64,000 bases of DNA from Nitrospirota bacterium (GTDB taxonomy: Bacteria > Nitrospirota > Thermodesulfovibrionia > Thermodesulfovibrionales > Dissulfurispiraceae): assembly GCA_963710375.1 (NCBI GenBank), contig CAVPZX010000005.1, positions 224,001-288,000 on the forward strand, in the 5' to 3' direction. Made by a program: the position numbers and the translations under genes. Shown here piece after piece: positions 1 to 64,000 of this stretch (its first letter is position 1; each line of letters begins with the position of its first letter). The notes under the pieces were generated by a model. That model saw only the letters and a program-made list of their open reading frames with translations, was not told the origin of the DNA and did no database searches.

Positions 1-438
1 TCTGCAAGAGCCATTGTCCCAACTATTATTACACAGTTGTTGAATGGCGCGGACGAAATGTATCTGGGATCACTCCACCCTACAAGAGATTTGAATTATG
101 TTTCAGACATCTGCAGGGGCTTTATCTCCCTTGCCTGTTGCGATGAGGCGGTTGGCAGAGAGGTCAATATCGGTTCCGGACAGGAGATTTCCATAGGCGA
201 TCTTGCAGAATTGATAATCTCACTTTTCAATTCGAATGCCAAAGTTGTTACTGAGGAAACTAGAAGAAGGCCTGAAAAAAGCGAGGTCGAACGTCTGCTT
301 TGCGACAATGGATTGATAAAACAGCTTACCGGATGGCAACCCGAATTCTCTTTAAAAAAAGGACTTGAGCAAACAATCGAATGGTTTAGAGATACAAACA
401 ACCTCAGTAAATATAAAGGGAATATTTATAATGTCTGA
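1..438 (+). CDS. NAD-dependent sugar 4,6-dehydratase, LegB-like (5' truncated)
   Basis: Frame is open from base 1 (SARAIVPTIITQ...LGSLHPTRDLNYVSD...RPEKSEVERL), an extended-SDR C-terminus directly upstream of a LegC-like gene. Confidence 0.85.
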   Translation, partial: SARAIVPTIITQLLNGADEMYLGSLHPTRDLNYVSDICRGFISLACCDEAVGREVNIGSGQEISIGDLAELIISLFNSNAKVVTEETRRRPEKSEVERLLCDNGLIKQLTGWQPEFSLKKGLEQTIEWFRDTNNLSKYKGNIYNV

Positions 439-1600
439 TAGTAATACAAGAAATGTAATTCCATTGTCCGAGCCTGAGATATCAGGTAACGAATGGAAGT
501 ATATAAAGGATTGTCTCGATACCGGATGGGTTTCCTCCGCAGGGGAATATGTCAATCGCTTTGAAAAAATGGTGGCCGATTATGTCGATAGCAAGTATGC
601 GGTTGCAACAGTTAATGGAACTTCTGCGCTTCATATAAGTCTTTTGCTGTGCGGCGTTGAGCCGGGCGATGAAGTTATTGTGCCGGCACTCACGTTCGTC
701 GCACCCGTCAACACAGTGAGGTATTGCGGAGCACATCCAGTTTTTATGGATTGCGACCGTTCAACACTTTGCATGGATTTTGGAAAAATGAATGACTTCC
801 TGTCCTATGAATGCGAACAGCGTAAAAATGGGCATACCTATAATAAAAAAACAGGCAGAAGGATACGAGCGGTCATTCCTGTGCATGTATTCGGACACCC
901 TGCTGACATGGATCAAATATCGGCTATTTGCGCGGCAAATAATATCGAAATAATTGAGGACGCTACAGAGAGTCTCGGCTCTAAATACAAAGGTAAACAG
1001 ACAGGCACGTTCGGCAAGATTGGCTGCCTCTCATTCAACGGGAATAAAATTATAACTACCGGAGGAGGCGGCATGGTTATCACCGACGACAATACGATTG
1101 CGGAGAGGGCAAGGCATTTAACAACTCAGGCCAGGAGCGATTCATTTGAATATGACCATGACGAAATAGGGTATAATTATCGTCTTTCCAGTGTACAGGC
1201 TGCCATTGGTGTCGCGCAGATGGAGAGGCTTGATCATTTCGTGACCGCAAAAAGAAAAAAAGCACTTTTATATAGAGAAATGCTCTCGAATATCGAACAG
1301 GTTGAATTTTTATGGGAGAAAGAACAGGTAAGAAGTAATTTCTGGTTTTATACCATAAGAGTACCGAAGGGCCACAAGAGAGCATTAATGGAGCACCTGA
1401 TTTCAAACAATATTCAAGTTAGGCCGATATGGAAATTGATACATACACTTCCTATGTATAACGACTGCCAATCGTACAGGATCGAAAAGGCTCTCGAAGC
1501 TTATGACAAATCTATAAATATTCCGTGCAGTGTCAATTTGACTACCGGAGATATTGAAACGGTCGCAGAAAATATTAAAAGTTATTTTCTTATGAGCTGA
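431..1600 (+). CDS. legC: LegC-family PLP-dependent aminotransferase (DegT/DnrJ)
   Basis: GWVSSAG, NGTSALH, EDATESLGS and SFNGNKIITTGGGG motifs. ATG at 431 overlaps the upstream stop. Confidence 0.85.
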   Translation: MSDSNTRNVIPLSEPEISGNEWKYIKDCLDTGWVSSAGEYVNRFEKMVADYVDSKYAVATVNGTSALHISLLLCGVEPGDEVIVPALTFVAPVNTVRYCGAHPVFMDCDRSTLCMDFGKMNDFLSYECEQRKNGHTYNKKTGRRIRAVIPVHVFGHPADMDQISAICAANNIEIIEDATESLGSKYKGKQTGTFGKIGCLSFNGNKIITTGGGGMVITDDNTIAERARHLTTQARSDSFEYDHDEIGYNYRLSSVQAAIGVAQMERLDHFVTAKRKKALLYREMLSNIEQVEFLWEKEQVRSNFWFYTIRVPKGHKRALMEHLISNNIQVRPIWKLIHTLPMYNDCQSYRIEKALEAYDKSINIPCSVNLTTGDIETVAENIKSYFLMS

Positions 1601-1603
1601 CAA

Positions 1604-2266
1604 ATGAAGGTGTTATTCTTAGCGAAACAAAGGCCTTTTTCGGATGATGCAGCCGGAATCATTAAGTCCAATTTTTCCTCTTCGTCCAGGATAATATTTG
1701 GAAGCGGAGATGAGCCATTTCCGGCTCAATTGCTGACCGACAATTTTGATTACATCATCTCGTACATATCTCCCTGGATAGTTCCTGGACAGGTACTCGG
1801 GAACGCCAAGATAGCGGCAATAAATCTTCATCCTGGGCCGCCCGAGTATCCTGGAATAGGTTGTACTAATTTTGCGCTGTATAATAACGAGAAGGACTTC
1901 GGCATTACGGTTCATCATATGAATGAGAAGGTCGATACAGGAAGAATCATCATGGTTAAGAGGTTCCCTATTTTCAATAACGATACGGTTTATTCTCTTA
2001 CGCAGCGATGTTACTCCTATGTATATGTTGCCTTTATTGAGATGATTTCCTTTATCCTTGAAGGCAAATCCTTACCAGCATCTGACGAGCAGTGGAAAAG
2101 GGAACCTTTTACGAGAAAAGAACTAAACGCTCTCTGCGAGGTTTCGGCAGATATGTCCGATTACGAAATCAAAAGGCGCATAAAGGCAACTACTTATCCC
2201 GGTATGCCGGGGGCTTTTGTCAGGCTGTCTGGAAACAGGTTTCTGGCCGATAATTCATCCAAATAA
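1604..2266 (+). CDS. Sugar N-formyltransferase family protein
   Basis: INLHPGPPEYPG and HHMNEKVDTGRII formyltransferase motifs. Confidence 0.8.
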   Translation: MKVLFLAKQRPFSDDAAGIIKSNFSSSSRIIFGSGDEPFPAQLLTDNFDYIISYISPWIVPGQVLGNAKIAAINLHPGPPEYPGIGCTNFALYNNEKDFGITVHHMNEKVDTGRIIMVKRFPIFNNDTVYSLTQRCYSYVYVAFIEMISFILEGKSLPASDEQWKREPFTRKELNALCEVSADMSDYEIKRRIKATTYPGMPGAFVRLSGNRFLADNSSK

Positions 2267-2285
2267 AGATTTCTAAGGACAGAAG

Positions 2286-3287
2286 ATGAGGACCTTTATT
2301 ATCGCAGAAGCAGGCGTTAACCATAATGGAAACATTGAAACAGCGAAGAGAATGATAGACTCTGCTGTCGATGCCGGCGCTGACGCTATAAAATTTCAAA
2401 CATTCAGAGCGGAGAACCTTGTAAGCAAAAATGCTCCAAAGGCTGAATATCAAAAAAGAAATACGGATACCGCAGAGTCCCAATTAGATATGCTCAAGAG
2501 GCTTGAATTAAACAGGGAGGCTCATGTAGAGCTTCTAGACTACTGCGGCAATAAAAAGATACAGTTTCTTTCAACGCCGTTCGACACTGAGGGCGTTGAC
2601 TTGCTTTATTCTCTCGGGCTCGGGATATTCAAGATACCGTCAGGTGAGATAACGAATCTTCCTTATCTCAGGAAGATCGGAAGTCTGAAGAAGAGAGTTA
2701 TACTTTCCACGGGGATGTCGGATTGCGGCGAAATTGAAGACGCTCTCAATATATTGATTTCTGCGGGTACAGACAAAGACCATATAACAATACTTCATTG
2801 CAATACAGAATATCCCACACCGTATGAGGATGTAAATCTGCTCGCAATGGTGACAATCAGGGATGTTTTTAAAGTTAAGGTTGGATATTCTGATCATACT
2901 TTAGGCATTGAGGTGTCTGTTGCTGCTGTGGCATTGGGTGCAACAGTTATTGAAAAACACTTTACTTTGGATAAGAACATGCCTGGCCCTGACCATAAAG
3001 CGTCTCTGGAACCGGATGAATTTAAGGGCATGGTCCTGGCGATCCGCAATATCGAAAAGTCACTGGGGACCGGCCTTAAGCAGGCGTCACCCTCGGAGTT
3101 GAAAAACAGGCACACTGCTCGCAAAAGTATTGTGGCCTCTCGGGACATCATGGCAGGAGAACTCTTCAGCGAAGGCAATATCACCGGCAAACGCCCGGAC
3201 ACGGGCATCAGTCTAATGGAGTGGGATAAAGTCGTCGGCAGGAAAGCATTAAAAAATTTTAAAAAAGATGATTTCATAATAATCTGA
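2286..3287 (+). CDS. neuB: Nonulosonic acid synthase (NeuB/LegI) with C-terminal SAF domain
   Basis: IIAEAGVNHNG, KIPSGEITN, GYSDHT, IEKHFTLD and GPDHKASLEP motifs. Confidence 0.93.
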   Translation: MRTFIIAEAGVNHNGNIETAKRMIDSAVDAGADAIKFQTFRAENLVSKNAPKAEYQKRNTDTAESQLDMLKRLELNREAHVELLDYCGNKKIQFLSTPFDTEGVDLLYSLGLGIFKIPSGEITNLPYLRKIGSLKKRVILSTGMSDCGEIEDALNILISAGTDKDHITILHCNTEYPTPYEDVNLLAMVTIRDVFKVKVGYSDHTLGIEVSVAAVALGATVIEKHFTLDKNMPGPDHKASLEPDEFKGMVLAIRNIEKSLGTGLKQASPSELKNRHTARKSIVASRDIMAGELFSEGNITGKRPDTGISLMEWDKVVGRKALKNFKKDDFIII

Positions 3288-3296
3288 TATCTCAGA

Positions 3297-3992
3297 ATGA
3301 TAGTTGCAATTCATCAACCCAGCTATTTTCCCTGGCTCGGCCTTTTGCACAAGATATATAAGAGTGATTATTTTATTTTGATGGATGAAGTCCAGTTGGC
3401 AGACAGGGCTTATCAGCACAGAAATCTTTTTCTAAGCATACAAGGGAAAGCTCACTATTTAACTATTCCTTTCCATAAGACAGGCTATAGGGACAAGAAA
3501 ATCAAGGATCTGCTTGTTTATGGAAACGGATGGCAAAAAAGTCATGAGAAATTTATCCGTTATAACTACAAACATTCAGCATATTTCGACGAGATATATG
3601 GTAAGCTTGAAGCCTTTTATTCTAAAGAATACCATTTCTTGCTTGATGCCTTAAAAGAGTCGATGAGGATAAGTATGGACTTTTTTAATATAAAGACCAA
3701 GCTGGTCCAACAGAGTGAACTCAACTATAATACCGATAGTAAAAAAAGCGATTTGATTCTTGCGCTGGTAAAATCGGTGGGAGGGAATATATATCTGTCA
3801 GGTACAGGGGCCAAAGACTATTTGAAGGATGAAGACTTTGAGACAGCACAGATCAGTTTGATCTTTAATACATTTAGTCATCCGGTTTATCAGCAGATCA
3901 ACTCGAAAGAATTTATTCCAGGATTGGCATGCCTTGATGTTTTATTTAGTCTGGGCATAGAAAAATCAAGAACGCTGTTGGGCCTGATCTGA
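3297..3992 (+). CDS. WbqC-family protein
   Basis: AIHQPSYFPWLG N-terminus, YLSGTGAKDY, HPVYQQ...FIPGL. Confidence 0.88.
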   Translation: MIVAIHQPSYFPWLGLLHKIYKSDYFILMDEVQLADRAYQHRNLFLSIQGKAHYLTIPFHKTGYRDKKIKDLLVYGNGWQKSHEKFIRYNYKHSAYFDEIYGKLEAFYSKEYHFLLDALKESMRISMDFFNIKTKLVQQSELNYNTDSKKSDLILALVKSVGGNIYLSGTGAKDYLKDEDFETAQISLIFNTFSHPVYQQINSKEFIPGLACLDVLFSLGIEKSRTLLGLI

Positions 3993-4007
3993 ATTGGATA
4001 TAATTTC

Positions 4008-5852
4008 ATGAAGGGTATGAAGGACATAGTATTATTTGCTAATTGGGGCCTTGGAGCCTCCGTGTTAAACAGTCTTCTAAAAAATGGGTTTTCTGTCCGA
4101 GCAGTGGTCACACAGTATGATGCCTCAAAAAACAACGACCCTTTCTTTAATGGTGTTTACAATGCGGCAAAGAAATATGGCCTGAAGGTTTTTACAAGTC
4201 ATAAAGGCCTGCTTTGCAGCAGCTTGAGACTCAACGATGCAATCGGGATCTCAGTAACGTATAACAAAATCCTGGATGCTGAAATACTTGCCAAACTCAA
4301 GATTGTTATAAATTTTCACCCTTCCAGACTCCCCGAGTACAGGGGGCCCTCGCCAATAGCGTGGCAACTAATGCATCTTCAAAAAAAACTCGCTTTTACT
4401 GCTCACTTTGTTAGTTCACTCATAGATGGAGGAGATATTTTAGCGCAGGAAAACTATCCTATTGACTATAGGCTTCGATACGATGCGTTTATTGAAAACG
4501 TCAATGCTGTTTTTGCCTCTTTTATCATAAAAACGGTCCGTTGCTATTGTTCAGGACGTCTCAAAGCTACGCCAGTTGCTCATCTATGCAGTGAGGCCAA
4601 CTATTATCCGCATTTGCGGATCCCGAATGCTGTCAAGCACGCTACCCTCAAAGAGGTGTCGGCATTCCTAAACAGGCCGAGGCTGATATTTTTTACGGGG
4701 AATAGGGCTGAGTTCGGAATATTATTCCCGCTTATCATAGAACTTTCGAAAAAATATTTTATTGATATTGTAGTATCAGGCGCTCATATGCTGAAGCCAT
4801 GGTTCACTATCAGAGAAATCGAAGAAAAATTAAAGACCTTTCAGGTGCCTGCTGCAATTGCAACGATACAACTTGACGGATTAAAAGACGTCTACTCCGA
4901 ATCCCTGTCAAAAATATACAAAGAAACAATCACTCTTCTGAACGACAAAAATCGGTATCAATTTGCTATTGTCCTTGGTGACAGAATTGAAACATTCGGT
5001 TTTACTTTGGCCTGCTTTTATAAAAAAATACCCATCATTCACGTAAACGGCGGCGATATAGCAAATGTGCCGTATTTTGATACAAACGTCAGACACAGTA
5101 TAACAAAGCTGGCGCATGTTCACCTGACAACAAACGCTCTCAGTTGCCAAGTGGTAAAACAACTGGGTGAAGAACAGTGGCGGATTCATGACATAGGAAA
5201 TCTGAGTTACGATTATGACCGGCTCCGCATGCTTAGTTCAGCCGGAGCAATTGAGAAAGATTTAAATGTGAACAGGAATGAACTTATCATAATTTACACC
5301 TACCATCCGTCCCACAACAAAAGCTGTGACCAGAACTATTCTGATTTTAAAATGATTTTAGGAGTATTAAAAGGAACGGGGAAAAAAGTGATTGTTACCT
5401 ATCCGAATAACGATCCCGGTGGTGAAAAAATAATTGACCGCCTGGAAACGATGAGTAATAATGACCCAGCTTTTATTGTTGTTCAAAATCTCGGGACACT
5501 AAGACTGCTGTCACTATTAAAATATTTTAGGGCCATTGTAGTCGGCAATTCAAGCAGTGTTCTCACCGAAACCGCGTTCTATCGTGTTCCTGGAGTCAAT
5601 ATCGGCGAACGACAAACAGACCGCTTCAGGGGCACTAATGTTTTTGACTGCGCATTAAAGAAAGAAGATATTATGCGCATAATTATCAAAATAATTAAGA
5701 ATTATAATCAGCTGCGTGACGGCTTCAACTCGTCGCAATATTTTTTTGGGGATGGTAAAGCAGCACTCAAAGCTGTTAAAATTGTAAATAAGCTTATTGC
5801 AATACCTAAAGAAGAGCTTTTGTTTAAGAAATTTAGAACCAGTTTTTCATAA
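4008..5852 (+). CDS. Formyltransferase fused to hydrolysing NDP-sugar 2-epimerase (NeuC/LegG-like)
   Basis: N-terminal NFHPSRLPEYRGPSP and DGGDI. C-terminal TGNRAEFG, LGDRIE, RHSITKLAHVH, GNSSS, NIGERQ and FGDG. Confidence 0.85.
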   Translation: MKGMKDIVLFANWGLGASVLNSLLKNGFSVRAVVTQYDASKNNDPFFNGVYNAAKKYGLKVFTSHKGLLCSSLRLNDAIGISVTYNKILDAEILAKLKIVINFHPSRLPEYRGPSPIAWQLMHLQKKLAFTAHFVSSLIDGGDILAQENYPIDYRLRYDAFIENVNAVFASFIIKTVRCYCSGRLKATPVAHLCSEANYYPHLRIPNAVKHATLKEVSAFLNRPRLIFFTGNRAEFGILFPLIIELSKKYFIDIVVSGAHMLKPWFTIREIEEKLKTFQVPAAIATIQLDGLKDVYSESLSKIYKETITLLNDKNRYQFAIVLGDRIETFGFTLACFYKKIPIIHVNGGDIANVPYFDTNVRHSITKLAHVHLTTNALSCQVVKQLGEEQWRIHDIGNLSYDYDRLRMLSSAGAIEKDLNVNRNELIIIYTYHPSHNKSCDQNYSDFKMILGVLKGTGKKVIVTYPNNDPGGEKIIDRLETMSNNDPAFIVVQNLGTLRLLSLLKYFRAIVVGNSSSVLTETAFYRVPGVNIGERQTDRFRGTNVFDCALKKEDIMRIIIKIIKNYNQLRDGFNSSQYFFGDGKAALKAVKIVNKLIAIPKEELLFKKFRTSFS

Positions 5853-5878
5853 AGCAACGTTATTCAGAGGGAACGACT

Positions 5879-6634
5879 ATGAGAGAATCCATTGCAACTA
5901 AGACAAAATTATCTGACGCTGAACACATGGTACAGAACGAATTGCTGAATCTTTTTAAAAGCTGTCCCATGCCTGAGAATGAAACCATAGTTAACCTTGG
6001 CTTGTTTTTAAGACGTCAGGAGTTATCAAGAATTCTGTTCATGCACGAGTTATATCAGCACATACTCAATACTAACGGCATCATCCTGGAGTTTGGCGTA
6101 CGATGGGGGCAGAATCTTGCATTGTTCCAGGCATTGCGCGGGATGTATGAGCCATACAATTATCTCAGAAAAATTGTTGGGTTCGATAGCTTTGCGGGCT
6201 TTCAATCAGTTGATGATAAAGATGGCAATACTGATTTCACATCACAAGGAGCTTATTCTGTGACACAAGGATACGAGGAATACCTGCAAAAAATTCTTGA
6301 CTGTCATGAGCAGGAAAGTCCTTTGAACCATATAAAGAAACATGCTCTCATCAAAGGAGATGCAACTGTAACTATTAGTCAGTTTCTGAAAGAAAATCCT
6401 GAAACAATCATCGCTCTGGCTTATTTTGATTTTGACATTTATAAGCCTACCCTCAAATGCCTTGAAGCAATAAAAGGGCACCTTACGAAAGGAAGCGTCA
6501 TCGGCTTTGACGAGTTAAATACCCACGAGTTCCCGGGTGAAACCATTGCGCTTAAGGAGGTCTTCGGACTTGATAAGTATAAAATTCGCCGGTCGCTTTA
6601 CAATCCGGCGCCTTCCTACATTATAATTGATTGA
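5879..6634 (+). CDS. TylF/MycF-like class I methyltransferase
   Basis: ILEFGVRWG, GFDSFAGF, YFDFDIYKPT and GSVIGFDE motifs. Confidence 0.75.
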   Translation: MRESIATKTKLSDAEHMVQNELLNLFKSCPMPENETIVNLGLFLRRQELSRILFMHELYQHILNTNGIILEFGVRWGQNLALFQALRGMYEPYNYLRKIVGFDSFAGFQSVDDKDGNTDFTSQGAYSVTQGYEEYLQKILDCHEQESPLNHIKKHALIKGDATVTISQFLKENPETIIALAYFDFDIYKPTLKCLEAIKGHLTKGSVIGFDELNTHEFPGETIALKEVFGLDKYKIRRSLYNPAPSYIIID

Positions 6635-6737
6635 TGACGATAAGTTGTAACTAGGTAAAAGAATACCGGCATTAGAACTCTCCCTTAATTGATATGCAGA
6701 TGGGAAAAGGTCTTTTTCCACGGATTAAAAAGAACTG

Positions 6738-8783
6738 ATGAAAGCCACGAAACAGCGGTGCAGAATATTTTTAGGCGATTTAACCTATTATAACAACTAC
6801 ACACTTGCCAGAATACCCATTCCCCTTAATGTCGGCTATATTACGAGCTATCTGAAATATTTGTACGGTAACGAATGTGATGTGATAATTTTCAAAAATC
6901 CGGAGCAACTGCTTAGTGCAGCAAGAACCAAGCCGCCGGACATTTTAGGATTGTCCTGCTATCTTTGGAATCAAAATCTCGATATCCTTGTGGCCAAACG
7001 CATTAAAGAACTTATACCGGACTGCCTCACTGTTATAGGGGGCCCTAATGTCGATACAGATCCTGAGGAACAGTACAAACTCTATTCAGCGTTTAATGGA
7101 GCCGCAGATATTCTGGTAGTCAACGATGGTGAGCTTGGATTCTCAAATATAGTAGGTCGCTTGTTGTCTGTTGGAAAAGATAAATTATATGATGCTCCTA
7201 TTGATGGTTGCGTCTTCTTTGCCGATGCAATAAATCGAGTCTCAGGCAAGGATATCGGGTTGTCCCTGGATTTAAATACGGTACCCTCTCCCATTTTGGA
7301 GGGCATTCTGGATGATTTTTTAGTTTCCTCTTTTTCTCCTATGCTCCACACATCGAGAGGATGCCCCTATAACTGTACATATTGTGCTCATGGAAAGTTA
7401 AAAGAAAAAATAAGAACTTTTCCGGTAGATATCGTCAAAGAAGAAATTCTGTATCTGGCTAAGAAATATCGTGACTTTCCCCACAAAACGCTTATCATAA
7501 CGGACGATAATTTCGGCATAAAAGACCGGGATATCGAGATAGCAAAATGCCTCGTTGAAACTAAAGATCAAATAGGCTATCCACAACAAATCCATACTTA
7601 TTTTGATAAAAATTTCTCCTCAACCGTCAGGGAAACCGCCTATCTTCTCGCCGATATAAACTTTGGAGGGCTACAGGTTGGTTTCCAGTCGTTCAACCCG
7701 TCAACGTTGAATGCCATAAACAGGAAGCCTGTGACTGAAGATAAACTGAATACCTTTATTACATGGGCCCGAGAAAACAATTTCGAAATAAGCTGTGATC
7801 TCATTTACGGGCTTCCTTTTGAAACAAAAGAATCGTTTCTCACAAACCTGGAATATGTTATCTGCAAAAGCATCGATCAAATTGTAGTTATGAATCTTCA
7901 ACTTATGCCTGGAACTATTATGAACAAAAAAAGCGAACGAGAGGCTTTTGGGTTTGTCACTAAGTACAGACCATTATTTTCAAATGATTTTGGTATTATT
8001 GACGGGTGTTTCGTGACCGAAAGTCAAGAAGTGGTCGTGTCGTCGTTTCACGCATCTTTTCAAGATTACCTCGATACCAGAAAAATCATGTTATTGGTAT
8101 ATGTTGTTTGGGCCATGGGATATTTCAGAAAGGTCTTTGATTATTTAATCAGCAAAGATTACAAGATCATTCCCATTCTTGAAAAAATAATGAATCCTTC
8201 TCTGCATCTGCGGGCTGATGCCTTTGAGGAATTAGACGCTCAGGATTGCCAGACCTTTGTTAATGATTATGTGTCTGCTGCACAAGCAGAACTTTATGAT
8301 AGTGAAAGCATGCTATATGAAGACCTGAAGAAAAAATATGAAGCAAACATCGGAGCAATAAGCGAGCCGACACGTCTTAACGTCTATTATGGATCACGAC
8401 TGATATATTCAGAAAGAAAATGGTTTGGCAAAATACTGTTGAAAATCATAGAGGATGAACCTGCAAACAATCATGACATGACGATCATTAAAGACCTCAT
8501 AAGCGTTGCAGAAGAAGAGTGGCTGAATGTTTTGGCCCCTGAGGAAGGAAAAACTCTTTTAGTCAAAAGTGAGACACTGCAATATTTAGGTCTTACACCG
8601 ACGAATGGTTGCTGCAATGAGCACTCCATAAAAATGAGCGCGTCAGAGTCGCAGATCAAGAAAATACAATCCTATGTAAAACAGTTCCGGGCAAAAACAG
8701 ACGATATCTCTTTCTATTACAATATTATGGATAACATTACGCCTCGACGCTGTTTGCGATATGAGCTTATGCGCATCGTCTGA
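6738..8783 (+). CDS. Cobalamin-dependent radical SAM protein
   Basis: N-terminal B12-binding-like region (PLNVGYI...GGPN...DGELGF) and SRGCPYNCTYC. Confidence 0.85.
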   Translation: MKATKQRCRIFLGDLTYYNNYTLARIPIPLNVGYITSYLKYLYGNECDVIIFKNPEQLLSAARTKPPDILGLSCYLWNQNLDILVAKRIKELIPDCLTVIGGPNVDTDPEEQYKLYSAFNGAADILVVNDGELGFSNIVGRLLSVGKDKLYDAPIDGCVFFADAINRVSGKDIGLSLDLNTVPSPILEGILDDFLVSSFSPMLHTSRGCPYNCTYCAHGKLKEKIRTFPVDIVKEEILYLAKKYRDFPHKTLIITDDNFGIKDRDIEIAKCLVETKDQIGYPQQIHTYFDKNFSSTVRETAYLLADINFGGLQVGFQSFNPSTLNAINRKPVTEDKLNTFITWARENNFEISCDLIYGLPFETKESFLTNLEYVICKSIDQIVVMNLQLMPGTIMNKKSEREAFGFVTKYRPLFSNDFGIIDGCFVTESQEVVVSSFHASFQDYLDTRKIMLLVYVVWAMGYFRKVFDYLISKDYKIIPILEKIMNPSLHLRADAFEELDAQDCQTFVNDYVSAAQAELYDSESMLYEDLKKKYEANIGAISEPTRLNVYYGSRLIYSERKWFGKILLKIIEDEPANNHDMTIIKDLISVAEEEWLNVLAPEEGKTLLVKSETLQYLGLTPTNGCCNEHSIKMSASESQIKKIQSYVKQFRAKTDDISFYYNIMDNITPRRCLRYELMRIV

Positions 8784-8822
8784 ATGCTTGCAAGCGGGAC
8801 ACTTCCGTAAAAGGAGAACAGA

Positions 8823-9926
8823 GTGTATTACTACTTTAACCTTCAGTCACTAATTGATGACGGACTATCTGAAATGAATTTTTCAGATGAGGATCCCGCC
8901 TGTATTCTCGTCGATAATGATTTGCGAGTCATAGGCAATAAAAAAGCATATGTCGAGGCATTATCATCTAATGCACGCTATATTAAAGGGAAACGGCTCA
9001 ATCTTAATAGTGAAAATCCTCCCTTTCCCCAATCTGTTGGAATTGAAATATCAAGCCAATGCAACTATCAGTGCAAAATGTGTCCGAGGAGAAAACTTAC
9101 GCGACCCTCAATAAATATGGATCCGGGGATATTTTATAAAGTGGTGGATGAGATAAGGCATTATGATATAAAAATGCTTGGATTATACAGACTTGGAGAA
9201 TCCTTAAAACATCCGCAATTTTTTGACTTTTTGAATTATATAGGCCGGTTTGATTCCCTGCGGAACACTTTTCTAAGTACCAACGGTGGTCTTCTTACTG
9301 AGAAAGTTATAGGAAAGCTTTTATCCAGTAGCCTCAAATTTCTTAACATTTCTATGAATGCCCTTGATCGGGAAACGTATCAGTTAATAACAGGCAGAGA
9401 TCATTTTGACAAAGTTTTGACTATTTCACGGTCGATTAAAAAACTTAAGATTAAGCGCACACCTTTTATTTCATTCCAGTTTTTAGAGCAAGATGTAACC
9501 TTTGGACAAGTTGAGAAATTTGTCGAAGAGTATATAGAGTATGCTGACTTTGTGGAAAATTCCGTATTGGAAGACTTCGGAGGGCAATTGACAGACAATG
9601 CGAAATTTCTTGAATCTTCAAGGTATGCAAACATTGACAGTGGACCCCGCCCCTGTCCACGATCCAAATCGGGACATGCGCTCATTTACTCAAACGGCGA
9701 TGTCGTGCCGTGCATTTGCGATATTAATGCGCAATATATCAAGGTCGGCAATATAAATACGTCTTCCCTTAAGGACATGTATGAAGGTGAAGCCTGGACG
9801 TCTTTTCGAAAAATGCATGAGGAAAGGGCCTTTGCGGATCATCCGCTTTGCGGCAAATGCAGGGATCGTCTTATTTTTGATTTATCAAAAACAAGAGACA
9901 AAAAACTCACCTCCGCGAAATCATAA
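8823..9926 (+). CDS. Radical SAM protein with SPASM/twitch domain
   Basis: CNYQCKMC plus C-terminal CP...NGDVVPCICD...CGKC. AAGGAG lies upstream of the GTG start. Confidence 0.87.
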   Translation: MYYYFNLQSLIDDGLSEMNFSDEDPACILVDNDLRVIGNKKAYVEALSSNARYIKGKRLNLNSENPPFPQSVGIEISSQCNYQCKMCPRRKLTRPSINMDPGIFYKVVDEIRHYDIKMLGLYRLGESLKHPQFFDFLNYIGRFDSLRNTFLSTNGGLLTEKVIGKLLSSSLKFLNISMNALDRETYQLITGRDHFDKVLTISRSIKKLKIKRTPFISFQFLEQDVTFGQVEKFVEEYIEYADFVENSVLEDFGGQLTDNAKFLESSRYANIDSGPRPCPRSKSGHALIYSNGDVVPCICDINAQYIKVGNINTSSLKDMYEGEAWTSFRKMHEERAFADHPLCGKCRDRLIFDLSKTRDKKLTSAKS

Positions 9927-9928
9927 CG

Positions 9929-10600
9929 ATGAAAAAACGGGTCTTAGTAGTGGCGCCTCATCCGGACGATGAAACACTTGGATGCGGTGGTACGCTTCTT
10001 AAACATAACGCTATGGGCGATAAAATATTTTGCCTGTTTGTCACCAACATTTCTATAGATCAGCGCTATGGGTCTCGAAGAATTGCCCAGAGACAGCGAG
10101 AAATTGATTCCGTAGCAAAAGAATATGGCATGGAGAAGATATTAAAACTCGATTATCCCGCAGCAGAGCTGGATACCATACCATTAGGACACCTCGTAGA
10201 AAAGATCCAACAAGCGCTTGTGGAACTGACGCCATCTGTCGTTTATATACCCAACCGCGGCGATATTCATTCGGACCACACTATAACGTTTACAGCCGCC
10301 ATAAGCGCTATAAAAACATTTCGCTGCCCGTTTGTCCAAAGAGTCATGATGTATGAAACTGTTTCTGAAAGCGAATTTGCTCCACCACTGTTTGAAGCGG
10401 CTTTTCTGCCCAACAGTTTTTCGGATATATCGGATTTTCTCGCAAAAAAAATAGAAATTATGCAAATTTATAAAAGCGAACTTGGGGCGCATCCTTTCCC
10501 TCGAAGCATAGAAAACATTACGGCGCTTGCTACGCTCAGAGGGGCCACGGCAGGGTTCAAATATGCCGAAGCGTTCATGATGATAAAGGAACGCTGGTAA
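9929..10600 (+). CDS. PIG-L/LmbE-family deacetylase
   Basis: APHPDDETLGCGG and HSDH motifs. Confidence 0.9.
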   Translation: MKKRVLVVAPHPDDETLGCGGTLLKHNAMGDKIFCLFVTNISIDQRYGSRRIAQRQREIDSVAKEYGMEKILKLDYPAAELDTIPLGHLVEKIQQALVELTPSVVYIPNRGDIHSDHTITFTAAISAIKTFRCPFVQRVMMYETVSESEFAPPLFEAAFLPNSFSDISDFLAKKIEIMQIYKSELGAHPFPRSIENITALATLRGATAGFKYAEAFMMIKERW

Positions 10601-10604
10601 TATC

Positions 10605-11672
10605 ATGGAAAACGCAAAACTCAATTCACTCTTGATCCCTCCTGATACCACCATAAAACGGGCGATGCAACTTTTGAATAAGACGGCTGAAAAAATACTT
10701 TTTATTACCGATGAAAAGAAGAAGCTTATGGGCACACTGACTGATGGAGACATCAGGCGAGCACTTATAAATGGCATGCAATTTAGTGCCCCCGTTGATG
10801 CAGTGATGTTTACCTTGTTTGTTTTCATCAGCAGTGATGAAACGAACAAAAAAGAGAAAGCAAAAAAGATAATGCTGGAAAAAGGCATAGAACAATTGCC
10901 GGTTGTGACAAGAGAAAAATGTATTGTTGACGTACTGGTCTGGACAGATATTTTTGACGACACTATACTCAGCACAGAAAAGCATTGCTTCGAAAATTCA
11001 ATAGTAATAATGGCGGGAGGTAAAGGGACGAGACTTGATCCCTTTACCAGAATATTGCCTAAGCCGTTAATTCCGGTAGGAGACAAAACTGTTATAGAAT
11101 TGATAATGGAAAATTTTTCCAAAAGAGGTTTTTATAATTTTATTTTCACACTCAATTACAAAAAAGATTACATCAAAATGTTCCTGAAAGAGAGCGACTT
11201 TTCCTATAACATCAGTTTGGTGGAGGAGGAGGCCTACTTGGGAACATCGGGAAGCTTGTCCCTTTTAAAAAACATGATAACCGATACTTTCATAGTTACG
11301 AATTGTGATATTCTTCTTGATGCTAATTATGCTGATATTGTTAAGTGGCACAAGGAAAACAATAATATCATTACAATTGTCGGTTGTCACAAAGAGATAA
11401 ATATTCCTTATGGGATACTGGAAATGGATAAGGGCGTACTCTCAAGTTTTCATGAAAAGCCCAAATATGATGTTCTTATCAATACCGGTCTTTATGTGAT
11501 CGAACCTGAAGTTATTTCGCTTATCGCGGAAAACCGTTACATGGACATGAATATCCTTATTGAATCTGCGTCCCATAAGGGAAAGGTGTCGGTTTACCCG
11601 GTGCACGAAGGTTTTTTTGACATCGGGCAGTGGGAAGAGTACAGAAAAACTGTAGAGCAATTTTCAAAATAG
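10605..11672 (+). CDS. CBS-domain sugar-phosphate nucleotidyltransferase (PtmE-like)
   Basis: GTLTDGDIRRAL CBS pair, MAGGKGTRLDPFT..LPKPL and DIGQ. Confidence 0.88.
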   Translation: MENAKLNSLLIPPDTTIKRAMQLLNKTAEKILFITDEKKKLMGTLTDGDIRRALINGMQFSAPVDAVMFTLFVFISSDETNKKEKAKKIMLEKGIEQLPVVTREKCIVDVLVWTDIFDDTILSTEKHCFENSIVIMAGGKGTRLDPFTRILPKPLIPVGDKTVIELIMENFSKRGFYNFIFTLNYKKDYIKMFLKESDFSYNISLVEEEAYLGTSGSLSLLKNMITDTFIVTNCDILLDANYADIVKWHKENNNIITIVGCHKEINIPYGILEMDKGVLSSFHEKPKYDVLINTGLYVIEPEVISLIAENRYMDMNILIESASHKGKVSVYPVHEGFFDIGQWEEYRKTVEQFSK

Positions 11673-11677
11673 CAAAC

Positions 11678-12685
11678 ATGAAACCTTTCAAAGCAGGAGT
11701 TATAGGACTCGGTAACATAGGCTTCCGCTTCAACCTCGACCCAAAACGTAAAGAAACGTGGAGCCACGTCTCCGCATATGAGAGGTGTCAGGATACTGAA
11801 CTCGCAGCAGCGGTCGAAATAAACCGTGAAACCATCGACCTCTTCAGTCAGCAATACGGTAACGTACCTGTGTTTGATTCAGTGGGACGTATGATGGAGC
11901 ATCTGGACATAGACATCGCATCTATCTGTACTCCTACGGAAAGCCATGCCGCTATCCTTGAGGAACTGGCAGCATATCCGGTCAAGGCCATCTTCTGCGA
12001 AAAGCCCTTTGCTGCCTCGATTGACGAAGGGGCACGGATGGTCCGGTTGTGCGAGGGGAACGGCATAGTCCTTGCGGTCAACCACACGAGGCGGTGGGAT
12101 GCAGGATATATCACTGTCCGGGACATGATACGCGACGGGAAGATTGGAAATGTTACCGCTATTAACGCACTCTACCCGGGACAGGTGTTCAACATAGGTA
12201 CCCATCTTATTGACACCGTGCGGATGTTCATAGAAAAAGATGTGCGTGCAGTAAGCGGCATCTCCTTCAATATCGATAACCGGGACCCTAACATATCAGG
12301 TTGGATTGATTTCGGAGGTTGTATTCCTTTTACAATGTTAGCCACTGGAAAACGCGAAGACTTGATCTTCGAAATAGACGTGGTAGGCACTGAAGGAAGG
12401 ATTCGTAGCTTGGAAAACGGTGACAAAGTGGAATGGTACGCCTTTGATGAAAGTCAACGATATTCCGGCTATCGGGAACTTGTGCCGATGCCGGTAAAGC
12501 CTGTATCCAAAAATGACAGGCTTGTTGAAGCTGTAAAGGACATCACTGCGGTGTTAAAAGGGGAGAAGAAGACTGTAAATTGTGCCGGAATTGACGGTTT
12601 ATTGGCAGTATCTATTGCTCTCTCTCTGGAGGAATCTGGAAAAAACAACGGCAGACCGGTTTCTCTTGTCAGAACCGTTTCTTAA
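11678..12685 (+). CDS. Gfo/Idh/MocA oxidoreductase
   Basis: GVIGLGNIG, FCEKP and VNHTRRW. ATG at 11678 preferred over the longer ORF start. Confidence 0.88.
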   Translation: MKPFKAGVIGLGNIGFRFNLDPKRKETWSHVSAYERCQDTELAAAVEINRETIDLFSQQYGNVPVFDSVGRMMEHLDIDIASICTPTESHAAILEELAAYPVKAIFCEKPFAASIDEGARMVRLCEGNGIVLAVNHTRRWDAGYITVRDMIRDGKIGNVTAINALYPGQVFNIGTHLIDTVRMFIEKDVRAVSGISFNIDNRDPNISGWIDFGGCIPFTMLATGKREDLIFEIDVVGTEGRIRSLENGDKVEWYAFDESQRYSGYRELVPMPVKPVSKNDRLVEAVKDITAVLKGEKKTVNCAGIDGLLAVSIALSLEESGKNNGRPVSLVRTVS

Positions 12686-12718
12686 GCAATCCTGATTAAT
12701 TATAAAAAGAGGTGCAGA

Positions 12719-14089
12719 GTGTTAGAACTATCATTATTCGGCGGCGATCCAGTAAGAAAAAAGCCCTTTCAGAGCTCGGTAGTGGTGGACGAAAAAGAAT
12801 GGGACTACATTAGCCAGGTACTCCGGAACAAGGAGTTTTCCCGTTTTATGGGAAGCCCCTCCAAAGATATCGGCACGCTTTTGACTATGCCGTCCGACGA
12901 CGCTGAGGACTTGGAAGGGCAGTATTTCAGCTTTCTGGGCGGTAGGATGGTCCGTAAATTCGAGGCCGAGTTCGCCGGGAAGTTTGGCGTACCCTACGCA
13001 ATATCTCTCAACTCTGCAACTTCCGGCCTTTCTACAGCGTTGGGCGCCGCAGGCGTAGGTCCCGGTGATGAAGTGATTACCACCTGTATGTCCTTCAACG
13101 CCACGGCCCTCAGCATCCTGCTGTTTAATTCCATCCCCGTTTTCGTCGATGTCGATCCAGGGACCTTCTGTCTTGATCCCATGGAAGTCGAGAAAGCAAT
13201 TACCCCTAAAACTCGGGCAATTATGGTTGTGCACCTTTTCGGCAATGCAGCAGACATGGATGTCATTATGAAGATAGCGGAACGTCACAATCTTGTGGTT
13301 ATAGAGGATTGCGCCCAAGCTCCAGGTACAAAATATAAGGGGAAATACGTTGGAACAATCGGCCACATGGGCGTATTCAGTTTTCAGGAAACAAAGAACA
13401 TGATGACCGGTGAAGGAGGTATGATCATCACCGCAAACCCTGAATTCGCCCAAAAAGCCCGGCTCATTCGCAATCACGGCGAGTCGGTCCCCGATGATAC
13501 GTGGTATGATGACTCTTTAGTGAACCTGATTGGAATGAACTTCAGGATGACGGAGTTGACTGCAGCCCTGGGCATTGCGCAATTGGCAAAACTTGATGAA
13601 AACAACCGGATCAGGACGAACAACGCGCGGTACCTATCTGAAGAGCTTTCCGGTCTGCCCGGACTCACTATACCTGTCGTGATGCACGATGCTGTTCCTC
13701 ATAGTTTCCCTATGCTTTATGATGAGAAAGAGACGGGAGTGGAGCGGCATAAAGTGCTCATGGCGTTGAGGAGCGAAGGTATACCTGTCGGCTCCGGCTA
13801 TCTGCGCCTCATGTATGAAAATCCAATTTTCCTGAGGAAAATAGCTTACGGCAAGCATCATTGTCCGTGGTCCTGCCATCTCTACAATGCTGACCGTGAG
13901 TACAAACAAGGGGATTGTCCAACCGGAGAAAGGCTCCTCAGAGAGCAATTTATCTGGTTTTATCATATTAACAGGCCAAACACTATTGACGACATGAAGG
14001 ATGTGGTAAGGGCTTTCAACAAAGTGTTTGACAGGCTCGGCGATCTTAGAAATGCTGAGATCGACGGCACTTTGAGCTATAAATGGTGA
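12719..14089 (+). CDS. DegT/DnrJ/EryC1/StrS aminotransferase
   Basis: NSATSGL, EDCAQAPG and SFQETKNMMTGEGG. GAGGTG RBS upstream. Confidence 0.9.
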   Translation: MLELSLFGGDPVRKKPFQSSVVVDEKEWDYISQVLRNKEFSRFMGSPSKDIGTLLTMPSDDAEDLEGQYFSFLGGRMVRKFEAEFAGKFGVPYAISLNSATSGLSTALGAAGVGPGDEVITTCMSFNATALSILLFNSIPVFVDVDPGTFCLDPMEVEKAITPKTRAIMVVHLFGNAADMDVIMKIAERHNLVVIEDCAQAPGTKYKGKYVGTIGHMGVFSFQETKNMMTGEGGMIITANPEFAQKARLIRNHGESVPDDTWYDDSLVNLIGMNFRMTELTAALGIAQLAKLDENNRIRTNNARYLSEELSGLPGLTIPVVMHDAVPHSFPMLYDEKETGVERHKVLMALRSEGIPVGSGYLRLMYENPIFLRKIAYGKHHCPWSCHLYNADREYKQGDCPTGERLLREQFIWFYHINRPNTIDDMKDVVRAFNKVFDRLGDLRNAEIDGTLSYKW

Positions 14090-14805
14090 GAGCAATGGAG
14101 AACGCCCTTAACATCGTCGGGATCATTCATGCAAGGGGAGGGTCCAAACGGATTCCACTGAAAAACATAAAACCCCTCGGCGGCAAACCGCTTATTCATT
14201 ACATGGTAAAGGCGGCCCTGGGCAGCAAGTATCTGAGAAGAGTAATCGTTTCTACCGACCATGAAGGGATAAAAAGGGCTTCAATCGAAGCCGGAGCAGA
14301 GGCGCCTTTTGTCAGACCTGCGCATCTTTCAGAGGATTGCCCATCAGAGTGGGTCACCATGCATGCCGTGGAGTTTGTGGAAAACGATGAGAATAACAAA
14401 GTCGATATTGTGGTAAGTATGCAGCCAACGACCCCTTTCTGTTTGAGTACTGATATAGACGCATGCATTGAACTTCTTATAAAGGAGGAGCGGTTTGATT
14501 CAACTTTCTCCTGTAAAATAATTCATGAACGGCCCGAATGGATGTTTACTGTTCAGGATAATAACAGCGCGGAACTGTTTCTTGGAGGAGAAATCAAGGG
14601 CGAGCGCGGCGTTTTTCAATCGCTTCAGCGCATGGTTATGCCCAACGGAGCGGTCTACGCCACACGGAGGGATACCCTGTTCAAGGAGGGAGTGATTATC
14701 TCTAAAAAAACAGGCGTGCACATTATGCCGCCTGAACGGTCGGTTGACATCGACGAACCTATAGACTTTCTGTTTTCGGAATTTCTAATTGAAAAAATGA
14801 GGTGA
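14083..14805 (+). CDS. Acylneuraminate cytidylyltransferase (NeuA-like)
   Basis: ARGGSKRIPLKN, QPTTPF, NGAVY and SVDIDEPID motifs. The start may be 14095. Confidence 0.9.
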   Translation: MVRAMENALNIVGIIHARGGSKRIPLKNIKPLGGKPLIHYMVKAALGSKYLRRVIVSTDHEGIKRASIEAGAEAPFVRPAHLSEDCPSEWVTMHAVEFVENDENNKVDIVVSMQPTTPFCLSTDIDACIELLIKEERFDSTFSCKIIHERPEWMFTVQDNNSAELFLGGEIKGERGVFQSLQRMVMPNGAVYATRRDTLFKEGVIISKKTGVHIMPPERSVDIDEPIDFLFSEFLIEKMR

Positions 14806-14806
14806 T

Positions 14807-14992
14807 ATGATGAGTAAATTTTTAAAGGGGAACTACCAGGTTAACAACAACGGCTCTGCGCCATCCGCTCCGGAAGAGAAAAGTCTTGCGGAGATTTTTG
14901 AAGCAGAAGCACTGACGCAGCTTGGAGGGAGTATCGCTTTCGTTATGAAATCGAATACCTTCATATGGGATGATGATGAAAATCCCAAGTGA
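14807..14992 (+). CDS. Small hypothetical peptide (61 aa)
   Basis: Fills the gap between two genes exactly, has GAGGTG directly upstream and overlaps the next start. No family recognised. Confidence 0.55.
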   Translation: MMSKFLKGNYQVNNNGSAPSAPEEKSLAEIFEAEALTQLGGSIAFVMKSNTFIWDDDENPK

Positions 14993-16004
14993 AAAAGAGC
15001 TGCACATGCTTTCAGAGGCAACTTTTAGGAAAACTGCGGATGTTGGATTAAAAAACGCTGAAGCCAACCAGCCATACATTGGTAAGACGATAAAAGACCT
15101 CAAACGTGAAATGTCTGAAAAGCCTCCCAAACCGGCAATTGTTATTTCGGCGGGTCCGAGTCTCCATCGGAAGCGTTCTATCGAAACAATCAAGAAAGCT
15201 AATGGCAACTGCCATATCATTGCTGTTGATGGAGCTCTGGGACACTGCCTGCGCAACGGCGTCATACCCGATTTCGTTATTACCGTTGATCCTGATGAGC
15301 ACCGCATTATCAGATGGTTTGGAGACCCACGGCTCGATGAACGACCGGAAGACGACTATTTCAGGCGGCAAGATCTTGACCCCGCACTTAACACGAACGA
15401 ACTGGCCCGTAACAGAGAGCTCATTCAACTCGTCAACAGTTACGGTCCAGGGATAACGACCATCATATCCACTAGTGTAACACCGGAAATAACGCTCAGA
15501 TGCAGAGATGCGGGAATGCGGTTGTACTGGTGGAATCCCCTGTATGACGATTATGAGAAAAGTGACAGTGTGTCACGGAAAATCTATCAAATGAATCATG
15601 TCACCTGCATGGTTACCGGAGGGAATGTCGGGTCCTCTGCATGGGTCTTCGCTCATTCCATCCTGAACAGCCCTGACGTAGTCCTTGTCGGCATGGATTT
15701 TTCCTATCCCCCGGGTACGAATGTTTTGAATACACAGTATTACACAATTCTAAAAGAACTTTTTCCAGACCAGCCGTCTCACGGATTGATAGAAATACAT
15801 AACCCCTACCTTAATGAGACTTGGTTGACGGATCCCGGCTACTATTGGTACAGCCAATGTTTTCTGCAAATGGCCCCTCATGCATCGTGTAAGACATATA
15901 ATTGTACTGAAGGCGGCATTTTGTTCGGAGAAGGGATTGTGTTTTCCGGTTTGGCCGACACGCTTCAGGACCTTTTAACCAAAAAAGAGCATAGCCATGG
16001 CTAG
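14970..16004 (+). CDS. Maf/MptE-like (DUF115) motility-associated-factor family protein
   Basis: ISAGPSL, IAVDGAL, PDFVITVDP, GGNV, LVGMDFSY and YNCTEGG motifs. Confidence 0.82.
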   Translation: MMMKIPSEKELHMLSEATFRKTADVGLKNAEANQPYIGKTIKDLKREMSEKPPKPAIVISAGPSLHRKRSIETIKKANGNCHIIAVDGALGHCLRNGVIPDFVITVDPDEHRIIRWFGDPRLDERPEDDYFRRQDLDPALNTNELARNRELIQLVNSYGPGITTIISTSVTPEITLRCRDAGMRLYWWNPLYDDYEKSDSVSRKIYQMNHVTCMVTGGNVGSSAWVFAHSILNSPDVVLVGMDFSYPPGTNVLNTQYYTILKELFPDQPSHGLIEIHNPYLNETWLTDPGYYWYSQCFLQMAPHASCKTYNCTEGGILFGEGIVFSGLADTLQDLLTKKEHSHG

Positions 16005-17482
16005 AGTGCTCTTTATAAATCCGGTGATCAGACAAAACCAGAAGCCGGCGCATGTCCCTTTTGGCCTGGCTCAACTGGTCGCCATTTCAGTTAACGAGGG
16101 GCATATGGTGCAGGTGTTTGACGCCAATGCCTGGAGACCGACAGACCAGGATATCTGCGATGTTCTCTCGGCTGACAAGTGGGATGTTATAGCCACCGGG
16201 GGACTTGTGACAACGTATGGGTTTATAAAAAAGACCGTCCGGTTTGCCAAACAAATATGCCCTGAGGCGACGATTGTCGTAGGAGGAGGGATCATTACTC
16301 CCATCCCTTACGATATAATGGAACTTTTGCCCGAAATTGATATAGGAGTAATCGGCGAGGGATATGATACATTTCCGGAACTGCTGAAACGGGTTGATAC
16401 TAACAATTCTGACTGGCAATCCGTCAAAGGCATAATATTCAGGACGCGTGACGGGGCGGCACAACTGAACGAACACCGCGCTCTTAAAGAAGATATAGAC
16501 TCTCTTCCGTTCCCTGCCTGGGATTTTTTCCCGCTTGATATATATTTCAAAAACAGCAGCCTTCTGCTCAGCGAAGAGGCAATGCTTGCCAGAAGACATA
16601 TCAGTGTCATTGCGAGCTACGGGTGCCCTTTTAAATGTAAATACTGTTTCCATCTTGGCTTGAGTGGTGAATTGGAATCCAGGGATTGCAATGGACGAAG
16701 GGATGTCGTTATAACTCAGCAAAGAAAAGTCCGCCACCATAGTCCGGAGTATTTGGTAGATTTGATAGAGTATGCAAGGCGCAGGTATGACGTCGATTTT
16801 GTTTCATTTCTCGACGAAAATTTCTCTGTGCTCGCCAGGAAAGGCGCATGGCTCGATGCGTTTTCCAATCTGTGGGTGAAAAAAGGATTGCAACCTTCCT
16901 GTAATCGTGAAAATAAAGCTCATGATCAACGCACCTGTACGGGGGTCCACTGGGGCACATCAGCGCATGCAGTCTGTTGTCACACAAGAGATGCTGGTAC
17001 GCTTTAAAGAGCTGGGTTGTTCTCATTTAGACTTTGGGTTCGAATCATTTTCAGATGATATCTTGCAGTCCATTGGAAAGGGTGCAACAGTAAAGCAAAA
17101 CGAAGCTGCTGTCATAATGTCAATGAAGGCCGGCATCCGGCCCATCCCCAACCAGATCATCGGGTTCCCGGAAGAGACATTAGATAGTATTTTAGCCAAT
17201 ATCAAAGCATGGGAGAAACTGGGGATCATGAGTTATCCTTTCCTGGCCACGCCGTATCCAGGGTCAGAGTGGTATTTTTCTTACAAGGACAGGATACTGG
17301 AGCAATACGGGGGCGATTTGGAAAAATTCCTTTTAGACCTTGGCGACGCAACAAAAATTAGTGCTGTGATATCCAAAAACTTTAATGCTGTGGAACTGCT
17401 CGGTCTCAGGGAACTGATGGTAAACAGGGACGTGAAGAGAATCAGGGAATACGAATCCCTCAAGAAGAACTGCATCTGCTAA
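15997..17482 (+). pseudogene. Cobalamin-dependent radical SAM protein split by one frameshift near 16972
   Basis: ORF 15997-17007 (PFGLAQL, GEG, GCPFKCKYC) continues in another frame in ORF 16907-17482 (FGFESFSD, IGFPEET, PYPGS). Could be a sequencing error. Confidence 0.8.
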
Positions 17483-19434
17483 TGGGCGGGAAAGTCATAT
17501 GGGTCGAAAGACTCGGTGTTTTTGAAATATTTTATTTAGCTGCAAGGTCTCTTTTTTCCCTCATCGTTGTGCGTTACGACGGCCATAATGTCTCCGGATC
17601 CGGAAAGATCGCGCTTCGCCTTTTAAAGGGTTCCGGGTTATGCGACAACTTTTCACCTTTCAATCTGTCGCTCGAAAAAAGGAGACCTGACGGAGAAACG
17701 CTGCGGTACCTTCCAGACGAGATAATACGCTCCTGTATGGAGCAATTTTTTCTGGAACATGACGGCGAGTGGCCGGAAAGTTTCAGGAACATGATGAGCT
17801 GTTATATTGCCGGCCAGTTGCTCAGCAGGGTCGCCTTTGCGGCAGCAGCCGAAGCTGAGGCGGGCTGTGGAAGTGCTGAGAAGAACATGCTGCAGCACGA
17901 GCTTTATTTCAGGAGGCACCCCTTAAACAGGCTGCTTGTTTCTTTTTACAGGGAACGGCGATTTTTGGTCAGGGAGTCCGTCTGCAATAGAGAGCACCTC
18001 AAGTTTTTTGCCCGTCCCCTTCTATACCTGACGGCTGCTCTGTTATCCAAAATCCTTTCTCTTCGGACAAAGAGCAATATCTCCAGTATCAGACCTTCGG
18101 TTTGGGTCGAATATGCCCATAATGATGTGTGCGATTTTATGTTCTGGCGGAATGTCGTAAAAGCTGAAGATTTTGACATGGCGTATTATCTTGATCGAGC
18201 TGACACGCCGCTTATGGGCGGTATAACTGACACGATTGAGGCTATGGGATTGAAATGGGTGGATGCGCATTTTATTCCCATGTGCAAATACTTCGACTTC
18301 AGCGCGGCAGTAATCGGGGATTTATTACGGACACTGTTCCCGATGGATCGCAGGCATCCGGCGTGGTACAGGTTATTTGAGTTTGAACGTGTCTTCTGGT
18401 TTTCTTTTTTCCGTTCTGTTTATGAGAGGTTTATGGTCAGGGTCCTTATTCAGCATCAGGATACTTCATGGCGTCAGGAAGTTCAGGCAAGGGCGGTTGA
18501 ATCTGCTGGAGGTGTTATGGTCGGATTTCACTGGTCGAATTACCCCTCGGTCGTGACGCCGACGCTGGTTTTCCCATTTCATGTTTTTTTCGTTTGGGGT
18601 GTTTTGATAAGCGATTTTGTGAGGGAGGGCGGCAATACATGCAGCTACATTCTTCCTTCCGGTTACTCAATGCAGGGGGAAGATCATAAAATAGAACAAA
18701 CCGTTGCCCTTTCTGAACACCTGGATTTTGTTCTTGCTGTCTTTGACTCATCTGCAGCCTATAATATTCACCAGACGCCTGAGACGCTTTCACAGTTTTA
18801 CGTAAAACTGTTAGACCTCCTAGAAGGCAATACAAAATGGGGGGCGATCATAAAGAGCAAAAACTGGGACGTTGACGGCTTTTATTCACTTCCGTCCGGA
18901 GGAGAGATCGTGAGCAGGTTAAAACTGCTTATCGATGATAAAAGAGCGGTTGTTCTCGACACTGCAATTTCTCCTGCTGCAGCCGCTGCGCGCGCGGATT
19001 TGTCAGTATGTTATGCGTTGAACAGCGCAGGAATTATCGCAGGGATTCACGGCAGCAGGGCAATACACTGGGATTGTGCGGGCTGGGTGCGCCATCCCTT
19101 CTACAAAGACCCTGACCAACGATTTGTTTTCCGAAGCCTGGATGAGCTGGAACAAGCGATTACCATGGCAGCAAAAGGGGACTCCGCAATAGGGGACTTT
19201 TCAGGCTGGCAGCAGAAATTAAATTATTTTAATGACTTCAAAGCGCCACAAAGGGTGGGTCGCTTTATTCAGACTCTTATGGATGAGATAATAAAGACCG
19301 GCGACAATAGACAGTCGCTGGCTATTGCAGTGCGAAAATACATACGGGACAACAATCTCGGTGATGACTTTTTTGCCCCGGGGCACTTGTGGGAGCAGAC
19401 AGACATCCAGTACCCCATTACAAATAATGGATAA
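17482..19434 (+). CDS. Hypothetical surface-polysaccharide biosynthesis protein
   Basis: 650-aa ORF coupled to both neighbours. No firm family recognised, though the C-terminal half looks GT-B-like. Confidence 0.6.
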   Translation: MGGKVIWVERLGVFEIFYLAARSLFSLIVVRYDGHNVSGSGKIALRLLKGSGLCDNFSPFNLSLEKRRPDGETLRYLPDEIIRSCMEQFFLEHDGEWPESFRNMMSCYIAGQLLSRVAFAAAAEAEAGCGSAEKNMLQHELYFRRHPLNRLLVSFYRERRFLVRESVCNREHLKFFARPLLYLTAALLSKILSLRTKSNISSIRPSVWVEYAHNDVCDFMFWRNVVKAEDFDMAYYLDRADTPLMGGITDTIEAMGLKWVDAHFIPMCKYFDFSAAVIGDLLRTLFPMDRRHPAWYRLFEFERVFWFSFFRSVYERFMVRVLIQHQDTSWRQEVQARAVESAGGVMVGFHWSNYPSVVTPTLVFPFHVFFVWGVLISDFVREGGNTCSYILPSGYSMQGEDHKIEQTVALSEHLDFVLAVFDSSAAYNIHQTPETLSQFYVKLLDLLEGNTKWGAIIKSKNWDVDGFYSLPSGGEIVSRLKLLIDDKRAVVLDTAISPAAAAARADLSVCYALNSAGIIAGIHGSRAIHWDCAGWVRHPFYKDPDQRFVFRSLDELEQAITMAAKGDSAIGDFSGWQQKLNYFNDFKAPQRVGRFIQTLMDEIIKTGDNRQSLAIAVRKYIRDNNLGDDFFAPGHLWEQTDIQYPITNNG

Positions 19435-21223
19435 AAGAACGCAAAAAATCAGGCACTTTCTTTCTGTTGCGCGGCTTTATCTGGGTAAAACACCTCAAGT
19501 GCGTCTTATCCTTTTCATGATATTTGCCTCTGGCATAGGCCAGGTTGTCTCGTCTACAATTGTTGTGCCCATTGTGAGCGTTTTTACAAAAGAATCATCT
19601 CTCAGTGATTCTGCCCAGATAAGCGGATATGTAAAACAGGCGCTTAACCTGGTGGGTATGAAAATGTCCATCCCCAACCTGTTGTTTGCCATGATAGCGC
19701 TCGAGGTGTTTTCATATCTTCTGGTATATGTTCAGGACCGTCTCGTGAATCATTCCTGCGCTGTTTTTGTTCTTAATGTGAGAAGAGATTTACTGAACGA
19801 CTTGCTCAACGCGAAATGGAAGTGCCTTGTGAACCATTCATCGGGGGAGACCACCAGCCGGTTGACTGTTGAAACACAGAGAGCAAGCGCATCAGCTTTT
19901 GCACTATTGGACGCTATTGTTGCAGCCGGCTATATTTTGGTTTTTCTATCGGCTTTTCTTTTTTTATATTGGCAGCTGGCAGCCCTGTTGTGTTTTATAA
20001 CAGGTTTGTCTTTTTATCTCACAAGGGGATTGCAGTATAAGACACAGCGATTGGGGAACGATCAGACAGAGGAAAACAATAGTTTTATCAATCAGATTAT
20101 TGAGTTTTTGAGAGGTATAAAACTTATAAAGGTCTCGGCACTCGAAGACTATGCAAATAATACTCTTAACACCTCCAGTCAACGCAATCAGAAGAATATA
20201 AAGGACATGTCAGATTACCAGGCAAAGATGAGTTTTTATGTTTCTTCTTTCAGGTCTCTTACTACGGCTGCAATAATATTTCTTGCCCTCGTAGTGTTCA
20301 GGATTCAGATATCAATGCTTGTCTTGTTCTTCTATTTGTACCTGAAAATAATGCCTAAGATAAACCTTCTCCAGATCCGCATTCTCTCCTATTTTTCAAC
20401 TTGCAATTCGCTTGAGGGCATCGAGGAGTTCCGCAGCCGGTTGTCATTTGAAGAAAGCATGGGAAAAGGCAAAAAGATTTTTGAAAGGTTAGGAGAGGGA
20501 ATTGTGTTCAAGAATGTCTCTTTTAGTTACGGGGAACACAGGATTCTCGAAAACATAAATATAAAGATACTGCCTAAAATGAGTGTGGGAATTGCCGGTC
20601 CCTCAGGGGCAGGAAAATCGACCCTGGTGGATTTGCTTGTCGGTCTCCATAAGCATCAAAGCGGTGATATCACTTTAGATTCGACCGGCCTGTTTGATTA
20701 TAAAATTCGGACATGGAGAGAAAAGGTCGGGTATGTGACACAGGATGATATCATGTTCAATGACACCATCTGGAATAATCTGGTGTTTGGCCTTAAATCT
20801 GTTGATAAGGAATGGGTAGACCACTGCGTAAGGCTGGCGAATATGCACCAGTTTATCGGAGAAGCGCCTGACGGGTATGACACTGTTATAGGGGAGAGCG
20901 GTATAAGGCTTTCAGGCGGTCAGAGGCAGAGGCTCTCTCTTGCACGGGCATTAATCAGGAAGCCTGAACTGCTTATACTCGATGAAGCCACAAGTTCGCT
21001 CGACACAGAATCCGAGAGGATAATCCAGAGTTCAATAAGAGATATATCACACAAGATGACAATTTTAATGATTGCGCACAGATTATCAACACTGGCCGAC
21101 GCAGATATCATCTATGTCCTTGACAATGGAATATGTATCGAAGAAGGGACATACGCTGAACTTGTGCAGAAAGGCGGTTACTTTTCAAGAATGTACAACC
21201 TGCAAACAACCGGCGTAGAATAA
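19427..21223 (+). CDS. ABC transporter, fused permease/ATPase (MsbA/PglK-like exporter)
   Basis: Hydrophobic N-terminal half, Walker A GPSGAGKS, LSGGQRQR, LILDEATSSLD and IAHRLST. Confidence 0.92.
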   Translation: MDKRTQKIRHFLSVARLYLGKTPQVRLILFMIFASGIGQVVSSTIVVPIVSVFTKESSLSDSAQISGYVKQALNLVGMKMSIPNLLFAMIALEVFSYLLVYVQDRLVNHSCAVFVLNVRRDLLNDLLNAKWKCLVNHSSGETTSRLTVETQRASASAFALLDAIVAAGYILVFLSAFLFLYWQLAALLCFITGLSFYLTRGLQYKTQRLGNDQTEENNSFINQIIEFLRGIKLIKVSALEDYANNTLNTSSQRNQKNIKDMSDYQAKMSFYVSSFRSLTTAAIIFLALVVFRIQISMLVLFFYLYLKIMPKINLLQIRILSYFSTCNSLEGIEEFRSRLSFEESMGKGKKIFERLGEGIVFKNVSFSYGEHRILENINIKILPKMSVGIAGPSGAGKSTLVDLLVGLHKHQSGDITLDSTGLFDYKIRTWREKVGYVTQDDIMFNDTIWNNLVFGLKSVDKEWVDHCVRLANMHQFIGEAPDGYDTVIGESGIRLSGGQRQRLSLARALIRKPELLILDEATSSLDTESERIIQSSIRDISHKMTILMIAHRLSTLADADIIYVLDNGICIEEGTYAELVQKGGYFSRMYNLQTTGVE

Positions 21224-21321
21224 TATGTTTGATAATAAAGTAAGCAAATAAAGAATTAAGTTCTAAATAATCGGACACCATATAAGAAACCGGTATAGAT
21301 AATGAGAGACAGGAGAACCAA

Positions 21322-22296
21322 ATGAAATTCACGATTGGCTTCGAAAAGGAGGATGCAAAAAAGTTGCACTCCTATTGGGATGAAATCATAGATTCACAGC
21401 AATGGACCGAATGGAAATTTAGCAGGATGTTCGAGGAGAAATGGACCGACCACAATTCACTGTACTCAGTCTCTTTCGGCTCATGGTCGGGCGCCGCGCT
21501 GGCTGCCCTCGAGTTCTTTAATGTGCGCAACAAGACTGTGCTCTGCCCATCGAACACATTTATGGCAACTCCGCTGAGCGTTATAAAGGCCGGTGCAAAC
21601 GTAGAGTTCGTAGATTGCAATCGCGATGACCTTTGCATGTCATTTGAGGATTTAAAAATCAAAATCGAAAAGTTCAAGCCGGCTGCTGTATGGGTGGTGC
21701 ATATCGGAGGACATATAGCTTTCGAGATCGAAAGAATAGCTGCGTTGTGCAAAGACAAAGGAATCGTCCTGCTCGAAGACTGCGCCCACGCCCATGGCGC
21801 TTCATGGAACAGCAAAAGACCGGGGGCATGGGGAGATGCAGGCGTATACTCTTTTTACGCGACAAAAACAGTGTCGACGGGCGAAGGGGGGATGCTGGTA
21901 ACGGCCAATAGGGACCTTGAGAATTTTGCAAAACAGTACAGGAATTACGGAAAGCCGGATTATAAGGTCGAAGGGCTGAATTTCAGGATGAGCGAGTTCA
22001 CAGCGGCAATCGGCTGCGTGCAGGTTGACAGGCTTGGAGACATTGTTGCATGGAAGACAGAGTATGCGAAGAAGCACCTGGACCCCGCGTATAAACACAG
22101 GGTCCTGTTCCCGGAAGGAATGCAATCCGGATATTACAAATATATTGTTTTCGATCCCATAGAGAAATCGACGGGCAAGGTGTACGACACACCCTGCCAC
22201 TGCATAATGAAACGTGAAGACAACTTTCCTAACACAGACTGGATAGCGCAAAACCACTGGTGCGTGCCTCTGTATTACAAGGGCGATGAGCCCTAG
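21322..22296 (+). CDS. DegT-family aminotransferase (short form)
   Basis: EDCAHAHG and SFYATKTVSTGEGG. AGGAG RBS upstream. Confidence 0.87.
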   Translation: MKFTIGFEKEDAKKLHSYWDEIIDSQQWTEWKFSRMFEEKWTDHNSLYSVSFGSWSGAALAALEFFNVRNKTVLCPSNTFMATPLSVIKAGANVEFVDCNRDDLCMSFEDLKIKIEKFKPAAVWVVHIGGHIAFEIERIAALCKDKGIVLLEDCAHAHGASWNSKRPGAWGDAGVYSFYATKTVSTGEGGMLVTANRDLENFAKQYRNYGKPDYKVEGLNFRMSEFTAAIGCVQVDRLGDIVAWKTEYAKKHLDPAYKHRVLFPEGMQSGYYKYIVFDPIEKSTGKVYDTPCHCIMKREDNFPNTDWIAQNHWCVPLYYKGDEP

Positions 22297-23356
22297 GTCG
22301 AACATACTTTTTGTGGCGACCCAGTTCGGTTCTTTCAATATGTTATATCCCATTCTCATGAAGTGTATGGCAAATTACGGGGTGGGCTATATGGGCATAA
22401 GCGCTATAACCGGCGACGGCCTGATACTGAATCGGACAATAGGCGAGAATGATCATATACCTTCATGGGTCCTTGAGCGCTACAACCTGGTGGTTACAGG
22501 CACGTCTCATTTAAGCGAAGTGGAGTATGATGTTTGGCGCGAGGCGGCCAAAAGGAATATAGGAAGCGTATGTGTCCTGGATTCATCGAAGGGATGCGGG
22601 GACCGTTTCATCAAGAACGGCAGCGCTGTCTACCCTGACGTTATATGTGTTGTAGACGAAAAGGCCGTGGAGGCGCTGATCGACCTTGGCGCCCCCAAGG
22701 AGCGTATAGTGGTCACGGGGTCGCCATACCTGGAGGCCGTCAACGCCTTCAGGCTTTCCGTGGAGGAAAGGGAGCAGGAGAAAAAAGTGGCCTCCCCTGA
22801 AGGTAAAAAAATAGTGACCTTTTGTACGGAATACTTAGCCAAGAGCGGCGAGGCAGGAAGATACGGTTACGACGAGCTGACTATTCTTCGGGATCTGCTC
22901 CTGTATATTGATCAAAGAGGGCCGGGGCGTTTCAAGCTGCTCATCAAGCTGCACCCCAATGATTCCGCAGGCATCTACAATGATTTCATGCAAGGGGCGT
23001 CGTCTGCGGTTGACTGGCAGGTAGTCTATGCAGATACAGAAAAGAAGTTTCTCCAGATTTCGGATGTGGTTGTAGGCATGACATCGGTTATACTCACAGA
23101 GGCCTTGATGCTTGACCTTCCTGTCGTCAGTTACCAGCCTGTTACCGATGCGGGAATGGTCCACTACGCCGTGGGATTGCAGCCTGAGTTTTGTGTTACA
23201 TCGAGAGATGCTTTCTTCACCTTGCTGGACAATAAGCTTAGCCCCGGAAACAGGATGTCGGATGTGTGTGTTGAAGCGCCGCGCCATGGCTCTCTGAACG
23301 CCTTGATGAAGGTGATTGACAGGGCACTGCCTGAACAGGGGGACGCAGCGCGTTGA
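22286..23356 (+). CDS. Hypothetical GT-B-like polysaccharide biosynthesis protein
   Basis: VVTGSPY, IKLHP and DVVVGMTSVILTEA resemble GT-B/epimerase-like proteins. Confidence 0.6.
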   Translation: MSPRSNILFVATQFGSFNMLYPILMKCMANYGVGYMGISAITGDGLILNRTIGENDHIPSWVLERYNLVVTGTSHLSEVEYDVWREAAKRNIGSVCVLDSSKGCGDRFIKNGSAVYPDVICVVDEKAVEALIDLGAPKERIVVTGSPYLEAVNAFRLSVEEREQEKKVASPEGKKIVTFCTEYLAKSGEAGRYGYDELTILRDLLLYIDQRGPGRFKLLIKLHPNDSAGIYNDFMQGASSAVDWQVVYADTEKKFLQISDVVVGMTSVILTEALMLDLPVVSYQPVTDAGMVHYAVGLQPEFCVTSRDAFFTLLDNKLSPGNRMSDVCVEAPRHGSLNALMKVIDRALPEQGDAAR

Positions 23357-24336
23357 GATACGGGATGAAGGCGGCGGCGCTTTTCCGCGCACAGATCTCC
23401 GACAGGGTTGCGGCTCTCGGCTCTCTCGGTTTGAAGCCGGTTGTAGAACTGCATCTGTTCGGTCTTGACGACGTGTTCGGCCCGCGCTGTGGAGAAGTGG
23501 TCGAAAATTGCCGCTCGTTTCAGGAAACTGTGTTTATAGTCCATTACCCTATATACGATACCTCCACCGGTTATATTTACGACCCGTTCAACGGAGAGGC
23601 GGAGGGTTTTGAAAAAACGCTCCGCTTTGCAAAGGACATAGGTTCGAATGTCATGGTAATGCATCGCTGCTTCGGTTTTGACAGGGGCCTCGGAAAGGAA
23701 GAGGCCGGGGCGCGTTTTTTCGAAAACGTGGCGCAGTGGGACTGTCTCGCAAAAGAGTCCGGTGTGAAAATACTTTATGAGAACTACGGTTTTGTATGGC
23801 TTCAGAAAGGTCTGGGCAAAGATTATGTGACAAGCCCGCTTGACCATTTTTTCCCCTGGGACATGCGGGAGTTTGCTCTCAAGGCGGAAAGGATGGGTCT
23901 TGAGAATACGGGCGTCCTTCTGGATTTTGCTCATGCCGCGCTTTCGGCCAATATGTTCAACATGCTAAAGGTCCAATCTCATCTTAGGTCCGATGCAAGG
24001 TTTGCAAACATTTATCCGGAAGACCTCGAAAGGGCCGAACAGTTGACTGTGGCGGATTTCGTGCTCGATTTTATAGACTATTTCCATGTTTCAGACGCCC
24101 TCGTCTGGGAAAGCTCCTACGGGCTTGACCGAATCGACAGGTTTTTATGCACTGAGAATCTTCCGATAGGGCGGGGGAACATAGACTACAGGGGGATCTT
24201 AAGCAGAGTCATGGGGGACAAGACACTTATAATGGAGATTGACCCTGAAGAGGGCGACCATACCCATAACGTATCTCAGCTCCGTGGCGTTGAGTGGTTC
24301 AAAAAAAATATTGAGGAGATATCGCTATGTGCCTGA
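23353..24336 (+). CDS. Xylose-isomerase-like TIM-barrel protein
   Basis: LYEN, LDFAHA, FHVSDA, LPIGRGNIDY and IMEI metal-ligand pattern. The start may be 23365. Confidence 0.72.
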   Translation: MRYGMKAAALFRAQISDRVAALGSLGLKPVVELHLFGLDDVFGPRCGEVVENCRSFQETVFIVHYPIYDTSTGYIYDPFNGEAEGFEKTLRFAKDIGSNVMVMHRCFGFDRGLGKEEAGARFFENVAQWDCLAKESGVKILYENYGFVWLQKGLGKDYVTSPLDHFFPWDMREFALKAERMGLENTGVLLDFAHAALSANMFNMLKVQSHLRSDARFANIYPEDLERAEQLTVADFVLDFIDYFHVSDALVWESSYGLDRIDRFLCTENLPIGRGNIDYRGILSRVMGDKTLIMEIDPEEGDHTHNVSQLRGVEWFKKNIEEISLCA

Positions 24337-25124
24337 TTATCGCGGAAGCCGGTGAAAACCATCTTGGCGACATGGAAATAGCCAAAAAGCTGATAGATCT
24401 GTCCAGGAATGCCGGAGCTGATTATGTGAAGTTTCAGTATTATGACGCTGCAACCTGCGCTGCCGATGACCCTGAAAAAGAGTGGTTTGAAAAGGTGCAG
24501 TTGGACATTGAAAAGATAAAATATCTCTATGACTACTGCGGCAGGAGCGGTATACCATTTATGTGCACGCCCTGGGACGCCAAAAAAGCCGAGGACCTGT
24601 TCTCCCTCGGCGTAAGGGATATGAAGATTGCCTCGTTTCATATAACAGACACTGAAATGCTTCGAACTGTCGCGAAAAAAGCCGGGAGGGTCTTTCTTTC
24701 GACAGGCATGAGCTCGGTTGATGAAATAGACGCTGCTGCGGCCCTTTTAAAGGGTACCGAGCTTTATCTGCTCCACTGCGTATCAGAGTATCCGCTGGCC
24801 GAAGAACGTGTAAATTTGCTGTGTATGGACTTCCTGCGTGAGCGCTACGGATGCAGGGTGGGATACTCGGACCATACTCTCGGCATTCTGGCGCCGCTTG
24901 CCGCCGTGGCCCGGGGGGCGGATGTAATCGAAAAACACATTACGCTCTCAAAGACCTTTTTCGGCACGGATCATATCCTTTCCGCTGATCCTGCGGAGCT
25001 TAAGCTGCTTGTGGAATACGCCGGAAGAATAGGCAAAATGCTCGGCAGCAAGGAGAAAACCATTACGGATACAGAGCTCGGCGTCCCAGGCGTTTCTGAG
25101 AAACCGCTTCAACCACGAGAATAA
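24327..25124 (+). CDS. NeuB-family synthase, short form lacking the SAF domain
   Basis: IIAEAGENHLGD, KIAS, LHCVSEYP, GYSDHT and IEKHITL. The last ~15 codons may be frameshifted near 25080. Confidence 0.88.
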   Translation: MCLIIAEAGENHLGDMEIAKKLIDLSRNAGADYVKFQYYDAATCAADDPEKEWFEKVQLDIEKIKYLYDYCGRSGIPFMCTPWDAKKAEDLFSLGVRDMKIASFHITDTEMLRTVAKKAGRVFLSTGMSSVDEIDAAAALLKGTELYLLHCVSEYPLAEERVNLLCMDFLRERYGCRVGYSDHTLGILAPLAAVARGADVIEKHITLSKTFFGTDHILSADPAELKLLVEYAGRIGKMLGSKEKTITDTELGVPGVSEKPLQPRE

Positions 25125-25148
25125 ATAGGGGACCGGCAGGGTATTACT

Positions 25149-27170
25149 ATGAAACTACACGATAAAAAAACGGTCATTATCGATCTATGGGAAACACTTA
25201 TCTTCGGCACCGAAGACTCCGCTATTTCTATATTTTATAAGAAAATTACCGGTGAAGACATATCTCCCGAGCAGATAAGAAACTGCCTGCTCATAGGAGA
25301 GTCCGAACCACGGGCATTTCTTCAAAAGTTTCTCGAATTGGTGACGCCGTCAAACCTGCCGTCAATGCTTCTGGCTGTAAAGAACCCCAAGTCCCCTATG
25401 CACGCTAAAATACTGAAACAGTTCAACGAACACGTCGCAGATACGTTTAGGGGTATACGTTGGGCGCCGGGTGCAATAGAGCTGCTTGAGTTGCTGCGTA
25501 GTAAAAACTACCGAATCATCATTGTCTCTAACGTCTGGGCCTACCAGAAGGATTTTTTCGTCAATGAACTACGCCTTGGAGAGTATGTTGACCTGTGGCT
25601 TTTCTCATGCGATATGGGAATCAACAAGGACCGGATACTCCAAAAGCTCCCTGAAGTAGCGGGCGTCAAGCCGGGAGATGCGATCTATGTAGGGAAGTCT
25701 TATGAATACGATATAATACCCGCGGTCAATGCAAACCTGAGCGCTTTGCGGGTTGCGGATGAAAACAACATAATCGACCCTGAAAAACTCAGTCTCCTGA
25801 TAAAGGAGGAGCTAGACGGCAAGGCAGCAAACGCTGCGGCGAAATTTCCGCTGTCTTCCGACGCTAAAGACGTTTTGATAGTGGTGCCACCCTTTTACAA
25901 GCTCCTCGGGAGCCACAACAACAGGCTGAACCTTTCAGCGGCCTCTCTGTCTTCATACCTGTCCCATCTGGGATATGACAGCACCATATATCATGCAGAT
26001 TCGAGGAATCATGAAAACTATATCACGCGCTACCAGATGGTTTTCAATTCGATAGAATTTTACGAGGCCCTTGAAAAAGAGGAGGCCTACGACGAATTCG
26101 AGGATTATTACGCTGCTAATAAAGCGGACACAGTGTTTGTAACTTGCGGCGACCTCCTGAACCCATCCTTCGACAGCGGAAACTGGGATTCCACCAATAA
26201 AATAGCGAAGATAGTCCGCAGAATAAATCCAAAGGCATATGTTATCGCTATAGGACCGGAGATAGGAAGGCAGTCCAAAGACTTCGACCTTGTTGTTGAG
26301 GGAGAAATAGAGAACACGCTGCAGTCAATCATGGAGAAGCGTATTCGTGGTCGCGTGTCAGGCACGCTTCTGGCTGAAGGCAAATTTAAGGACGTGCCGC
26401 TGTTCGATATGAAGAAGATAGTGACTCCGGTTTCGCCGGTCTCACTGGACACCATAATATGGCGCAGAGGATGCGCCGGGACCTGTAGCTTTTGCAGGGT
26501 AGCTCAAATAAACAGGGGCCTGATACGCTACCGCACGATGGATTCAGTGTTCGAGGACATCGCGGTGCGCTATAACGGCCTGGGGATACGCAACTTTTAC
26601 ATCGTCAACGCCAATTTCACGTCACACAAAGAGCTTGTCATGGATTTCTGCAAGCGGCTATCCTCTGAATTTCCCGGGATAAGGTGGAGGACAGAGAGCA
26701 GGTTCGACACGCTCGACGAGGAGCTGCTCGGCGTGATGAAGGACTCAGGCTGCACACACCTCAAGCTTGGACTCGAGAACGCCCTGAGCGAGAGACATCA
26801 GGTCAAGACAAAAAAGGTGAACCTCCAGCTCGCATCGCAATGGATAAAGACAATCCAGGGGACCGGCATAAAGTGTGTTATTTATCTAATGCTCGGCGGA
26901 AAATGGTTTACACACAGCCAGTATGAACAAATGTACGAAAACGCCAGGTCGCTGAACGCGGACGGCTATACAGTAAGTCTTTACAACCCGTACCCCGACA
27001 CGCCTGCGGGTATAACTCATGAGGAGTGGTCGAGAAGAAAGTTCATAGGCAGTCATCTCGACATAAGGTTGATCGATTTCTGGAAGATACCAATAGATGT
27101 TTTCGACGCATTTTTTTCCATAGAAATGGCAAATGGACGTGAAGACAAAGACGTGAGGAAGTTCATATAG
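25149..27170 (+). CDS. HAD-like hydrolase domain fused to a radical SAM domain
   Basis: N-terminal IIDLWETL, IVSN and YVGKSYEYDI. C-terminal RGCAGTCSFC, LGLE and NPYPDTP. Confidence 0.78.
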   Translation: MKLHDKKTVIIDLWETLIFGTEDSAISIFYKKITGEDISPEQIRNCLLIGESEPRAFLQKFLELVTPSNLPSMLLAVKNPKSPMHAKILKQFNEHVADTFRGIRWAPGAIELLELLRSKNYRIIIVSNVWAYQKDFFVNELRLGEYVDLWLFSCDMGINKDRILQKLPEVAGVKPGDAIYVGKSYEYDIIPAVNANLSALRVADENNIIDPEKLSLLIKEELDGKAANAAAKFPLSSDAKDVLIVVPPFYKLLGSHNNRLNLSAASLSSYLSHLGYDSTIYHADSRNHENYITRYQMVFNSIEFYEALEKEEAYDEFEDYYAANKADTVFVTCGDLLNPSFDSGNWDSTNKIAKIVRRINPKAYVIAIGPEIGRQSKDFDLVVEGEIENTLQSIMEKRIRGRVSGTLLAEGKFKDVPLFDMKKIVTPVSPVSLDTIIWRRGCAGTCSFCRVAQINRGLIRYRTMDSVFEDIAVRYNGLGIRNFYIVNANFTSHKELVMDFCKRLSSEFPGIRWRTESRFDTLDEELLGVMKDSGCTHLKLGLENALSERHQVKTKKVNLQLASQWIKTIQGTGIKCVIYLMLGGKWFTHSQYEQMYENARSLNADGYTVSLYNPYPDTPAGITHEEWSRRKFIGSHLDIRLIDFWKIPIDVFDAFFSIEMANGREDKDVRKFI

Positions 27171-27189
27171 TGACTCTTGACTGCTGCGG

Positions 27190-28191
27190 ATGAAGAAGTT
27201 GAGAGCAGGCATAATCGGCCTCGGGCGAATCGCCTCCCTTTACGAGAAGGACGGGCGGGCAAAAAAATACTACCCGTTTCTGACGCATGCCGGTGCTTAT
27301 TTCAAGCACCCCTCGATCGAGGTCGTCTGCGGCGCCGACATAGACACTAAGCGCCTGCAGGCGTTCCGCAAAATGTGGGGCACAGAGAGACTTTATAGGG
27401 ATTATGAGGAAATGCTCGAAGAGAACATGCTCGATATCCTCAGCATATGCACTCACCCGGAGCTGCATTACCCCATCATTCAATCCGCTGCCGGACGAGC
27501 AGGTGTGATCTTTTGTGAAAAGCCCTTCGCGTTAAACAGCCGGGAGATACGGTCTATAATACGATTGTGCGGAAAGACCGGAACTAAAATTACCGTCAAT
27601 CTTTACCGCGAGTACGACAGGTCCCACGGGGCTGTCAGGACGCTTCTTAAACAGCGCTGTTACGGGGAGCTGCAGAGGATAAACTGCTTTTACGGCAAAG
27701 GACTGAGGAACATGGGTTCCCACATGCTCGGATACCTGATAGGGACGCTGGGGATGCCCGGAAAAATAACTGTGCTCGGCAGACGGCGTTACTCCGGGAT
27801 TGAGGAAGACACCTATGATGTATACCTTGAGTTCAGGGGCGGCATTCCCGCAATGCTCCAGGCATGCGATTTCAATAATTACCGGTTGTTTGAAATGGAT
27901 TTTGTGTGTCAAAGCGGCAGGATACAGATTGCGGACGAGGGGCTTACGTTCCGGTTCTTTGAGTCACGTCCGAACCGCGCTGAAAGCGGCGCCCGCGAAT
28001 TGTTAGAAACGAGGAGGGGCGTGAAAAGCACGATAGGCAATGCGCTGTTTTATGCGGTTGATCACCTTGCCGCGCTGAGCCGGAAGGCCGGGACTAAACC
28101 GATAGTGTCTCCCGAGGCTTATTTAGGGATTCAGAAGGTAATAGAAGAAATTGAACAACAGGGGGGTAAGATGCCGTGTATCCAAAGTTAG
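27190..28191 (+). CDS. Gfo/Idh/MocA oxidoreductase
   Basis: GIIGLGRIA, FCEKP and NMGSH motifs. Confidence 0.87.
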   Translation: MKKLRAGIIGLGRIASLYEKDGRAKKYYPFLTHAGAYFKHPSIEVVCGADIDTKRLQAFRKMWGTERLYRDYEEMLEENMLDILSICTHPELHYPIIQSAAGRAGVIFCEKPFALNSREIRSIIRLCGKTGTKITVNLYREYDRSHGAVRTLLKQRCYGELQRINCFYGKGLRNMGSHMLGYLIGTLGMPGKITVLGRRRYSGIEEDTYDVYLEFRGGIPAMLQACDFNNYRLFEMDFVCQSGRIQIADEGLTFRFFESRPNRAESGARELLETRRGVKSTIGNALFYAVDHLAALSRKAGTKPIVSPEAYLGIQKVIEEIEQQGGKMPCIQS

Positions 28192-29462
28192 CTTTGTTAG
28201 GCGGCTCCCCTGTCAGGACGAGAAAATATCCCCCTCATATTACAACAGGAGAGGAAGAGAAAAGGGCCGCAATGAGCGTGCTTGAAAAAGGAGTGTTGTC
28301 TGAGTTTGAAGGTACTAATAATGAATACTTTTCAGGTGGTGAACAGGTAAGGTTTTTGGAGCAGGAATGGGCTGAAAAGTTCTCTGTCAGATACGCAATA
28401 AGTTTCAATTCCGCGACTTCCGCTCTGTACGCCGCAGTCGGAGCTTGCGAGGTTGGACCCGGGGACGAAGTCGTTGTCACGCCTTTTACAATGAGTGCTA
28501 CCGCCACGGCGATTCTCGCTTATAACGCCATCCCCGTTTTCTCGGATGTCGAACTTGAGCATTACAACCTTGATCCGTCGGCGCTGGAAGGCAAAATAAC
28601 TCCCATGACAAAGGCTGTATTCGTAGTTCACATCTTTGGTCACCCGGCTGACATGGACGCAATTTTGGCAATAGCAAAGAAACACAATCTGAGGGTGCTT
28701 GAAGACGCTGCCCAATCTCCCGGCGCCATGTATAACGGGAAGCTGTCAGGGACGATAGGCGATATCGGCGTATATAGCCTTAATTGCAATAAGGTGATCC
28801 AGTGCGGGGAAGGCGGAATAGCTGTGACGAATGACGCTGACCTGGCGGAAAAGCTCAGGCTTATTCGCAACCATGCCGAGGCTGTGATAGCCTCCGGCCG
28901 CAAGGTCAAGGGCCTTGTCAACATGATAGGCTGGAACTACAGGATGACCGAGATCGAGGCAGCCATTGCCAGGGAACAGTTGAAGAAGCTCAACGCTCTG
29001 AATGCTGCACGGCTTGAGCTTGTTATGTATTTGAATGATAAGTTGAAGGACGTGCAGGGAATGAGCATACCGCCGGTGAGAAAAAATTCCACCCATGTTT
29101 ATTACCGGTATGCTCTTAAGATCGACCCGGACATAATTCCCATTAACGCGCCGATTTTTGTGAAGGCATTAAACGCGGAGGGAATGGACTTCTACGTCAG
29201 TTATATGAAGCCGCTGTACCTTCAGCCGCTTTATCAAAACCTGATCGGTTACGGGGACAAGGGTTGCCCGTTTACATGTCCATACTATGAAGGACGGGTG
29301 AATTACTCAAAGGGCATATGTCCGAATGCCGAGAAGTTGGAGGATGTGGTCATTTCCACTGAGATTGTGCGGCCGCCGCAGACCAGGGATGACATGGATG
29401 AGATAGCGGAGGCCGTGGAAAAGGTGCTTCACAATATGGACGACCTGAAGAAATATTCATAA
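28176..29462 (+). CDS. DegT/DnrJ/EryC1/StrS aminotransferase
   Basis: NSATSAL, EDAAQSPG and SLNCNKVIQCGEGG motifs. Confidence 0.9.
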   Translation: MYPKLALLGGSPVRTRKYPPHITTGEEEKRAAMSVLEKGVLSEFEGTNNEYFSGGEQVRFLEQEWAEKFSVRYAISFNSATSALYAAVGACEVGPGDEVVVTPFTMSATATAILAYNAIPVFSDVELEHYNLDPSALEGKITPMTKAVFVVHIFGHPADMDAILAIAKKHNLRVLEDAAQSPGAMYNGKLSGTIGDIGVYSLNCNKVIQCGEGGIAVTNDADLAEKLRLIRNHAEAVIASGRKVKGLVNMIGWNYRMTEIEAAIAREQLKKLNALNAARLELVMYLNDKLKDVQGMSIPPVRKNSTHVYYRYALKIDPDIIPINAPIFVKALNAEGMDFYVSYMKPLYLQPLYQNLIGYGDKGCPFTCPYYEGRVNYSKGICPNAEKLEDVVISTEIVRPPQTRDDMDEIAEAVEKVLHNMDDLKKYS

Positions 29463-29649
29463 CACTGATGTCGAGCAGTCAGGCCACAGTGCTTCAGCTC
29501 ATTCTCGCAAGGCATCCAGCCTTGCTCCGAGGCTATTGCAGCCTGTTCAACCATCCGTGGTTTCTCTTAGGCTGCAAAAGTCCGCTTCAGCACCATGCCC
29601 TGCCTGCTCTTCGATTTTAATTATGAATAGTGTGAGATAGGAGAGAGAC

Positions 29650-30411
29650 GTGTCCAGGAAAAAGGTAAATGCGATTGTGGAAGCGAGGATGGGCTCTACA
29701 AGGCTCCCCGGCAAAACGCTTATGCCGATTGCGGGACAACCCGCTATTAAGCTCCTTCTGGAAAGGCTTCGCCGGGCACATGGGATTGACACTATAGTGC
29801 TTGCCACCACTACTAACCCGGAAGACGATGTTCTTGAGGAGTTCTGCCGAGACAATCAAGTTGTCTGTTTCAGAGGCTCATCAGAGGACGTCCTTGGGCG
29901 GGTACATGCTGCTGCGAAAAAATACGCTACCGACGTCGTCGTGGAGGTGACGGGCGACTGTCCCCTGTTGGACCCCGTGCTCATCGATGAGTGCATAGAT
30001 ATCTTTCTTAAGTCCGACTATGATTATCTGAGCAATTTTCTTGTTCAATCGTATCCGCCTGGAATAGACGTGCAGATATTCACGTTCGATGCCCTGGAGA
30101 AGATGCATTTGTCGGCAAAAAACCCGAAGTTCAGAGAGCATGTCACTTTGTATATAGTTAAACACCCGGAAGAGTTTAAGATGCATAACATTACGGCGCC
30201 GCCGGAACTTCACTTTCCGGATTGGCACCTTGAACTGGATGAGCCTAAAGATTATGAGCTTATAAAGAAGATATACGAAGCGTTATACCCGGACGACCCT
30301 TCTTTCACCACCCAGGCTATCGTAAACTTGCTGAAAGCACACCCCGAGTGGCTTGCGATCAACAGGGACGTGGAGCGGCAGTGGGAAAAGGTAAGGGAAG
30401 AAAATCTGTAG
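29650..30411 (+). CDS. SpsF-like cytidylyltransferase
   Basis: EARMGSTRLPGK, RGSSEDVLGR, TGDCPLLDP and REHVT motifs. Confidence 0.88.
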   Translation: MSRKKVNAIVEARMGSTRLPGKTLMPIAGQPAIKLLLERLRRAHGIDTIVLATTTNPEDDVLEEFCRDNQVVCFRGSSEDVLGRVHAAAKKYATDVVVEVTGDCPLLDPVLIDECIDIFLKSDYDYLSNFLVQSYPPGIDVQIFTFDALEKMHLSAKNPKFREHVTLYIVKHPEEFKMHNITAPPELHFPDWHLELDEPKDYELIKKIYEALYPDDPSFTTQAIVNLLKAHPEWLAINRDVERQWEKVREENL

Positions 30412-30419
30412 GGGGAACA

Positions 30420-31435
30420 ATGAATAAAGTTTTTTCGAGACAGGACAGGTCCAAAACAACAGAGCAATTCAGCTACAAGAAAGACATAATGGAAATCCTC
30501 GCCAAAAATCTCGGCAAGCCGTTTATAGAGTATAGGCAACGGTTTGAGAGGGCGGCTAATTTTGAGGAAGAGCCTCAGTTCCCGATTCATATAGACTTCG
30601 AGACAGTCTTCGGCTGTAATCTCCGTTGCATCATGTGTACTCACTCCTACCGGGAGCTCTTCCCCTCACGCAAGCAGTTTATTGATTTTGAACTGTTTCG
30701 GAAGGTTATTGATGAAGGGGTGCCTTATGGCCTGTCTGCCATAGGACTGGACCAGGAAGGCGACCCTCTATTGGTAAAAAAATTGCGGGAATTTATAGAG
30801 TATGCAAGGGCGAAGGGTATCGTGGATGTAATTTTAAACACCAATGCGCTCTTGCTCGACCGGGAAAGGACTGAGGAGTTGCTTCATTCCGGGCTCACCA
30901 GGATACACTTCTCCCTGGACGCCGTAAAGGAAGAGACATACGACAAAATACGTAGAGGTTCAGACTTCAAGAAGGTCATGGAAAATATTCTCTATTTTTG
31001 TAAAAGAAAGCATGAACTGAAAAAGAGCTGCCTATTACCAGAGTCAGCTTTGTGCGGATGGTCCATAACGAGAAAGAGATAGAATCTTTTGTAGAATTCT
31101 GGACGCCACATGTCGATGCAATCGGGCTGCAGGAATACAATAACCCCTTCCCGGCTATCCCGGAACTGAACCTTTTGTATGCTGCCAACAGGATAAAGAA
31201 CCCCGACTTTAAATGTACGCAGCCGTGGTTCAGAATGGTAATACTGACAGATGGAACAGCATTGCCCTGCTGCCTGCTCGGCATGTCTTTAAAGATGGCT
31301 GTGGGCAACGCGAGCAACGAATCTGTCTACAACATTTGGAACTCGGAGAAAATGAAATACTTGAGAAAACTGCACAAGGACGGCAGATACGGTGAACATG
31401 AAACATGCCGGATTTGTGCTCAGAACTTTGTATAA
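30420..31435 (+). pseudogene. Radical SAM/SPASM protein split by a frameshift at the A5 run 31020-31024
   Basis: CNLRCIMC in ORF1 and CTQPW...DGTALPCC...CRIC in ORF2. Adding one A joins them. Confidence 0.82.
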
Positions 31436-31498
31436 GCATTAGTTTAATACGCGGAATTTGAATGAAGATGCAGATGATGATTGAGCTTTCGAGCAAAA

Positions 31499-32186
31499 AT
31501 GTTAAAACTGATTAAAGCAAAGGTAAGAAACCTTATATTCCGACAACTTCCCGGATTTTACTGGTTTTATCGCGGACGTAGCTACTATAAGAACAGAGAC
31601 GAGTCTGTATGTGAAAAACTGCTTCATGATGAGATATGTAAAACCGTATTATCATTTCAACCTGCGCGGGTATTGGAATATGGGGTGGGCAACGGTTCGG
31701 TGTTGAACAAGCTTCTGTTAAAGAAACCGGACCTTGCCGGATATGGAATAGACATTTCAAGAAGTCAGATAGGTATAGCACGAAAAAATGCACCAAATGC
31801 AGTATTCCTCGTCAGACTCTTTGCAACAAATTGATTATCCTGACGATTTTTTCGATGTCATCTATGGATTAGGCGTCCTGATGTATCTTAAACCTGAGAC
31901 AAGAGGGAAGTCTTTTCATGAACTGTATCGTGTTTGTGGAAATTATCTTGTGGCAGTCGAATATGTCACTGATTATTTCTCTGAAGATTTATTATCCAGG
32001 TTCCGCAATGCAGGTGACTACAGGTATGAATATGACATTAAAGAAGCATTGCAGGCTGCAGGGTTTGAGATTGTACTGTCGGAGAAAATAGCTGCGACGT
32101 GGGACCCGAAGATTAATTTGCTGGGAGAAATGCCGTGGGGAATAATAGTCTGTAGAAAACGACCAAATAAATTTAACTCTGCGTGA
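31499..32186 (+). pseudogene. Class I SAM methyltransferase split by a frameshift near 31810
   Basis: VLEYGVGNG and GIDIS in ORF1. YPDDFFDVI...VLMYL in ORF2. Confidence 0.78.
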
Positions 32187-32230
32187 AATCCGCCAGTACC
32201 GTGAGAATCAATTAAACAAAGGAGTAGAAT

Positions 32231-33238
32231 ATGTCTAACGCAACTGAAGCAGCATTGATAAAGAAACTTACAAAACCGGGACAGTCGCCGGATGAATACC
32301 TTTCCGGCATTTTAGGCTCCGGTTATGACGAGTACCGAACGCTGTGGGCAAATGCCGGCAAGGGTGATATCGGTGATTTTCCGCTGCAACTGGATTTTCA
32401 ATTGAATAACAGGTGTAACTATCGTTGTCCTATATGTTATTGGAGCAACCCGGAACAGTTACAGGACTCGCTTGAGCCGCCGACAGAATTCCCGTTTGCG
32501 GAATTCTGTAGGATCGTCACTCAGGGTATGCAAAGTGGATATCTAAAGGTTATAAATTTTGAAGGTTTGAATGAGCCTCTGCTTAAAAAAGACTTGCCGG
32601 ATTATATATCGTTCGCTAAAAAAGCTGGAGTTATCGATTTGACGCTCCACACGAATGGATTGCTTTTAGATGATGAATGGTCCAAAAGGCTGATACAATC
32701 AGGGTTGACACGCTTGATGGTTTCTATTGACGCCTTCAGCCAGGAAACCTATTATAAGGTCCGTGGTTCAAGAAAATATACAGCTGTTTTGAAAAATATA
32801 CTCAATTTTTTGAAGCTGCGCAAAGAGATGAACGCTGTGCTGCCGATATTGAGGGTAAGTTTTGTTTTTCAACCCGTGAATAAGCATGAGGTGGACGATT
32901 TCAGGGAATATTGGGAACAATATGCCGATTATATTCTCATACAACCATTAATTGATATGACCAGCCTTGTCCATGACGATGACTATAAAAATGTTGAAGG
33001 CGAGTTCTGTTCTCAGCCATTTTACAGGATGTCAATAAAAGCGAACGGCGATGTCTTCCCCTGCTGCTGCTCGATCGGGCATGTTCAACTGTCAGACGGC
33101 GGAAATGTTTTCAGAGAGGACATTTCACAACTATGGAGGCGGGAATCATTCGAAAGAATTCGCCGCTTAATGAAGGCCGGACGTTATTATGAAATACCTG
33201 CTTGCAAAATCTGCCTGGACCACGTCTTCTTCTATTAA
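32231..33238 (+). CDS. Radical SAM/SPASM protein
   Basis: CNYRCPIC, NEPLL, TNG and CSQPF...NGDVFPCC...CKIC. AGGAG RBS upstream. Confidence 0.88.
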   Translation: MSNATEAALIKKLTKPGQSPDEYLSGILGSGYDEYRTLWANAGKGDIGDFPLQLDFQLNNRCNYRCPICYWSNPEQLQDSLEPPTEFPFAEFCRIVTQGMQSGYLKVINFEGLNEPLLKKDLPDYISFAKKAGVIDLTLHTNGLLLDDEWSKRLIQSGLTRLMVSIDAFSQETYYKVRGSRKYTAVLKNILNFLKLRKEMNAVLPILRVSFVFQPVNKHEVDDFREYWEQYADYILIQPLIDMTSLVHDDDYKNVEGEFCSQPFYRMSIKANGDVFPCCCSIGHVQLSDGGNVFREDISQLWRRESFERIRRLMKAGRYYEIPACKICLDHVFFY

Positions 33239-33292
33239 GCGCTTGTCCGAAATGAAATGCCGCAATTTTTGATCATTGCGGAAAAATAATTT

Positions 33293-35140
33293 ATGAGCAG
33301 TAATCCACTTGTAATATTTTCCGATCCGGCCCATGCGCGGACTATTGCCTCCAGTTACCGGCCTGAAGAGGCGCTTTACATGGCATTTTCAGTGCAGGCC
33401 AAAATGGAGCTTGAGCGAATGGGGTATCCCTGTCTCTTTCCCGACGATCTTGTAGAGCTTCCGGATTTCAACCTGATGGGCCATGAAAATGAAGAGAGGG
33501 TGAGAAAGATATGCTCTTCCCTTGATGAGATATTGAGAGAGAGGATTCCTTTTCTCGGGCAAAATTCGATAAACATAATATCAGCGGTCTTTTATTACGT
33601 AAAGGTCTTTTTCGATGGCGCGTTGTCATCCTATTATGTGATGAAGCGTGTGTTGGACCATCTTGATGACAGGCCTGTAGTGGTATTTAAGACCTTTGCC
33701 GGGACCAGCAGAATGGTTTCAGGCAGGTCTGATATAGCGCTCACGCTGATCGAACAGGTTTTTGCTCCCGAATACAAAAACATCGCTGTCATCACATCAG
33801 GCAAGTCCGGACATTTAAAAGAAGCTGCGGGCCGCCTGAAGGAATTGGCCAGGGATGTCCGTACCCTTGCCTGCGCTCTTGCTGCAAACGGTCAGGCTGA
33901 AAAGCCTTCATGCATTGTCCTTTATGATAGTTACGACGTCAGGGACATCATAGATGTTATGGATGGCATTAATTTTCACACATTCCACACGCTTGACTTT
34001 AAAGCGTTCAGGGTATTTATCGCACCGCAGAACAAAGGCAAGGTCCGGTTGAGAATTCTGCATAGCGATGGGTATGAATACAAAGCGGCTGTAGGCGAGG
34101 CTTTCAGGAAAGCGGCTGAGAGTCAATCGTATCGACTGCTTTTGGGCGATAACGACAAGCTTTGCAGTTTCGTGAATATGTGCCTGGAGTCTTTTTTTGT
34201 CGAAAAGCTGGGTGAGTACCTCATGCTTGGTGACTATATAAAGGAGACTATACGGGAGCTTGGTCCGAAAATGGTGCTATCTTCTTCATGCAGATTGACA
34301 TTCGAGTGGGCATTTGTCCTTGAGATCGCACGTTCCCTATGCATCCCGGTGGTGGCCTACCAGGAAGGCGGCGGAGCGGGCTATGAGGATTGGCCGGTTG
34401 TCGGCACTGACACAAGGTTGGCCGATTACTTCCTCGTTTACGGCAACGGCGTTAAGGAAAGCCCCTTTATTGAGAAAAACTGCGCCCAGGTGGTGCCGAT
34501 AGGTTCCCTGCACCTTGAGCGAACAAAATCCAGGCTGAAGCATTTGACGCCGCCTAAAGCATCAATATACGTAATTGTGGACAATATAAGTACCGGCATA
34601 CACCAGCATTATCCGTACAATGGCGGTTTTTTTTGTCAGGCATTCAGGCGACAGCGAATGATTTTGGATATCTTGAAACAATTTAAGGACATGTCTTTTG
34701 TGATAAAGACGATAAGGGGCCGTGAATGGCTTTACGCCGGATACGCGGACGGCAAAAGGGTGCGAGTGGACACCAGACCTCTTTCCTCTATTCTGGACGA
34801 AGCGAGCGCTTTTGTCCTGCAACGTACTTCAACGGTACTGCTGGAGTGTCTATTGACAGACAGGCCGATCGCCCTGCTTTATGACGGTGAGGACGTTAAA
34901 TTTGCGCCTGATGCACACGAACTGTTGAGTCGAAGAGTACGTATGAGTTCAAATCCCGGGGAGTTCCCTGAAACGATCCGGGCTTTGACAAACGATATCA
35001 AATATGGCTCCTCAATGACCGAACATACTGAGTTTAGGGACGCATATTGTCTTGTTGAAAACACGGCCGATAGGCTGAAAAACTTTTTCGACGGGCTTAT
35101 AAGTAAGGGATCTGTCTTCCCCGGACCGGCATACGGATGA
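33293..35140 (+). CDS. Hypothetical surface-polysaccharide biosynthesis protein
   Basis: 615-aa ORF with a GT-B-like C-terminal pattern (YQEGG, STVLLECLLTDRPI). Confidence 0.6.
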   Translation: MSSNPLVIFSDPAHARTIASSYRPEEALYMAFSVQAKMELERMGYPCLFPDDLVELPDFNLMGHENEERVRKICSSLDEILRERIPFLGQNSINIISAVFYYVKVFFDGALSSYYVMKRVLDHLDDRPVVVFKTFAGTSRMVSGRSDIALTLIEQVFAPEYKNIAVITSGKSGHLKEAAGRLKELARDVRTLACALAANGQAEKPSCIVLYDSYDVRDIIDVMDGINFHTFHTLDFKAFRVFIAPQNKGKVRLRILHSDGYEYKAAVGEAFRKAAESQSYRLLLGDNDKLCSFVNMCLESFFVEKLGEYLMLGDYIKETIRELGPKMVLSSSCRLTFEWAFVLEIARSLCIPVVAYQEGGGAGYEDWPVVGTDTRLADYFLVYGNGVKESPFIEKNCAQVVPIGSLHLERTKSRLKHLTPPKASIYVIVDNISTGIHQHYPYNGGFFCQAFRRQRMILDILKQFKDMSFVIKTIRGREWLYAGYADGKRVRVDTRPLSSILDEASAFVLQRTSTVLLECLLTDRPIALLYDGEDVKFAPDAHELLSRRVRMSSNPGEFPETIRALTNDIKYGSSMTEHTEFRDAYCLVENTADRLKNFFDGLISKGSVFPGPAYG

Positions 35141-35218
35141 CGGGCATCAAGAAACCCTTCCAAAACAATATAGAAACACCATAACGAGGTTAAAAGACCG
35201 GAAAGTGCTGGAGGAAAT

Positions 35219-35983
35219 GTGAAAAAGAAGTCACTTAAAAGCAGGTTGTCTGCCGGTGAGTTAACGGTAGGGTCATGGATAACCCTGGGCCACTCTTCCA
35301 TAGCGGAAATAATGGCTAAAACAGGCTTTGACTGGCTTACAGTTGATATGGAGCATTCAGCCATTACGATGCATGAGGCTCAACAGTTGATTCAGGTGAT
35401 CGACTTATGCGGCGTCGTTCCTCTTGTCCGTGTGGGAGAAAACAATCCTACTCTTATAAAACGAGCTATGGATGCAGGCGCTCACGGTGTTATTGTCCCC
35501 ATGGTCAATTCAAAAGATGATGCAATCAAGGCAGTGAAATCTGTAAAGTATCCTCCCATAGGCACACGGGGTGTCGGCCTTGGGCGTGCGCAGGGCTATG
35601 GCTTCGAATTCGAAAGATACAGAGACTGGGTCAATACGCATAGTATTGTCGTAGTCCAAATTGAACACATCGAAGCAGTTAATAATCTTGAGGATATCCT
35701 TAATGTTGAGGGTGTAGATGCTTCAATAGTCGGTCCTTATGACCTTTCGGGCTCGATGGGAAGACCGGGCGAATTTGACCATCCGGATGTTGAGGCTGCA
35801 ATAAAGCGTTACGAAGCAGTTTGCAGGAAAATGAAAAAGGCGATGGGTTTCCATATTGTGAAGCCGGATATAGAAAAATCGCTTATATACAGAGACAGAG
35901 GATATGTTTTTTTAGCGGTTGGGCTCGATACATTATACCTCGGTGAGAATTGTTTAAAAATTGTGGAATCACTTAAGAAGTAA
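35219..35983 (+). CDS. HpcH/HpaI class II pyruvate aldolase family
   Basis: DWLTVDMEHS, PLVRV, KYPPIGTRGVG, QIEH and VGPYDLS motifs. GGAGG RBS. Confidence 0.92.
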   Translation: MKKKSLKSRLSAGELTVGSWITLGHSSIAEIMAKTGFDWLTVDMEHSAITMHEAQQLIQVIDLCGVVPLVRVGENNPTLIKRAMDAGAHGVIVPMVNSKDDAIKAVKSVKYPPIGTRGVGLGRAQGYGFEFERYRDWVNTHSIVVVQIEHIEAVNNLEDILNVEGVDASIVGPYDLSGSMGRPGEFDHPDVEAAIKRYEAVCRKMKKAMGFHIVKPDIEKSLIYRDRGYVFLAVGLDTLYLGENCLKIVESLKK

Positions 35984-35995
35984 AGGAGTTTATGG

Positions 35996-36763
35996 ATGAA
36001 CGTTATTGGTATTATTCCAGCCCGTATGGCCTCAAGCAGGTTTCCAGGCAAGCCCCTGAAAAAAATTCAAGGGATACCAATGGTAGGGCATGTTTATTAC
36101 AGGAGCAAAATGTGCGAGGCTTTAGGCGAGGTTTACGTTGCAACTTGTGATGACGAGATTGCAGAGTATGTCAGGTCAATTGGAGGACGGGCTGTGATGA
36201 CGGCTGATACTCACGAAAGAGCATCTGACAGGGCGGCAGAAGCAATGTTAAAAGTAGAGGGTGAAACAGGGCAAAGGGCCGATATTGTAGTGATGATTCA
36301 GGGCGATGAACCGATGCTCTATCCCGAGATGATAGAAGAGGCTGTTAAACCGATGATGGAAGATGAGGGTCTGCAGATTGTGAATCTTATGTCATCCCTT
36401 AAATCAAGACAGGAGCATGATGACCCCAATGAGGTTAAAGTGGTTGTTGATTTGAACAATTTTGCACTCTACTTCTCAAGAGAGCCGATTCCATCCTGGA
36501 AAAAAGGCGCAGATAATGTGCCTATGCTGAAGCAGGTATGCATAATGCCGTTCAGACGTGATTTCCTGCTGAAATTCAATCAGCTGGCGCCTACTCCGCT
36601 CGAAATTATTGAATCTGTAGATATGTTAAGAGTGCTTGAGCATGGATACAAAGTGAAAATGGTTATCACGGGCAGGGAGACATACAGCGTGGATACGATA
36701 GCGGACCTGCAGCGGGTAGAGGGGCTTATGGCAAGCGATAAGCTGATTGCACAATACAAATAA
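35996..36763 (+). CDS. KdsB-like CMP-ulosonate synthetase
   Basis: IPARMASSRFPGKPL, QGDEP, LYFSREPIP and SVDT motifs. Confidence 0.9.
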   Translation: MNVIGIIPARMASSRFPGKPLKKIQGIPMVGHVYYRSKMCEALGEVYVATCDDEIAEYVRSIGGRAVMTADTHERASDRAAEAMLKVEGETGQRADIVVMIQGDEPMLYPEMIEEAVKPMMEDEGLQIVNLMSSLKSRQEHDDPNEVKVVVDLNNFALYFSREPIPSWKKGADNVPMLKQVCIMPFRRDFLLKFNQLAPTPLEIIESVDMLRVLEHGYKVKMVITGRETYSVDTIADLQRVEGLMASDKLIAQYK

Positions 36764-36782
36764 AGGATATCCGATAGAATAC

Positions 36783-37730
36783 ATGAAACGTGCGCTGGTG
36801 ACTGGTGGAGCGGGTTTTATCGGCTCTCATCTGGCAGTAAGGCTTCTGGAAGGAGGATGGCAGGTCCGTGTTGTGGATAACCTGTCTACCGGTTTCAAGA
36901 GCAATATCCCGTCAGGCGCTGAATTTACTCTTGTAGACCTTTCCAAAGATGATTTTGTAAAGGGTCTTCCTCATGGAAAATTTGATGCAGTTTTTCATCT
37001 TGCGGCACAGTCGTCAGGTGAAATATCCTTTGATGATCCCGCATATGATCTGAAGACAAATTGCTTAAGTACCCTTTTGCTGCTGGACTGGTGCTATAAG
37101 GAAGGCATAAGCCGGTTTGTGTACACGAGTTCCATGTCCGTTTATGGTGACCAGGAGATACAGCCGGTGAAAGAGAATGCGCTTCCTGTTCCGAAGTCCT
37201 TTTACGGCACTGGAAAGCTCGCTTCCGAGTGTTATGTGAATATCTATTCTCAAATGGGACTAAATACCACCTCACTTAGACTGTTTAATGTATATGGCCC
37301 GGGACAAAATATGGGTAATCTCAGGCAGGGGATGGTGAGTATATATATGGCATATATATTAAAGGGTGAGGAACTCATTGTTAAAGGTTCCCCGGACCGT
37401 TACAGGGATTTTGTTTATATAGACGATGTAATTGATGCTTACATGAATTGCATTGAGGACCACAGGACTTTCGGGAATACTTATAACATTGCTACAGGCG
37501 TGAAGACATGTGTTAAAGAACTTGTTGATGGAGAGCTGGAGGTGTTCGGATATGATCCATTAAAGTATCCTGTAAAATACAGCGGATCAACTCCCGGGGA
37601 TACTTTTGGGATATATGCTGATGTTTCCTCTATCAACAGAGATATGGGATGGGGCTCAAGGGTCCCTCTGTCAGAAGGGTTGAAGAAGATGGCCGCCTGG
37701 GCGCGAGCCGGCCTCGGAAAGTCTATATGA
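36783..37730 (+). CDS. NAD-dependent epimerase/dehydratase
   Basis: GGAGFIGSH, YGTGK and RLFNVYGPGQ motifs. Confidence 0.9.
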   Translation: MKRALVTGGAGFIGSHLAVRLLEGGWQVRVVDNLSTGFKSNIPSGAEFTLVDLSKDDFVKGLPHGKFDAVFHLAAQSSGEISFDDPAYDLKTNCLSTLLLLDWCYKEGISRFVYTSSMSVYGDQEIQPVKENALPVPKSFYGTGKLASECYVNIYSQMGLNTTSLRLFNVYGPGQNMGNLRQGMVSIYMAYILKGEELIVKGSPDRYRDFVYIDDVIDAYMNCIEDHRTFGNTYNIATGVKTCVKELVDGELEVFGYDPLKYPVKYSGSTPGDTFGIYADVSSINRDMGWGSRVPLSEGLKKMAAWARAGLGKSI

Positions 37731-38563
37731 GTATACGTAAAAAAGTGTTCGACGGCATTGTTGATGCGGTGATAAGACTCTGCCGTTTTGACAAGGCAAA
37801 CGTGGTGTCGTGTGGTATTTCAGAAAAGATCGAGCCGATTTTTTGTGTCACTCACCGGAACATTAAATATTTTCTGAGCTGTCCTAATAATTTGACCAGG
37901 TGGAGAGCGGAGACTTATTTTACAAAAGAGCCGGAGACGATCGAATGGATAGATACTTTTCAGAGAGGGGATGTCCTGTTTGATATCGGCGCCAATATAG
38001 GGCTGTATTCGATCTATGCTGCGAAGAAAAACGTAAAGGTGATTGCCTTCGAACCGGAATCCCAGAACTATGCATTGATCAATAAAAACGTCTACCTGAA
38101 CAATTGTGAGGACCAGGTAATGGTCATTAACATCGCATTATCGGATACGGATTGCCTCGACTATCTTAATATCCCCAGTTTCCAGGCTGGAAGCGCAATA
38201 AATTGTTTTAAAGATACAATCGATTGGAACAGTGAAAGCTTCATTCCCAGCTTCAAGCAGGGGATTCTTTCTTTCTCACTAGATTCTTTTTTACTGAAGT
38301 ATCCGGTAGATTTCCCCACGCATATAAAGATTGACGTTGATGGAATTGAACCAAAGATCATAAGGGGGGCGCAATCCACATTGAGCAACAAGAAACTGAA
38401 GTCGCTGTCGATAGAAATTAATGAGGCATTGCCGGAGCACCTTGAAATTCTGGACAACATCAAATCTCATGGGTTTGGGCTTATCAGTAAGAGACACGCA
38501 GATATGTTCGAGGGTGGGCGATATGCAAAATGCTTTAATTATCTGTTTGTCAGGGATAAGTAA
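37727..38563 (+). CDS. FkbM-family methyltransferase
   Basis: DIGANIGLYS, AFEP and IKIDVDGIE. ATGA overlap with the upstream stop. Confidence 0.9.
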   Translation: MSIRKKVFDGIVDAVIRLCRFDKANVVSCGISEKIEPIFCVTHRNIKYFLSCPNNLTRWRAETYFTKEPETIEWIDTFQRGDVLFDIGANIGLYSIYAAKKNVKVIAFEPESQNYALINKNVYLNNCEDQVMVINIALSDTDCLDYLNIPSFQAGSAINCFKDTIDWNSESFIPSFKQGILSFSLDSFLLKYPVDFPTHIKIDVDGIEPKIIRGAQSTLSNKKLKSLSIEINEALPEHLEILDNIKSHGFGLISKRHADMFEGGRYAKCFNYLFVRDK

Positions 38564-38608
38564 AAAATATCCTAATAAATCTTTGAAACTCAGAGCGAAA
38601 GAAATATA

Positions 38609-40153
38609 ATGAGAGTTCTGCTTTTTTATCCGAATCTTTACGGCATGAATACGTTGCCGCCTGCTATGGGACTGTTTACCGCTCTGCTGAAGGACGAGCG
38701 GCATGAGGTGAGGCTTTTTGATACCACCGTATATGAGGGTCTCTATGGGTCTATTGATACAGATAAGCAGAAATCGGAGAATTTAAATGCCCGGCCCTAC
38801 GATGACTCAATCCTGAAGCGGCATGCGAGAAATAGTTCTGCGGAGGAGGATTTCAAGAGGATGATAGGGCAATTTAAACCTGATCTAATAGCAATGTCGG
38901 CCACTGAGGATATGTATCCAAATGGAATAAATCTGCTCACATCATTGGATGAAGATCGTCCCCTCGTAGTTGCCGGAGGTGTATTCCCTACTTTTGCTCC
39001 GGAGCTGGCGTTCAAATACTCAAACGGAACAGTAGACATGGTTTTAAGGGGAGAGGGGGAAGAGACGCTGCCTGAATTATGCAGAAGACTTGAGTCCGGA
39101 GGGGATATTTCTAACGTCAACGGCATTTGCTTGCAAAAGGAGGGGACCCTGATAAAGAACAGACTCCCTCGTCCTGTAGAGATTAATGATCATCCTTTGC
39201 CTGATTATAGCCTTTTTGAAGAAAGCCGTTTTTACAGGCCTATGCAGGGCAAGCTGCGCAGAATGCTGCCTGTATTGACAATTAGAGGGTGTCCCTTTTC
39301 ATGCGGGTACTGCAATTCCCCTGCACAGAAGGAAATATACAAAAGAGAGGGCCATAGCTTTTTAAGAAAGAAAAGAATTGCCATGATTCATAAAGAGCTG
39401 AAACATTGCCTTGAAGTTTATAAGGCAGACTCGTTTTATTTTTGGGCAGATACTTTTCTGGCCTGGACTGATACGGAATTTAACGAATTCTGCGAGATGT
39501 ATTCTGATTTCCGACTCCCATTTTGGATACAGACGAGACCTGAGACAGTTACGGAATACCGATTTCAGAGGCTCAAAGAGATAGGGCTTTTAAGGGTTGC
39601 ATTTGGGATAGAACATGGTAATGAGGAATTCAGAAAAAAAGTTTTATCCAGAAAGGTCTCAAATGATATGATTATTCGGAATCTAAAGATAGTAACAGAT
39701 ATGGGAATACCTGTCAGTGTAAATAACATAATGGGTTTTCCCACAGAAACCAGGGAACTGGTATTCGATACGATAGAGTTGAACAGGCAGATAAAATCAG
39801 ACGGTATAAATGCATATGCGTATACCCCATTCCATGGCACTCCTTTAAGAAAGATGTCTGAGGCTTTAGGTTATGTTGAGAAAGGATCGCTGGCCCGATG
39901 CATAAGCAATCCGACGATGATTTCAATGCCGCATTTTCCAAAAGAGGCAATAGAAGGGATAAGGCGCTGTTTTGTTTTATATGCGAAAATGCCTAAGCGT
40001 AGATGGAAGGACATCGGGAAGGCAGAAAAACTTACCCCGGAGGGTGATACTATCTGGCGTGAGTTAAAAGATGAATGCTTGCAGAAATACATGAATTACG
40101 GCGATTATGAAAAGAATGATGATGTAGACAAAATCGACAATGAAAAGAAATAA
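38609..40153 (+). CDS. Cobalamin-dependent radical SAM protein
   Basis: GGVFPT, GEGEE, RGCPFSCGYC, GIEHG and GFPTET motifs. Confidence 0.88.
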   Translation: MRVLLFYPNLYGMNTLPPAMGLFTALLKDERHEVRLFDTTVYEGLYGSIDTDKQKSENLNARPYDDSILKRHARNSSAEEDFKRMIGQFKPDLIAMSATEDMYPNGINLLTSLDEDRPLVVAGGVFPTFAPELAFKYSNGTVDMVLRGEGEETLPELCRRLESGGDISNVNGICLQKEGTLIKNRLPRPVEINDHPLPDYSLFEESRFYRPMQGKLRRMLPVLTIRGCPFSCGYCNSPAQKEIYKREGHSFLRKKRIAMIHKELKHCLEVYKADSFYFWADTFLAWTDTEFNEFCEMYSDFRLPFWIQTRPETVTEYRFQRLKEIGLLRVAFGIEHGNEEFRKKVLSRKVSNDMIIRNLKIVTDMGIPVSVNNIMGFPTETRELVFDTIELNRQIKSDGINAYAYTPFHGTPLRKMSEALGYVEKGSLARCISNPTMISMPHFPKEAIEGIRRCFVLYAKMPKRRWKDIGKAEKLTPEGDTIWRELKDECLQKYMNYGDYEKNDDVDKIDNEKK

Positions 40154-40199
40154 TAGAAATGCATGCGAAATATATAGTTCCCCTTGGCCCTAACTGAAT

Positions 40200-40814
40200 A
40201 TGGATAATTCAATTGGATATTGTGCCGTTATATCTGACAAAGCCAGGGTGGTCCGCTCTATATTGAAAGATTACTCGAGGGTTAAAGATTTTGCAGAGGT
40301 GATAGATTGTGAACTTGGGGAATACAGTTATGTAGCACAATATTCTATGACAAACAAAAGCATTATTGGAAAGTTCTGTTCAATTGCACACGGAACGTAC
40401 GTCGGATTATGGGAGCACAATACTAATGTATCAACTCATTCGTTCTACCTTTACGAGACGAGCGGTAATTTTGTTAAAGGGTATAAGAACTACGATAAAG
40501 ACTCTATTCTGACTACTATAGAGAATGACGTATGGATAGGAGCAAACTCCGTGGTTTTAAAGGGCGTGACAGTTCATAGCGGAGCAATAATCGGTGCGGG
40601 CTCTGTAGTGACAAAGGATATTCCTGCGTATGCAATAGCTGCTGGAAATCCTGCAAAGGTCATAAAATATCGATTTGAAAAGGATGATATAGACTTTCTT
40701 TTGAAACTAAAATGGTGGAATCTGCCAAGACCTGAGCTTCAGGAGCTTGTAGATGAAGAGCTTTTTTATTCTTTTGATAAATTCAAGAGATATTTCGAGG
40801 GGAGGCAGCATTGA
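40200..40814 (+). CDS. CatB/Vat-related hexapeptide O-acetyltransferase
   Basis: [37 protein letters not shown] and KWWN motifs. Confidence 0.88.
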
Positions 40815-41731
40815 AAGTTGTAGTTTTTGGAGGTTCCGGCTTTCTCGGAAGTCATGTTGCGGACGCGCTTTCTGAAGCCGGGCACGATGTTACTATATAT
40901 GACTTGATACCATCACCATACTTAAGGGAGTCGCAGACTATGGTTGTTGGTAGTATCCTGGATGATCAGAAAGTAAGTGAAGCTCTCGAAGGCTGTGATG
41001 CAGCATATAATTTTGCAGGTATTGCCGACCTTAATGAAGCAATCCGAAGGCCCCTGGATTGCGTGAAAGCTAATATACTTGGGAATGCAATTATATTAGA
41101 GGCCTCACGCATGGCTGGAATCAAACGTTTTGTCTTTGCAAGCTCCCTTTACGTTTACAGCAAAGCAGGCTCTTTTTACAGAAGCACAAAGCAGGCATGT
41201 GAGCTGATCATTGAGAACTATAATGAAATTTTTAATATACCTTATACAATACTGCGATATGGATCTCTCTATGGGCCGAGGGCAGATGAGAAGAACTTTA
41301 TTTATAGAATACTTCGACAGGCTTTCAAAGATGGTAAGATCATAAGAGAGGGAGATGGAGAGGAAATACGGGAATATATCCATGTCCTTGATGCAGCCAG
41401 AAACAGTGTAGCAGTGCTTTCAGAGGAGTTCAAGAATCAGTATGTAATCATAACCGGCAATCAGCAGATGAAGATGAAGGACCTGCTGATTATGGTAAAT
41501 GAAATGCTCGATAATAAAATAACGATAGAATATACTCCACCAAAGGAGCATAACCTGCATTATGAGATCACGCCGTATACTTTTGCTCCTAAATTAGCTA
41601 AGAGAATCGTCAGTAATACGTATCTTGATCTTGGACAGGGCATTCTTGAATGCATCCATAATACTTACAGAGAGATTAATCATCCTACTACATGCGACGA
41701 CCTTGTCGTAAAACAAAAACTTTCTGAATAA
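40811..41731 (+). CDS. NAD-dependent epimerase/dehydratase
   Basis: [14 protein letters not shown] and RYGSLYGP motifs. Confidence 0.9.
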
Positions 41732-41822
41732 GAGGTTTATAACCAGCCTCCCAAAGATTTATGTCCAGTGTGATCGCCCTCCATTGCGGCGTTTGCTGAC
41801 GAAGGGAAAATCTTAAAAGCTC

Positions 41823-43802
41823 ATGAAGATCCTCCTTGTTTTTGACGCCTCTATAAAAGTTGAATTGTCATACAATTTCAACAAGGAATCTGTTATTGAG
41901 GGAATAGACCTCTTCCCTCTTACCGGGAATCCGGCAATAATAGATAAGGTAAAAAATACTCTCTCATCTAATGCATGCCCTGTAGAGTCCCTTAACACTG
42001 CCGATATGGTCGAGAAGCAAATTGATTATCTGAAGGGGAGGATATGCAGATGGTCAGCTGATATTGGTGAATACAGGATCAGGGAGAAAAAAATTAAGGA
42101 GTGGTTTCTCTTAAAAGGCGAGAATGTCAGTACATGGTGGTTTAGCCTGCTTTCTGAAAAGAATACGGGCAAAACAGATGCTTTTTTAAAAATGGCTCAA
42201 GTACATGCCATAGATGATATTTTAAGAAGTAAATGCTATCCCTTATGCGCCATTGCGATTTCAGATAAGGAGTTAAGAAAATCTGTTCTAAATGTTGCCC
42301 ATAAATTCGGGTCAAAAATAAGAATATTGCCGACAATCCCTCCCAAAGCCCTGAAGCTTAAAATGCAAGCTATGTTAAAGCAAATGGGGATAGCAGGTGA
42401 GCTCCTTTTGGGGATTTACATCTGGCTTCGATTTTTAAACAGAAGACATCTGGCCCTTAAGCGGTTAGGGGTTAACTGCAAACGTCTTCCAAGTCCAGAC
42501 TCTCTATTATTGGTAAGCTATTTCCCGGCTGTAGAAAAAAAACCTGCACAGAGGGGAATATTTATAAATAAATATGCTTCTGCTTTGCAAGATAAACTAA
42601 AGGAGCTTAAAATCCCGATAGTATGGGTGCTTATGTACGTTCCAATTGATGGATATAAATATAGTGATGCAGTTAATTTAACTCTTGGCTTCGCTGAGAA
42701 TGGTGAAAAGGCTTTTATAGCAGAAGAATTTTTATCAACAAAAGACGCCATTAGGGGATTATTGCTTTGGCTTAAACAAATGGTCATTAGTTTTTTTTTA
42801 TTGGGTGTTGCAAAAGAACGTTTACTGTCCGGGGTGATTGGACCTGAATGCGAACCTATTATAAAGTCATTATGGAGAGTATCTTTTTGCGGGGTTATTA
42901 ATCTTGAAGCGATACTTTACTATTTTATCTTTAAATCCGGCTTTGATCAAATTCCCGGTATAAAGGATTGTCTGTATTGGTGTGAAATGCATGCATGGGA
43001 AAAAGCCTTAAATGCTGCAAAAAATCAGAAGCATTCTTATATCCGTACGATTGGTTTTCAGCATGCTCACATTTCAAAAAACCATTTCGCCTATTTTTAT
43101 GACCCGTTAGAGTTGCGGGGAGGGCGAGGAGCTGTTGATATGCCGATGCCTGATCTGGTGGCATGCAATGGAGAATATATGTGCTCTATCCTCTCAAAGT
43201 CAGGCTATCCCTGCCTTGCCAGAGTGGAAGCCCTGAGATATCTTTATATGAATAAAATTCTACTATCCGCTCAACGGGCCAAAGGAGAAAATATCCTGTT
43301 AGTAGCAGGCTCTATCATGAAAGATGAATCCGCCACCTTGCTTTCATTTGTTCATAGCGCCTTCCCCAAGGCAAGGGAATTTGGTATATGGTTTAAAGGG
43401 CATCCTCTGTTGCCTTTTGAGCAATTGTTTGAGGAACTCGGAATTGATCTATCCGAAACAGGATATCAAATCAGGCATGATCTTATCTCAGATTTGCTTG
43501 GTGAAGCTAGGACTGTTATAGTTGGTTCAAGCGGGATTGCGATGGAGGCACTAATCTTTGGATGCGAAGTGATTGTTCCAGTCTTCCCGGATTCAATAAA
43601 TATGAATCCACTTGTTGACTTTGAAAAATATTACCATAGAGTAACCTGCATAGAAGATCTTCAATTGGTAATGGAAGAGATCTCAAAAGGTGTTCGACGG
43701 AATGACATTGACGAGACCAGGGGGCTCATTAAGCACTATTGGGAAATGGACGATGCATTGCATAACTGGGAGCGACTTTTATTGTCGAACAAGAAGGACT
43801 GA
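41823..43802 (+). CDS. Hypothetical surface-carbohydrate biosynthesis protein
   Basis: 659-aa ORF (WWFSLLSEKN, EMHAWEKAL, GFQH, VEALRY, KGHP). Its stop codon is the TGA of the first GGACTGA repeat. Confidence 0.65.
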   Translation: MKILLVFDASIKVELSYNFNKESVIEGIDLFPLTGNPAIIDKVKNTLSSNACPVESLNTADMVEKQIDYLKGRICRWSADIGEYRIREKKIKEWFLLKGENVSTWWFSLLSEKNTGKTDAFLKMAQVHAIDDILRSKCYPLCAIAISDKELRKSVLNVAHKFGSKIRILPTIPPKALKLKMQAMLKQMGIAGELLLGIYIWLRFLNRRHLALKRLGVNCKRLPSPDSLLLVSYFPAVEKKPAQRGIFINKYASALQDKLKELKIPIVWVLMYVPIDGYKYSDAVNLTLGFAENGEKAFIAEEFLSTKDAIRGLLLWLKQMVISFFLLGVAKERLLSGVIGPECEPIIKSLWRVSFCGVINLEAILYYFIFKSGFDQIPGIKDCLYWCEMHAWEKALNAAKNQKHSYIRTIGFQHAHISKNHFAYFYDPLELRGGRGAVDMPMPDLVACNGEYMCSILSKSGYPCLARVEALRYLYMNKILLSAQRAKGENILLVAGSIMKDESATLLSFVHSAFPKAREFGIWFKGHPLLPFEQLFEELGIDLSETGYQIRHDLISDLLGEARTVIVGSSGIAMEALIFGCEVIVPVFPDSINMNPLVDFEKYYHRVTCIEDLQLVMEEISKGVRRNDIDETRGLIKHYWEMDDALHNWERLLLSNKKD

Positions 43803-44040
43803 GGACTGAGTGGAACAGCAAGGCAAGGACTGAGAGCAAAAGGAAGGACTGAGGACTGAGTGCAAAGGCAAGGAAAGGACTGAGGGCAAAAGCAAGGACT
43901 GAGGACTGAGTGGAACAGCAAGGAAAGGACTGAGGGCAAAAGGAAGGACTGAGGACTGAGTGGAACGGCAAGGCAAGGACTGAGAGCAAAAGGAAGGACT
44001 GAGGACTGAGGGCAAAGGCAAGGCAAGGACTGAGGGCAGA
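43795..44040 (+). repeat. Tandem array of five ~50-bp units built from GGACTGA heptamers
   Basis: GAGGACTGAG recurs at 43801, 43851, 43901, 43951 and 44001. Each unit holds a double and a single heptamer. Confidence 0.97.
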
Positions 44041-44085
44041 AAAAGGCTTGTTAGTATGCCGCAAAATAAACTATAGTCACAATTG

Positions 44086-44115
44086 TTGACACATTCAGTC
44101 CAGGATGGGTATGCT
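44086..44115 (+). promoter_or_regulatory. Putative sigma70 promoter of the antitoxin gene
   Basis: TTGACA (44086), 18-bp spacer, TATGCT (44110), then AGGAG RBS before ATG 44130. Confidence 0.5.
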
Positions 44116-44129
44116 GATTTCAGGAGAAC

Positions 44130-44399
44130 ATGATGAAGATAGCAACAGTAAAAGAGTTTAGGGACAAGGCAACAGCCTATTTCAAGGATGAAGAACCTGT
44201 CCTTGTTACAAGACATGGAAAGGTGACAGGCCTATACCTGCCGATAGAACATCCGGAGAGCTTTCCTGAAGAACTAAGGAAAGATCTGCTTATCCGTATA
44301 GGGGAATTAGTAAGCCGGTCACTGGAAAGAAAGGTCTTGACCGAGGAAAAGATCCTTGCAGACTTCGACTCCTATAAGAAAGCTCGCCGCAGACGCTAA
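44130..44399 (+). CDS. Phd/YefM-like antitoxin
   Basis: ATVKEFRDKA...EPVLVTRHGK N-terminal DNA-binding pattern, followed by a PIN remnant. Confidence 0.75.
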   Translation: MMKIATVKEFRDKATAYFKDEEPVLVTRHGKVTGLYLPIEHPESFPEELRKDLLIRIGELVSRSLERKVLTEEKILADFDSYKKARRRR

Positions 44400-44536
44400 T
44401 GTAATTCTGTCCGATTGAATTACTCGCTCTTGCCATGAAATTGAATGTCCCTGTCTGGACCAATGACAATGATTTTAAGCATTCCGGTATCGAAGTATTT
44501 ACCACTGCAAGATTATTAAAAGCCCTTAAGTTATAA
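44356..44536 (+). pseudogene. PIN-domain toxin remnant with internal deletion
   Basis: One frame gives KLAADANVILS then a stop at 44416-44418. Another gives LLALAMKLNVPVWTNDNDFKHSGIEVFTTARLLKALKL*. These are the two ends of a PIN domain with the middle absent. Confidence 0.72.
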
Positions 44537-44578
44537 AAAGACAGAGGAATAAAAGACCAGGACCAAGGAATATTCGAA

Positions 44579-45547
44579 TTGAGAAGAGTCTTTATATCTA
44601 CTACGTCTTTCGGCAAGGAAGAGGGCAGTCCACTTGAATTGCTTAGGAATGCAGGGCTGGAGATCCATTTGAACCCGTATGGAAGAAAATTGACCGAAGA
44701 TGAAGCGATGGAGCTTCTATCTGATATGGATTATCTCATAGCAGGCACAGAACCCCTAACTGCCAGGGTGCTGAATTCCGCAAAAAAACTTAAGGTGATT
44801 TCGCGCTGCGGCGTCGGGATGGATAACGTTGATATGGAAGCTGCTTCTCTGTTAGGCATAAAGGTATTCAATACTCCTTATGGCCCCACGCAGTCTGTTG
44901 CCGAACTGACTGTTGGGTTGATGCTTGACTTACTTCGCAGAGTTACGGCCATGGACCGTGACGTGAGGAGAGGGACATGGAAAAAACGTATGGGCAATTT
45001 GCTGAATGGCAAGAGAGTCGGAATCATCGGTTTCGGGAAAATAGGACAAAAAGTTGCGGGGCTGCTCATGCCTTTCGGGGTCGAACTGTCTTATTGCGAT
45101 ATATGCGCCTGCGACTGCTCGCTGCCTGCCTCAGCGATGGCGATGGATGAGCTGCTTCCATGGGCTGACATTGTTACGCTCCACTGTTCCGCTCCTCAAT
45201 CATGTGGGGCTTTAATTAGGGCTGAGGAGTTGTCCAAGATGAAAAAAGGATCGTGGTTGGTGAATGCCTCCAGGGGGGGCTTGATTGATGAACAGGCCTT
45301 GTATAATGCTTTGAAAGATGGACATCTTGCAGGAGCAGCCCTCGATGTTTTTGACAAGGAGCCATACAGCGGACCACTTGCCGGGTTGGACAATGTCATT
45401 CTTACGCCGCATATCGGGTCGTATGCAAAAGAAGGGCGTATCGAAATGGAAATTCAGGCAGCGGAGAACCTCTTAAAAGGACTGAGTGAGAAAACAAGGA
45501 CTGAGGGTAAAACAAGGACTGAGTTAAAAGACAAGGACCAGGACTGA
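44579..45547 (+). CDS. D-isomer-specific 2-hydroxyacid dehydrogenase (phosphoglycerate dehydrogenase-like)
   Basis: SRCGVGMDNVD, GIIGFGKIG, VNASRGG, LDVFDKEP and LTPHIGS. The C-terminal tail is encoded by the repeat. Confidence 0.9.
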   Translation: MRRVFISTTSFGKEEGSPLELLRNAGLEIHLNPYGRKLTEDEAMELLSDMDYLIAGTEPLTARVLNSAKKLKVISRCGVGMDNVDMEAASLLGIKVFNTPYGPTQSVAELTVGLMLDLLRRVTAMDRDVRRGTWKKRMGNLLNGKRVGIIGFGKIGQKVAGLLMPFGVELSYCDICACDCSLPASAMAMDELLPWADIVTLHCSAPQSCGALIRAEELSKMKKGSWLVNASRGGLIDEQALYNALKDGHLAGAALDVFDKEPYSGPLAGLDNVILTPHIGSYAKEGRIEMEIQAAENLLKGLSEKTRTEGKTRTELKDKDQD

Positions 45548-45632
45548 GGACTGAGTGGAAAGGTAAAACAAGGACTGAGTTAAAAGACAAGGACCAGGAC
45601 TGAGGACTGAGTGGAAAGGCAAGGACTGAGGG
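45477..45632 (+). repeat. Forward GGACTGA array upstream of four-helix-bundle gene A
   Basis: Multiple AAGGACTGAG units. A 41-bp block is repeated at 45515-45555 and 45571-45611. Confidence 0.95.
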
Positions 45633-46040
45633 ATGAGTAAAATTGAAAGGTTTGAGGATTTGATTGCCTGGCAGAAGGCAAGGGTTTTGGTAAAAGAAAT
45701 ATACCGGATTACAAAGAACCAGTATTTTTCGAAGGATTTTGCTCTTTCTGGACAGATTCAACGTGCTGCAGTATCTGTTATGTCAAACATAGCAGAGGGT
45801 TTTGAGAGGGGTGGGCGAGCAGAGTTTCACCAATTTTTAGTTATAGCTAAGGCCTCTTGTGCTGAAGTTCGTTCGCTTTTGTATGTCGCTTTAGATATCA
45901 GATATATTACAGAAGATGAATTTAACACATTCAATAATTTAGTCGTGGAGACCGGTAGAATTATTGGAGGCATACGTGTTGCAGTGCAGAAACAAAAAGA
46001 TGGAGCTAAAACAAGGACTGAAGGTAAAGGCAAGGACTGA
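45633..46040 (+). CDS. Four-helix-bundle protein A (23S rRNA IVS protein/Avd-like family)
   Basis: [29 protein letters not shown] and FLVIAKASCAEV family signature. Confidence 0.92.
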   Translation: MSKIERFEDLIAWQKARVLVKEIYRITKNQYFSKDFALSGQIQRAAVSVMSNIAEGFERGGRAEFHQFLVIAKASCAEVRSLLYVALDIRYITEDEFNTFNNLVVETGRIIGGIRVAVQKQKDGAKTRTEGKGKD

Positions 46041-46230
46041 GGGTAAAACAAGGACTGAGGACTGAGGTAAAGGCAAGGACTGAGTGGAACAACAAGGACT
46101 GAGGACTGAGCGAAAAGAGCGAAAGAATCAGGACTGAGTGAAAAGACAAGGACTGAGGACTGAGGTAAAGGCAAGGACTGAGGGTAAAACAAGGACTGAG
46201 GACTGAGTGGAAAGGACTGAGAGACAAGGA
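46008..46230 (+). repeat. Forward GGACTGA array overlapping and following gene A
   Basis: Many CAAGGACTGAG(GACTGAG) units separated by short A/G-rich linkers. Confidence 0.95.
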
Positions 46231-46269
46231 TTACAGCGCATGTTTATTGTTACTTTGACTTTATTCTTG

Positions 46270-46516
46270 TTTTTTAAACTCAGTTCTCAGTCCTGGTCTT
46301 GTCCTTTAACTCAGTCCTATATTTTAAGAGTTTTTACGCTCAGTCCTCAGTCCTGGTCTTGTCTTTTAACTCAGTCCTATTTTTTAAGAGTTTTTAAACT
46401 CAGTTCTCAGTCCTGGTCTTGTCTTTTAACTCAGTCCTATTTTTTAAGAGTTTTTTACTCAGTCCTCAGTCCTCAGTCCTTGTTTTTATTAGTTTTAACT
46501 CAGTCCTTGGTTTTTT
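46270..46516 (-). repeat. Inverted (TCAGTCC) array with 60-bp periodicity
   Basis: CTCAGT(C/T)CTCAGTCCTGGTCTTGTC(C/T)TTTAACTCAGTCCTAT at 46279, 46339 and 46399, plus further heptamers up to the next ATG. Confidence 0.96.
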
Positions 46517-47170
46517 ATGATTAAAGCGACTATATTCGACTTTGACGGCGTGATTCTCGAATCTGCGGGTATCAAAACGAAGGCCTTTGAAAGGCTTTTT
46601 GCCGGTGATTATCCTGATAAGGCAGAAGAAATCCTGGCTTACCATATTCGCAATGCCGGCATATCCAGGTATGTCAAATTCGATTATATATATGAGCATA
46701 TCCTTAAACAACCGCTTATGCCTGAAGAAAAAGAAGAACTTGGGAAGAAATTCTCCGATATAGTATTTGACGAAATCCTGCATACGCCTTTCGTAGCCGG
46801 TGCGGTGGAGCTGTTAGAGGGAAGCAGGAACGACTTGCTGTTCTTCATCGCTTCCGGCACTCCTGAAGAAGAGCTTCACCGCATACTAAGCCTTCGGCGC
46901 ATTGCTCATCTGTTTCGCGAGGCGCACGGTTCGCCTAAAAAAAAGCACGAGATCATACTCGATATAATGCATAGGTACGCGCTGCAGAAAGAGGAAGTTG
47001 TGTTCGTGGGCGATGCCGAAAGTGACATGAAAGCCTCAGAGCAGGCCGGTGTTGCCTTTATTGCACGGATGACTGCCGAGAATCTGGAGCAGATACAGCA
47101 TTGTCGGTGGAAAATCCCGGACCTCTCCGCACTGGAAACCGTTCTGCACGATATCGGGCGACTCAGGTGA
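46517..47170 (+). CDS. HAD-family hydrolase
   Basis: IFDFDGVILES, IASGTP, GSPKKK and FVGDAESD motifs. Confidence 0.9.
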   Translation: MIKATIFDFDGVILESAGIKTKAFERLFAGDYPDKAEEILAYHIRNAGISRYVKFDYIYEHILKQPLMPEEKEELGKKFSDIVFDEILHTPFVAGAVELLEGSRNDLLFFIASGTPEEELHRILSLRRIAHLFREAHGSPKKKHEIILDIMHRYALQKEEVVFVGDAESDMKASEQAGVAFIARMTAENLEQIQHCRWKIPDLSALETVLHDIGRLR

Positions 47171-47196
47171 AAAAATAAATAGGCTAAAGAGCTTGT

Positions 47197-47637
47197 ATGG
47201 ATAAGATAAAGATTGACGGCATTCTTCTTACTCCTTTAAAAATCATACCGCATCCCCAAGGCGACATTTTTCACATGATGAAAAAAAGCGACGCAGGATT
47301 TTGCGGATTTGGTGAGGCATATTTTACTACCGTAAAATTTGGGGAGATCAAAGCATGGAGGAAACATTCGAGGATGACCCTTAACCTGGCAGTGCCTGCC
47401 GGAGAAGTTAAGTTTGTGATGTTTGACGACAGAAAGGGGAGTAAAACAAAGGGGTCGTTTTTTGAAGTGATATTGTCTCCCCTGAATTATAAAAGACTGA
47501 CCATTCCTCCCGGCATCTGGACCGGGTTCAAAGGTTTGAGTGACGGGCTGAACCTTGTCCTGGATGTCGCCGACCTGGAACATGACCCTTCAGAAACAGA
47601 AAGAGCGGACATTGGCAAGTTTGCTTATGGGTGGTAG
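47197..47637 (+). CDS. RmlC-like cupin (sugar 3,5-epimerase family)
   Basis: GFGEAYF, IKAWRKH and RLTIPPGIWTGF motifs. Confidence 0.82.
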   Translation: MDKIKIDGILLTPLKIIPHPQGDIFHMMKKSDAGFCGFGEAYFTTVKFGEIKAWRKHSRMTLNLAVPAGEVKFVMFDDRKGSKTKGSFFEVILSPLNYKRLTIPPGIWTGFKGLSDGLNLVLDVADLEHDPSETERADIGKFAYGW

Positions 47638-47643
47638 TCAAGT

Positions 47644-48585
47644 TTGAAAATTCTGATAACAGGCGGGTTGGGTTATCTGGGATCATGGCTAACCGATTTC
47701 TTTTGCAGGCATGACCATGAAGTTCATGTTTTATCAAGTTCGGACAATAAGCACATCAAGGATATAAACTACCATTTTATTAATGCTGACATAACTGCTG
47801 CGAACGAATTGGCTGCGAAATTAAGAACGAATTTTGATTGCTGCATACACGCGGCAAGCCTCAATGATTCTTTTGTGAAAGATTATCCTCAAAGGGCACT
47901 AAATGTAAATGCTTTGGGTACAAGAAATGTTCTGGCGGTTCTTGCTGATAAGGGCATAGGAAAATTTGTATATTTAAGCACATTTCATGTATATGGGAAG
48001 GACAATAGTAACATTAATGAGAACTCTCCTTTAAATCCGTCTAATGATTATGGATCAACGCATTTGTTCGGCGAGTATTATGTCAAACAGTTCTGGAACA
48101 CGCATCGCGTTCCTTTTACGATATTAAGGCCTACAAACGGCTATGGCGCCCCCAGGCAACCAGATTCTACTAAGTGGTACCTGGTAATAAACGACCTCGC
48201 AAGGTCCGCATACGAAAGAGGCGAGATAATATTAAGTTCCAACGGCCAGGCAAGCAGGGACTTTATCTGGCTTGGAGACGTTTGCAATATTATAAATAAT
48301 ATTTTACAGACGGATAAGACATGCGGGGAAGTGTTCAATGTTTCCTCCGGGAAAATTTACAGGATTATGGATATTGCCAATATAGTGAAAAATGTTTATG
48401 AAAGGAGATATGGCAGGGCTATTGAGATACGTGTCAGAAAAGACGACAAGACTGTGTATGGAGCCGATCTGCATATCAGCAACACTAAGCTCAGGTCTTA
48501 TATAGATTTCGAAATACACGAAAGAATTCCTGAAGAAGTGGAAAATATTTTTACCCTTCTGGAGGAGTCTGCTTTAAAATTATGA
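47644..48585 (+). CDS. NAD-dependent epimerase/dehydratase/reductase
   Basis: ITGGLGYLGS, STFHVYG and RDFI. YGSTH replaces the usual YxxxK. Confidence 0.85.
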   Translation: MKILITGGLGYLGSWLTDFFCRHDHEVHVLSSSDNKHIKDINYHFINADITAANELAAKLRTNFDCCIHAASLNDSFVKDYPQRALNVNALGTRNVLAVLADKGIGKFVYLSTFHVYGKDNSNINENSPLNPSNDYGSTHLFGEYYVKQFWNTHRVPFTILRPTNGYGAPRQPDSTKWYLVINDLARSAYERGEIILSSNGQASRDFIWLGDVCNIINNILQTDKTCGEVFNVSSGKIYRIMDIANIVKNVYERRYGRAIEIRVRKDDKTVYGADLHISNTKLRSYIDFEIHERIPEEVENIFTLLEESALKL

Positions 48586-49406
48586 GGCCTCTTGTTTCAA
48601 TCGTTACTCCCATGTTCAATGCCGAACCTTTCATAGCGGAAACCATCGAATCTGTATTGGCCCAGACTTATGAGAATTGGGAAATGCTTGTTGTCGATAA
48701 TTGTTCAACCGACAGAAGCAGGGAAGTTGTCCTCGATTATGCGAACAGGGATACACGGATCAGGCTGGTCGAACTCGATTTCAATTCAGGTGGGCCTGCC
48801 CGGCCAAGGAATATCGGCATACGGCACGCACTTGGCGACTATCTTGCCTTTTTGGATGCCGATGATATCTGGAAGCCGGAAAAACTTGAACGCCAGGTGC
48901 GCCATATGCTCGGGCATCCTGAGGTCGGGCTTTTATATTCGCCATGTCTCCCCACGCTGGGAGGAAAAATTAAGAAACAAAGTCCCAGGCGCTGGGCAAT
49001 GAAAGCCGGCCATATTTTTGAGGCGCTCTTTCTGTCAGATAATTTTATTGTATGTTCAAGTGTTCTGCTAAGGAAAGGATCCGCTATACCGCTCGAATTT
49101 GATGAGGATAGCCGAATGGTCACAGTTGAGGACTTCGACCTTTGGCTGCGAATCTCCCAGGTTGCGGTCATCGATTTCATTGCCGAACCTCTGGTTATCT
49201 ACCGGTTGCATGAGCGAAATCTCAGTTACGGAGTGACGCAGTATGGTCGCCGGATTCTGTATATGGTTGGAAAGTGGAGAGTTCGCACTTATCCGGCACT
49301 CATTTTTGCAAAGTATGGGCGGCTGATTGTAACGGTCTCCGTGATGTGCCTTATCTTTTTGATGGAAAAGGTAAGGGGGTTGATCCATAGTCGGCGTGCC
49401 TATTGA
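48582..49406 (+). CDS. Glycosyltransferase family 2
   Basis: VSIVTPMFN, VDNCSTD, FLDADD and EDFDLWLR motifs. Confidence 0.92.
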   Translation: MRPLVSIVTPMFNAEPFIAETIESVLAQTYENWEMLVVDNCSTDRSREVVLDYANRDTRIRLVELDFNSGGPARPRNIGIRHALGDYLAFLDADDIWKPEKLERQVRHMLGHPEVGLLYSPCLPTLGGKIKKQSPRRWAMKAGHIFEALFLSDNFIVCSSVLLRKGSAIPLEFDEDSRMVTVEDFDLWLRISQVAVIDFIAEPLVIYRLHERNLSYGVTQYGRRILYMVGKWRVRTYPALIFAKYGRLIVTVSVMCLIFLMEKVRGLIHSRRAY

Positions 49407-49421
49407 CCTCCGGTTCAGAAT

Positions 49422-50624
49422 ATGAAACATGACGCTAAAGAGCTAAAGCCCAGAGTGTGCGTAGTATCGCCCCTTTATCATCCATCTCTGGGAGGCCTGG
49501 GAAGGCAAGGGCAACGTCTAACCGAAGAACTGGCGGAAGATGGCGTGAGTATTTTCGTGATAGCGCGAAGGATGAAAGGCATGCCACGCGCTGAATTCAG
49601 CCCGAAAGTGAAAGTCTACCGGGCGTGGTCCCTTAAGCCTTATCTCCACACCTTTGAGGACATCACGCTTACGAACGTTCTTGTTTCCCTCTCCTTTTGC
49701 ATAAGCTGCGCAATATTGCTCATCCGCAAAAGGAAAGAGTATGATATCGTTCATTTCCACGGCGCAAGTCTCCCGCTTGTTTTTAATGTGCCGCTTCTGA
49801 AGTGTATCGGCAAAAAAATCATCGCTCTGGTAGTCAGCAGCGGCTTTGGCACAGAAGCGGGGTCTCTTCGAGGGAAACATTTCGGGCTGGGCAACCTGCT
49901 AATCAAAATACTCAGGGCTGTGGACATCTTTGTTGCTATGACCACGGAAATCGAGAACGGCCTGTTATCAGATGGGTTTTCTGGAGCCAGGATCGTAAGA
50001 ATCCCCAACTTTATCGATTTTAATGCTTTTTCGCCTGTCAGTCCGGAGATAAAAAGAAAAATGCGTACAGCAGCGAATATGGAGAGTGCAATTATAGTGG
50101 TATTTACCGGCAGGCTTATCAAGTGCAAGGGAGTGGATGTGCTTCTCGAAGCCTGGACTGATGTTGCAAAACGCCATAGCGATGTGCGCTTGTTTATAGT
50201 TGGAGATGGTCTCATGAAGACGGAGTTGAGTGAGCTGGCAGCACAATACGGCATACTGCAGTCAGTTGTATTTGTCGGCTTTTCCACCGCGGTCAAAGAT
50301 TTTCTTAATATGGCTGATATCTTTGTGTTTCCCTCTCTGCACGAGGGCATGCCCAACTCGCTTCTGGAAGCAATGGCATGCAGGCTCCCGGTTGTGGCGA
50401 CGAACATAGGCGGTGTCACTGATTTTGTAAAAGATGGAGAGAACGGCTTGCTTGCAGAGCCTGGAGATTCTGTCGGCCTTGCCAGGGGGATAGACAGACT
50501 TATTGAAAATCAAGAACTTTCGGAACATATTGCAAATAATGGATACGAGACGATAAGAAAAAGCTACAGCCTCGACTGCATTGCTCAGCGATATGCCGAT
50601 TTATACAATAGTATGGCCATATGA
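49422..50624 (+). CDS. Glycosyltransferase family 4
   Basis: GRLIKCKG and PSLHEGMPNSLLEAMA motifs. Confidence 0.92.
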   Translation: MKHDAKELKPRVCVVSPLYHPSLGGLGRQGQRLTEELAEDGVSIFVIARRMKGMPRAEFSPKVKVYRAWSLKPYLHTFEDITLTNVLVSLSFCISCAILLIRKRKEYDIVHFHGASLPLVFNVPLLKCIGKKIIALVVSSGFGTEAGSLRGKHFGLGNLLIKILRAVDIFVAMTTEIENGLLSDGFSGARIVRIPNFIDFNAFSPVSPEIKRKMRTAANMESAIIVVFTGRLIKCKGVDVLLEAWTDVAKRHSDVRLFIVGDGLMKTELSELAAQYGILQSVVFVGFSTAVKDFLNMADIFVFPSLHEGMPNSLLEAMACRLPVVATNIGGVTDFVKDGENGLLAEPGDSVGLARGIDRLIENQELSEHIANNGYETIRKSYSLDCIAQRYADLYNSMAI

Positions 50625-52109
50625 ATTTTAGTTCTAAACCCATGAACGTTAAATTCCCGCTTACCCCAATTATGACTGACAGGCGTTTCTTATTGCTCGT
50701 TCTCTGTGCTGCGGGCTTTCTTGTGTTGTTCTGGTCCCAGACGCTTAACGTCCCTTACTGGCAAGACGATTATAACTTCCTGCTCGATGCCCGTGAGGCC
50801 CGACTGGCGCACAAACCCTGGTATTCGTCTTTCTTCCCGGAAACAAAAGTCGGGTTCTGGCGGCCCTTAGGCTTTGGGACCTACTGGCGTTTTGTCGAAA
50901 CTGTTCTGGGAGGCAACGCGCAAGCGGCTCATGTCACCAATATAGTGCTGCTTATTTTCTCTGCTGCTGCTGTCGGATGGTTTGTCAGCACCCTGCTTGA
51001 CCGGCTGTATCCCGGGAAGGACAGCGTAACTGCCGGGTTAGGAGTCGCATTTCTCTACGGCATTCACTCTTCGCATTTTCTTCCGGTAGCATGGGCTGCG
51101 GCGGCAAACGATTCCATTTGTGTGCTATTTTCAGCACTGACACTGCGATTCTGGATTGTGGTTTCAGCGTGCAAACAGCCGAAGAGATGTGCTTGCTGCG
51201 CCGCTCGTTGTCATATTTTTTGTTATGGCGCTGCTAAGCAGGGACATTGCCTTTGTTTTGCCTGCTCTTGGTCTGCTGATATCGCTCTGGCTGACATCGC
51301 AGTACAAGCCTAAGGTAACTGCATGGGTAGTGGGGCTGTTGTGTATCGTAATCGCGCTGGTCTGGCTGCAACTCCGGAATTATTTCACGTCAACTGTTTC
51401 TGAAGCCTATATCTTCCGGTTTGGAGTCAACATAATCAGGAACACCTTCTGTATGGTTCTTTTTTTCTTTAATACGCCCTTTGAAGCCCTTCGTTATTTC
51501 TTTTATGTCAAGGCATCTTTTGGTACGGCATTATGGGGATGCTCATGCTTTGTGCTGCAAGTTGGGGCATTCGGAATGATGCTGCGCGGTGCTCGTGAAC
51601 AATTGGGCAAGAAAGGTATTATCATACTTGGTGCTTTCTTTGTTATTGGTTGTGCCCCCTTTTTTTTATTGAACGTCAATTGTTATCCCTATTACATATC
51701 CATAGGATTATTTGTATATGCAATTATTGCAGGGCTGGCCGCATTACGGGGAAGATTGGTTCCGGCAGTCTTATTTTTTGCGGTACTTTCTTCAACAATT
51801 TCTACACTCGGGAACTACTTTCTCGATTCTACGTCCCACATCGGACGGGCAGTCTGGGCCGAAAGACAGCTGGTGAGACTAGAAGCTATGCGGGATGTGC
51901 AGCCCCGGCTTTTTTCAAGGCCGATTCCCGTACTTGTTGAAGATGATCACAAGTTCCAGGGTTTTACGTCTGCCGGTCTTGCTTACCGGCTGGGCTTGGA
52001 GGTCGATTCAATTAAAGTGCTCACCCAGGGCAGTCAGGAAGAAGGCAAAGGGGCCGTACTCGTGGTGCCGAAACAAGGGGATGTTTATTTCCGGAAAACA
52101 GGTGAGTAA
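50621..52109 (+). pseudogene. Polytopic membrane protein (GT-C-like) split by a frameshift near 51170
   Basis: QDDY and FWRPL luminal motifs with TM segments in ORF1. The hydrophobic continuation is in ORF 51156-52109. Confidence 0.65.
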
Positions 52110-52150
52110 TTGTTATCGCATGAAAAAATGGGCAGAATGAGGGGATTATT

Positions 52151-52774
52151 ATGGGAACGTTTTGGAATGTGAGCAGTATAAAAGGGACTACCATAAATTT
52201 TATCGACACTCCTGTCATTGGAACAGCTTCATTTCTGATTCCTCTATATATCTTCCTGTTTGCTATCGCAGCAGTTATGTTCTTGATGATGAGTCGGAAC
52301 CACCTGCAAGTTAAAAGGCATGCAGTTGTGAGAGCTTTGCTTTTGGCCTTTGTCACAGCAGCCGTGTTGTTTGCGGCAAGAATGGATTATGGGTGGTATA
52401 AGATGTGGCAGCTTGACAGTAAGAATCCGCAGGGAAGCCTTGATGAAAGTATTGCTATGGATCTGCGGACAGTAAACTCATTTGTAGAGGCATTCAAGAA
52501 AGCAGTGCCTTTGTCCGAAAAAGTCGCAATTATTACAGACGATTCTTACGACAGGATGGTGCTGAAATACTACCTGCTGCCGATAAGAATTTCGGAGGAT
52601 GCAAATGATATTATTGTTTTCAGCAACAGGCATGTGGTTTTTGATACAGGACGTAATGCGCTTCTCGAAGATGGAAATGTCGTAGAGAATAACGTCAGCC
52701 TTGTTGCATCTTATGAAGGAAAGTTTTTTATATTCAGGAAAAAGGACAAGGACAAAAACAGGACTGAGGACTGA
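52151..52774 (+). CDS. Hypothetical membrane protein
   Basis: Two TM segments and a YYLLP motif. The C-terminus and stop come from the GGACTGA repeat. Confidence 0.65.
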   Translation: MGTFWNVSSIKGTTINFIDTPVIGTASFLIPLYIFLFAIAAVMFLMMSRNHLQVKRHAVVRALLLAFVTAAVLFAARMDYGWYKMWQLDSKNPQGSLDESIAMDLRTVNSFVEAFKKAVPLSEKVAIITDDSYDRMVLKYYLLPIRISEDANDIIVFSNRHVVFDTGRNALLEDGNVVENNVSLVASYEGKFFIFRKKDKDKNRTED

Positions 52775-52818
52775 GTGGGAAGGACTGAGGAATAAAAACG
52801 AGGACTGAGGACTGAGTG
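52742..52818 (+). repeat. Short forward GGACTGA array forming a gene junction
   Basis: Five GGACTGAG units spanning the stop at 52774 and the GTG start at 52816. Confidence 0.93.
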
Positions 52819-54222
52819 AAAATCCTGATGCTTATTTATGCTTTTTTCTTGCCGACCGCGACGGGCTTCCTGTTTGTCAGCTATTTTTCCCGTTGCGATA
52901 ATAAAGAAAGTTTTTTTGAAAGACTATTTTTGGGGTTCGGTCTGGGTATGGGTATGCTCACTTTTGAGATGTTCATTACCGCCCTCTTGAAAATTAATTT
53001 TTCTCTGTTCGTCATATCACTAATGCAAATATTGACTGCGGCTTTATTTGCATGGCTGCTCTTCAGGTCCAAATATTCCCTGAAGGAAGTTCTCAATGTG
53101 TCGCCATTCCGCGATAAAATAACGTCAATTTTTAAAGTGTCCGGAGTGCAGTCTTTTTTCGTTTTGTTAGTAACGATCTGGATTATGCTCAAGTTCTTCT
53201 TTGTTCTTTATGAGAGCGCGACCTGGCCGGCATTCGGATGGGACAGCCTGGAAAATTGGAGTTCAGGGGCCAAATATTTCTATTACGTGAAAGGCTTGAT
53301 GCTCGATCATGGAAGCGAGCACTTTTTCGGCAAAGGATACAGGACCTTTTTGAATTATCCCCTGCATATACCATTAATGCAGGTTTGGGTTTCAGTATGT
53401 CTTGGAAACATCAATGAAGCATATATGAAATACTGGAACGTGGTTTATTTCATCAGCGTTGTCGCTTTGGTTTATTTTGCAGTGAGAAGAGAAGCTTCTC
53501 AGGTTATCGCCATCCTGGCAGCTTTTTTCCTTTCCTCAGTGCCGCTGCTTACATACCATGCAATCGATGCGTATGCGGATTTGCCTCTGAGTTATTACGC
53601 GCTCGCCACCGCCATTTGCTTTCGGAGATACATGGAAAAGTCTGAGAAACAAAGAGATGAAAATTATGGATTCCTGGTCCTCATTGGGGTATTTTCAGCT
53701 TTATGCATGTGGACGAAATTAGAAGGCATTCTGTTCGCTCTCGCTTTCAGTGCGACCCTGTTACTGTATCTTCTGCTGAAAAGGAGTTCATACAGGAATT
53801 TTATAAAAAGCCTTTTTTTCTATTCTTTACCGATTGGCATAATAGGAATATCGTGGTTCACTTTTTTGACTTTAAACGGTGTAAAAGGCCGCAGTATACT
53901 CGCCTTTGGTCTTCATTTTGAGGTTATTCCTGTGATCCTGAAACAGATATTTTTCTCGGCAAATTTTAATATTATTTTCCTGTTTTCCCCGCTAATTATT
54001 CTATTGGGCATCAGAACAATTTTGCATTCTGACTTAAAATATCTGCTTGCCCACCTATTAATGGTGATGTTGATGTTCCTTTTCATTTATATCGCAACGA
54101 ATAATTATATATTTGCAATGAATTTGACAGCGGTAAATCGCAGCGTACTGACTTTTATCCCCGCGATGTATTATATTAGCGCCCTGATAGCAGCACATAT
54201 GCTGGGAAAAGAAAAGGACTGA
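52816..54222 (+). CDS. Polytopic membrane glycosyltransferase-like protein (GT-C/ArnT-like)
   Basis: Many TM helices with GWDSLENW, NYPL, YADLPL and WTKLEG motifs. Confidence 0.65.
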   Translation: MKILMLIYAFFLPTATGFLFVSYFSRCDNKESFFERLFLGFGLGMGMLTFEMFITALLKINFSLFVISLMQILTAALFAWLLFRSKYSLKEVLNVSPFRDKITSIFKVSGVQSFFVLLVTIWIMLKFFFVLYESATWPAFGWDSLENWSSGAKYFYYVKGLMLDHGSEHFFGKGYRTFLNYPLHIPLMQVWVSVCLGNINEAYMKYWNVVYFISVVALVYFAVRREASQVIAILAAFFLSSVPLLTYHAIDAYADLPLSYYALATAICFRRYMEKSEKQRDENYGFLVLIGVFSALCMWTKLEGILFALAFSATLLLYLLLKRSSYRNFIKSLFFYSLPIGIIGISWFTFLTLNGVKGRSILAFGLHFEVIPVILKQIFFSANFNIIFLFSPLIILLGIRTILHSDLKYLLAHLLMVMLMFLFIYIATNNYIFAMNLTAVNRSVLTFIPAMYYISALIAAHMLGKEKD

Positions 54223-54400
54223 GAAGGAAAGGCAAGGACTGAGCAAGAGACAAAGGGACTGAGGACTGAGAAGGAAAGGCAAGGACTGAGGACTGAGCAA
54301 AAAAGACAAGGACTGAGGACTGAGTGAGTAAAATTGAAAGGTTTGAAGATTTGATTGCGTGGCAAAAATCAAGACTTTTGGTAAACCTATGAGGACTGAG
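54214..54400 (+). repeat. Forward GGACTGA array flanking a truncated four-helix gene
   Basis: AAGGACTGAG units at 54214-54324 and one more at ~54391-54400. Confidence 0.94.
54324..54392 (+). pseudogene. 5' remnant of a four-helix-bundle gene (copy of gene A)
   Basis: GTG frame translates to [22 protein letters not shown], against [22 protein letters not shown] at 45633. Confidence 0.9.
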
Positions 54401-54418
54401 AGGAAAGAAGACGTCAAA

Positions 54419-55204
54419 ATGACTCAGTCCTCAGCACTCGGCCCTCAGTCCTTGTCTCTCAGTCCTCAATCCTCGGCCCTCAGCCCTTGTTTTAAGAAGT
54501 TGTCCATTGTAATGCCTGTTTATAATGAAGGCACCTACGTCCATCAAATACTGAATAAGATTAAGCAGGTTACACTTGACAATGAGATCGAAAAAGAAAT
54601 CATTATCGTCAATGACGCCTCAACTGACGACACTGCGGACGCAATTAAGGCATATATCAATAACAACCCCGAACTCAATATCCGGTATTTTAAACATGAA
54701 ACGAACCAGGGAAAAGGCGCGGCATTGCATACCGGGATAAAGGAAGCAACCGGTGATTTTTTGATAATACAGGATGCTGATCTGGAATACGATCCTTTTG
54801 AGTACAATAAGCTGTTGGAGCCTGTTTTAAAAGGTCATGCCGATGTAGTATATGGCTCACGTTTTATCGGCGGACACCCTCACAGAATTCTTTTTTTCTG
54901 GCATACGGTGGGTAACAGATTTCTTACATTTCTTTCGAATGCGTTTAATAATCTTAACCTTACCGATATGGAAACCTGCTATAAGCTCTTTAAGACCGAC
55001 ATTATCAAAAAGATCGAGTTAAAGGAAAAGCGCTTTGGTTTTGAGCCGGAAGTTACGGCTAAGATAGCGAAGATACCGGGCATCAGAATTTACGAGGTTG
55101 GAATATCTTATTACGGAAGGACTTATGCTGAAGGCAAAAAGATCAACTGGAAAGACGGGCTGAAAGCGCTTCATTGCATTTTTAAATATGGTTTGTGGCC
55201 ATAA
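54419..55204 (+). CDS. GT2 polyprenol-phosphate glycosyltransferase (DPM1-like)
   Basis: [39 protein letters not shown] and FGFEPE. The start is uncertain and the N-terminal extension is repeat-derived. Confidence 0.88.
54421..54490 (-). repeat. Degenerate inverted (CTCAGTC) heptamer array
   Basis: ctcagtc-ctcagca-ctcggcc-ctcagtc-cttgtct-ctcagtc-ctcaatc-ctcggcc-ctcagcc in exact 7-nt phase. Confidence 0.9.
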
Positions 55205-55392
55205 AATGCACGGAACGGGCTTAGTGCTTCAATTCATAAATACGGTTGCACATTTTGAACAAATTCAGGTTTAATAAAAATAAAGGATTTATTGATTAGT
55301 CCCTCGCAATGTCCGCAAAGAAACACTCAGAGACAGTTAAAATACATTTGCCGCTGCAGATTGCATGCGCATGGTAATAAGAGGAGGTTTTA

Positions 55393-56925
55393 ATGGTTAT
55401 GGGCAACTCAATATTTAATAAGTTATTTGTTTTTGAAATGGCCAACAATCACATGGGCGATGTTGAGCATGGTGTAAGAATAATAAGGATGTTTCGTGAA
55501 GCATGCAAAGATTTTGATTTTAGATTTGCTTTCAAATTCCAATATAGAAATCTCGATACATTTATTCATCCGGACTTCAGGAACAGGTCTGATATCAAGT
55601 ATGTAAAGCGCTTCATGGAGACCAATATAACCAATGATCAAAAGAAATATCTGAAGGAGGAGGCTAAAAAGGCAGGCTTTCTTGCTATATGTACGCCATT
55701 TGACGAAAAATCGGTCGACCTGATCGAAGAGCACGGCTATGATGTGGTTAAGATAGCAAGCTGCTCTTTTACCGACTGGCCATTGCTTGAGAGGATAGCG
55801 CGAACGGATAAGCCCATTATCGCTTCGACCGCAGGGGCTTCACTGGACGATATCGACAAGGTGGTATCTTACTTTGAGCATAGAGAAAAAAAGTTATGTC
55901 TGATGCATTGTGTGGGCGAGTATCCGACAAAAAAAGAAAACTTGCAGTTAAACCAAATCGATTTGTTGAGGATGAGATATAGCGAAATCCCTATAGGATA
56001 TTCAACGCATGAGTCGCCGGACAACACTGACGCTATCGGAATTGCTGTCGGCAAGGGTGCGAAGGTATTTGAGAGGCACGTGGGCGTTAAAACTGAAAAA
56101 TACGACTTAAATGCATACTCTTCCTCACCGGACCAAATTTCCGCATGGCTTAAATCTGCTGAAGACGCCTTCAAGATGTGCGGGATTCATGGAGAAAGAT
56201 TCGGGGGAACGGACAAGGAAAGATCGGATTTGAGAGGCCTGCAGAGGGGCGTTTTCGCCAAATCTCCCGTCAAGAAGGGGGAAAAAGTCGGTTTTGGAAA
56301 TACATTTTATGCGATACCCAATATTGAGAAGCAGATTGTCGCAAATGAAATGTCAAAATATATAGAATATACCGCCAACAGGGATATTGATACCAATGAG
56401 CCGGTTTTAGAGGCGGATGTGACAACAACAAACTTGAGAGACAAAGTATTAAAAATTGTAAACCAGGTCAAGAATATCCTGGTTGAGAGCAGGGTGGCCT
56501 TGCCGAATAAAATGGAGATGGAAATATCGCACCATTACGGGCTCGACAAGTTTGAAGAGTGGGGGGCGACTATCATTAATTGCATTAACAGGGAGTACTG
56601 CAAGAAGCTGATAATACTGCTCCCGGGACAAAACCATCCCGTACATTATCACAGTAAGAAAGAAGAGACATTTCATGTTTTATTCGGAGATGTGGGCGTC
56701 CATCTTGACGGGGAAGACAAAAAGTGCAAGGCCGGGGATATGGTAATAGTTGAGAGAGGCAAAAAGCACAGTTTCAGCTCGCAGAAAGGCGGCATCTTTG
56801 AGGAAATATCGACCACGCATTACAAAGATGATTCTTTCTACGATGACACTAATGTTATAAATAACAAGAACAGGAAGACGGCCCTGACATTCTGGGCAGA
56901 CTGGCTTCTGAAACCCATAGCGTAA
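55393..56925 (+). CDS. NeuB-family synthase with SAF and C-terminal cupin domains
   Basis: FEMANNHMGD, KIASCS, GYSTHE and FERHVG, then cupin HPVHYHSKKEETFHVL...KHSF. GAGGAGG RBS. Confidence 0.87.
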   Translation: MVMGNSIFNKLFVFEMANNHMGDVEHGVRIIRMFREACKDFDFRFAFKFQYRNLDTFIHPDFRNRSDIKYVKRFMETNITNDQKKYLKEEAKKAGFLAICTPFDEKSVDLIEEHGYDVVKIASCSFTDWPLLERIARTDKPIIASTAGASLDDIDKVVSYFEHREKKLCLMHCVGEYPTKKENLQLNQIDLLRMRYSEIPIGYSTHESPDNTDAIGIAVGKGAKVFERHVGVKTEKYDLNAYSSSPDQISAWLKSAEDAFKMCGIHGERFGGTDKERSDLRGLQRGVFAKSPVKKGEKVGFGNTFYAIPNIEKQIVANEMSKYIEYTANRDIDTNEPVLEADVTTTNLRDKVLKIVNQVKNILVESRVALPNKMEMEISHHYGLDKFEEWGATIINCINREYCKKLIILLPGQNHPVHYHSKKEETFHVLFGDVGVHLDGEDKKCKAGDMVIVERGKKHSFSSQKGGIFEEISTTHYKDDSFYDDTNVINNKNRKTALTFWADWLLKPIA

Positions 56926-56936
56926 GAACATATAGG

Positions 56937-57023
56937 CGCAAAGAGCATAGCGCATAGGGCAAAGGGCGAAACAAAGAAAAAAAGACCGCAAAGAGCATAG
57001 CGCATAGGGCAAAGGCAAAGAGG
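56937..57023 (+). repeat. Forward GCAWAGV heptamer array upstream of four-helix-bundle gene B
   Basis: CGCAAAGAGCATAGCGCATAGGGCAAAGG at 56937-56965 and 56987-57015 (50-bp spacing). Confidence 0.94.
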
Positions 57024-57401
57024 GTGAAATTCAGGTTTCAGGATTTAGAGATATGGCGAATGGCAATAGAGATTGCTAATGAGCTTTTTGATATTGCTGA
57101 CAAACTTGAGGCAAAACGGTTATATCGTTTTGCTGAACAATTGCGCGGTGCAGGGATGAGTATGTCTAACAATATTGCTGAAGGTTCAGGGAGCGGCTCA
57201 AAGACTGAATTTAGGAATTTCTTGAATATAGCAAAGCGCAGCACTTTTGAAAATGTAAATATTATGATTCTCCTGAACATGAGGAGGCTGATAGATGATA
57301 ATATGCTGGAGAAGATGCTTGAACGACTTGATATGCTTTGTCGTAAGATAACAAACTTTCAGAAAACATTGATCGCAAAGAGCAAAGGGCAAAGTGCATA
57401 G
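57024..57401 (+). CDS. Four-helix-bundle protein B (23S rRNA IVS protein/Avd-like family)
   Basis: FQDLEIW, EQLRGAGMSMSNNIAEGSG and FLNIAKRSTFE. The last codons and TAG stop are repeat-derived (57375-57401). Confidence 0.92.
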   Translation: MKFRFQDLEIWRMAIEIANELFDIADKLEAKRLYRFAEQLRGAGMSMSNNIAEGSGSGSKTEFRNFLNIAKRSTFENVNIMILLNMRRLIDDNMLEKMLERLDMLCRKITNFQKTLIAKSKGQSA

Positions 57402-57475
57402 AACGAAAAACAACAAACAGAGGACAAAAAAATGCAGCCATCTGTCTTGTTTGCATTTGACGCCTTCGGCTGTTA

Positions 57476-57550
57476 CCCTATGCTCCTTGCTCTTTGCCCT
57501 ATGCGCTTTGTCTTTTGCGCTTTGCCCTATGCCCTATGCCCTTTGCGCTT
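57476..57550 (-). repeat. Inverted (CTWTGC) heptamer array downstream of gene B
   Basis: About ten CCTATGC/CTTTGC units, the reverse complement of the upstream array. Confidence 0.93.
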
Positions 57551-58222
57551 AAGACTATTGCGTGGGATGTGGATGATGTTTTGAATGATTTGATGCAGTC
57601 GTGGTTTGAGCTGAAATGGCTGAAAGACCATCCTGAATGCAAAATCAAATACGAAGAACTTGCAGAAAATCCGCCCCACAGGATATTAGGGGTTGATGTC
57701 CATTCATATCTCGAATCCCTCGATGAGTTCAGATTGTCGCCTTTGTATCTGGAAATGAGACCTGTAGAAGAAGTGATGGAGTGGTTTAATAAAAATGGGA
57801 ATAGTTTTCGCCATGTGGCGTTGACTGCTGTTCCGCTCATTGCGGCTCCAGTATCTGCGCACTGGGTATTTAAGCACTTTGGGCCATGGATAAGGACATT
57901 TCATTTCATACCTTCCAGGAGGAAGGGGCAATGCATTCAGGAATACGATAGTGATAAGGGAGCATTCTTGAAATGGATAGAAAAGGCCGATGTTTTCCTG
58001 GATGACAATCCTGCAAATATACAGGCTGCAGAAAGCTCCGGCGTTATGGGCATTATAATACCTCGCCCCTGGAATAAGGCAACGGCGCAGAGAGCAAAGA
58101 GCATAGGGCAAAGAGCAGAGAGCAAAGGGCAGAGAGCAGAGGGCAAAGGGCAAAGGGCAGGGGGCAAAGGGCAAAGGGCAAAGTCAATTACCGAAGCTCT
58201 AAAAAATTTAAATGGTTTATAG
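57536..58222 (+). CDS. HAD-superfamily 5'(3')-nucleotidase-like protein
   Basis: IAWDVDDVLND, LTA, FLDDNPAN and PRPWN motifs. The start is uncertain and the candidate ATG lies inside the inverted repeat array. Confidence 0.78.
   Translation: MPFALKTIAWDVDDVLNDLMQSWFELKWLKDHPECKIKYEELAENPPHRILGVDVHSYLESLDEFRLSPLYLEMRPVEEVMEWFNKNGNSFRHVALTAVPLIAAPVSAHWVFKHFGPWIRTFHFIPSRRKGQCIQEYDSDKGAFLKWIEKADVFLDDNPANIQAAESSGVMGIIIPRPWNKATAQRAKSIGQRAESKGQRAEGKGQRAGGKGQRAKSITEALKNLNGL
58087..58184 (+). repeat. 14 in-phase GCANAGR-type heptamers inside a CDS
   Basis: GCAGAGA GCAAAGA GCATAGG GCAAAGA GCAGAGA GCAAAGG GCAGAGA GCAGAGG GCAAAGG GCAAAGG GCAGGGG GCAAAGG GCAAAGG GCAAAGT. Confidence 0.96.
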
Positions 58223-58240
58223 GTCGGATTTATCTATTTT

Positions 58241-58289
58241 TTTGCCTTATGCCTTTAACACTATGCTCTATGCTCTTTGCGCTTTGCTC
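58241..58289 (-). repeat. Inverted heptamer array before the ThDP-enzyme RBS
   Basis: tttgcct-tatgcct...ctatgct-ctatgct-ctttgcg-ctttgct, ending just before AAGGAGGT. Confidence 0.85.
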
Positions 58290-58306
58290 ATTAAGGAGGT
58301 GTTGAG

Positions 58307-60133
58307 GTGATCAAATTATCTGATTACGTAATTAAATTCGTTTCTGATATCGGCGTAAAGCATATTTTTATGCTGCCGGGCGGCGGTTGTATGCATCTTG
58401 TGGACTCAGTGGGCAAAAACAAAAAAATCGAATTTGTGGGATGCCTGCATGAACAAGCGGCAGTGATTGCCGCAGACGGGTATGCACAATACAACGGTAA
58501 TGCCGGAGTTGCACTCGTAACCACAGGGCCGGGAAGCACCAATGCAATAACAGGTGTTGCCGGGGCGTGGATCGATTCAACGCCGGTCATGATTTTATCA
58601 GGCCAGGCCAAGCGGAAAGACCTTCTTGCCGGAAAAGGCGTTCGCCAGATGGGCGTTCAGGAAGTGGATATCGTCTCTCTGGTTAAACCAATAACAAAGT
58701 ATGCCGTCACTGTGCTTGAGCCTGAAAGCATTCGATATCATCTCGAAAAAGCTTATCATACGGCCTGTCATGGCCGCCCTGGTCCTGTGTGGCTGGATAT
58801 CCCCCTTGACGTACAGGGGTCCGTAATCGATGAAACAAAGCTGCGCGGGTTTAATCCTTCAGATGATGAATTCGCCCTATGCCCTATGCCCCATGCCCTT
58901 TGCCCTTCTACATTGCCGGAGTTGGTCGATAAGGTTGTTTCCATGCTGAACAATGCTGAACGTCCGGTGATTCTGGCCGGCCGGGGCATACGCCTTTCAA
59001 AGGCAATGGCGGAGTTCTGCAGTGTGATAGAATCGTTGAAGATCCCTGTTTTGACGACCTGGAGACTGGCGGATTCATTGCCTGAAGACAGTGAAGTTTT
59101 CTTTGGCAGGCCCGGCTCCATCACTTCCAGGGGGGCTAATTTTGTTCAACAGAATGCCGATTTTATTCTGGTTATCGGGGCACGACTCGATCTGCCGCAG
59201 GTCGGACACAGTTACGCGAATTTTGCGCGCGCCGCCAGGAAGGTTGTAGTTGATATTGATGGAAATGAAATTAAAAAGATTGACACTAAAATCGATCTGC
59301 CAATAGTAAGCGGCGCAGGAGAGTTCCTTAAAGAGCTTATCAATAAATTAAATAAGGTAAAACTCAGGGACATATCAGCTTGGACATCAAGATGCAAAGC
59401 GTGGAAGGAAAAATATCCGGTTATACTGCCGGAATACCTTGAACCTGCGGGCTATGTCAATACTTATGCCCTGATAGACGTGCTTTCAGAAGTTTTGACC
59501 AGTGATGACATTATCGTTCCGGGAAGCTCGGGCAGTTGCGCTGAAATTACTCCTCAAGCCTTCAGGGTCAAAAAGGGACAGAGAATTATAAATTCACCTG
59601 GGTTGGGGTCAATGGGATATGGCCTTCCGCAGAGTATCGGGGTCTGTCTGTCCGGGGGCAGTAAGAGGACTGTATGTATCATAGGCGATGGTGGACTTCA
59701 GCATAACATTCAGGAACTCGAAACCTTAAAAAGACTCAATATCCCCGTTAAGCTTTTCGTCCTCAACAACAACGGTTATGCAGCTATCAGGGGCACACAC
59801 AAGCGCTTTTTTGAGGGGCGACTGGTCTGCTGTGATCCATCGAGCGGACTCACACTGCCTGATGCATGCAAGATCGCCTCTGCATATGGCCTGAAAACGG
59901 TCAGGATATCTGATCAGAGGAACTTAAGAGAAGAAGTCGTTAATGTCCTTAACATGGAAGGCCCGGTTGTATGCGATGTGATGGTTGATCCTGACTTGCA
60001 GATGGCCCCAAAGCTTTCATCAATGGCAAGACCGGACGGGTCGATGGTTTCCAAGCCGCTTGAAGACCTCTGGCCTTTTCTAGACAGGGAAGAATTCAGG
60101 GCGAACATGATAATTCCTCCACTGGAGGATTAA
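58307..60133 (+). CDS. Thiamine-diphosphate-dependent enzyme (acetolactate-synthase-like, YerE-type context)
   Basis: HEQAA, TTGPGSTN, GRPGPVWLDIPLDVQ, GSMGYGLP and GDGG...NNNGY motifs. Confidence 0.9.
   Translation: MIKLSDYVIKFVSDIGVKHIFMLPGGGCMHLVDSVGKNKKIEFVGCLHEQAAVIAADGYAQYNGNAGVALVTTGPGSTNAITGVAGAWIDSTPVMILSGQAKRKDLLAGKGVRQMGVQEVDIVSLVKPITKYAVTVLEPESIRYHLEKAYHTACHGRPGPVWLDIPLDVQGSVIDETKLRGFNPSDDEFALCPMPHALCPSTLPELVDKVVSMLNNAERPVILAGRGIRLSKAMAEFCSVIESLKIPVLTTWRLADSLPEDSEVFFGRPGSITSRGANFVQQNADFILVIGARLDLPQVGHSYANFARAARKVVVDIDGNEIKKIDTKIDLPIVSGAGEFLKELINKLNKVKLRDISAWTSRCKAWKEKYPVILPEYLEPAGYVNTYALIDVLSEVLTSDDIIVPGSSGSCAEITPQAFRVKKGQRIINSPGLGSMGYGLPQSIGVCLSGGSKRTVCIIGDGGLQHNIQELETLKRLNIPVKLFVLNNNGYAAIRGTHKRFFEGRLVCCDPSSGLTLPDACKIASAYGLKTVRISDQRNLREEVVNVLNMEGPVVCDVMVDPDLQMAPKLSSMARPDGSMVSKPLEDLWPFLDREEFRANMIIPPLED
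58871..58905 (-). repeat. Five inverted heptamers within the ThDP-enzyme CDS
   Basis: ttcgccc-tatgccc-tatgccc-catgccc-tttgccc, encoding FALCPMPHALCP. Confidence 0.88.
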
Positions 60134-60150
60134 AGTGCCTCAGTTCATAA

Positions 60151-60188
60151 TTGACAGCGAGTGACATTTGTGTACATAATAAAGTCAC
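60151..60188 (+). promoter_or_regulatory. Putative TA promoter with overlapping operator
   Basis: TTGACA (60151) and CATAAT (60175). The inverted pair GTGAC (60161)/GTCAC (60184) surrounds the palindrome TGTACA. Confidence 0.55.
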
Positions 60189-60205
60189 AGATGGAGGATA
60201 AAGCT

Positions 60206-60493
60206 ATGAAATTTTTAAGTGTTCGGGATTTGAGAAGCAAGTCGGCGCAAGTCTGGAAAGAACTTCCCGGAGAAAGAGAGATGGTTGTCACCAGCAACGG
60301 ACGTCCTGTAGCCATCCTTGCAGCAATAACGGAGGAAAATCTTGAAGAATCCCTTGTGGCATTCCGTCAGGCGCGCGCGGTTGAAGCAGTAGCTTTTCTT
60401 CAACGCCGTTCCGTCGAACAGAGGACAGACGGAATTTCAATGAAAGAGATCAATGCAGAGATAAAAGCCGTCCGTAAAAAACGCACACGATGA
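60206..60493 (+). CDS. Phd/YefM-family antitoxin
   Basis: LSVRDLRSKS...MVVTSNGRPVAIL. GGAGG RBS and ATGA overlap with the PIN gene. Confidence 0.88.
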   Translation: MKFLSVRDLRSKSAQVWKELPGEREMVVTSNGRPVAILAAITEENLEESLVAFRQARAVEAVAFLQRRSVEQRTDGISMKEINAEIKAVRKKRTR

Positions 60494-60918
60494 ACGTTGT
60501 GATTGATACTAATGTTATTGTTGCGGGTCTTTTATCTCCGTTTGGGACTTGCGGCGAAATCGTGCGCATGATTTCATCCGGAGAGTTGATGCTTTGCTTT
60601 GATGCCCGCATCCTTTCTCAATATAATGAAGTCCTGCTCCGTCCGAAGTTTAAGTTTGAGGAAACAAAGGTTGCTGCCCTTCTTGACTATATTGTCCATA
60701 GTGGACGGACAGTAGCATCTTCACCTTTAACAAGTTCACTGCCCGATGCTGATGACGAGCCGTTTCTCGAAATTGCGATTGCAGGCCGGGCTGTATGTAT
60801 CGTTACCGGTAATCAAAACCATTTCCCGTCGAAACTGTGTCAGGGGATTAAGGTATTTTCTCCAGTGGAGTTTATAAATTTTTATAAAAAACAAAAAAGA
60901 CGCACTCCTGGGCGCTGA
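60490..60918 (+). CDS. PIN-domain toxin (VapC-like)
   Basis: VVIDTNVIVAG, PDADDEPFLE and IVTGN motifs. Confidence 0.9.
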   Translation: MNVVIDTNVIVAGLLSPFGTCGEIVRMISSGELMLCFDARILSQYNEVLLRPKFKFEETKVAALLDYIVHSGRTVASSPLTSSLPDADDEPFLEIAIAGRAVCIVTGNQNHFPSKLCQGIKVFSPVEFINFYKKQKRRTPGR

Positions 60919-61013
60919 CCGGAAATATGAGATTGCTTTGGCTGTGCCGCCTAAGAAACTTATTGTGTTGGCTAATGAACTCAGGTTTGTCCCATTAAAG
61001 CGGAGTGCAAGTT

Positions 61014-62150
61014 ATGAAAATTCTCTCATGTAGAGTATGCGGGCATAAGTTTTTCGAGGAACCCTTGCTGCGATACGGGAATATGCCAAAGGCAGCTCAA
61101 TTTCTGCCGGACGCTGAGTCGCTTGAACGAGATAAAGGAGTTGATCTGGAAGTTTGCCAGTGTTCAGGTTGCGGTTTGGTGCAGTTAAGCAATGAGCCGG
61201 TCCCTTATTACAAGGAGGTTATACGCGCCGCAGCTTTTTCAGAGGAAATGAAGGATTTCCGGATGAAGCAATTCGGCAGCTTTGTGCAAAAGTATTCCCT
61301 CAAAGGAAAGAAAATCATTGAGATCGGCTGCGGGCGTGGAGAATATCTGTCTCTTATGTGTCAATTCGGCGCAGACGCATATGGGTTGGAGCATTCGGAA
61401 GAATCGGTGAAACAGTGTGTTAAAAACGGGTTGAAGGTTTCGAAGGGATTTATAGAAAGCAATACATATAAGCTGGACGATGCCCCATTTGATGCCTTTT
61501 TTATATTAAATTTTCTTGAACACCTGCCCGACCTGAATTCAACTTTAACCGGAATATATAATAATTTGTCGGATGATGCCATAGGCCTTGTCGAGGTGCC
61601 GAATTTTGACATGATTTTGCGAAACAACCTTTTCTCTGAATTCATACCCGACCATCTGTTTTATTTCACTGGGGAAACTCTAAATACAACATTGCGGCTC
61701 AACGGTTTTGAAGTTATCGATTGTAAAGAGGTTTGGCATGATTACATAATTTCTGCTATAGTAAAAAAACGGCAAAAGACAGACATATCTCTTTTTTATG
61801 AATACCAGGCACAACTTAAAAATGAAATCGAAGAATATATCTGTCGTTTTAAGGACAAAAAGGTGGCAATATGGGGTGCCGGACATCAGGCACTTGCAGT
61901 TATTTCTTTGATAAATTTGGCCGATAAAATTAGGTATGTTGTTGATTCAGCTCCATTTAAACAGGACAAATATACACCGGCCACACACCTTCCCATAGTT
62001 TCACCTGACGCCCTTGATTCGGATCCGGTAGAGGCAGTTATTGTTATGGCGGCCAGTTACTCGGATGAAGTTGCAAGGATTATACGACAGAAGTTTACTG
62101 GAAATCTAAATGTTGCTATATTGAGAGATTTTGGGTTGGAAGTCGTTTAA
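61014..62150 (+). CDS. SAM-dependent methyltransferase, NDP-sugar C-methyltransferase-like
   Basis: CRVC...CSGC Zn motif, EIGCGRG, LEH, HLFYF, WGAGH and VDSAPFKQDKYTP. Confidence 0.82.
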   Translation: MKILSCRVCGHKFFEEPLLRYGNMPKAAQFLPDAESLERDKGVDLEVCQCSGCGLVQLSNEPVPYYKEVIRAAAFSEEMKDFRMKQFGSFVQKYSLKGKKIIEIGCGRGEYLSLMCQFGADAYGLEHSEESVKQCVKNGLKVSKGFIESNTYKLDDAPFDAFFILNFLEHLPDLNSTLTGIYNNLSDDAIGLVEVPNFDMILRNNLFSEFIPDHLFYFTGETLNTTLRLNGFEVIDCKEVWHDYIISAIVKKRQKTDISLFYEYQAQLKNEIEEYICRFKDKKVAIWGAGHQALAVISLINLADKIRYVVDSAPFKQDKYTPATHLPIVSPDALDSDPVEAVIVMAASYSDEVARIIRQKFTGNLNVAILRDFGLEVV

Positions 62151-62177
62151 GTATCGCACTGTACGGGGGCTTCAATA

Positions 62178-63837
62178 ATGGATAAAATTTTGTTTATAGT
62201 TCCGCCGCATATTCAATTTGATGATTTCATCAATCCTTCTTACAATGCAAGAACAGTAATAAAGAAATACGGTAACTATGGAAGCGTGCTTACAGACATG
62301 CCTTTAGGAGTAATGGCTTTGAGTGCGTATGTGAAAAAGCATTCTGCGGCAGAAATTAAGCTTGTAGATTTTAACATTGTCTTGAATAAATTGGAGGGTT
62401 TTGAATTCAGTTCTTTTGCGGAGTTTTTCCGTGACTTTCTTTCAGCGCCTGAGTTGGTGGTGGATTATGCCCCAAGTATAATAAGCATATCCACATTATT
62501 TACGCCGTCTTATAAGAATATGCTGGATATCGCTCAGTGCTGCCGCGGCATATTCCCCAATGCTGTTATAGTTGCGGGCGGAGGTGTTCCGACAAATATG
62601 TATAACGAAATATTCAGAGACAGACTCATGTTTTGACGCTCTCTGCTATGGAGAGGGAGAAAAGCCATTGTTAGGCCTTGTGGAAGCCGATGATAAATTT
62701 CGCTACCTTGAAGAAAACCCTTCATGGATTACGAGGAAAAAAATTGAAAGCGGGCAGTCATTCCAGCACGATTTTATTGAAAACCTTGATGAGATACCTT
62801 CTTATGATTATGGCATTTGCGAAACAGATGAATATGGATTAAACCCGGCTATAACGGCTTACGCGGCTATCGACGAGAAAAAGCAGAACTTCCATGTAAT
62901 GACGTCCAGAGGTTGTACCCACCATTGTTGTTTTTGTGCATCACATACGGTCCACGGAAGAAAAATGCGCTATTACAGCATCAGCCGTGTCAGAGAAGAT
63001 TTTAAACGCCTCAGAGATCAGTACGGGGCAAAAACGATTGTTGTCCAAGACGATCATTTCATGGCGGACAAACAAAGAGCCCTGGAAATCATTCAGATAA
63101 TAAAGGAATTACAATTAATCGCCGTTTTTCAAAATTCACTGGCTTTATATGCTCTTGACAGAAAGGTGCTTGAGGCTTTGAAAAACGCCGGGGTCAATCA
63201 ACTACTTTTATCTGTAGAGTCGGGAAGCAACAGAGTTTTAAAGGAAATAATGCACAAGCCTCTCAATCTTTCCATAGTAAAACGCGTAGCCGACGATTGC
63301 CGTGATCTTGGAATATATACGAATGTGAACATATTAATCGGACTGCCCGGTGAAACTAAGCAGGATATTGAGGACACGAGATCTTTTTTAAAAACCATTA
63401 ACGGAAACTGGTTCTTGATTTTTTGCGCCAATCCTCTTGTCGGCAGTGAAATGTTCGATATATGCCGCAAGAAGAATTATCTTAAAGGTAGTTATGTCGG
63501 CAGCGATTATAAAAAAGCAGTTGTCGAAACTGAGGATTTTACCGCTGAATACATACAGGAAATGGCATACATCTTAAATCTGGAGCTTAATTTTGTTGAG
63601 AACAGTGATTTCCGTTTGGGCGATTACAAAACGGCGCTGAAAGGTTTTGAGAATGCAATAAGAGCTAAAAGTGACCATGCCCTGGCATATTACTATGCCT
63701 CAAAAAGCTACGAAAAACTCGGTGATATGGAAAAAGCGCGGCAATACATGGATAAGGCAAAGATAGCGGCAGAAACGCCTTTCTGGCGTAAGTATGTGGA
63801 TATGTTTAATGTCCCCATTTACCAAGGAGATAAATAG
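62178..63837 (+). pseudogene. Cobalamin-dependent radical SAM protein with C-terminal TPR, split by a frameshift near 62620
   Basis: PLGVMAL...GGGVPT in ORF1. GEGE, SRGCTHHCCFC, VESGS, GLPGET and a TPR-like tail in ORF2. Confidence 0.8.
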
Positions 63838-63838
63838 T

Positions 63839-64000
63839 ATGTTAACGCAGCAAGGTCAATTATCATCAAGCGAAACTGAAAAGAGGAACACTCTTAAAAA
63901 AGAGAAGCCTTATGTTTACGAAAAAATCATGAAATATGATGAAAAAGTAAAAAGGGGAGAGAGCATAGCCATCCTTCAATTTCAATATGATTATACCTGT
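63839..64000 (+). CDS. 5' part of a probable radical SAM protein (runs off the window)
   Basis: AAGGAG RBS and ATG 63839. The frame is open to the end: MLTQQG...IAILQFQYDYTC, possibly the first Cys of CxxxCxxC. Confidence 0.5.
   Translation, partial: MLTQQGQLSSSETEKRNTLKKEKPYVYEKIMKYDEKVKRGESIAILQFQYDYTC

Follow-up and report, generated by a model that had tools for sequence, protein, structure and literature searches.

PF05635 four-helix-bundle proteins as probable readers of the tandem repeats that flank their own genes

Two genes that encode four-helix-bundle proteins, here called gene A and gene B, are each enclosed by arms of a different tandem repeat in a stretch of Nitrospirota DNA. 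The comparison of loci of this kind has revealed that single amino acids of the proteins shift with single letters of the repeat unit across phyla, so that the proteins likely read their repeat words directly. On balance, we lean towards the view that the genes are acquired cassettes, situated between arms of their own repeat, and that the protein likely reads the repeat, each subunit of a predicted ring of five taking one unit, and would thereby give rise to new arms of that word at other places in the genome.

The window that we have analysed is the whole stretch of 64,000 nt at positions 224,001-288,000 (forward strand) of contig CAVPZX010000005.1, from the assembly GCA_963710375.1 of a Nitrospirota bacterium (Dissulfurispiraceae); the host genome is 98.8% complete and consists of nine contigs. 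The pattern GGACTGAGGACTGAG (one mismatch allowed) has 22 matches in the window, all within 43796-54472, with 0.00 expected, and GCAWRGVGCAWRGVGC has 20, all within 56938-58903, with 0.01 expected. Tandem Repeats Finder (TRF) lists no array in the window before 43793, in agreement with the sequence-only reading, which had seen none in the first 43 kb. The separate territories that it had assigned to the two repeat families exist inside the window, but not genome-wide: arrays of the A type (AGGACTG) also occur at C5:211-218 kb and C2:825 kb, and arrays of the B type at six further places on contigs C5 and C8. The arrays are no assembly artefact, since most of the stretch, with its arrays, recurs in short-read contigs from four other runs, for which 10 single-letter differences are listed. 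Joints that skip gene B were rejected as traces of excision, since they contain letters belonging to other repeat sites (C8:187 kb, C5:322 kb).

That two four-helix-bundle genes lie amid different heptamer arrays, as had been read from the sequence, is confirmed by these motif counts and by the profile scores of the proteins: 123.8 bits (A) and 86.8 bits (B) for PF05635, with a cut-off of 33.8, and 111.3 and 82.7 for TIGR02436, with a cut-off of 24. The two proteins share 32% identity over 90 residues, and the profile search found no domain in either besides PF05635, plus a weak bAvd match; the scores for the Avd models are below cut-off (27.8 of 80 and 29.4 of 40). The predicted structure of protein A (pLDDT 96) has helices at residues 11-27, 36-59, 62-88 and 94-122, and its solved kin, 2GSC (E 9e-25) and 2RLD (E 2e-10), comprise five chains each; by analogy with 2GSC (PMC4990558), the family protein would be a homopentamer. 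The window has no Rfam match, and neither gene is located inside a 23S rRNA gene; their neighbours are sugar-pathway enzymes. With the query that was used, no relative of protein A was found in viral contigs.

Gene A and the A-type repeats of the window are arranged as follows:
43793..44038, + strand: forward-only AGGACTG array with a 50-nt higher-order period, spanning the stop of gene 41823-43802 (TRF, motif matches)
45477..45630, + strand: upstream forward AGGACTG arm (TRF, motif matches)
45633..46040, + strand: gene A, four-helix-bundle protein (PF05635/TIGR02436) of 135 aa with Arg62 and Gly112 (profile searches, predicted structure)
46007..46230, + strand: further forward AGGACTG array that overlaps gene A at its end (TRF, motif matches)
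46265..46515, - strand: reverse-complement AGGACTG arm with a 60-nt higher-order period, adjoining the HAD hydrolase start at 46517
52760..52816, + strand: forward-only AGGACTG array that fills a gene junction (TRF, motif matches)
54207..54324, + strand: forward AGGACTG array behind a membrane-protein gene (TRF, motif matches)
54324..54392, + strand: second, truncated copy of gene A in which 22 codons are followed by a stop (88.5% over 61 nt, 85% over 20 aa)
54423..54490, - strand: reverse AGGACTG arm, forming the in-frame start of a glycosyltransferase gene (TRF)

The upstream arm of gene A lengthens the preceding 2-hydroxyacid dehydrogenase gene and stops at the ATG of gene A, while the final codons of gene A are themselves made up of repeat units. 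The upstream arm and the arm at 46265..46515 have in common a long spacer motif of about 37 nt, and the arms of gene A are predicted to fold into a long stem. The truncated copy at 54324-54392, overlooked in the sequence-only reading, is the sole remnant of a family gene found in the genome.

Gene B and the B-type repeats, of unit AG(C/A/G)GCA(T/A), occupy the following positions:
56936..57019, + strand: upstream forward B-type arm (motif matches)
57024..57401, + strand: gene B, four-helix-bundle protein (PF05635/TIGR02436) of 125 aa (profile searches)
57476..57550, - strand: reverse B-type arm that takes the place of the start region of an NT5C-like gene (TRF, motif, relatives)
58078..58183, + strand: forward B-type array, an in-frame insertion in the NT5C-like gene before its native last helix (TRF, relatives)
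58246..58288, - strand: reverse B-type arm that follows the NT5C-like stop and precedes the ribosome-binding site of a TPP enzyme gene (motif matches)
58874..58906, - strand: B-type array in reverse orientation only, read in frame within a variable loop of the TPP enzyme (TRF, relatives)

Comparison with relatives places the native coding sequence of the NT5C-like gene between two arms, and the array in the TPP enzyme adds about 7 residues with respect to most relatives. The surroundings of gene B are also predicted to form a long stem (z -5.4). At the gene B junction, five relatives have neither the gene nor the arms; no target-site duplication was seen there, in a comparison with relatives that are only 45-82% identical in protein, while a short overlap, AAGG, occurs at one junction. 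The order of a purine-rich forward array followed by its reverse complement at the start of the next gene, reported from the sequence as occurring four times, is indeed found at 46.0-46.5, 54.2-54.5, 56.9-57.55 and 58.1-58.3 kb.

The host genome contains six family genes, all of them with arms (6/6) and with six different units. Among the relatives of the two genes, the A motif is present on both sides of 61 of the 75 A loci and of none of the 71 B loci, and the B motif on both sides of 45 of the 71 B loci and of none of the 75 A loci (0.0 in shuffles for either motif); the motif patterns for these counts were drawn up after the arm data had been viewed, and de novo matrices agree with them. 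A period of 8 likewise tracks one subfamily in genomes of different phyla. The proposal that each protein is paired with its own repeat is thus borne out, the repeat type tracking the protein clade across 15 phylum labels; the broad family tree is a quick tree with long branches. The covariation of repeat with protein phylogeny, which had been suggested as a check, extends to single residues and single bases.

In the A clade, Arg62 occurs together with G at unit position 3 in 27/30 cases, and 27/29 of the loci with G3 have Arg62 (p 1e-13); Gly112 occurs together with G at unit position 7 in 58/58, versus 2/11. Both associations recur in held-out loci (Arg62/G3: 3/5 versus 0/10, p 0.022; Gly112/G7: 13/13 versus 0/3, p 0.0018), and the direction of the code is the same in 8/8 phyla that hold both states. 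Among all columns, compared over 111 loci, columns 62 and 112 rank at the top (corrected z 11.4 and 10.0, versus 3.7 and 5.7 for the columns that follow). Host GC was rejected as the source of the code, as it does not differ. Arg62 is insufficient for G3, with exceptions in 3/30 cases and in 2/5 of the held-out loci, and some loci of the sister clade (L026, L262) break the Gly112 rule. Covariation in the B clade involves several columns together and is indistinguishable from descent. As the tree gives only one to two well-supported independent pairs, it is not proven that the code is phylogenetically independent. The covariation of residues with bases is best read as direct recognition of the repeat by the protein. 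The residue code and the link between protein family and repeat appear to be new: no paper tying the family to repeats outside rRNA was found, in a search that stopped short of subscription papers, including those on the original Leptospira intervening sequence (IVS) and on STRR. The cyanobacterial STRRs are a comparable class of repeats.

Matching arms are not confined to family genes. A regular-expression search gives 165 sites over all nine contigs, including ribosomal-protein operons and coding loops, and gene-less arm pairs, mostly of four units, occur at more than 100 junctions genome-wide, in the forward-then-reverse order in 73/73 pairs. The loops between the arms are unique, A-rich and then T-rich. 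Mobility of the family gene is suggested by 75 upstream neighbours that are spread over 54 families, by the empty sites and by the truncated local copy. In three coding sequences, 34/35 exact units are out of stop phase. At the same junctions in relatives, the arms are missing or of another type, and relatives carry the same genes without family gene and without arms, i.e. as empty sites. These observations bear on the suggestion that protein and repeat are a small selfish unit that seeds repeats locally: of the ideas in the sequence-only reading it is the best fit, except that the seeding would extend over the whole genome instead of staying local.

A different role, as a TRAP-like regulator, would have the ring bind the purine-rich mRNA arm, compete with the forward/reverse stem and set termination, processing or translation at the junctions, for the benefit of the host. 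The cognate matching and the residue code suit any direct binding, and in the related Avd pentamer, bound RNA has its bases flipped into the crevices between protomers (10.1101/2023.10.23.563531); moreover, forward arms are located at stops, reverse arms at starts, sometimes in place of a ribosome-binding site, and long stems are predicted, as around gene B. Against such a role, the sense strand has no G-U bias in five array types, the sole hint of G-U asymmetry being an AGGTCA variant with 12 occurrences in reverse arms; the arms of one site pair no better, and are no more alike, than arms of different sites (type C, p 0.07); sites between co-directional genes are not enriched (117/156 versus a background of 73%, with crude gene calls); and arms occur inside coding loops and at junctions where relatives have no arms or arms of another type. 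We therefore consider a TRAP-like regulator unlikely, and the earlier idea that RNA pairing controls a giant operon finds no support in arms that are genome-wide and inside coding loops, free of G-U bias, not co-adapted, and missing along with the gene from relatives. The lack of an RNA-pairing signature, together with the lack of a reverse transcriptase, points instead to a cognate reader that likely seeds its repeat.

Could the gene be a passenger, as in 23S rRNA, with arms that loop it out of the transcript for cutting by RNase III, protein and repeat being merely co-inherited without recognition and gene-less pairs being relics of deletion? In Coxiella, the stem of the 23S IVS contains heptamer repeats, and RNase III cleaves the IVS (PMC4990558); genes A and B both lie in the loop of a long predicted stem, and one deletion relic exists. 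Co-inheritance, however, predicts no residue-base code that repeats in held-out loci; a single gene remnant stands against 165 array sites, with unique, compositionally ordered loops, so that deletion was rejected as the origin of the gene-less pairs; and in gene-bearing loci the arms are no more complementary within than across loci. Such a passenger seems very unlikely to us. Nor were there near-identical copies with terminal repeats that match each other, as in an insertion sequence or MITE: the loops are unique and the arms of a site not co-adapted.

Within one taxonomic family, the seven carriers of an A-clade gene have 16-81 matches to the A pattern, while the 43 others have 0-16, with a median of 1; the p of 1e-5 for this comparison is overstated, because carriers and non-carriers are kin. 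One non-carrier (G183) has a degenerate gene copy. Ten genomes have 15-49 matches to the B pattern and no family gene with B arms; two of the ten (100% and 84% complete) have zero PF05635 matches, no convergent family clade was found among 53 matches that could account for the B arrays, and in one genome (G190) no small gene was seen by eye within 14 array regions. The host genome itself has three array types without a matching gene. Such plentiful arrays in genomes without a matching gene, which count against a protein that seeds its repeat, the absence of a catalytic partner from what was found, and the residue code, which would be equally expected, favour an antidote, in which the repeats arise by host replication slippage and spread by themselves, and the proteins are maintained, with retuning at positions 62 and 112, because they bind and neutralise the arms. 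This account, which we regard as distinctly improbable, leaves unexplained one word beside one protein clade over 15 phylum labels and varied sites, arms that are mostly of four units and always forward-then-reverse, and an array count that rises with gene presence in one family.

Returning to the protein as a reader that seeds its own repeat, we infer that it binds directly, by way of the loop that precedes helix 3 and of the distal half of helix 4, and that it would act in trans on DNA, on either strand, rather than on mRNA. Because the protein has no known catalytic domain, the writing would fall to a polymerase or repair enzyme of the host, brought in by the bound ring. The genome yielded no such partner: RVT_1 has no match there (whence a diversity-generating retroelement (DGR) or retro-mobility was rejected) and the single Y1 transposase has unrelated inverted repeats (whence a RAYT partner was rejected). 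Each arm would be made separately, the purine strand first, which the shared spacer motif and the predicted long stem of the arms around gene A speak against; the arms would persist only where they are tolerated, i.e. at gene ends, in surface loops and in stop-free frames, and would outlive the gene.

The arrangement would be an analogue of RAYTs with their REPINs, minus the transposase. In the literature on that system that was accessible to us, the likeness lies in a gene flanked by its own repeat type and in gene-less inverted pairs genome-wide; unlike RAYTs, proteins A and B have no HUH/Y1 domain, their arms are tandem 6-9-mers rather than single palindromes, the loops are unique, and the family gene turns up in many locations over different phyla, whereas for RAYTs mostly vertical descent and a single copy are described. 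With the Avd of DGRs (10.1101/2023.10.23.563531), they may share a related pentameric barrel that acts as a non-catalytic polymerase helper with base-specific RNA contacts per protomer, but the Avd models score below cut-off and no reverse transcriptase accompanies them. The ORF-bearing 23S rRNA IVSs (S23p; Coxiella, Leptospira) have in common the protein family, the enclosure by inverted repeats and tandem heptamers at the start codon; the available text of PMC4990558 calls the protein expendable and proposes no recognition of the repeat by it. The cassettes of genes A and B differ in lying between or inside protein-coding genes, in having six paralogues with six words, and in the gene-less sites; rRNA IVSs would be a special case that landed in 23S rRNA. 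The heptamers of Xanthomonas and Nostoc (PMC4692102) and the TAACTGA of Beggiatoaceae (PMC4679880) likewise form inverted pairs at junctions, with the purine-rich strand after the stop, a preference for four units, a patchy distribution across phyla and no evident mechanism; both papers, in their main texts as available, suggest G-quadruplexes or binding of S1/Csp/Csr, and the term "four helix" is absent from them.

A bolder and doubtful extension is that PF05635 proteins act as programmable writers of repeats without being catalytic themselves: the ring would hold a nascent 3' end, and the residue code would set the word of 6-9 bases to be added, four to five times over, by a host polymerase; two such ends would then join purine strand first, like a head-to-head telomere fusion. 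As a bacterial, protein-specified analogue of telomerase, this one family would underlie the heptamer repeats known from cyanobacteria, Xanthomonas and Beggiatoaceae, as well as the rRNA IVS stems.

Direct reading of the repeats would tie together two loose ends, namely a very large family with solved structures and no function, and the over-represented heptamer repeats of bacteria, and would explain the origin of the commonest unexplained short repeats in bacterial genomes. The code gives sharp predictions (Arg62 for G3, Gly112 for G7) and suggests a tandem-repeat reader that is small and could be reprogrammed; should the proteins seed repeats as well, they would supply new DNA at gene junctions and in-frame insertions in enzymes, with no need for a transposase of their own.

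The sugar-modifying enzyme genes of the window, all co-directional, form one long cluster, and two further genes encode proteins that are 32% identical to each other and related to two solved structures, 2GSC and 2RLD:

Gene A, 45633-46040, four-helix-bundle protein, PF05635/TIGR02436 profile matches
Gene B, 57024-57401, four-helix-bundle protein, PF05635/TIGR02436 profile matches

Each gene is accompanied by arms, i.e. forward (purine-rich) and reverse-complement tandem arrays of one short word, AGGACTG for gene A and AG(C/A/G)GCA(T/A) for gene B. The doubled A word has 22 matches in the window, at 43.8-54.5 kb (0.00 expected by chance), and the doubled B word has 20, at 56.9-58.9 kb (0.01 expected by chance), while no array was found in the window before 43793; within the window, the separate stretches and the array-free first 43 kb described by the sequence-only reading are thus borne out. 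A second, truncated copy of gene A is located at 54324-54392. Most of the window is reproduced by contigs from four other runs (two studies), one of which may be the source sample; a membrane protein gene (50621-52109) is split at ~51169, where all four runs with cover have one base fewer, so that an error in the window sequence probably accounts for the split. Directly behind the first A array, at 44130-44535, a small gene, which matched no family at the thresholds applied and which we take to be Phd/YefM-like, is followed by an apparent broken PIN-domain fragment and then by degenerate A-like units (~44537-44570); an intact pair of Phd-like antitoxin and PIN-domain toxin lies within the sugar cluster at 60161-60918.

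The pairing of each protein with its own repeat had been proposed from the window, with covariation of repeat and protein phylogeny as the check; this comparison has now been run, and the repeat type follows the clade. The flanks were long enough in 75 of 79 relatives of A and 71 of 80 of B. Two or more copies of the A motif stand on each side of the gene in 61/75 of these A loci and in none (0/71) of the B loci; for the B motif this is so in 45/71 B loci and in none (0/75) of the A loci (shuffles 0.0 for both), while sister clades carry other words with other periods. The A loci are spread over 15 phylum labels, and the upstream neighbours of the 75 belong to 54 families and in most cases share the strand. 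A strict inverted-word test is passed by 19 of 36 family members from six genomes, versus 3 of 70 control positions; among the members that fail it, many show degenerate arms by eye. The units of all clades can mostly be written as starting with AG or GG. Longer members with a C-terminal suffix domain (L321, L323, L325, L345, L348, L355) mostly have no arms detectable by a periodicity test, and at the same response-regulator gene junction two related genomes (L009, L026) carry different family clades with different words.

The genome of the window (G000) holds six family genes above the cut-off, every one of them preceded by forward purine-rich arms and followed by reverse-complement ones, in six different units of 6, 7 or 8 bases. 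Regular expressions built from these units and three further ones (the expression for the 8-base type missed arrays that were seen) have located 235 arrays at 165 sites, versus none in two codon-shuffled copies; most sites are gene-less pairs that fill a gene junction, from a stop to a ribosome-binding site, many gene-less arms being preceded by AAAA(A/G)..C. Three array types, with 1-6 arrays each, have no matching gene. No reverse transcriptase was found in this genome, and its one Y1/RAYT-like transposase (L304, G000:C2:220024-220350), considered as writer of the arms, was rejected: it is bounded by an inverted repeat of its own that has no relation to these arms.

The three genes around gene B are adjacent in five relatives, without gene B and without arms. 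At a Nitrospiraceae junction that carries an A-clade cassette (gene plus arms) in some genomes, ten others, chosen for having no match, comprise seven empty junctions, two gene-less pairs of another word and one degenerate cassette. In the ribosomal-protein operon of G000, arm pairs occupy three of five junctions examined, the first of which measures at most 21 bases in 18 of 29 relatives and holds different words in others. Within one family, A-pattern matches number 16-81 in seven carriers of an A-clade gene versus 0-16 in 43 others. The link between gene presence and array count is weaker for B: four close carriers have 12-68 matches and one distant carrier has 2, while ten genomes with 15-49 matches yielded no gene with B arms, for which gene loss, or the absence of a repeat-bounded contig from the assembly, might account. 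One nested site (L358, G190:C9:5923-6284) lies in a genome without a PF05635 match and has an outer B-type pair around arms of two or more other words.

In three types, all 73 gene-less pairs have the forward arm first and the reverse arm second, with a modal arm length of four units and unique loops that are A-rich, then T-rich. Their arms are no more complementary within a site than between sites, and the same holds generally for gene-bearing loci (p above 0.1, three sets), gene A of the window being an exception, with a long spacer motif common to its two arms. Arm composition is alike on the sense and the antisense strand, without a G-U excess. Single arms also occur in frame in coding loops, in either orientation, e.g. 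in a TPP enzyme and in an NT5C-like gene, the latter with native coding sequence between a forward and a reverse arm. The 8-base word of the family gene at C5:208 kb lies in frame, in both orientations, inside the next two sugar enzymes (L005 / L207:1434-4109). A further case is the following:

Three tandem paralogous TPR membrane-protein genes, L207:4101-11092 (G000:C5:211100-218091), in-frame arrays of up to ~200 bases

Here A, B and 8-base words occur at the same loops, differing between paralogues and stacked at one site; exact A units lie outside the stop phase in 34 of 35 cases, versus 19 of 27 neighbouring variants in the stop phase, the pattern to be expected if selection on the host protein screens the insertions. 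That the strands are symmetrical, the arms independent and turnover fast, and that insertions lie in coding sequence, leads us to favour a self-spreading system that acts on DNA over the control of this operon that had been suggested, and makes an RNA regulator unlikely; an antidote role of the proteins we regard as somewhat less probable still. The earlier alternative of a selfish unit is retained in its self-spreading part, with seeding that would be genome-wide rather than local.

Published work describes heptamers that form part of the stem in the 23S intervening sequence of Coxiella (PMC4990558), junctions with heptamer pairs in inverted orientation, biased toward four units (PMC4692102), TAACTGA repeats (PMC4679880) and RNA binding by Avd (10.1101/2023.10.23.563531), and mentions the PF05635/TIGR02436 family only in passing (PMC10053308, PMC10910872); in main texts, with subscription journals barely covered, we found no link between this family and repeats outside rRNA. 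The gene-plus-arms system differs from 23S rRNA intervening sequences in their defining location, and from diversity-generating retroelements, RAYTs and MITEs in their defining features; in its working, it most resembles RAYT with REPINs.

Two residues of the A clade (numbered in protein A) covary with bases of the word. In 69 distinct loci, each with at least four readable units, G at word position 3 accompanies Arg62 in 27 of 30 Arg62 loci (27 of the 29 G3 loci), and G at position 7 accompanies Gly112 in 58/58, versus 2/11 otherwise; in 16 held-out loci, fetched afterwards, the proportions are 3/5 versus 0/10 (one locus omitted for ambiguous register) and 13/13 versus 0/3. Exceptions to both rules occur. 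Columns 62 and 112 stand far above every other column across 111 loci (both sets included), and host GC is equal between residue states. On the best tree, built with the two columns removed, Arg62 and G3 change 15 times each, and all eight phyla having both states agree in direction; well-supported branches carry only 1-2 independent pairs, so that the formal tree test is without power. Passive co-inheritance of protein and repeat appears improbable to us. Several columns of the B clade covary jointly, with nothing beyond descent.

In a predicted model, residue 62 starts helix 3 and residue 112 sits past the midpoint of helix 4; from the bundle topology, both may face one pocket. Direct reading of the word by the protein is the simplest account of these sequence associations, and we lean, by a modest degree, towards proteins that both read and seed their words. 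Two sister paralogues of one genome (L185 and L186), one with Ala112 and a T7 word and the other with Gly112 and a G7 word, offer a natural contrast for binding assays.

Follow-up and report, generated by a model that had tools for sequence, protein, structure and literature searches.

Introduction

The closest described counterparts of the locus analyzed here are the ORF-bearing intervening sequences (IVS) of 23S rRNA, found in helix-45 of Coxiella burnetii and in Leptospira, in which an S23p/PF05635 protein is encoded on the sense strand within the loop of terminal inverted repeats (PMC4990558). In Coxiella, a 28-bp stem closes the IVS, GACAGAT heptamers in numbers that vary between strains precede the S23p ORF, and RNase III cleaves the IVS in vitro (PMC4990558). 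A related four-helix fold is found in Avd of the diversity-generating retroelements (DGR; PF22296, NF033474; PDB 4DWL), which the available portions of two reports describe as a pentameric, positively charged barrel that binds the DGR RNA (10.1101/2023.10.23.563531; PMC10053308). Bacterial heptamer repeats are described as well: the available portions of the respective papers report GGGAATC heptamers of Xanthomonas in convergent inverted pairs, with 70 cases in X. campestris (PMC4692102), and start-proximal TAACTGA heptamers in Beggiatoaceae (PMC4679880). In a full-text literature search that covered few subscription journals, cassettes of the kind presented below were described inside 23S rRNA only. 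MITEs and REP elements are intergenic insertions with inverted ends. To our knowledge, PF05635 proteins have no assigned function and the bacterial heptamer repeats no assigned source.

Organization of the cassette and comparison with known systems

We analyzed a stretch of 64,000 nucleotides from a Nitrospirota bacterium of the Dissulfurispiraceae (assembly GCA_963710375.1, contig CAVPZX010000005.1, positions 224,001 to 288,000), hereafter the window, in whose numbering coordinates are given. It contains a long, co-directional surface-polysaccharide locus, with 63 of the 66 picked ORFs on the + strand, and in this locus lies a cassette with the following features.

44579-45547, + strand: upstream host gene, D-2-hydroxyacid dehydrogenase (SerA-like; Pfam PF02826/PF00389)
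45467-45478, + strand: left-junction host codons Asn-Leu-Leu-Lys, which include the 9-mer 45470-45478
45477-46516: whole cassette, 1040 nt (forward arm, gene, second forward arm, spacer, inverted arm)
45477-45632, + strand: upstream (left) arm, 9 copies of GGACTGA separated by purine-rich linkers
45515-45555, + strand: 41-nt segment, copy one
45571-45611, + strand: 41-nt segment, copy two
45633-46040, + strand: gene for a four-helix-bundle protein of 135 aa (TIGR02436, PF05635), its final codons entering the inner arm
46009-46222, + strand: inner forward arm, 14 GGACTGA copies, a competitor for the distal arm
46223-46270, no strand: short spacer, the predicted loop of a local inner/distal hairpin
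46271-46516, - strand: distal (right) arm, 11 inverted heptamer copies
46271-46335, 46331-46395 and 46391-46455, - strand: three 60-nt units of the distal arm
46339-46378, - strand: best inverted copy of the 41-nt segment
46517-47170, + strand: downstream host gene, HAD-family hydrolase (PF13419)

The last ~17 codons and the stop of the SerA-like gene lie inside the upstream arm, and its orthologues end 17 residues earlier, while the HAD gene starts 10 nt past the last inverted heptamer. The upstream arm contains a perfect 56-nt tandem duplication (45506-45561 and 45562-45617). The inner forward arm, between the gene and the distal arm, is a third arm that an earlier note on this DNA had omitted. 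Stop codons occur in all three frames within both forward arms. An Rfam scan of the window returned no RNA family, only two chance MIR408 matches (E 0.7) and no Gut-1, and promoter and terminator counts were at shuffle level.

As in the ORF-bearing 23S rRNA IVS, a sense-strand PF05635 gene lies here between complementary termini that are predicted to be able to form a stem, and as in Coxiella, heptamer direct repeats precede the start codon. In contrast, the cassette lies between two protein genes, outside rRNA, and is therefore by definition not a 23S IVS; compared with the Coxiella element described in the accessible parts of PMC4990558, it measures 1040 rather than 428 nt and has three arms of 9-14 copies of another word. 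It shares with the Xanthomonas and Beggiatoaceae repeats, as the available portions of those papers present them, 7-nt units, convergent pairs, a position before the start codon and stops in three frames; it differs from them by its long matched linkers, and no tie to four-helix genes appears in the available portions of PMC4692102 and PMC4679880, the latter giving 0 matches to terms for such genes. Inverted ends and an intergenic position are also shared with MITE and REP elements, unlike which the cassette has ends that vary between copies and carries a gene; no target duplication of 12 nt or more was seen.

The four-helix-bundle protein

The earlier note had placed the encoded protein in the 23S-IVS family, and the profile matches agreed, with a TIGR02436 score of 111 bits, above the curated cut-off of 24, and a PF05635 match at E 4e-36. 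The curators of TIGR02436 reportedly remark that the rRNA location is not conserved. The nearest solved structure was PDB 2GSC (E 3e-12; five chains). Unlike DGR Avd, with which it shares a related fold, the protein fell below the cut-offs of both Avd models (27.8 vs 80 bits and 29.4 vs 40 bits), and the genome, 98.8% complete, had no match to the PF00078 reverse transcriptase. The sole Avd-like gene among the relatives, at locus L365 (G002:C5:355-3663), lacks the heptamer arms of the cassette; a repeated template-like stretch lies on both its sides, and this locus is DGR-like by eye. Homologues of the cassette protein at 54-68% identity came from many phyla, and none at E 1e-30 was found in the nine congeners. 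A second four-helix-bundle gene of the window, at 57024-57401, belongs to a distant clade and has its own GCATAGG/GCAAAGG inverted arms, with flanks reaching to ~57500. Another small gene pair, with a PIN_3 gene, lies at 60161-60915 inside the polysaccharide locus.

Insertion between two operon genes

Matches to the HAD gene were found in 8 of 41 genomes, its own included, and the three best non-self loci were compared. In the congener G009, the serA-HAD spacer is 47 nt long and holds no cassette, the HAD orthologue (77% identical) following directly after serA; in the congener G007, serA and HAD overlap by 8 nt, again with no cassette; the third genome, G016, has a different gene order at serA/HAD. 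The empty sites that the earlier note had proposed to look for in relatives thus exist, and since two congeners keep the flanking genes adjacent, the 1-kb unit is an insertion at the junction of two operon genes. In the frame where G007 serA ends, the HAD start of the window still encodes Asp followed by a stop, which suggests an overlapping stop/start junction as the insertion target. A metagenome search with the HAD protein yielded 6 distant loci, which were uninformative.

The tandem word occurs in 46 copies in this genome, versus 1-4 copies in 5 of 67 family members, and two further elements of the window carry it:

43796-44570, + strand: neighbouring insertion with the same word, a forward array of 15 copies and one inverted copy
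54216-54465, + strand: decayed sister element, the same arms around a 62-nt gene stub (54324-54385)

The neighbouring insertion carries a Phd-like antitoxin gene (44130-44399) followed by a 5'-truncated PIN gene (44405-44536); its site is 13 nt in G009, with two heptamer-like words that are either seed or relic. The stub of the sister element is identical to the four-helix-bundle gene at 54 of 62 bases. An array of five forward copies also lies at 52761-52815, across a stop codon and the GTG start that follows it, with neither gene nor inverted arm.

An insertion bounded by inverted arms, with known empty sites, and the same word in a decayed sister element and with toxin-antitoxin cargo are what one would expect of a non-autonomous transposon whose arms serve as terminal inverted repeats for a transposase encoded elsewhere. 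Yet the linkers differ between elements (17 arms compared), arm length ranges from 3 to 16 copies, and no transposase was detected among the 63 window ORFs scanned. In addition, no direct repeat of at least 12 nt links the two flanks, the empty sites being too diverged to reveal a short one. We consider a transposon of this kind improbable. Of the earlier proposal that the arms are element termini, the part that survives is that they bound the insertion; they are not conserved between elements.

The arms had also been proposed as inversion substrates, forming an invertible switch in which arm-to-arm recombination flips the gene. The inverted matches of 21 and 20 nt, in a surface-polysaccharide locus, would suit such a switch, but no recombinase was found among the same 63 ORFs and the two four-helix genes of the window share the strand of the operon. 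The contigs of 8 DNA runs showed no empty allele and no strand-changing joint, a weak test given that rare forms drop out of contigs; two short-sided or unresolved joints likely come from other arrays. Inversion is unsupported, and we regard it as very improbable.

The inverted match between the arms

Identical 41-mers occupy 45515-45555 and 45571-45611 in the upstream arm, and the reverse complement of 46339-46378 equals this 41-mer minus one G, exactly as first noticed. Variants of the segment occur in the distal arm at 46279-46318, with two further substitutions, and at 46399-46438, with one, each within a 60-nt unit. Perfect inverted identity extends over 21 nt at most. The match also exceeds shared 7-mers, as had been claimed: the 15-nt linker GAGTTAAAAGACAAG is confined to the cassette arms, with exactly 4 sites in the 3.19-Mb genome, two in the upstream arm and two, inverted, in the distal arm. 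When the 41-mer was scored against other arms, it reached 37 with the distal arm, 26 with its own inner arm and at most 19 with any of the genome's 14 further AGGACTG arms. A score of 37 was attained by none of 5000 random arms built from the other 108 linkers of the genome (maximum 32) and by none of 5000 linker-shuffled arms (maximum 27). Left and distal arms are the reciprocal best pair among the 17 arms of the genome (60, with 44 and 28 next). A search for the 15-nt linker across genome contigs returned isolated, scattered matches, an estimated ~1900 against ~1100 by a rough chance estimate.

Public-run contigs span 46271-46395 without difference (2 of 4 runs, among the 32 pieces listed), and the 56-nt upstream duplication stands at about double depth in the contigs of run X1. 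Because these contigs reproduce the distal segment and the doubled upstream depth, the arm match is not an assembly artefact. At position 45230, all five deeper runs covering the site have C where the window has T.

Inverted arms across the protein clade

Among 79 related loci, 76 had enough flank for comparison and 3 were dropped. These 76 were picked by likeness to the query protein and so form a single clade by design; the telling point is that the word crosses phyla together with the protein. A flank score of at least 14 was reached by 69 of the 76 loci in inverted orientation and by 5 in direct orientation, with medians of 22 and 8. The inverted flank score of the window, 60, is above those of all 76 loci (highest 54), but was obtained over a longer downstream stretch. 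The same 7-mer was present at least twice in both arms in inverted orientation in 65 of 76 loci, and in direct orientation in 4. Overall, members of this protein clade are as a rule flanked by inverted heptamer arms.

The four letters TGAG are contained in 53 of the 65 arm words, and TGAG-type arms flank 58 of 76 clade members, compared with 5 of the 38 paralogues outside the clade. The other clades use words of their own, 6, 7 or 8 nt in length, including within this single genome. Inside the clade the word switches often (AGGACTG, AGTGCTG and others): along the tree the TGAG label changes 14 times, a count with no shuffle control. Across at least ten phyla, the word of the repeats goes with the clade of the protein. 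Neighbours were co-directional in 66 of 68 and 65 of 70 loci, an uncontrolled count that carries no evidential weight, and four short 23S motifs were absent from the 76 loci, which is a weak test.

Cognate arms were then compared in loci thinned at 80% protein identity, which kept 19 of 24 loci in one word class and 15 of 18 in a second. Cognate arms shared 2.63 non-periodic 12-mers, versus 1.04 between arms from different loci that use the same word (p 0.001, 19 loci), and in the second word class 4.07 versus 0.79 (0 of 20000 permutations, 15 loci). A cognate arm that strictly outranked every other candidate was seen in just 4 of the 19 loci of the first class and 4 of the 15 of the second. 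The window reached 22 shared 12-mers, other loci at most 13. Since cognate arms lie above chance but are seldom strictly best, the linker match of the window is an extreme case of a real but uneven trend, and its arms are the best-matched pair seen.

Heptamer arrays also occur apart from this clade. This genome holds more than 80 tandem-heptamer clusters of ~20 words (AATAGTG, AATAGGC, AATTAGG and others), versus six full four-helix genes. At G000:C5:211826-217732, AGGACTG hairpins and in-frame arrays lie in three paralogous long minus-strand ORFs. The arms of the gene-less hairpins of this genome match paralogous copies best, not their own partner. In G016, at locus L224 (G016:C1:1237000-1245000), in-frame AGGACTG arrays sit in the serA orthologue, at two places, and in the HAD orthologue, adding Ser/Pro/Gln/Leu-rich loops; despite these arrays, the cassette's protein clade is absent among the 7 family matches of this complete genome.

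Polymerase slippage has been proposed for heptamer excess (Mrazek 2007, cited in the available portions of PMC4679880), and host polymerase errors alone might grow and mirror the heptamer arrays, with the gene merely riding along. Gene-less arrays in this genome, which are common, and arrays in G016 in the absence of this clade would fit such neutral growth. It is at odds with a word that tracks the protein clade over ten or more phyla and with paralogues that differ in word within one genome, and we give this explanation only a slim chance.

Predicted RNA fold

The earlier note had further proposed that the transcript can form a long stem whose loop holds the gene. In silico, this structure was indeed predicted: the fold of 45440-46540 had a minimum energy of -417.8 kcal/mol (a raw value, with no shuffle z-score), with ~102 expected base pairs between the left and distal arms and, nested, ~104 between the inner and distal arms. 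Helices of 21, 20, 23 and 17 bp were predicted, the 21- and 20-bp helices falling in the upstream/distal stem, and opening the left arm by force would cost 66 kcal/mol. The second 41-mer was predicted to pair with 46398-46438 rather than 46339-46378, and the start regions of the four-helix-bundle and HAD genes were both predicted to be paired. The predicted duplex of the 41-mer was of -74.5 kcal/mol with the distal arm versus -58.4 kcal/mol with the inner arm.

If pairing in RNA were under selection, arm mismatches should favour sense-strand G-U. We examined this in 72 of 83 thinned loci (101 before thinning), using gapped repeat alignments, which are noisy. The mismatches were strand-symmetric, 76 of the G-U type versus 88 of the A-C type (p 0.39). 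The base composition of the window element itself leans towards G-U pairing: its distal arm is rich in T and poor in C, with C at 0.22 against G at 0.35 in the upstream arm.

These results bear on the reading of the cassette as an mRNA intervening sequence, in which a transcript stem keeps the arms complementary and RNase III frees the gene RNA and splits the operon message. Such processing would agree with the stem energetics given above, with the presence of an RNase III gene in the genome, with the parallel of the Coxiella IVS (28-bp stem, heptamers before an ORF of the same kind, in vitro cleavage; PMC4990558, accessible parts) and with the cognate arm matching, which fits selection too. 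Against it stand the lack of sense-strand G-U bias over the 72 loci, the inner arm as the nearer partner for the distal arm, and host-flank bases in the distal arm, described below, which point to copying. The same arrays moreover lie in frame inside serA and HAD of G016 and the long ORFs of this genome, which fits badly with obligatory cutting because cutting would destroy the message. We therefore hold RNA-level upkeep of the arms to be possible but rather unlikely.

Origin of the arm match

The host 9-mer at 45470-45478 recurs inverted in each distal 60-nt unit, at 46322, 46382 and 46442, 4 nt from a heptamer. Just four places in the whole genome have this 9-mer within 8 nt of a heptamer, namely the left junction and each of the three distal units. 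Its bases are the host's, because orthologues keep Asn-Leu-Leu-x-Gly at this position. Any 9-mer of the 30-nt flank was found in the distal arm in 200 of 20000 shuffles (p ~0.01, post hoc). The simplest reading, hinted at by this one event spotted post hoc, is that the distal arm was probably templated from the left end after insertion. Host-flank capture gave no signal over 49 other loci (mean 4.0 vs 3.95), and we dropped it as a general rule.

The arms grew by tandem duplication, of 56-nt and 60-nt units. As to the match itself, the absence of G-U bias and the host bases in the distal arm lead us to rank DNA-level copying first and stems selected through RNase III second, and the two can coexist. 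We place about even confidence in the view that the exact match arose by in-place DNA-level copying of the arms within the inserted cassette, and not by upkeep through RNA processing. In this mechanism, the arms would fold back on each other via the heptamers when the region is single-stranded, and a polymerase would switch template at the 7-nt matches and rewrite one arm from the other, here apparently carrying along 9 bases of the host gene; slippage would then multiply the arm units. Predicted to form a pentamer as in 2GSC and Avd, the protein may bind single-stranded nucleic acid at its own word and thereby favour the growth and relocation of arms; this would account for gene and word travelling together and for the presence of gene-less arrays in the same region. 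The forward arms, with stops in all frames and GAGG before the next start, would allow the operon to tolerate the insert. The long RNA stem would be a predicted by-product, which may be cut. Points against DNA-level copying include the gene-less hairpins, whose arms are not the best match of their own partner, and the G016 arrays, which occur without this clade.

Discussion

Taken together, the cassette class is widespread and unexplained, and the window locus is a clear and testable case of it. The locus ties PF05635 proteins to heptamer repeats within a single genome, through one intact gene, one word and 17 arms. It is testable through its decayed sister copy, the empty sites of the congeners and an arm-unique linker that can be mutated apart from the heptamers, and this mutability of the linker would separate DNA-level copying from selection on an RNA stem. 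The locus could also tell whether there is a general insertion cassette of which the rRNA intervening sequences are one special form.

More broadly, four-helix-bundle genes might be widespread mobile elements that lack a transposase, each clade with its own 7-nt word, whose inverted arms are built at the target by template-switch copying. We put this forward tentatively and think it somewhat doubtful. If it is true, the host bases in the right arm would be copying caught in the act, and a single source would account for heptamer repeats in bacteria, for rRNA intervening sequences that carry an ORF and for the retroelement subunit Avd.
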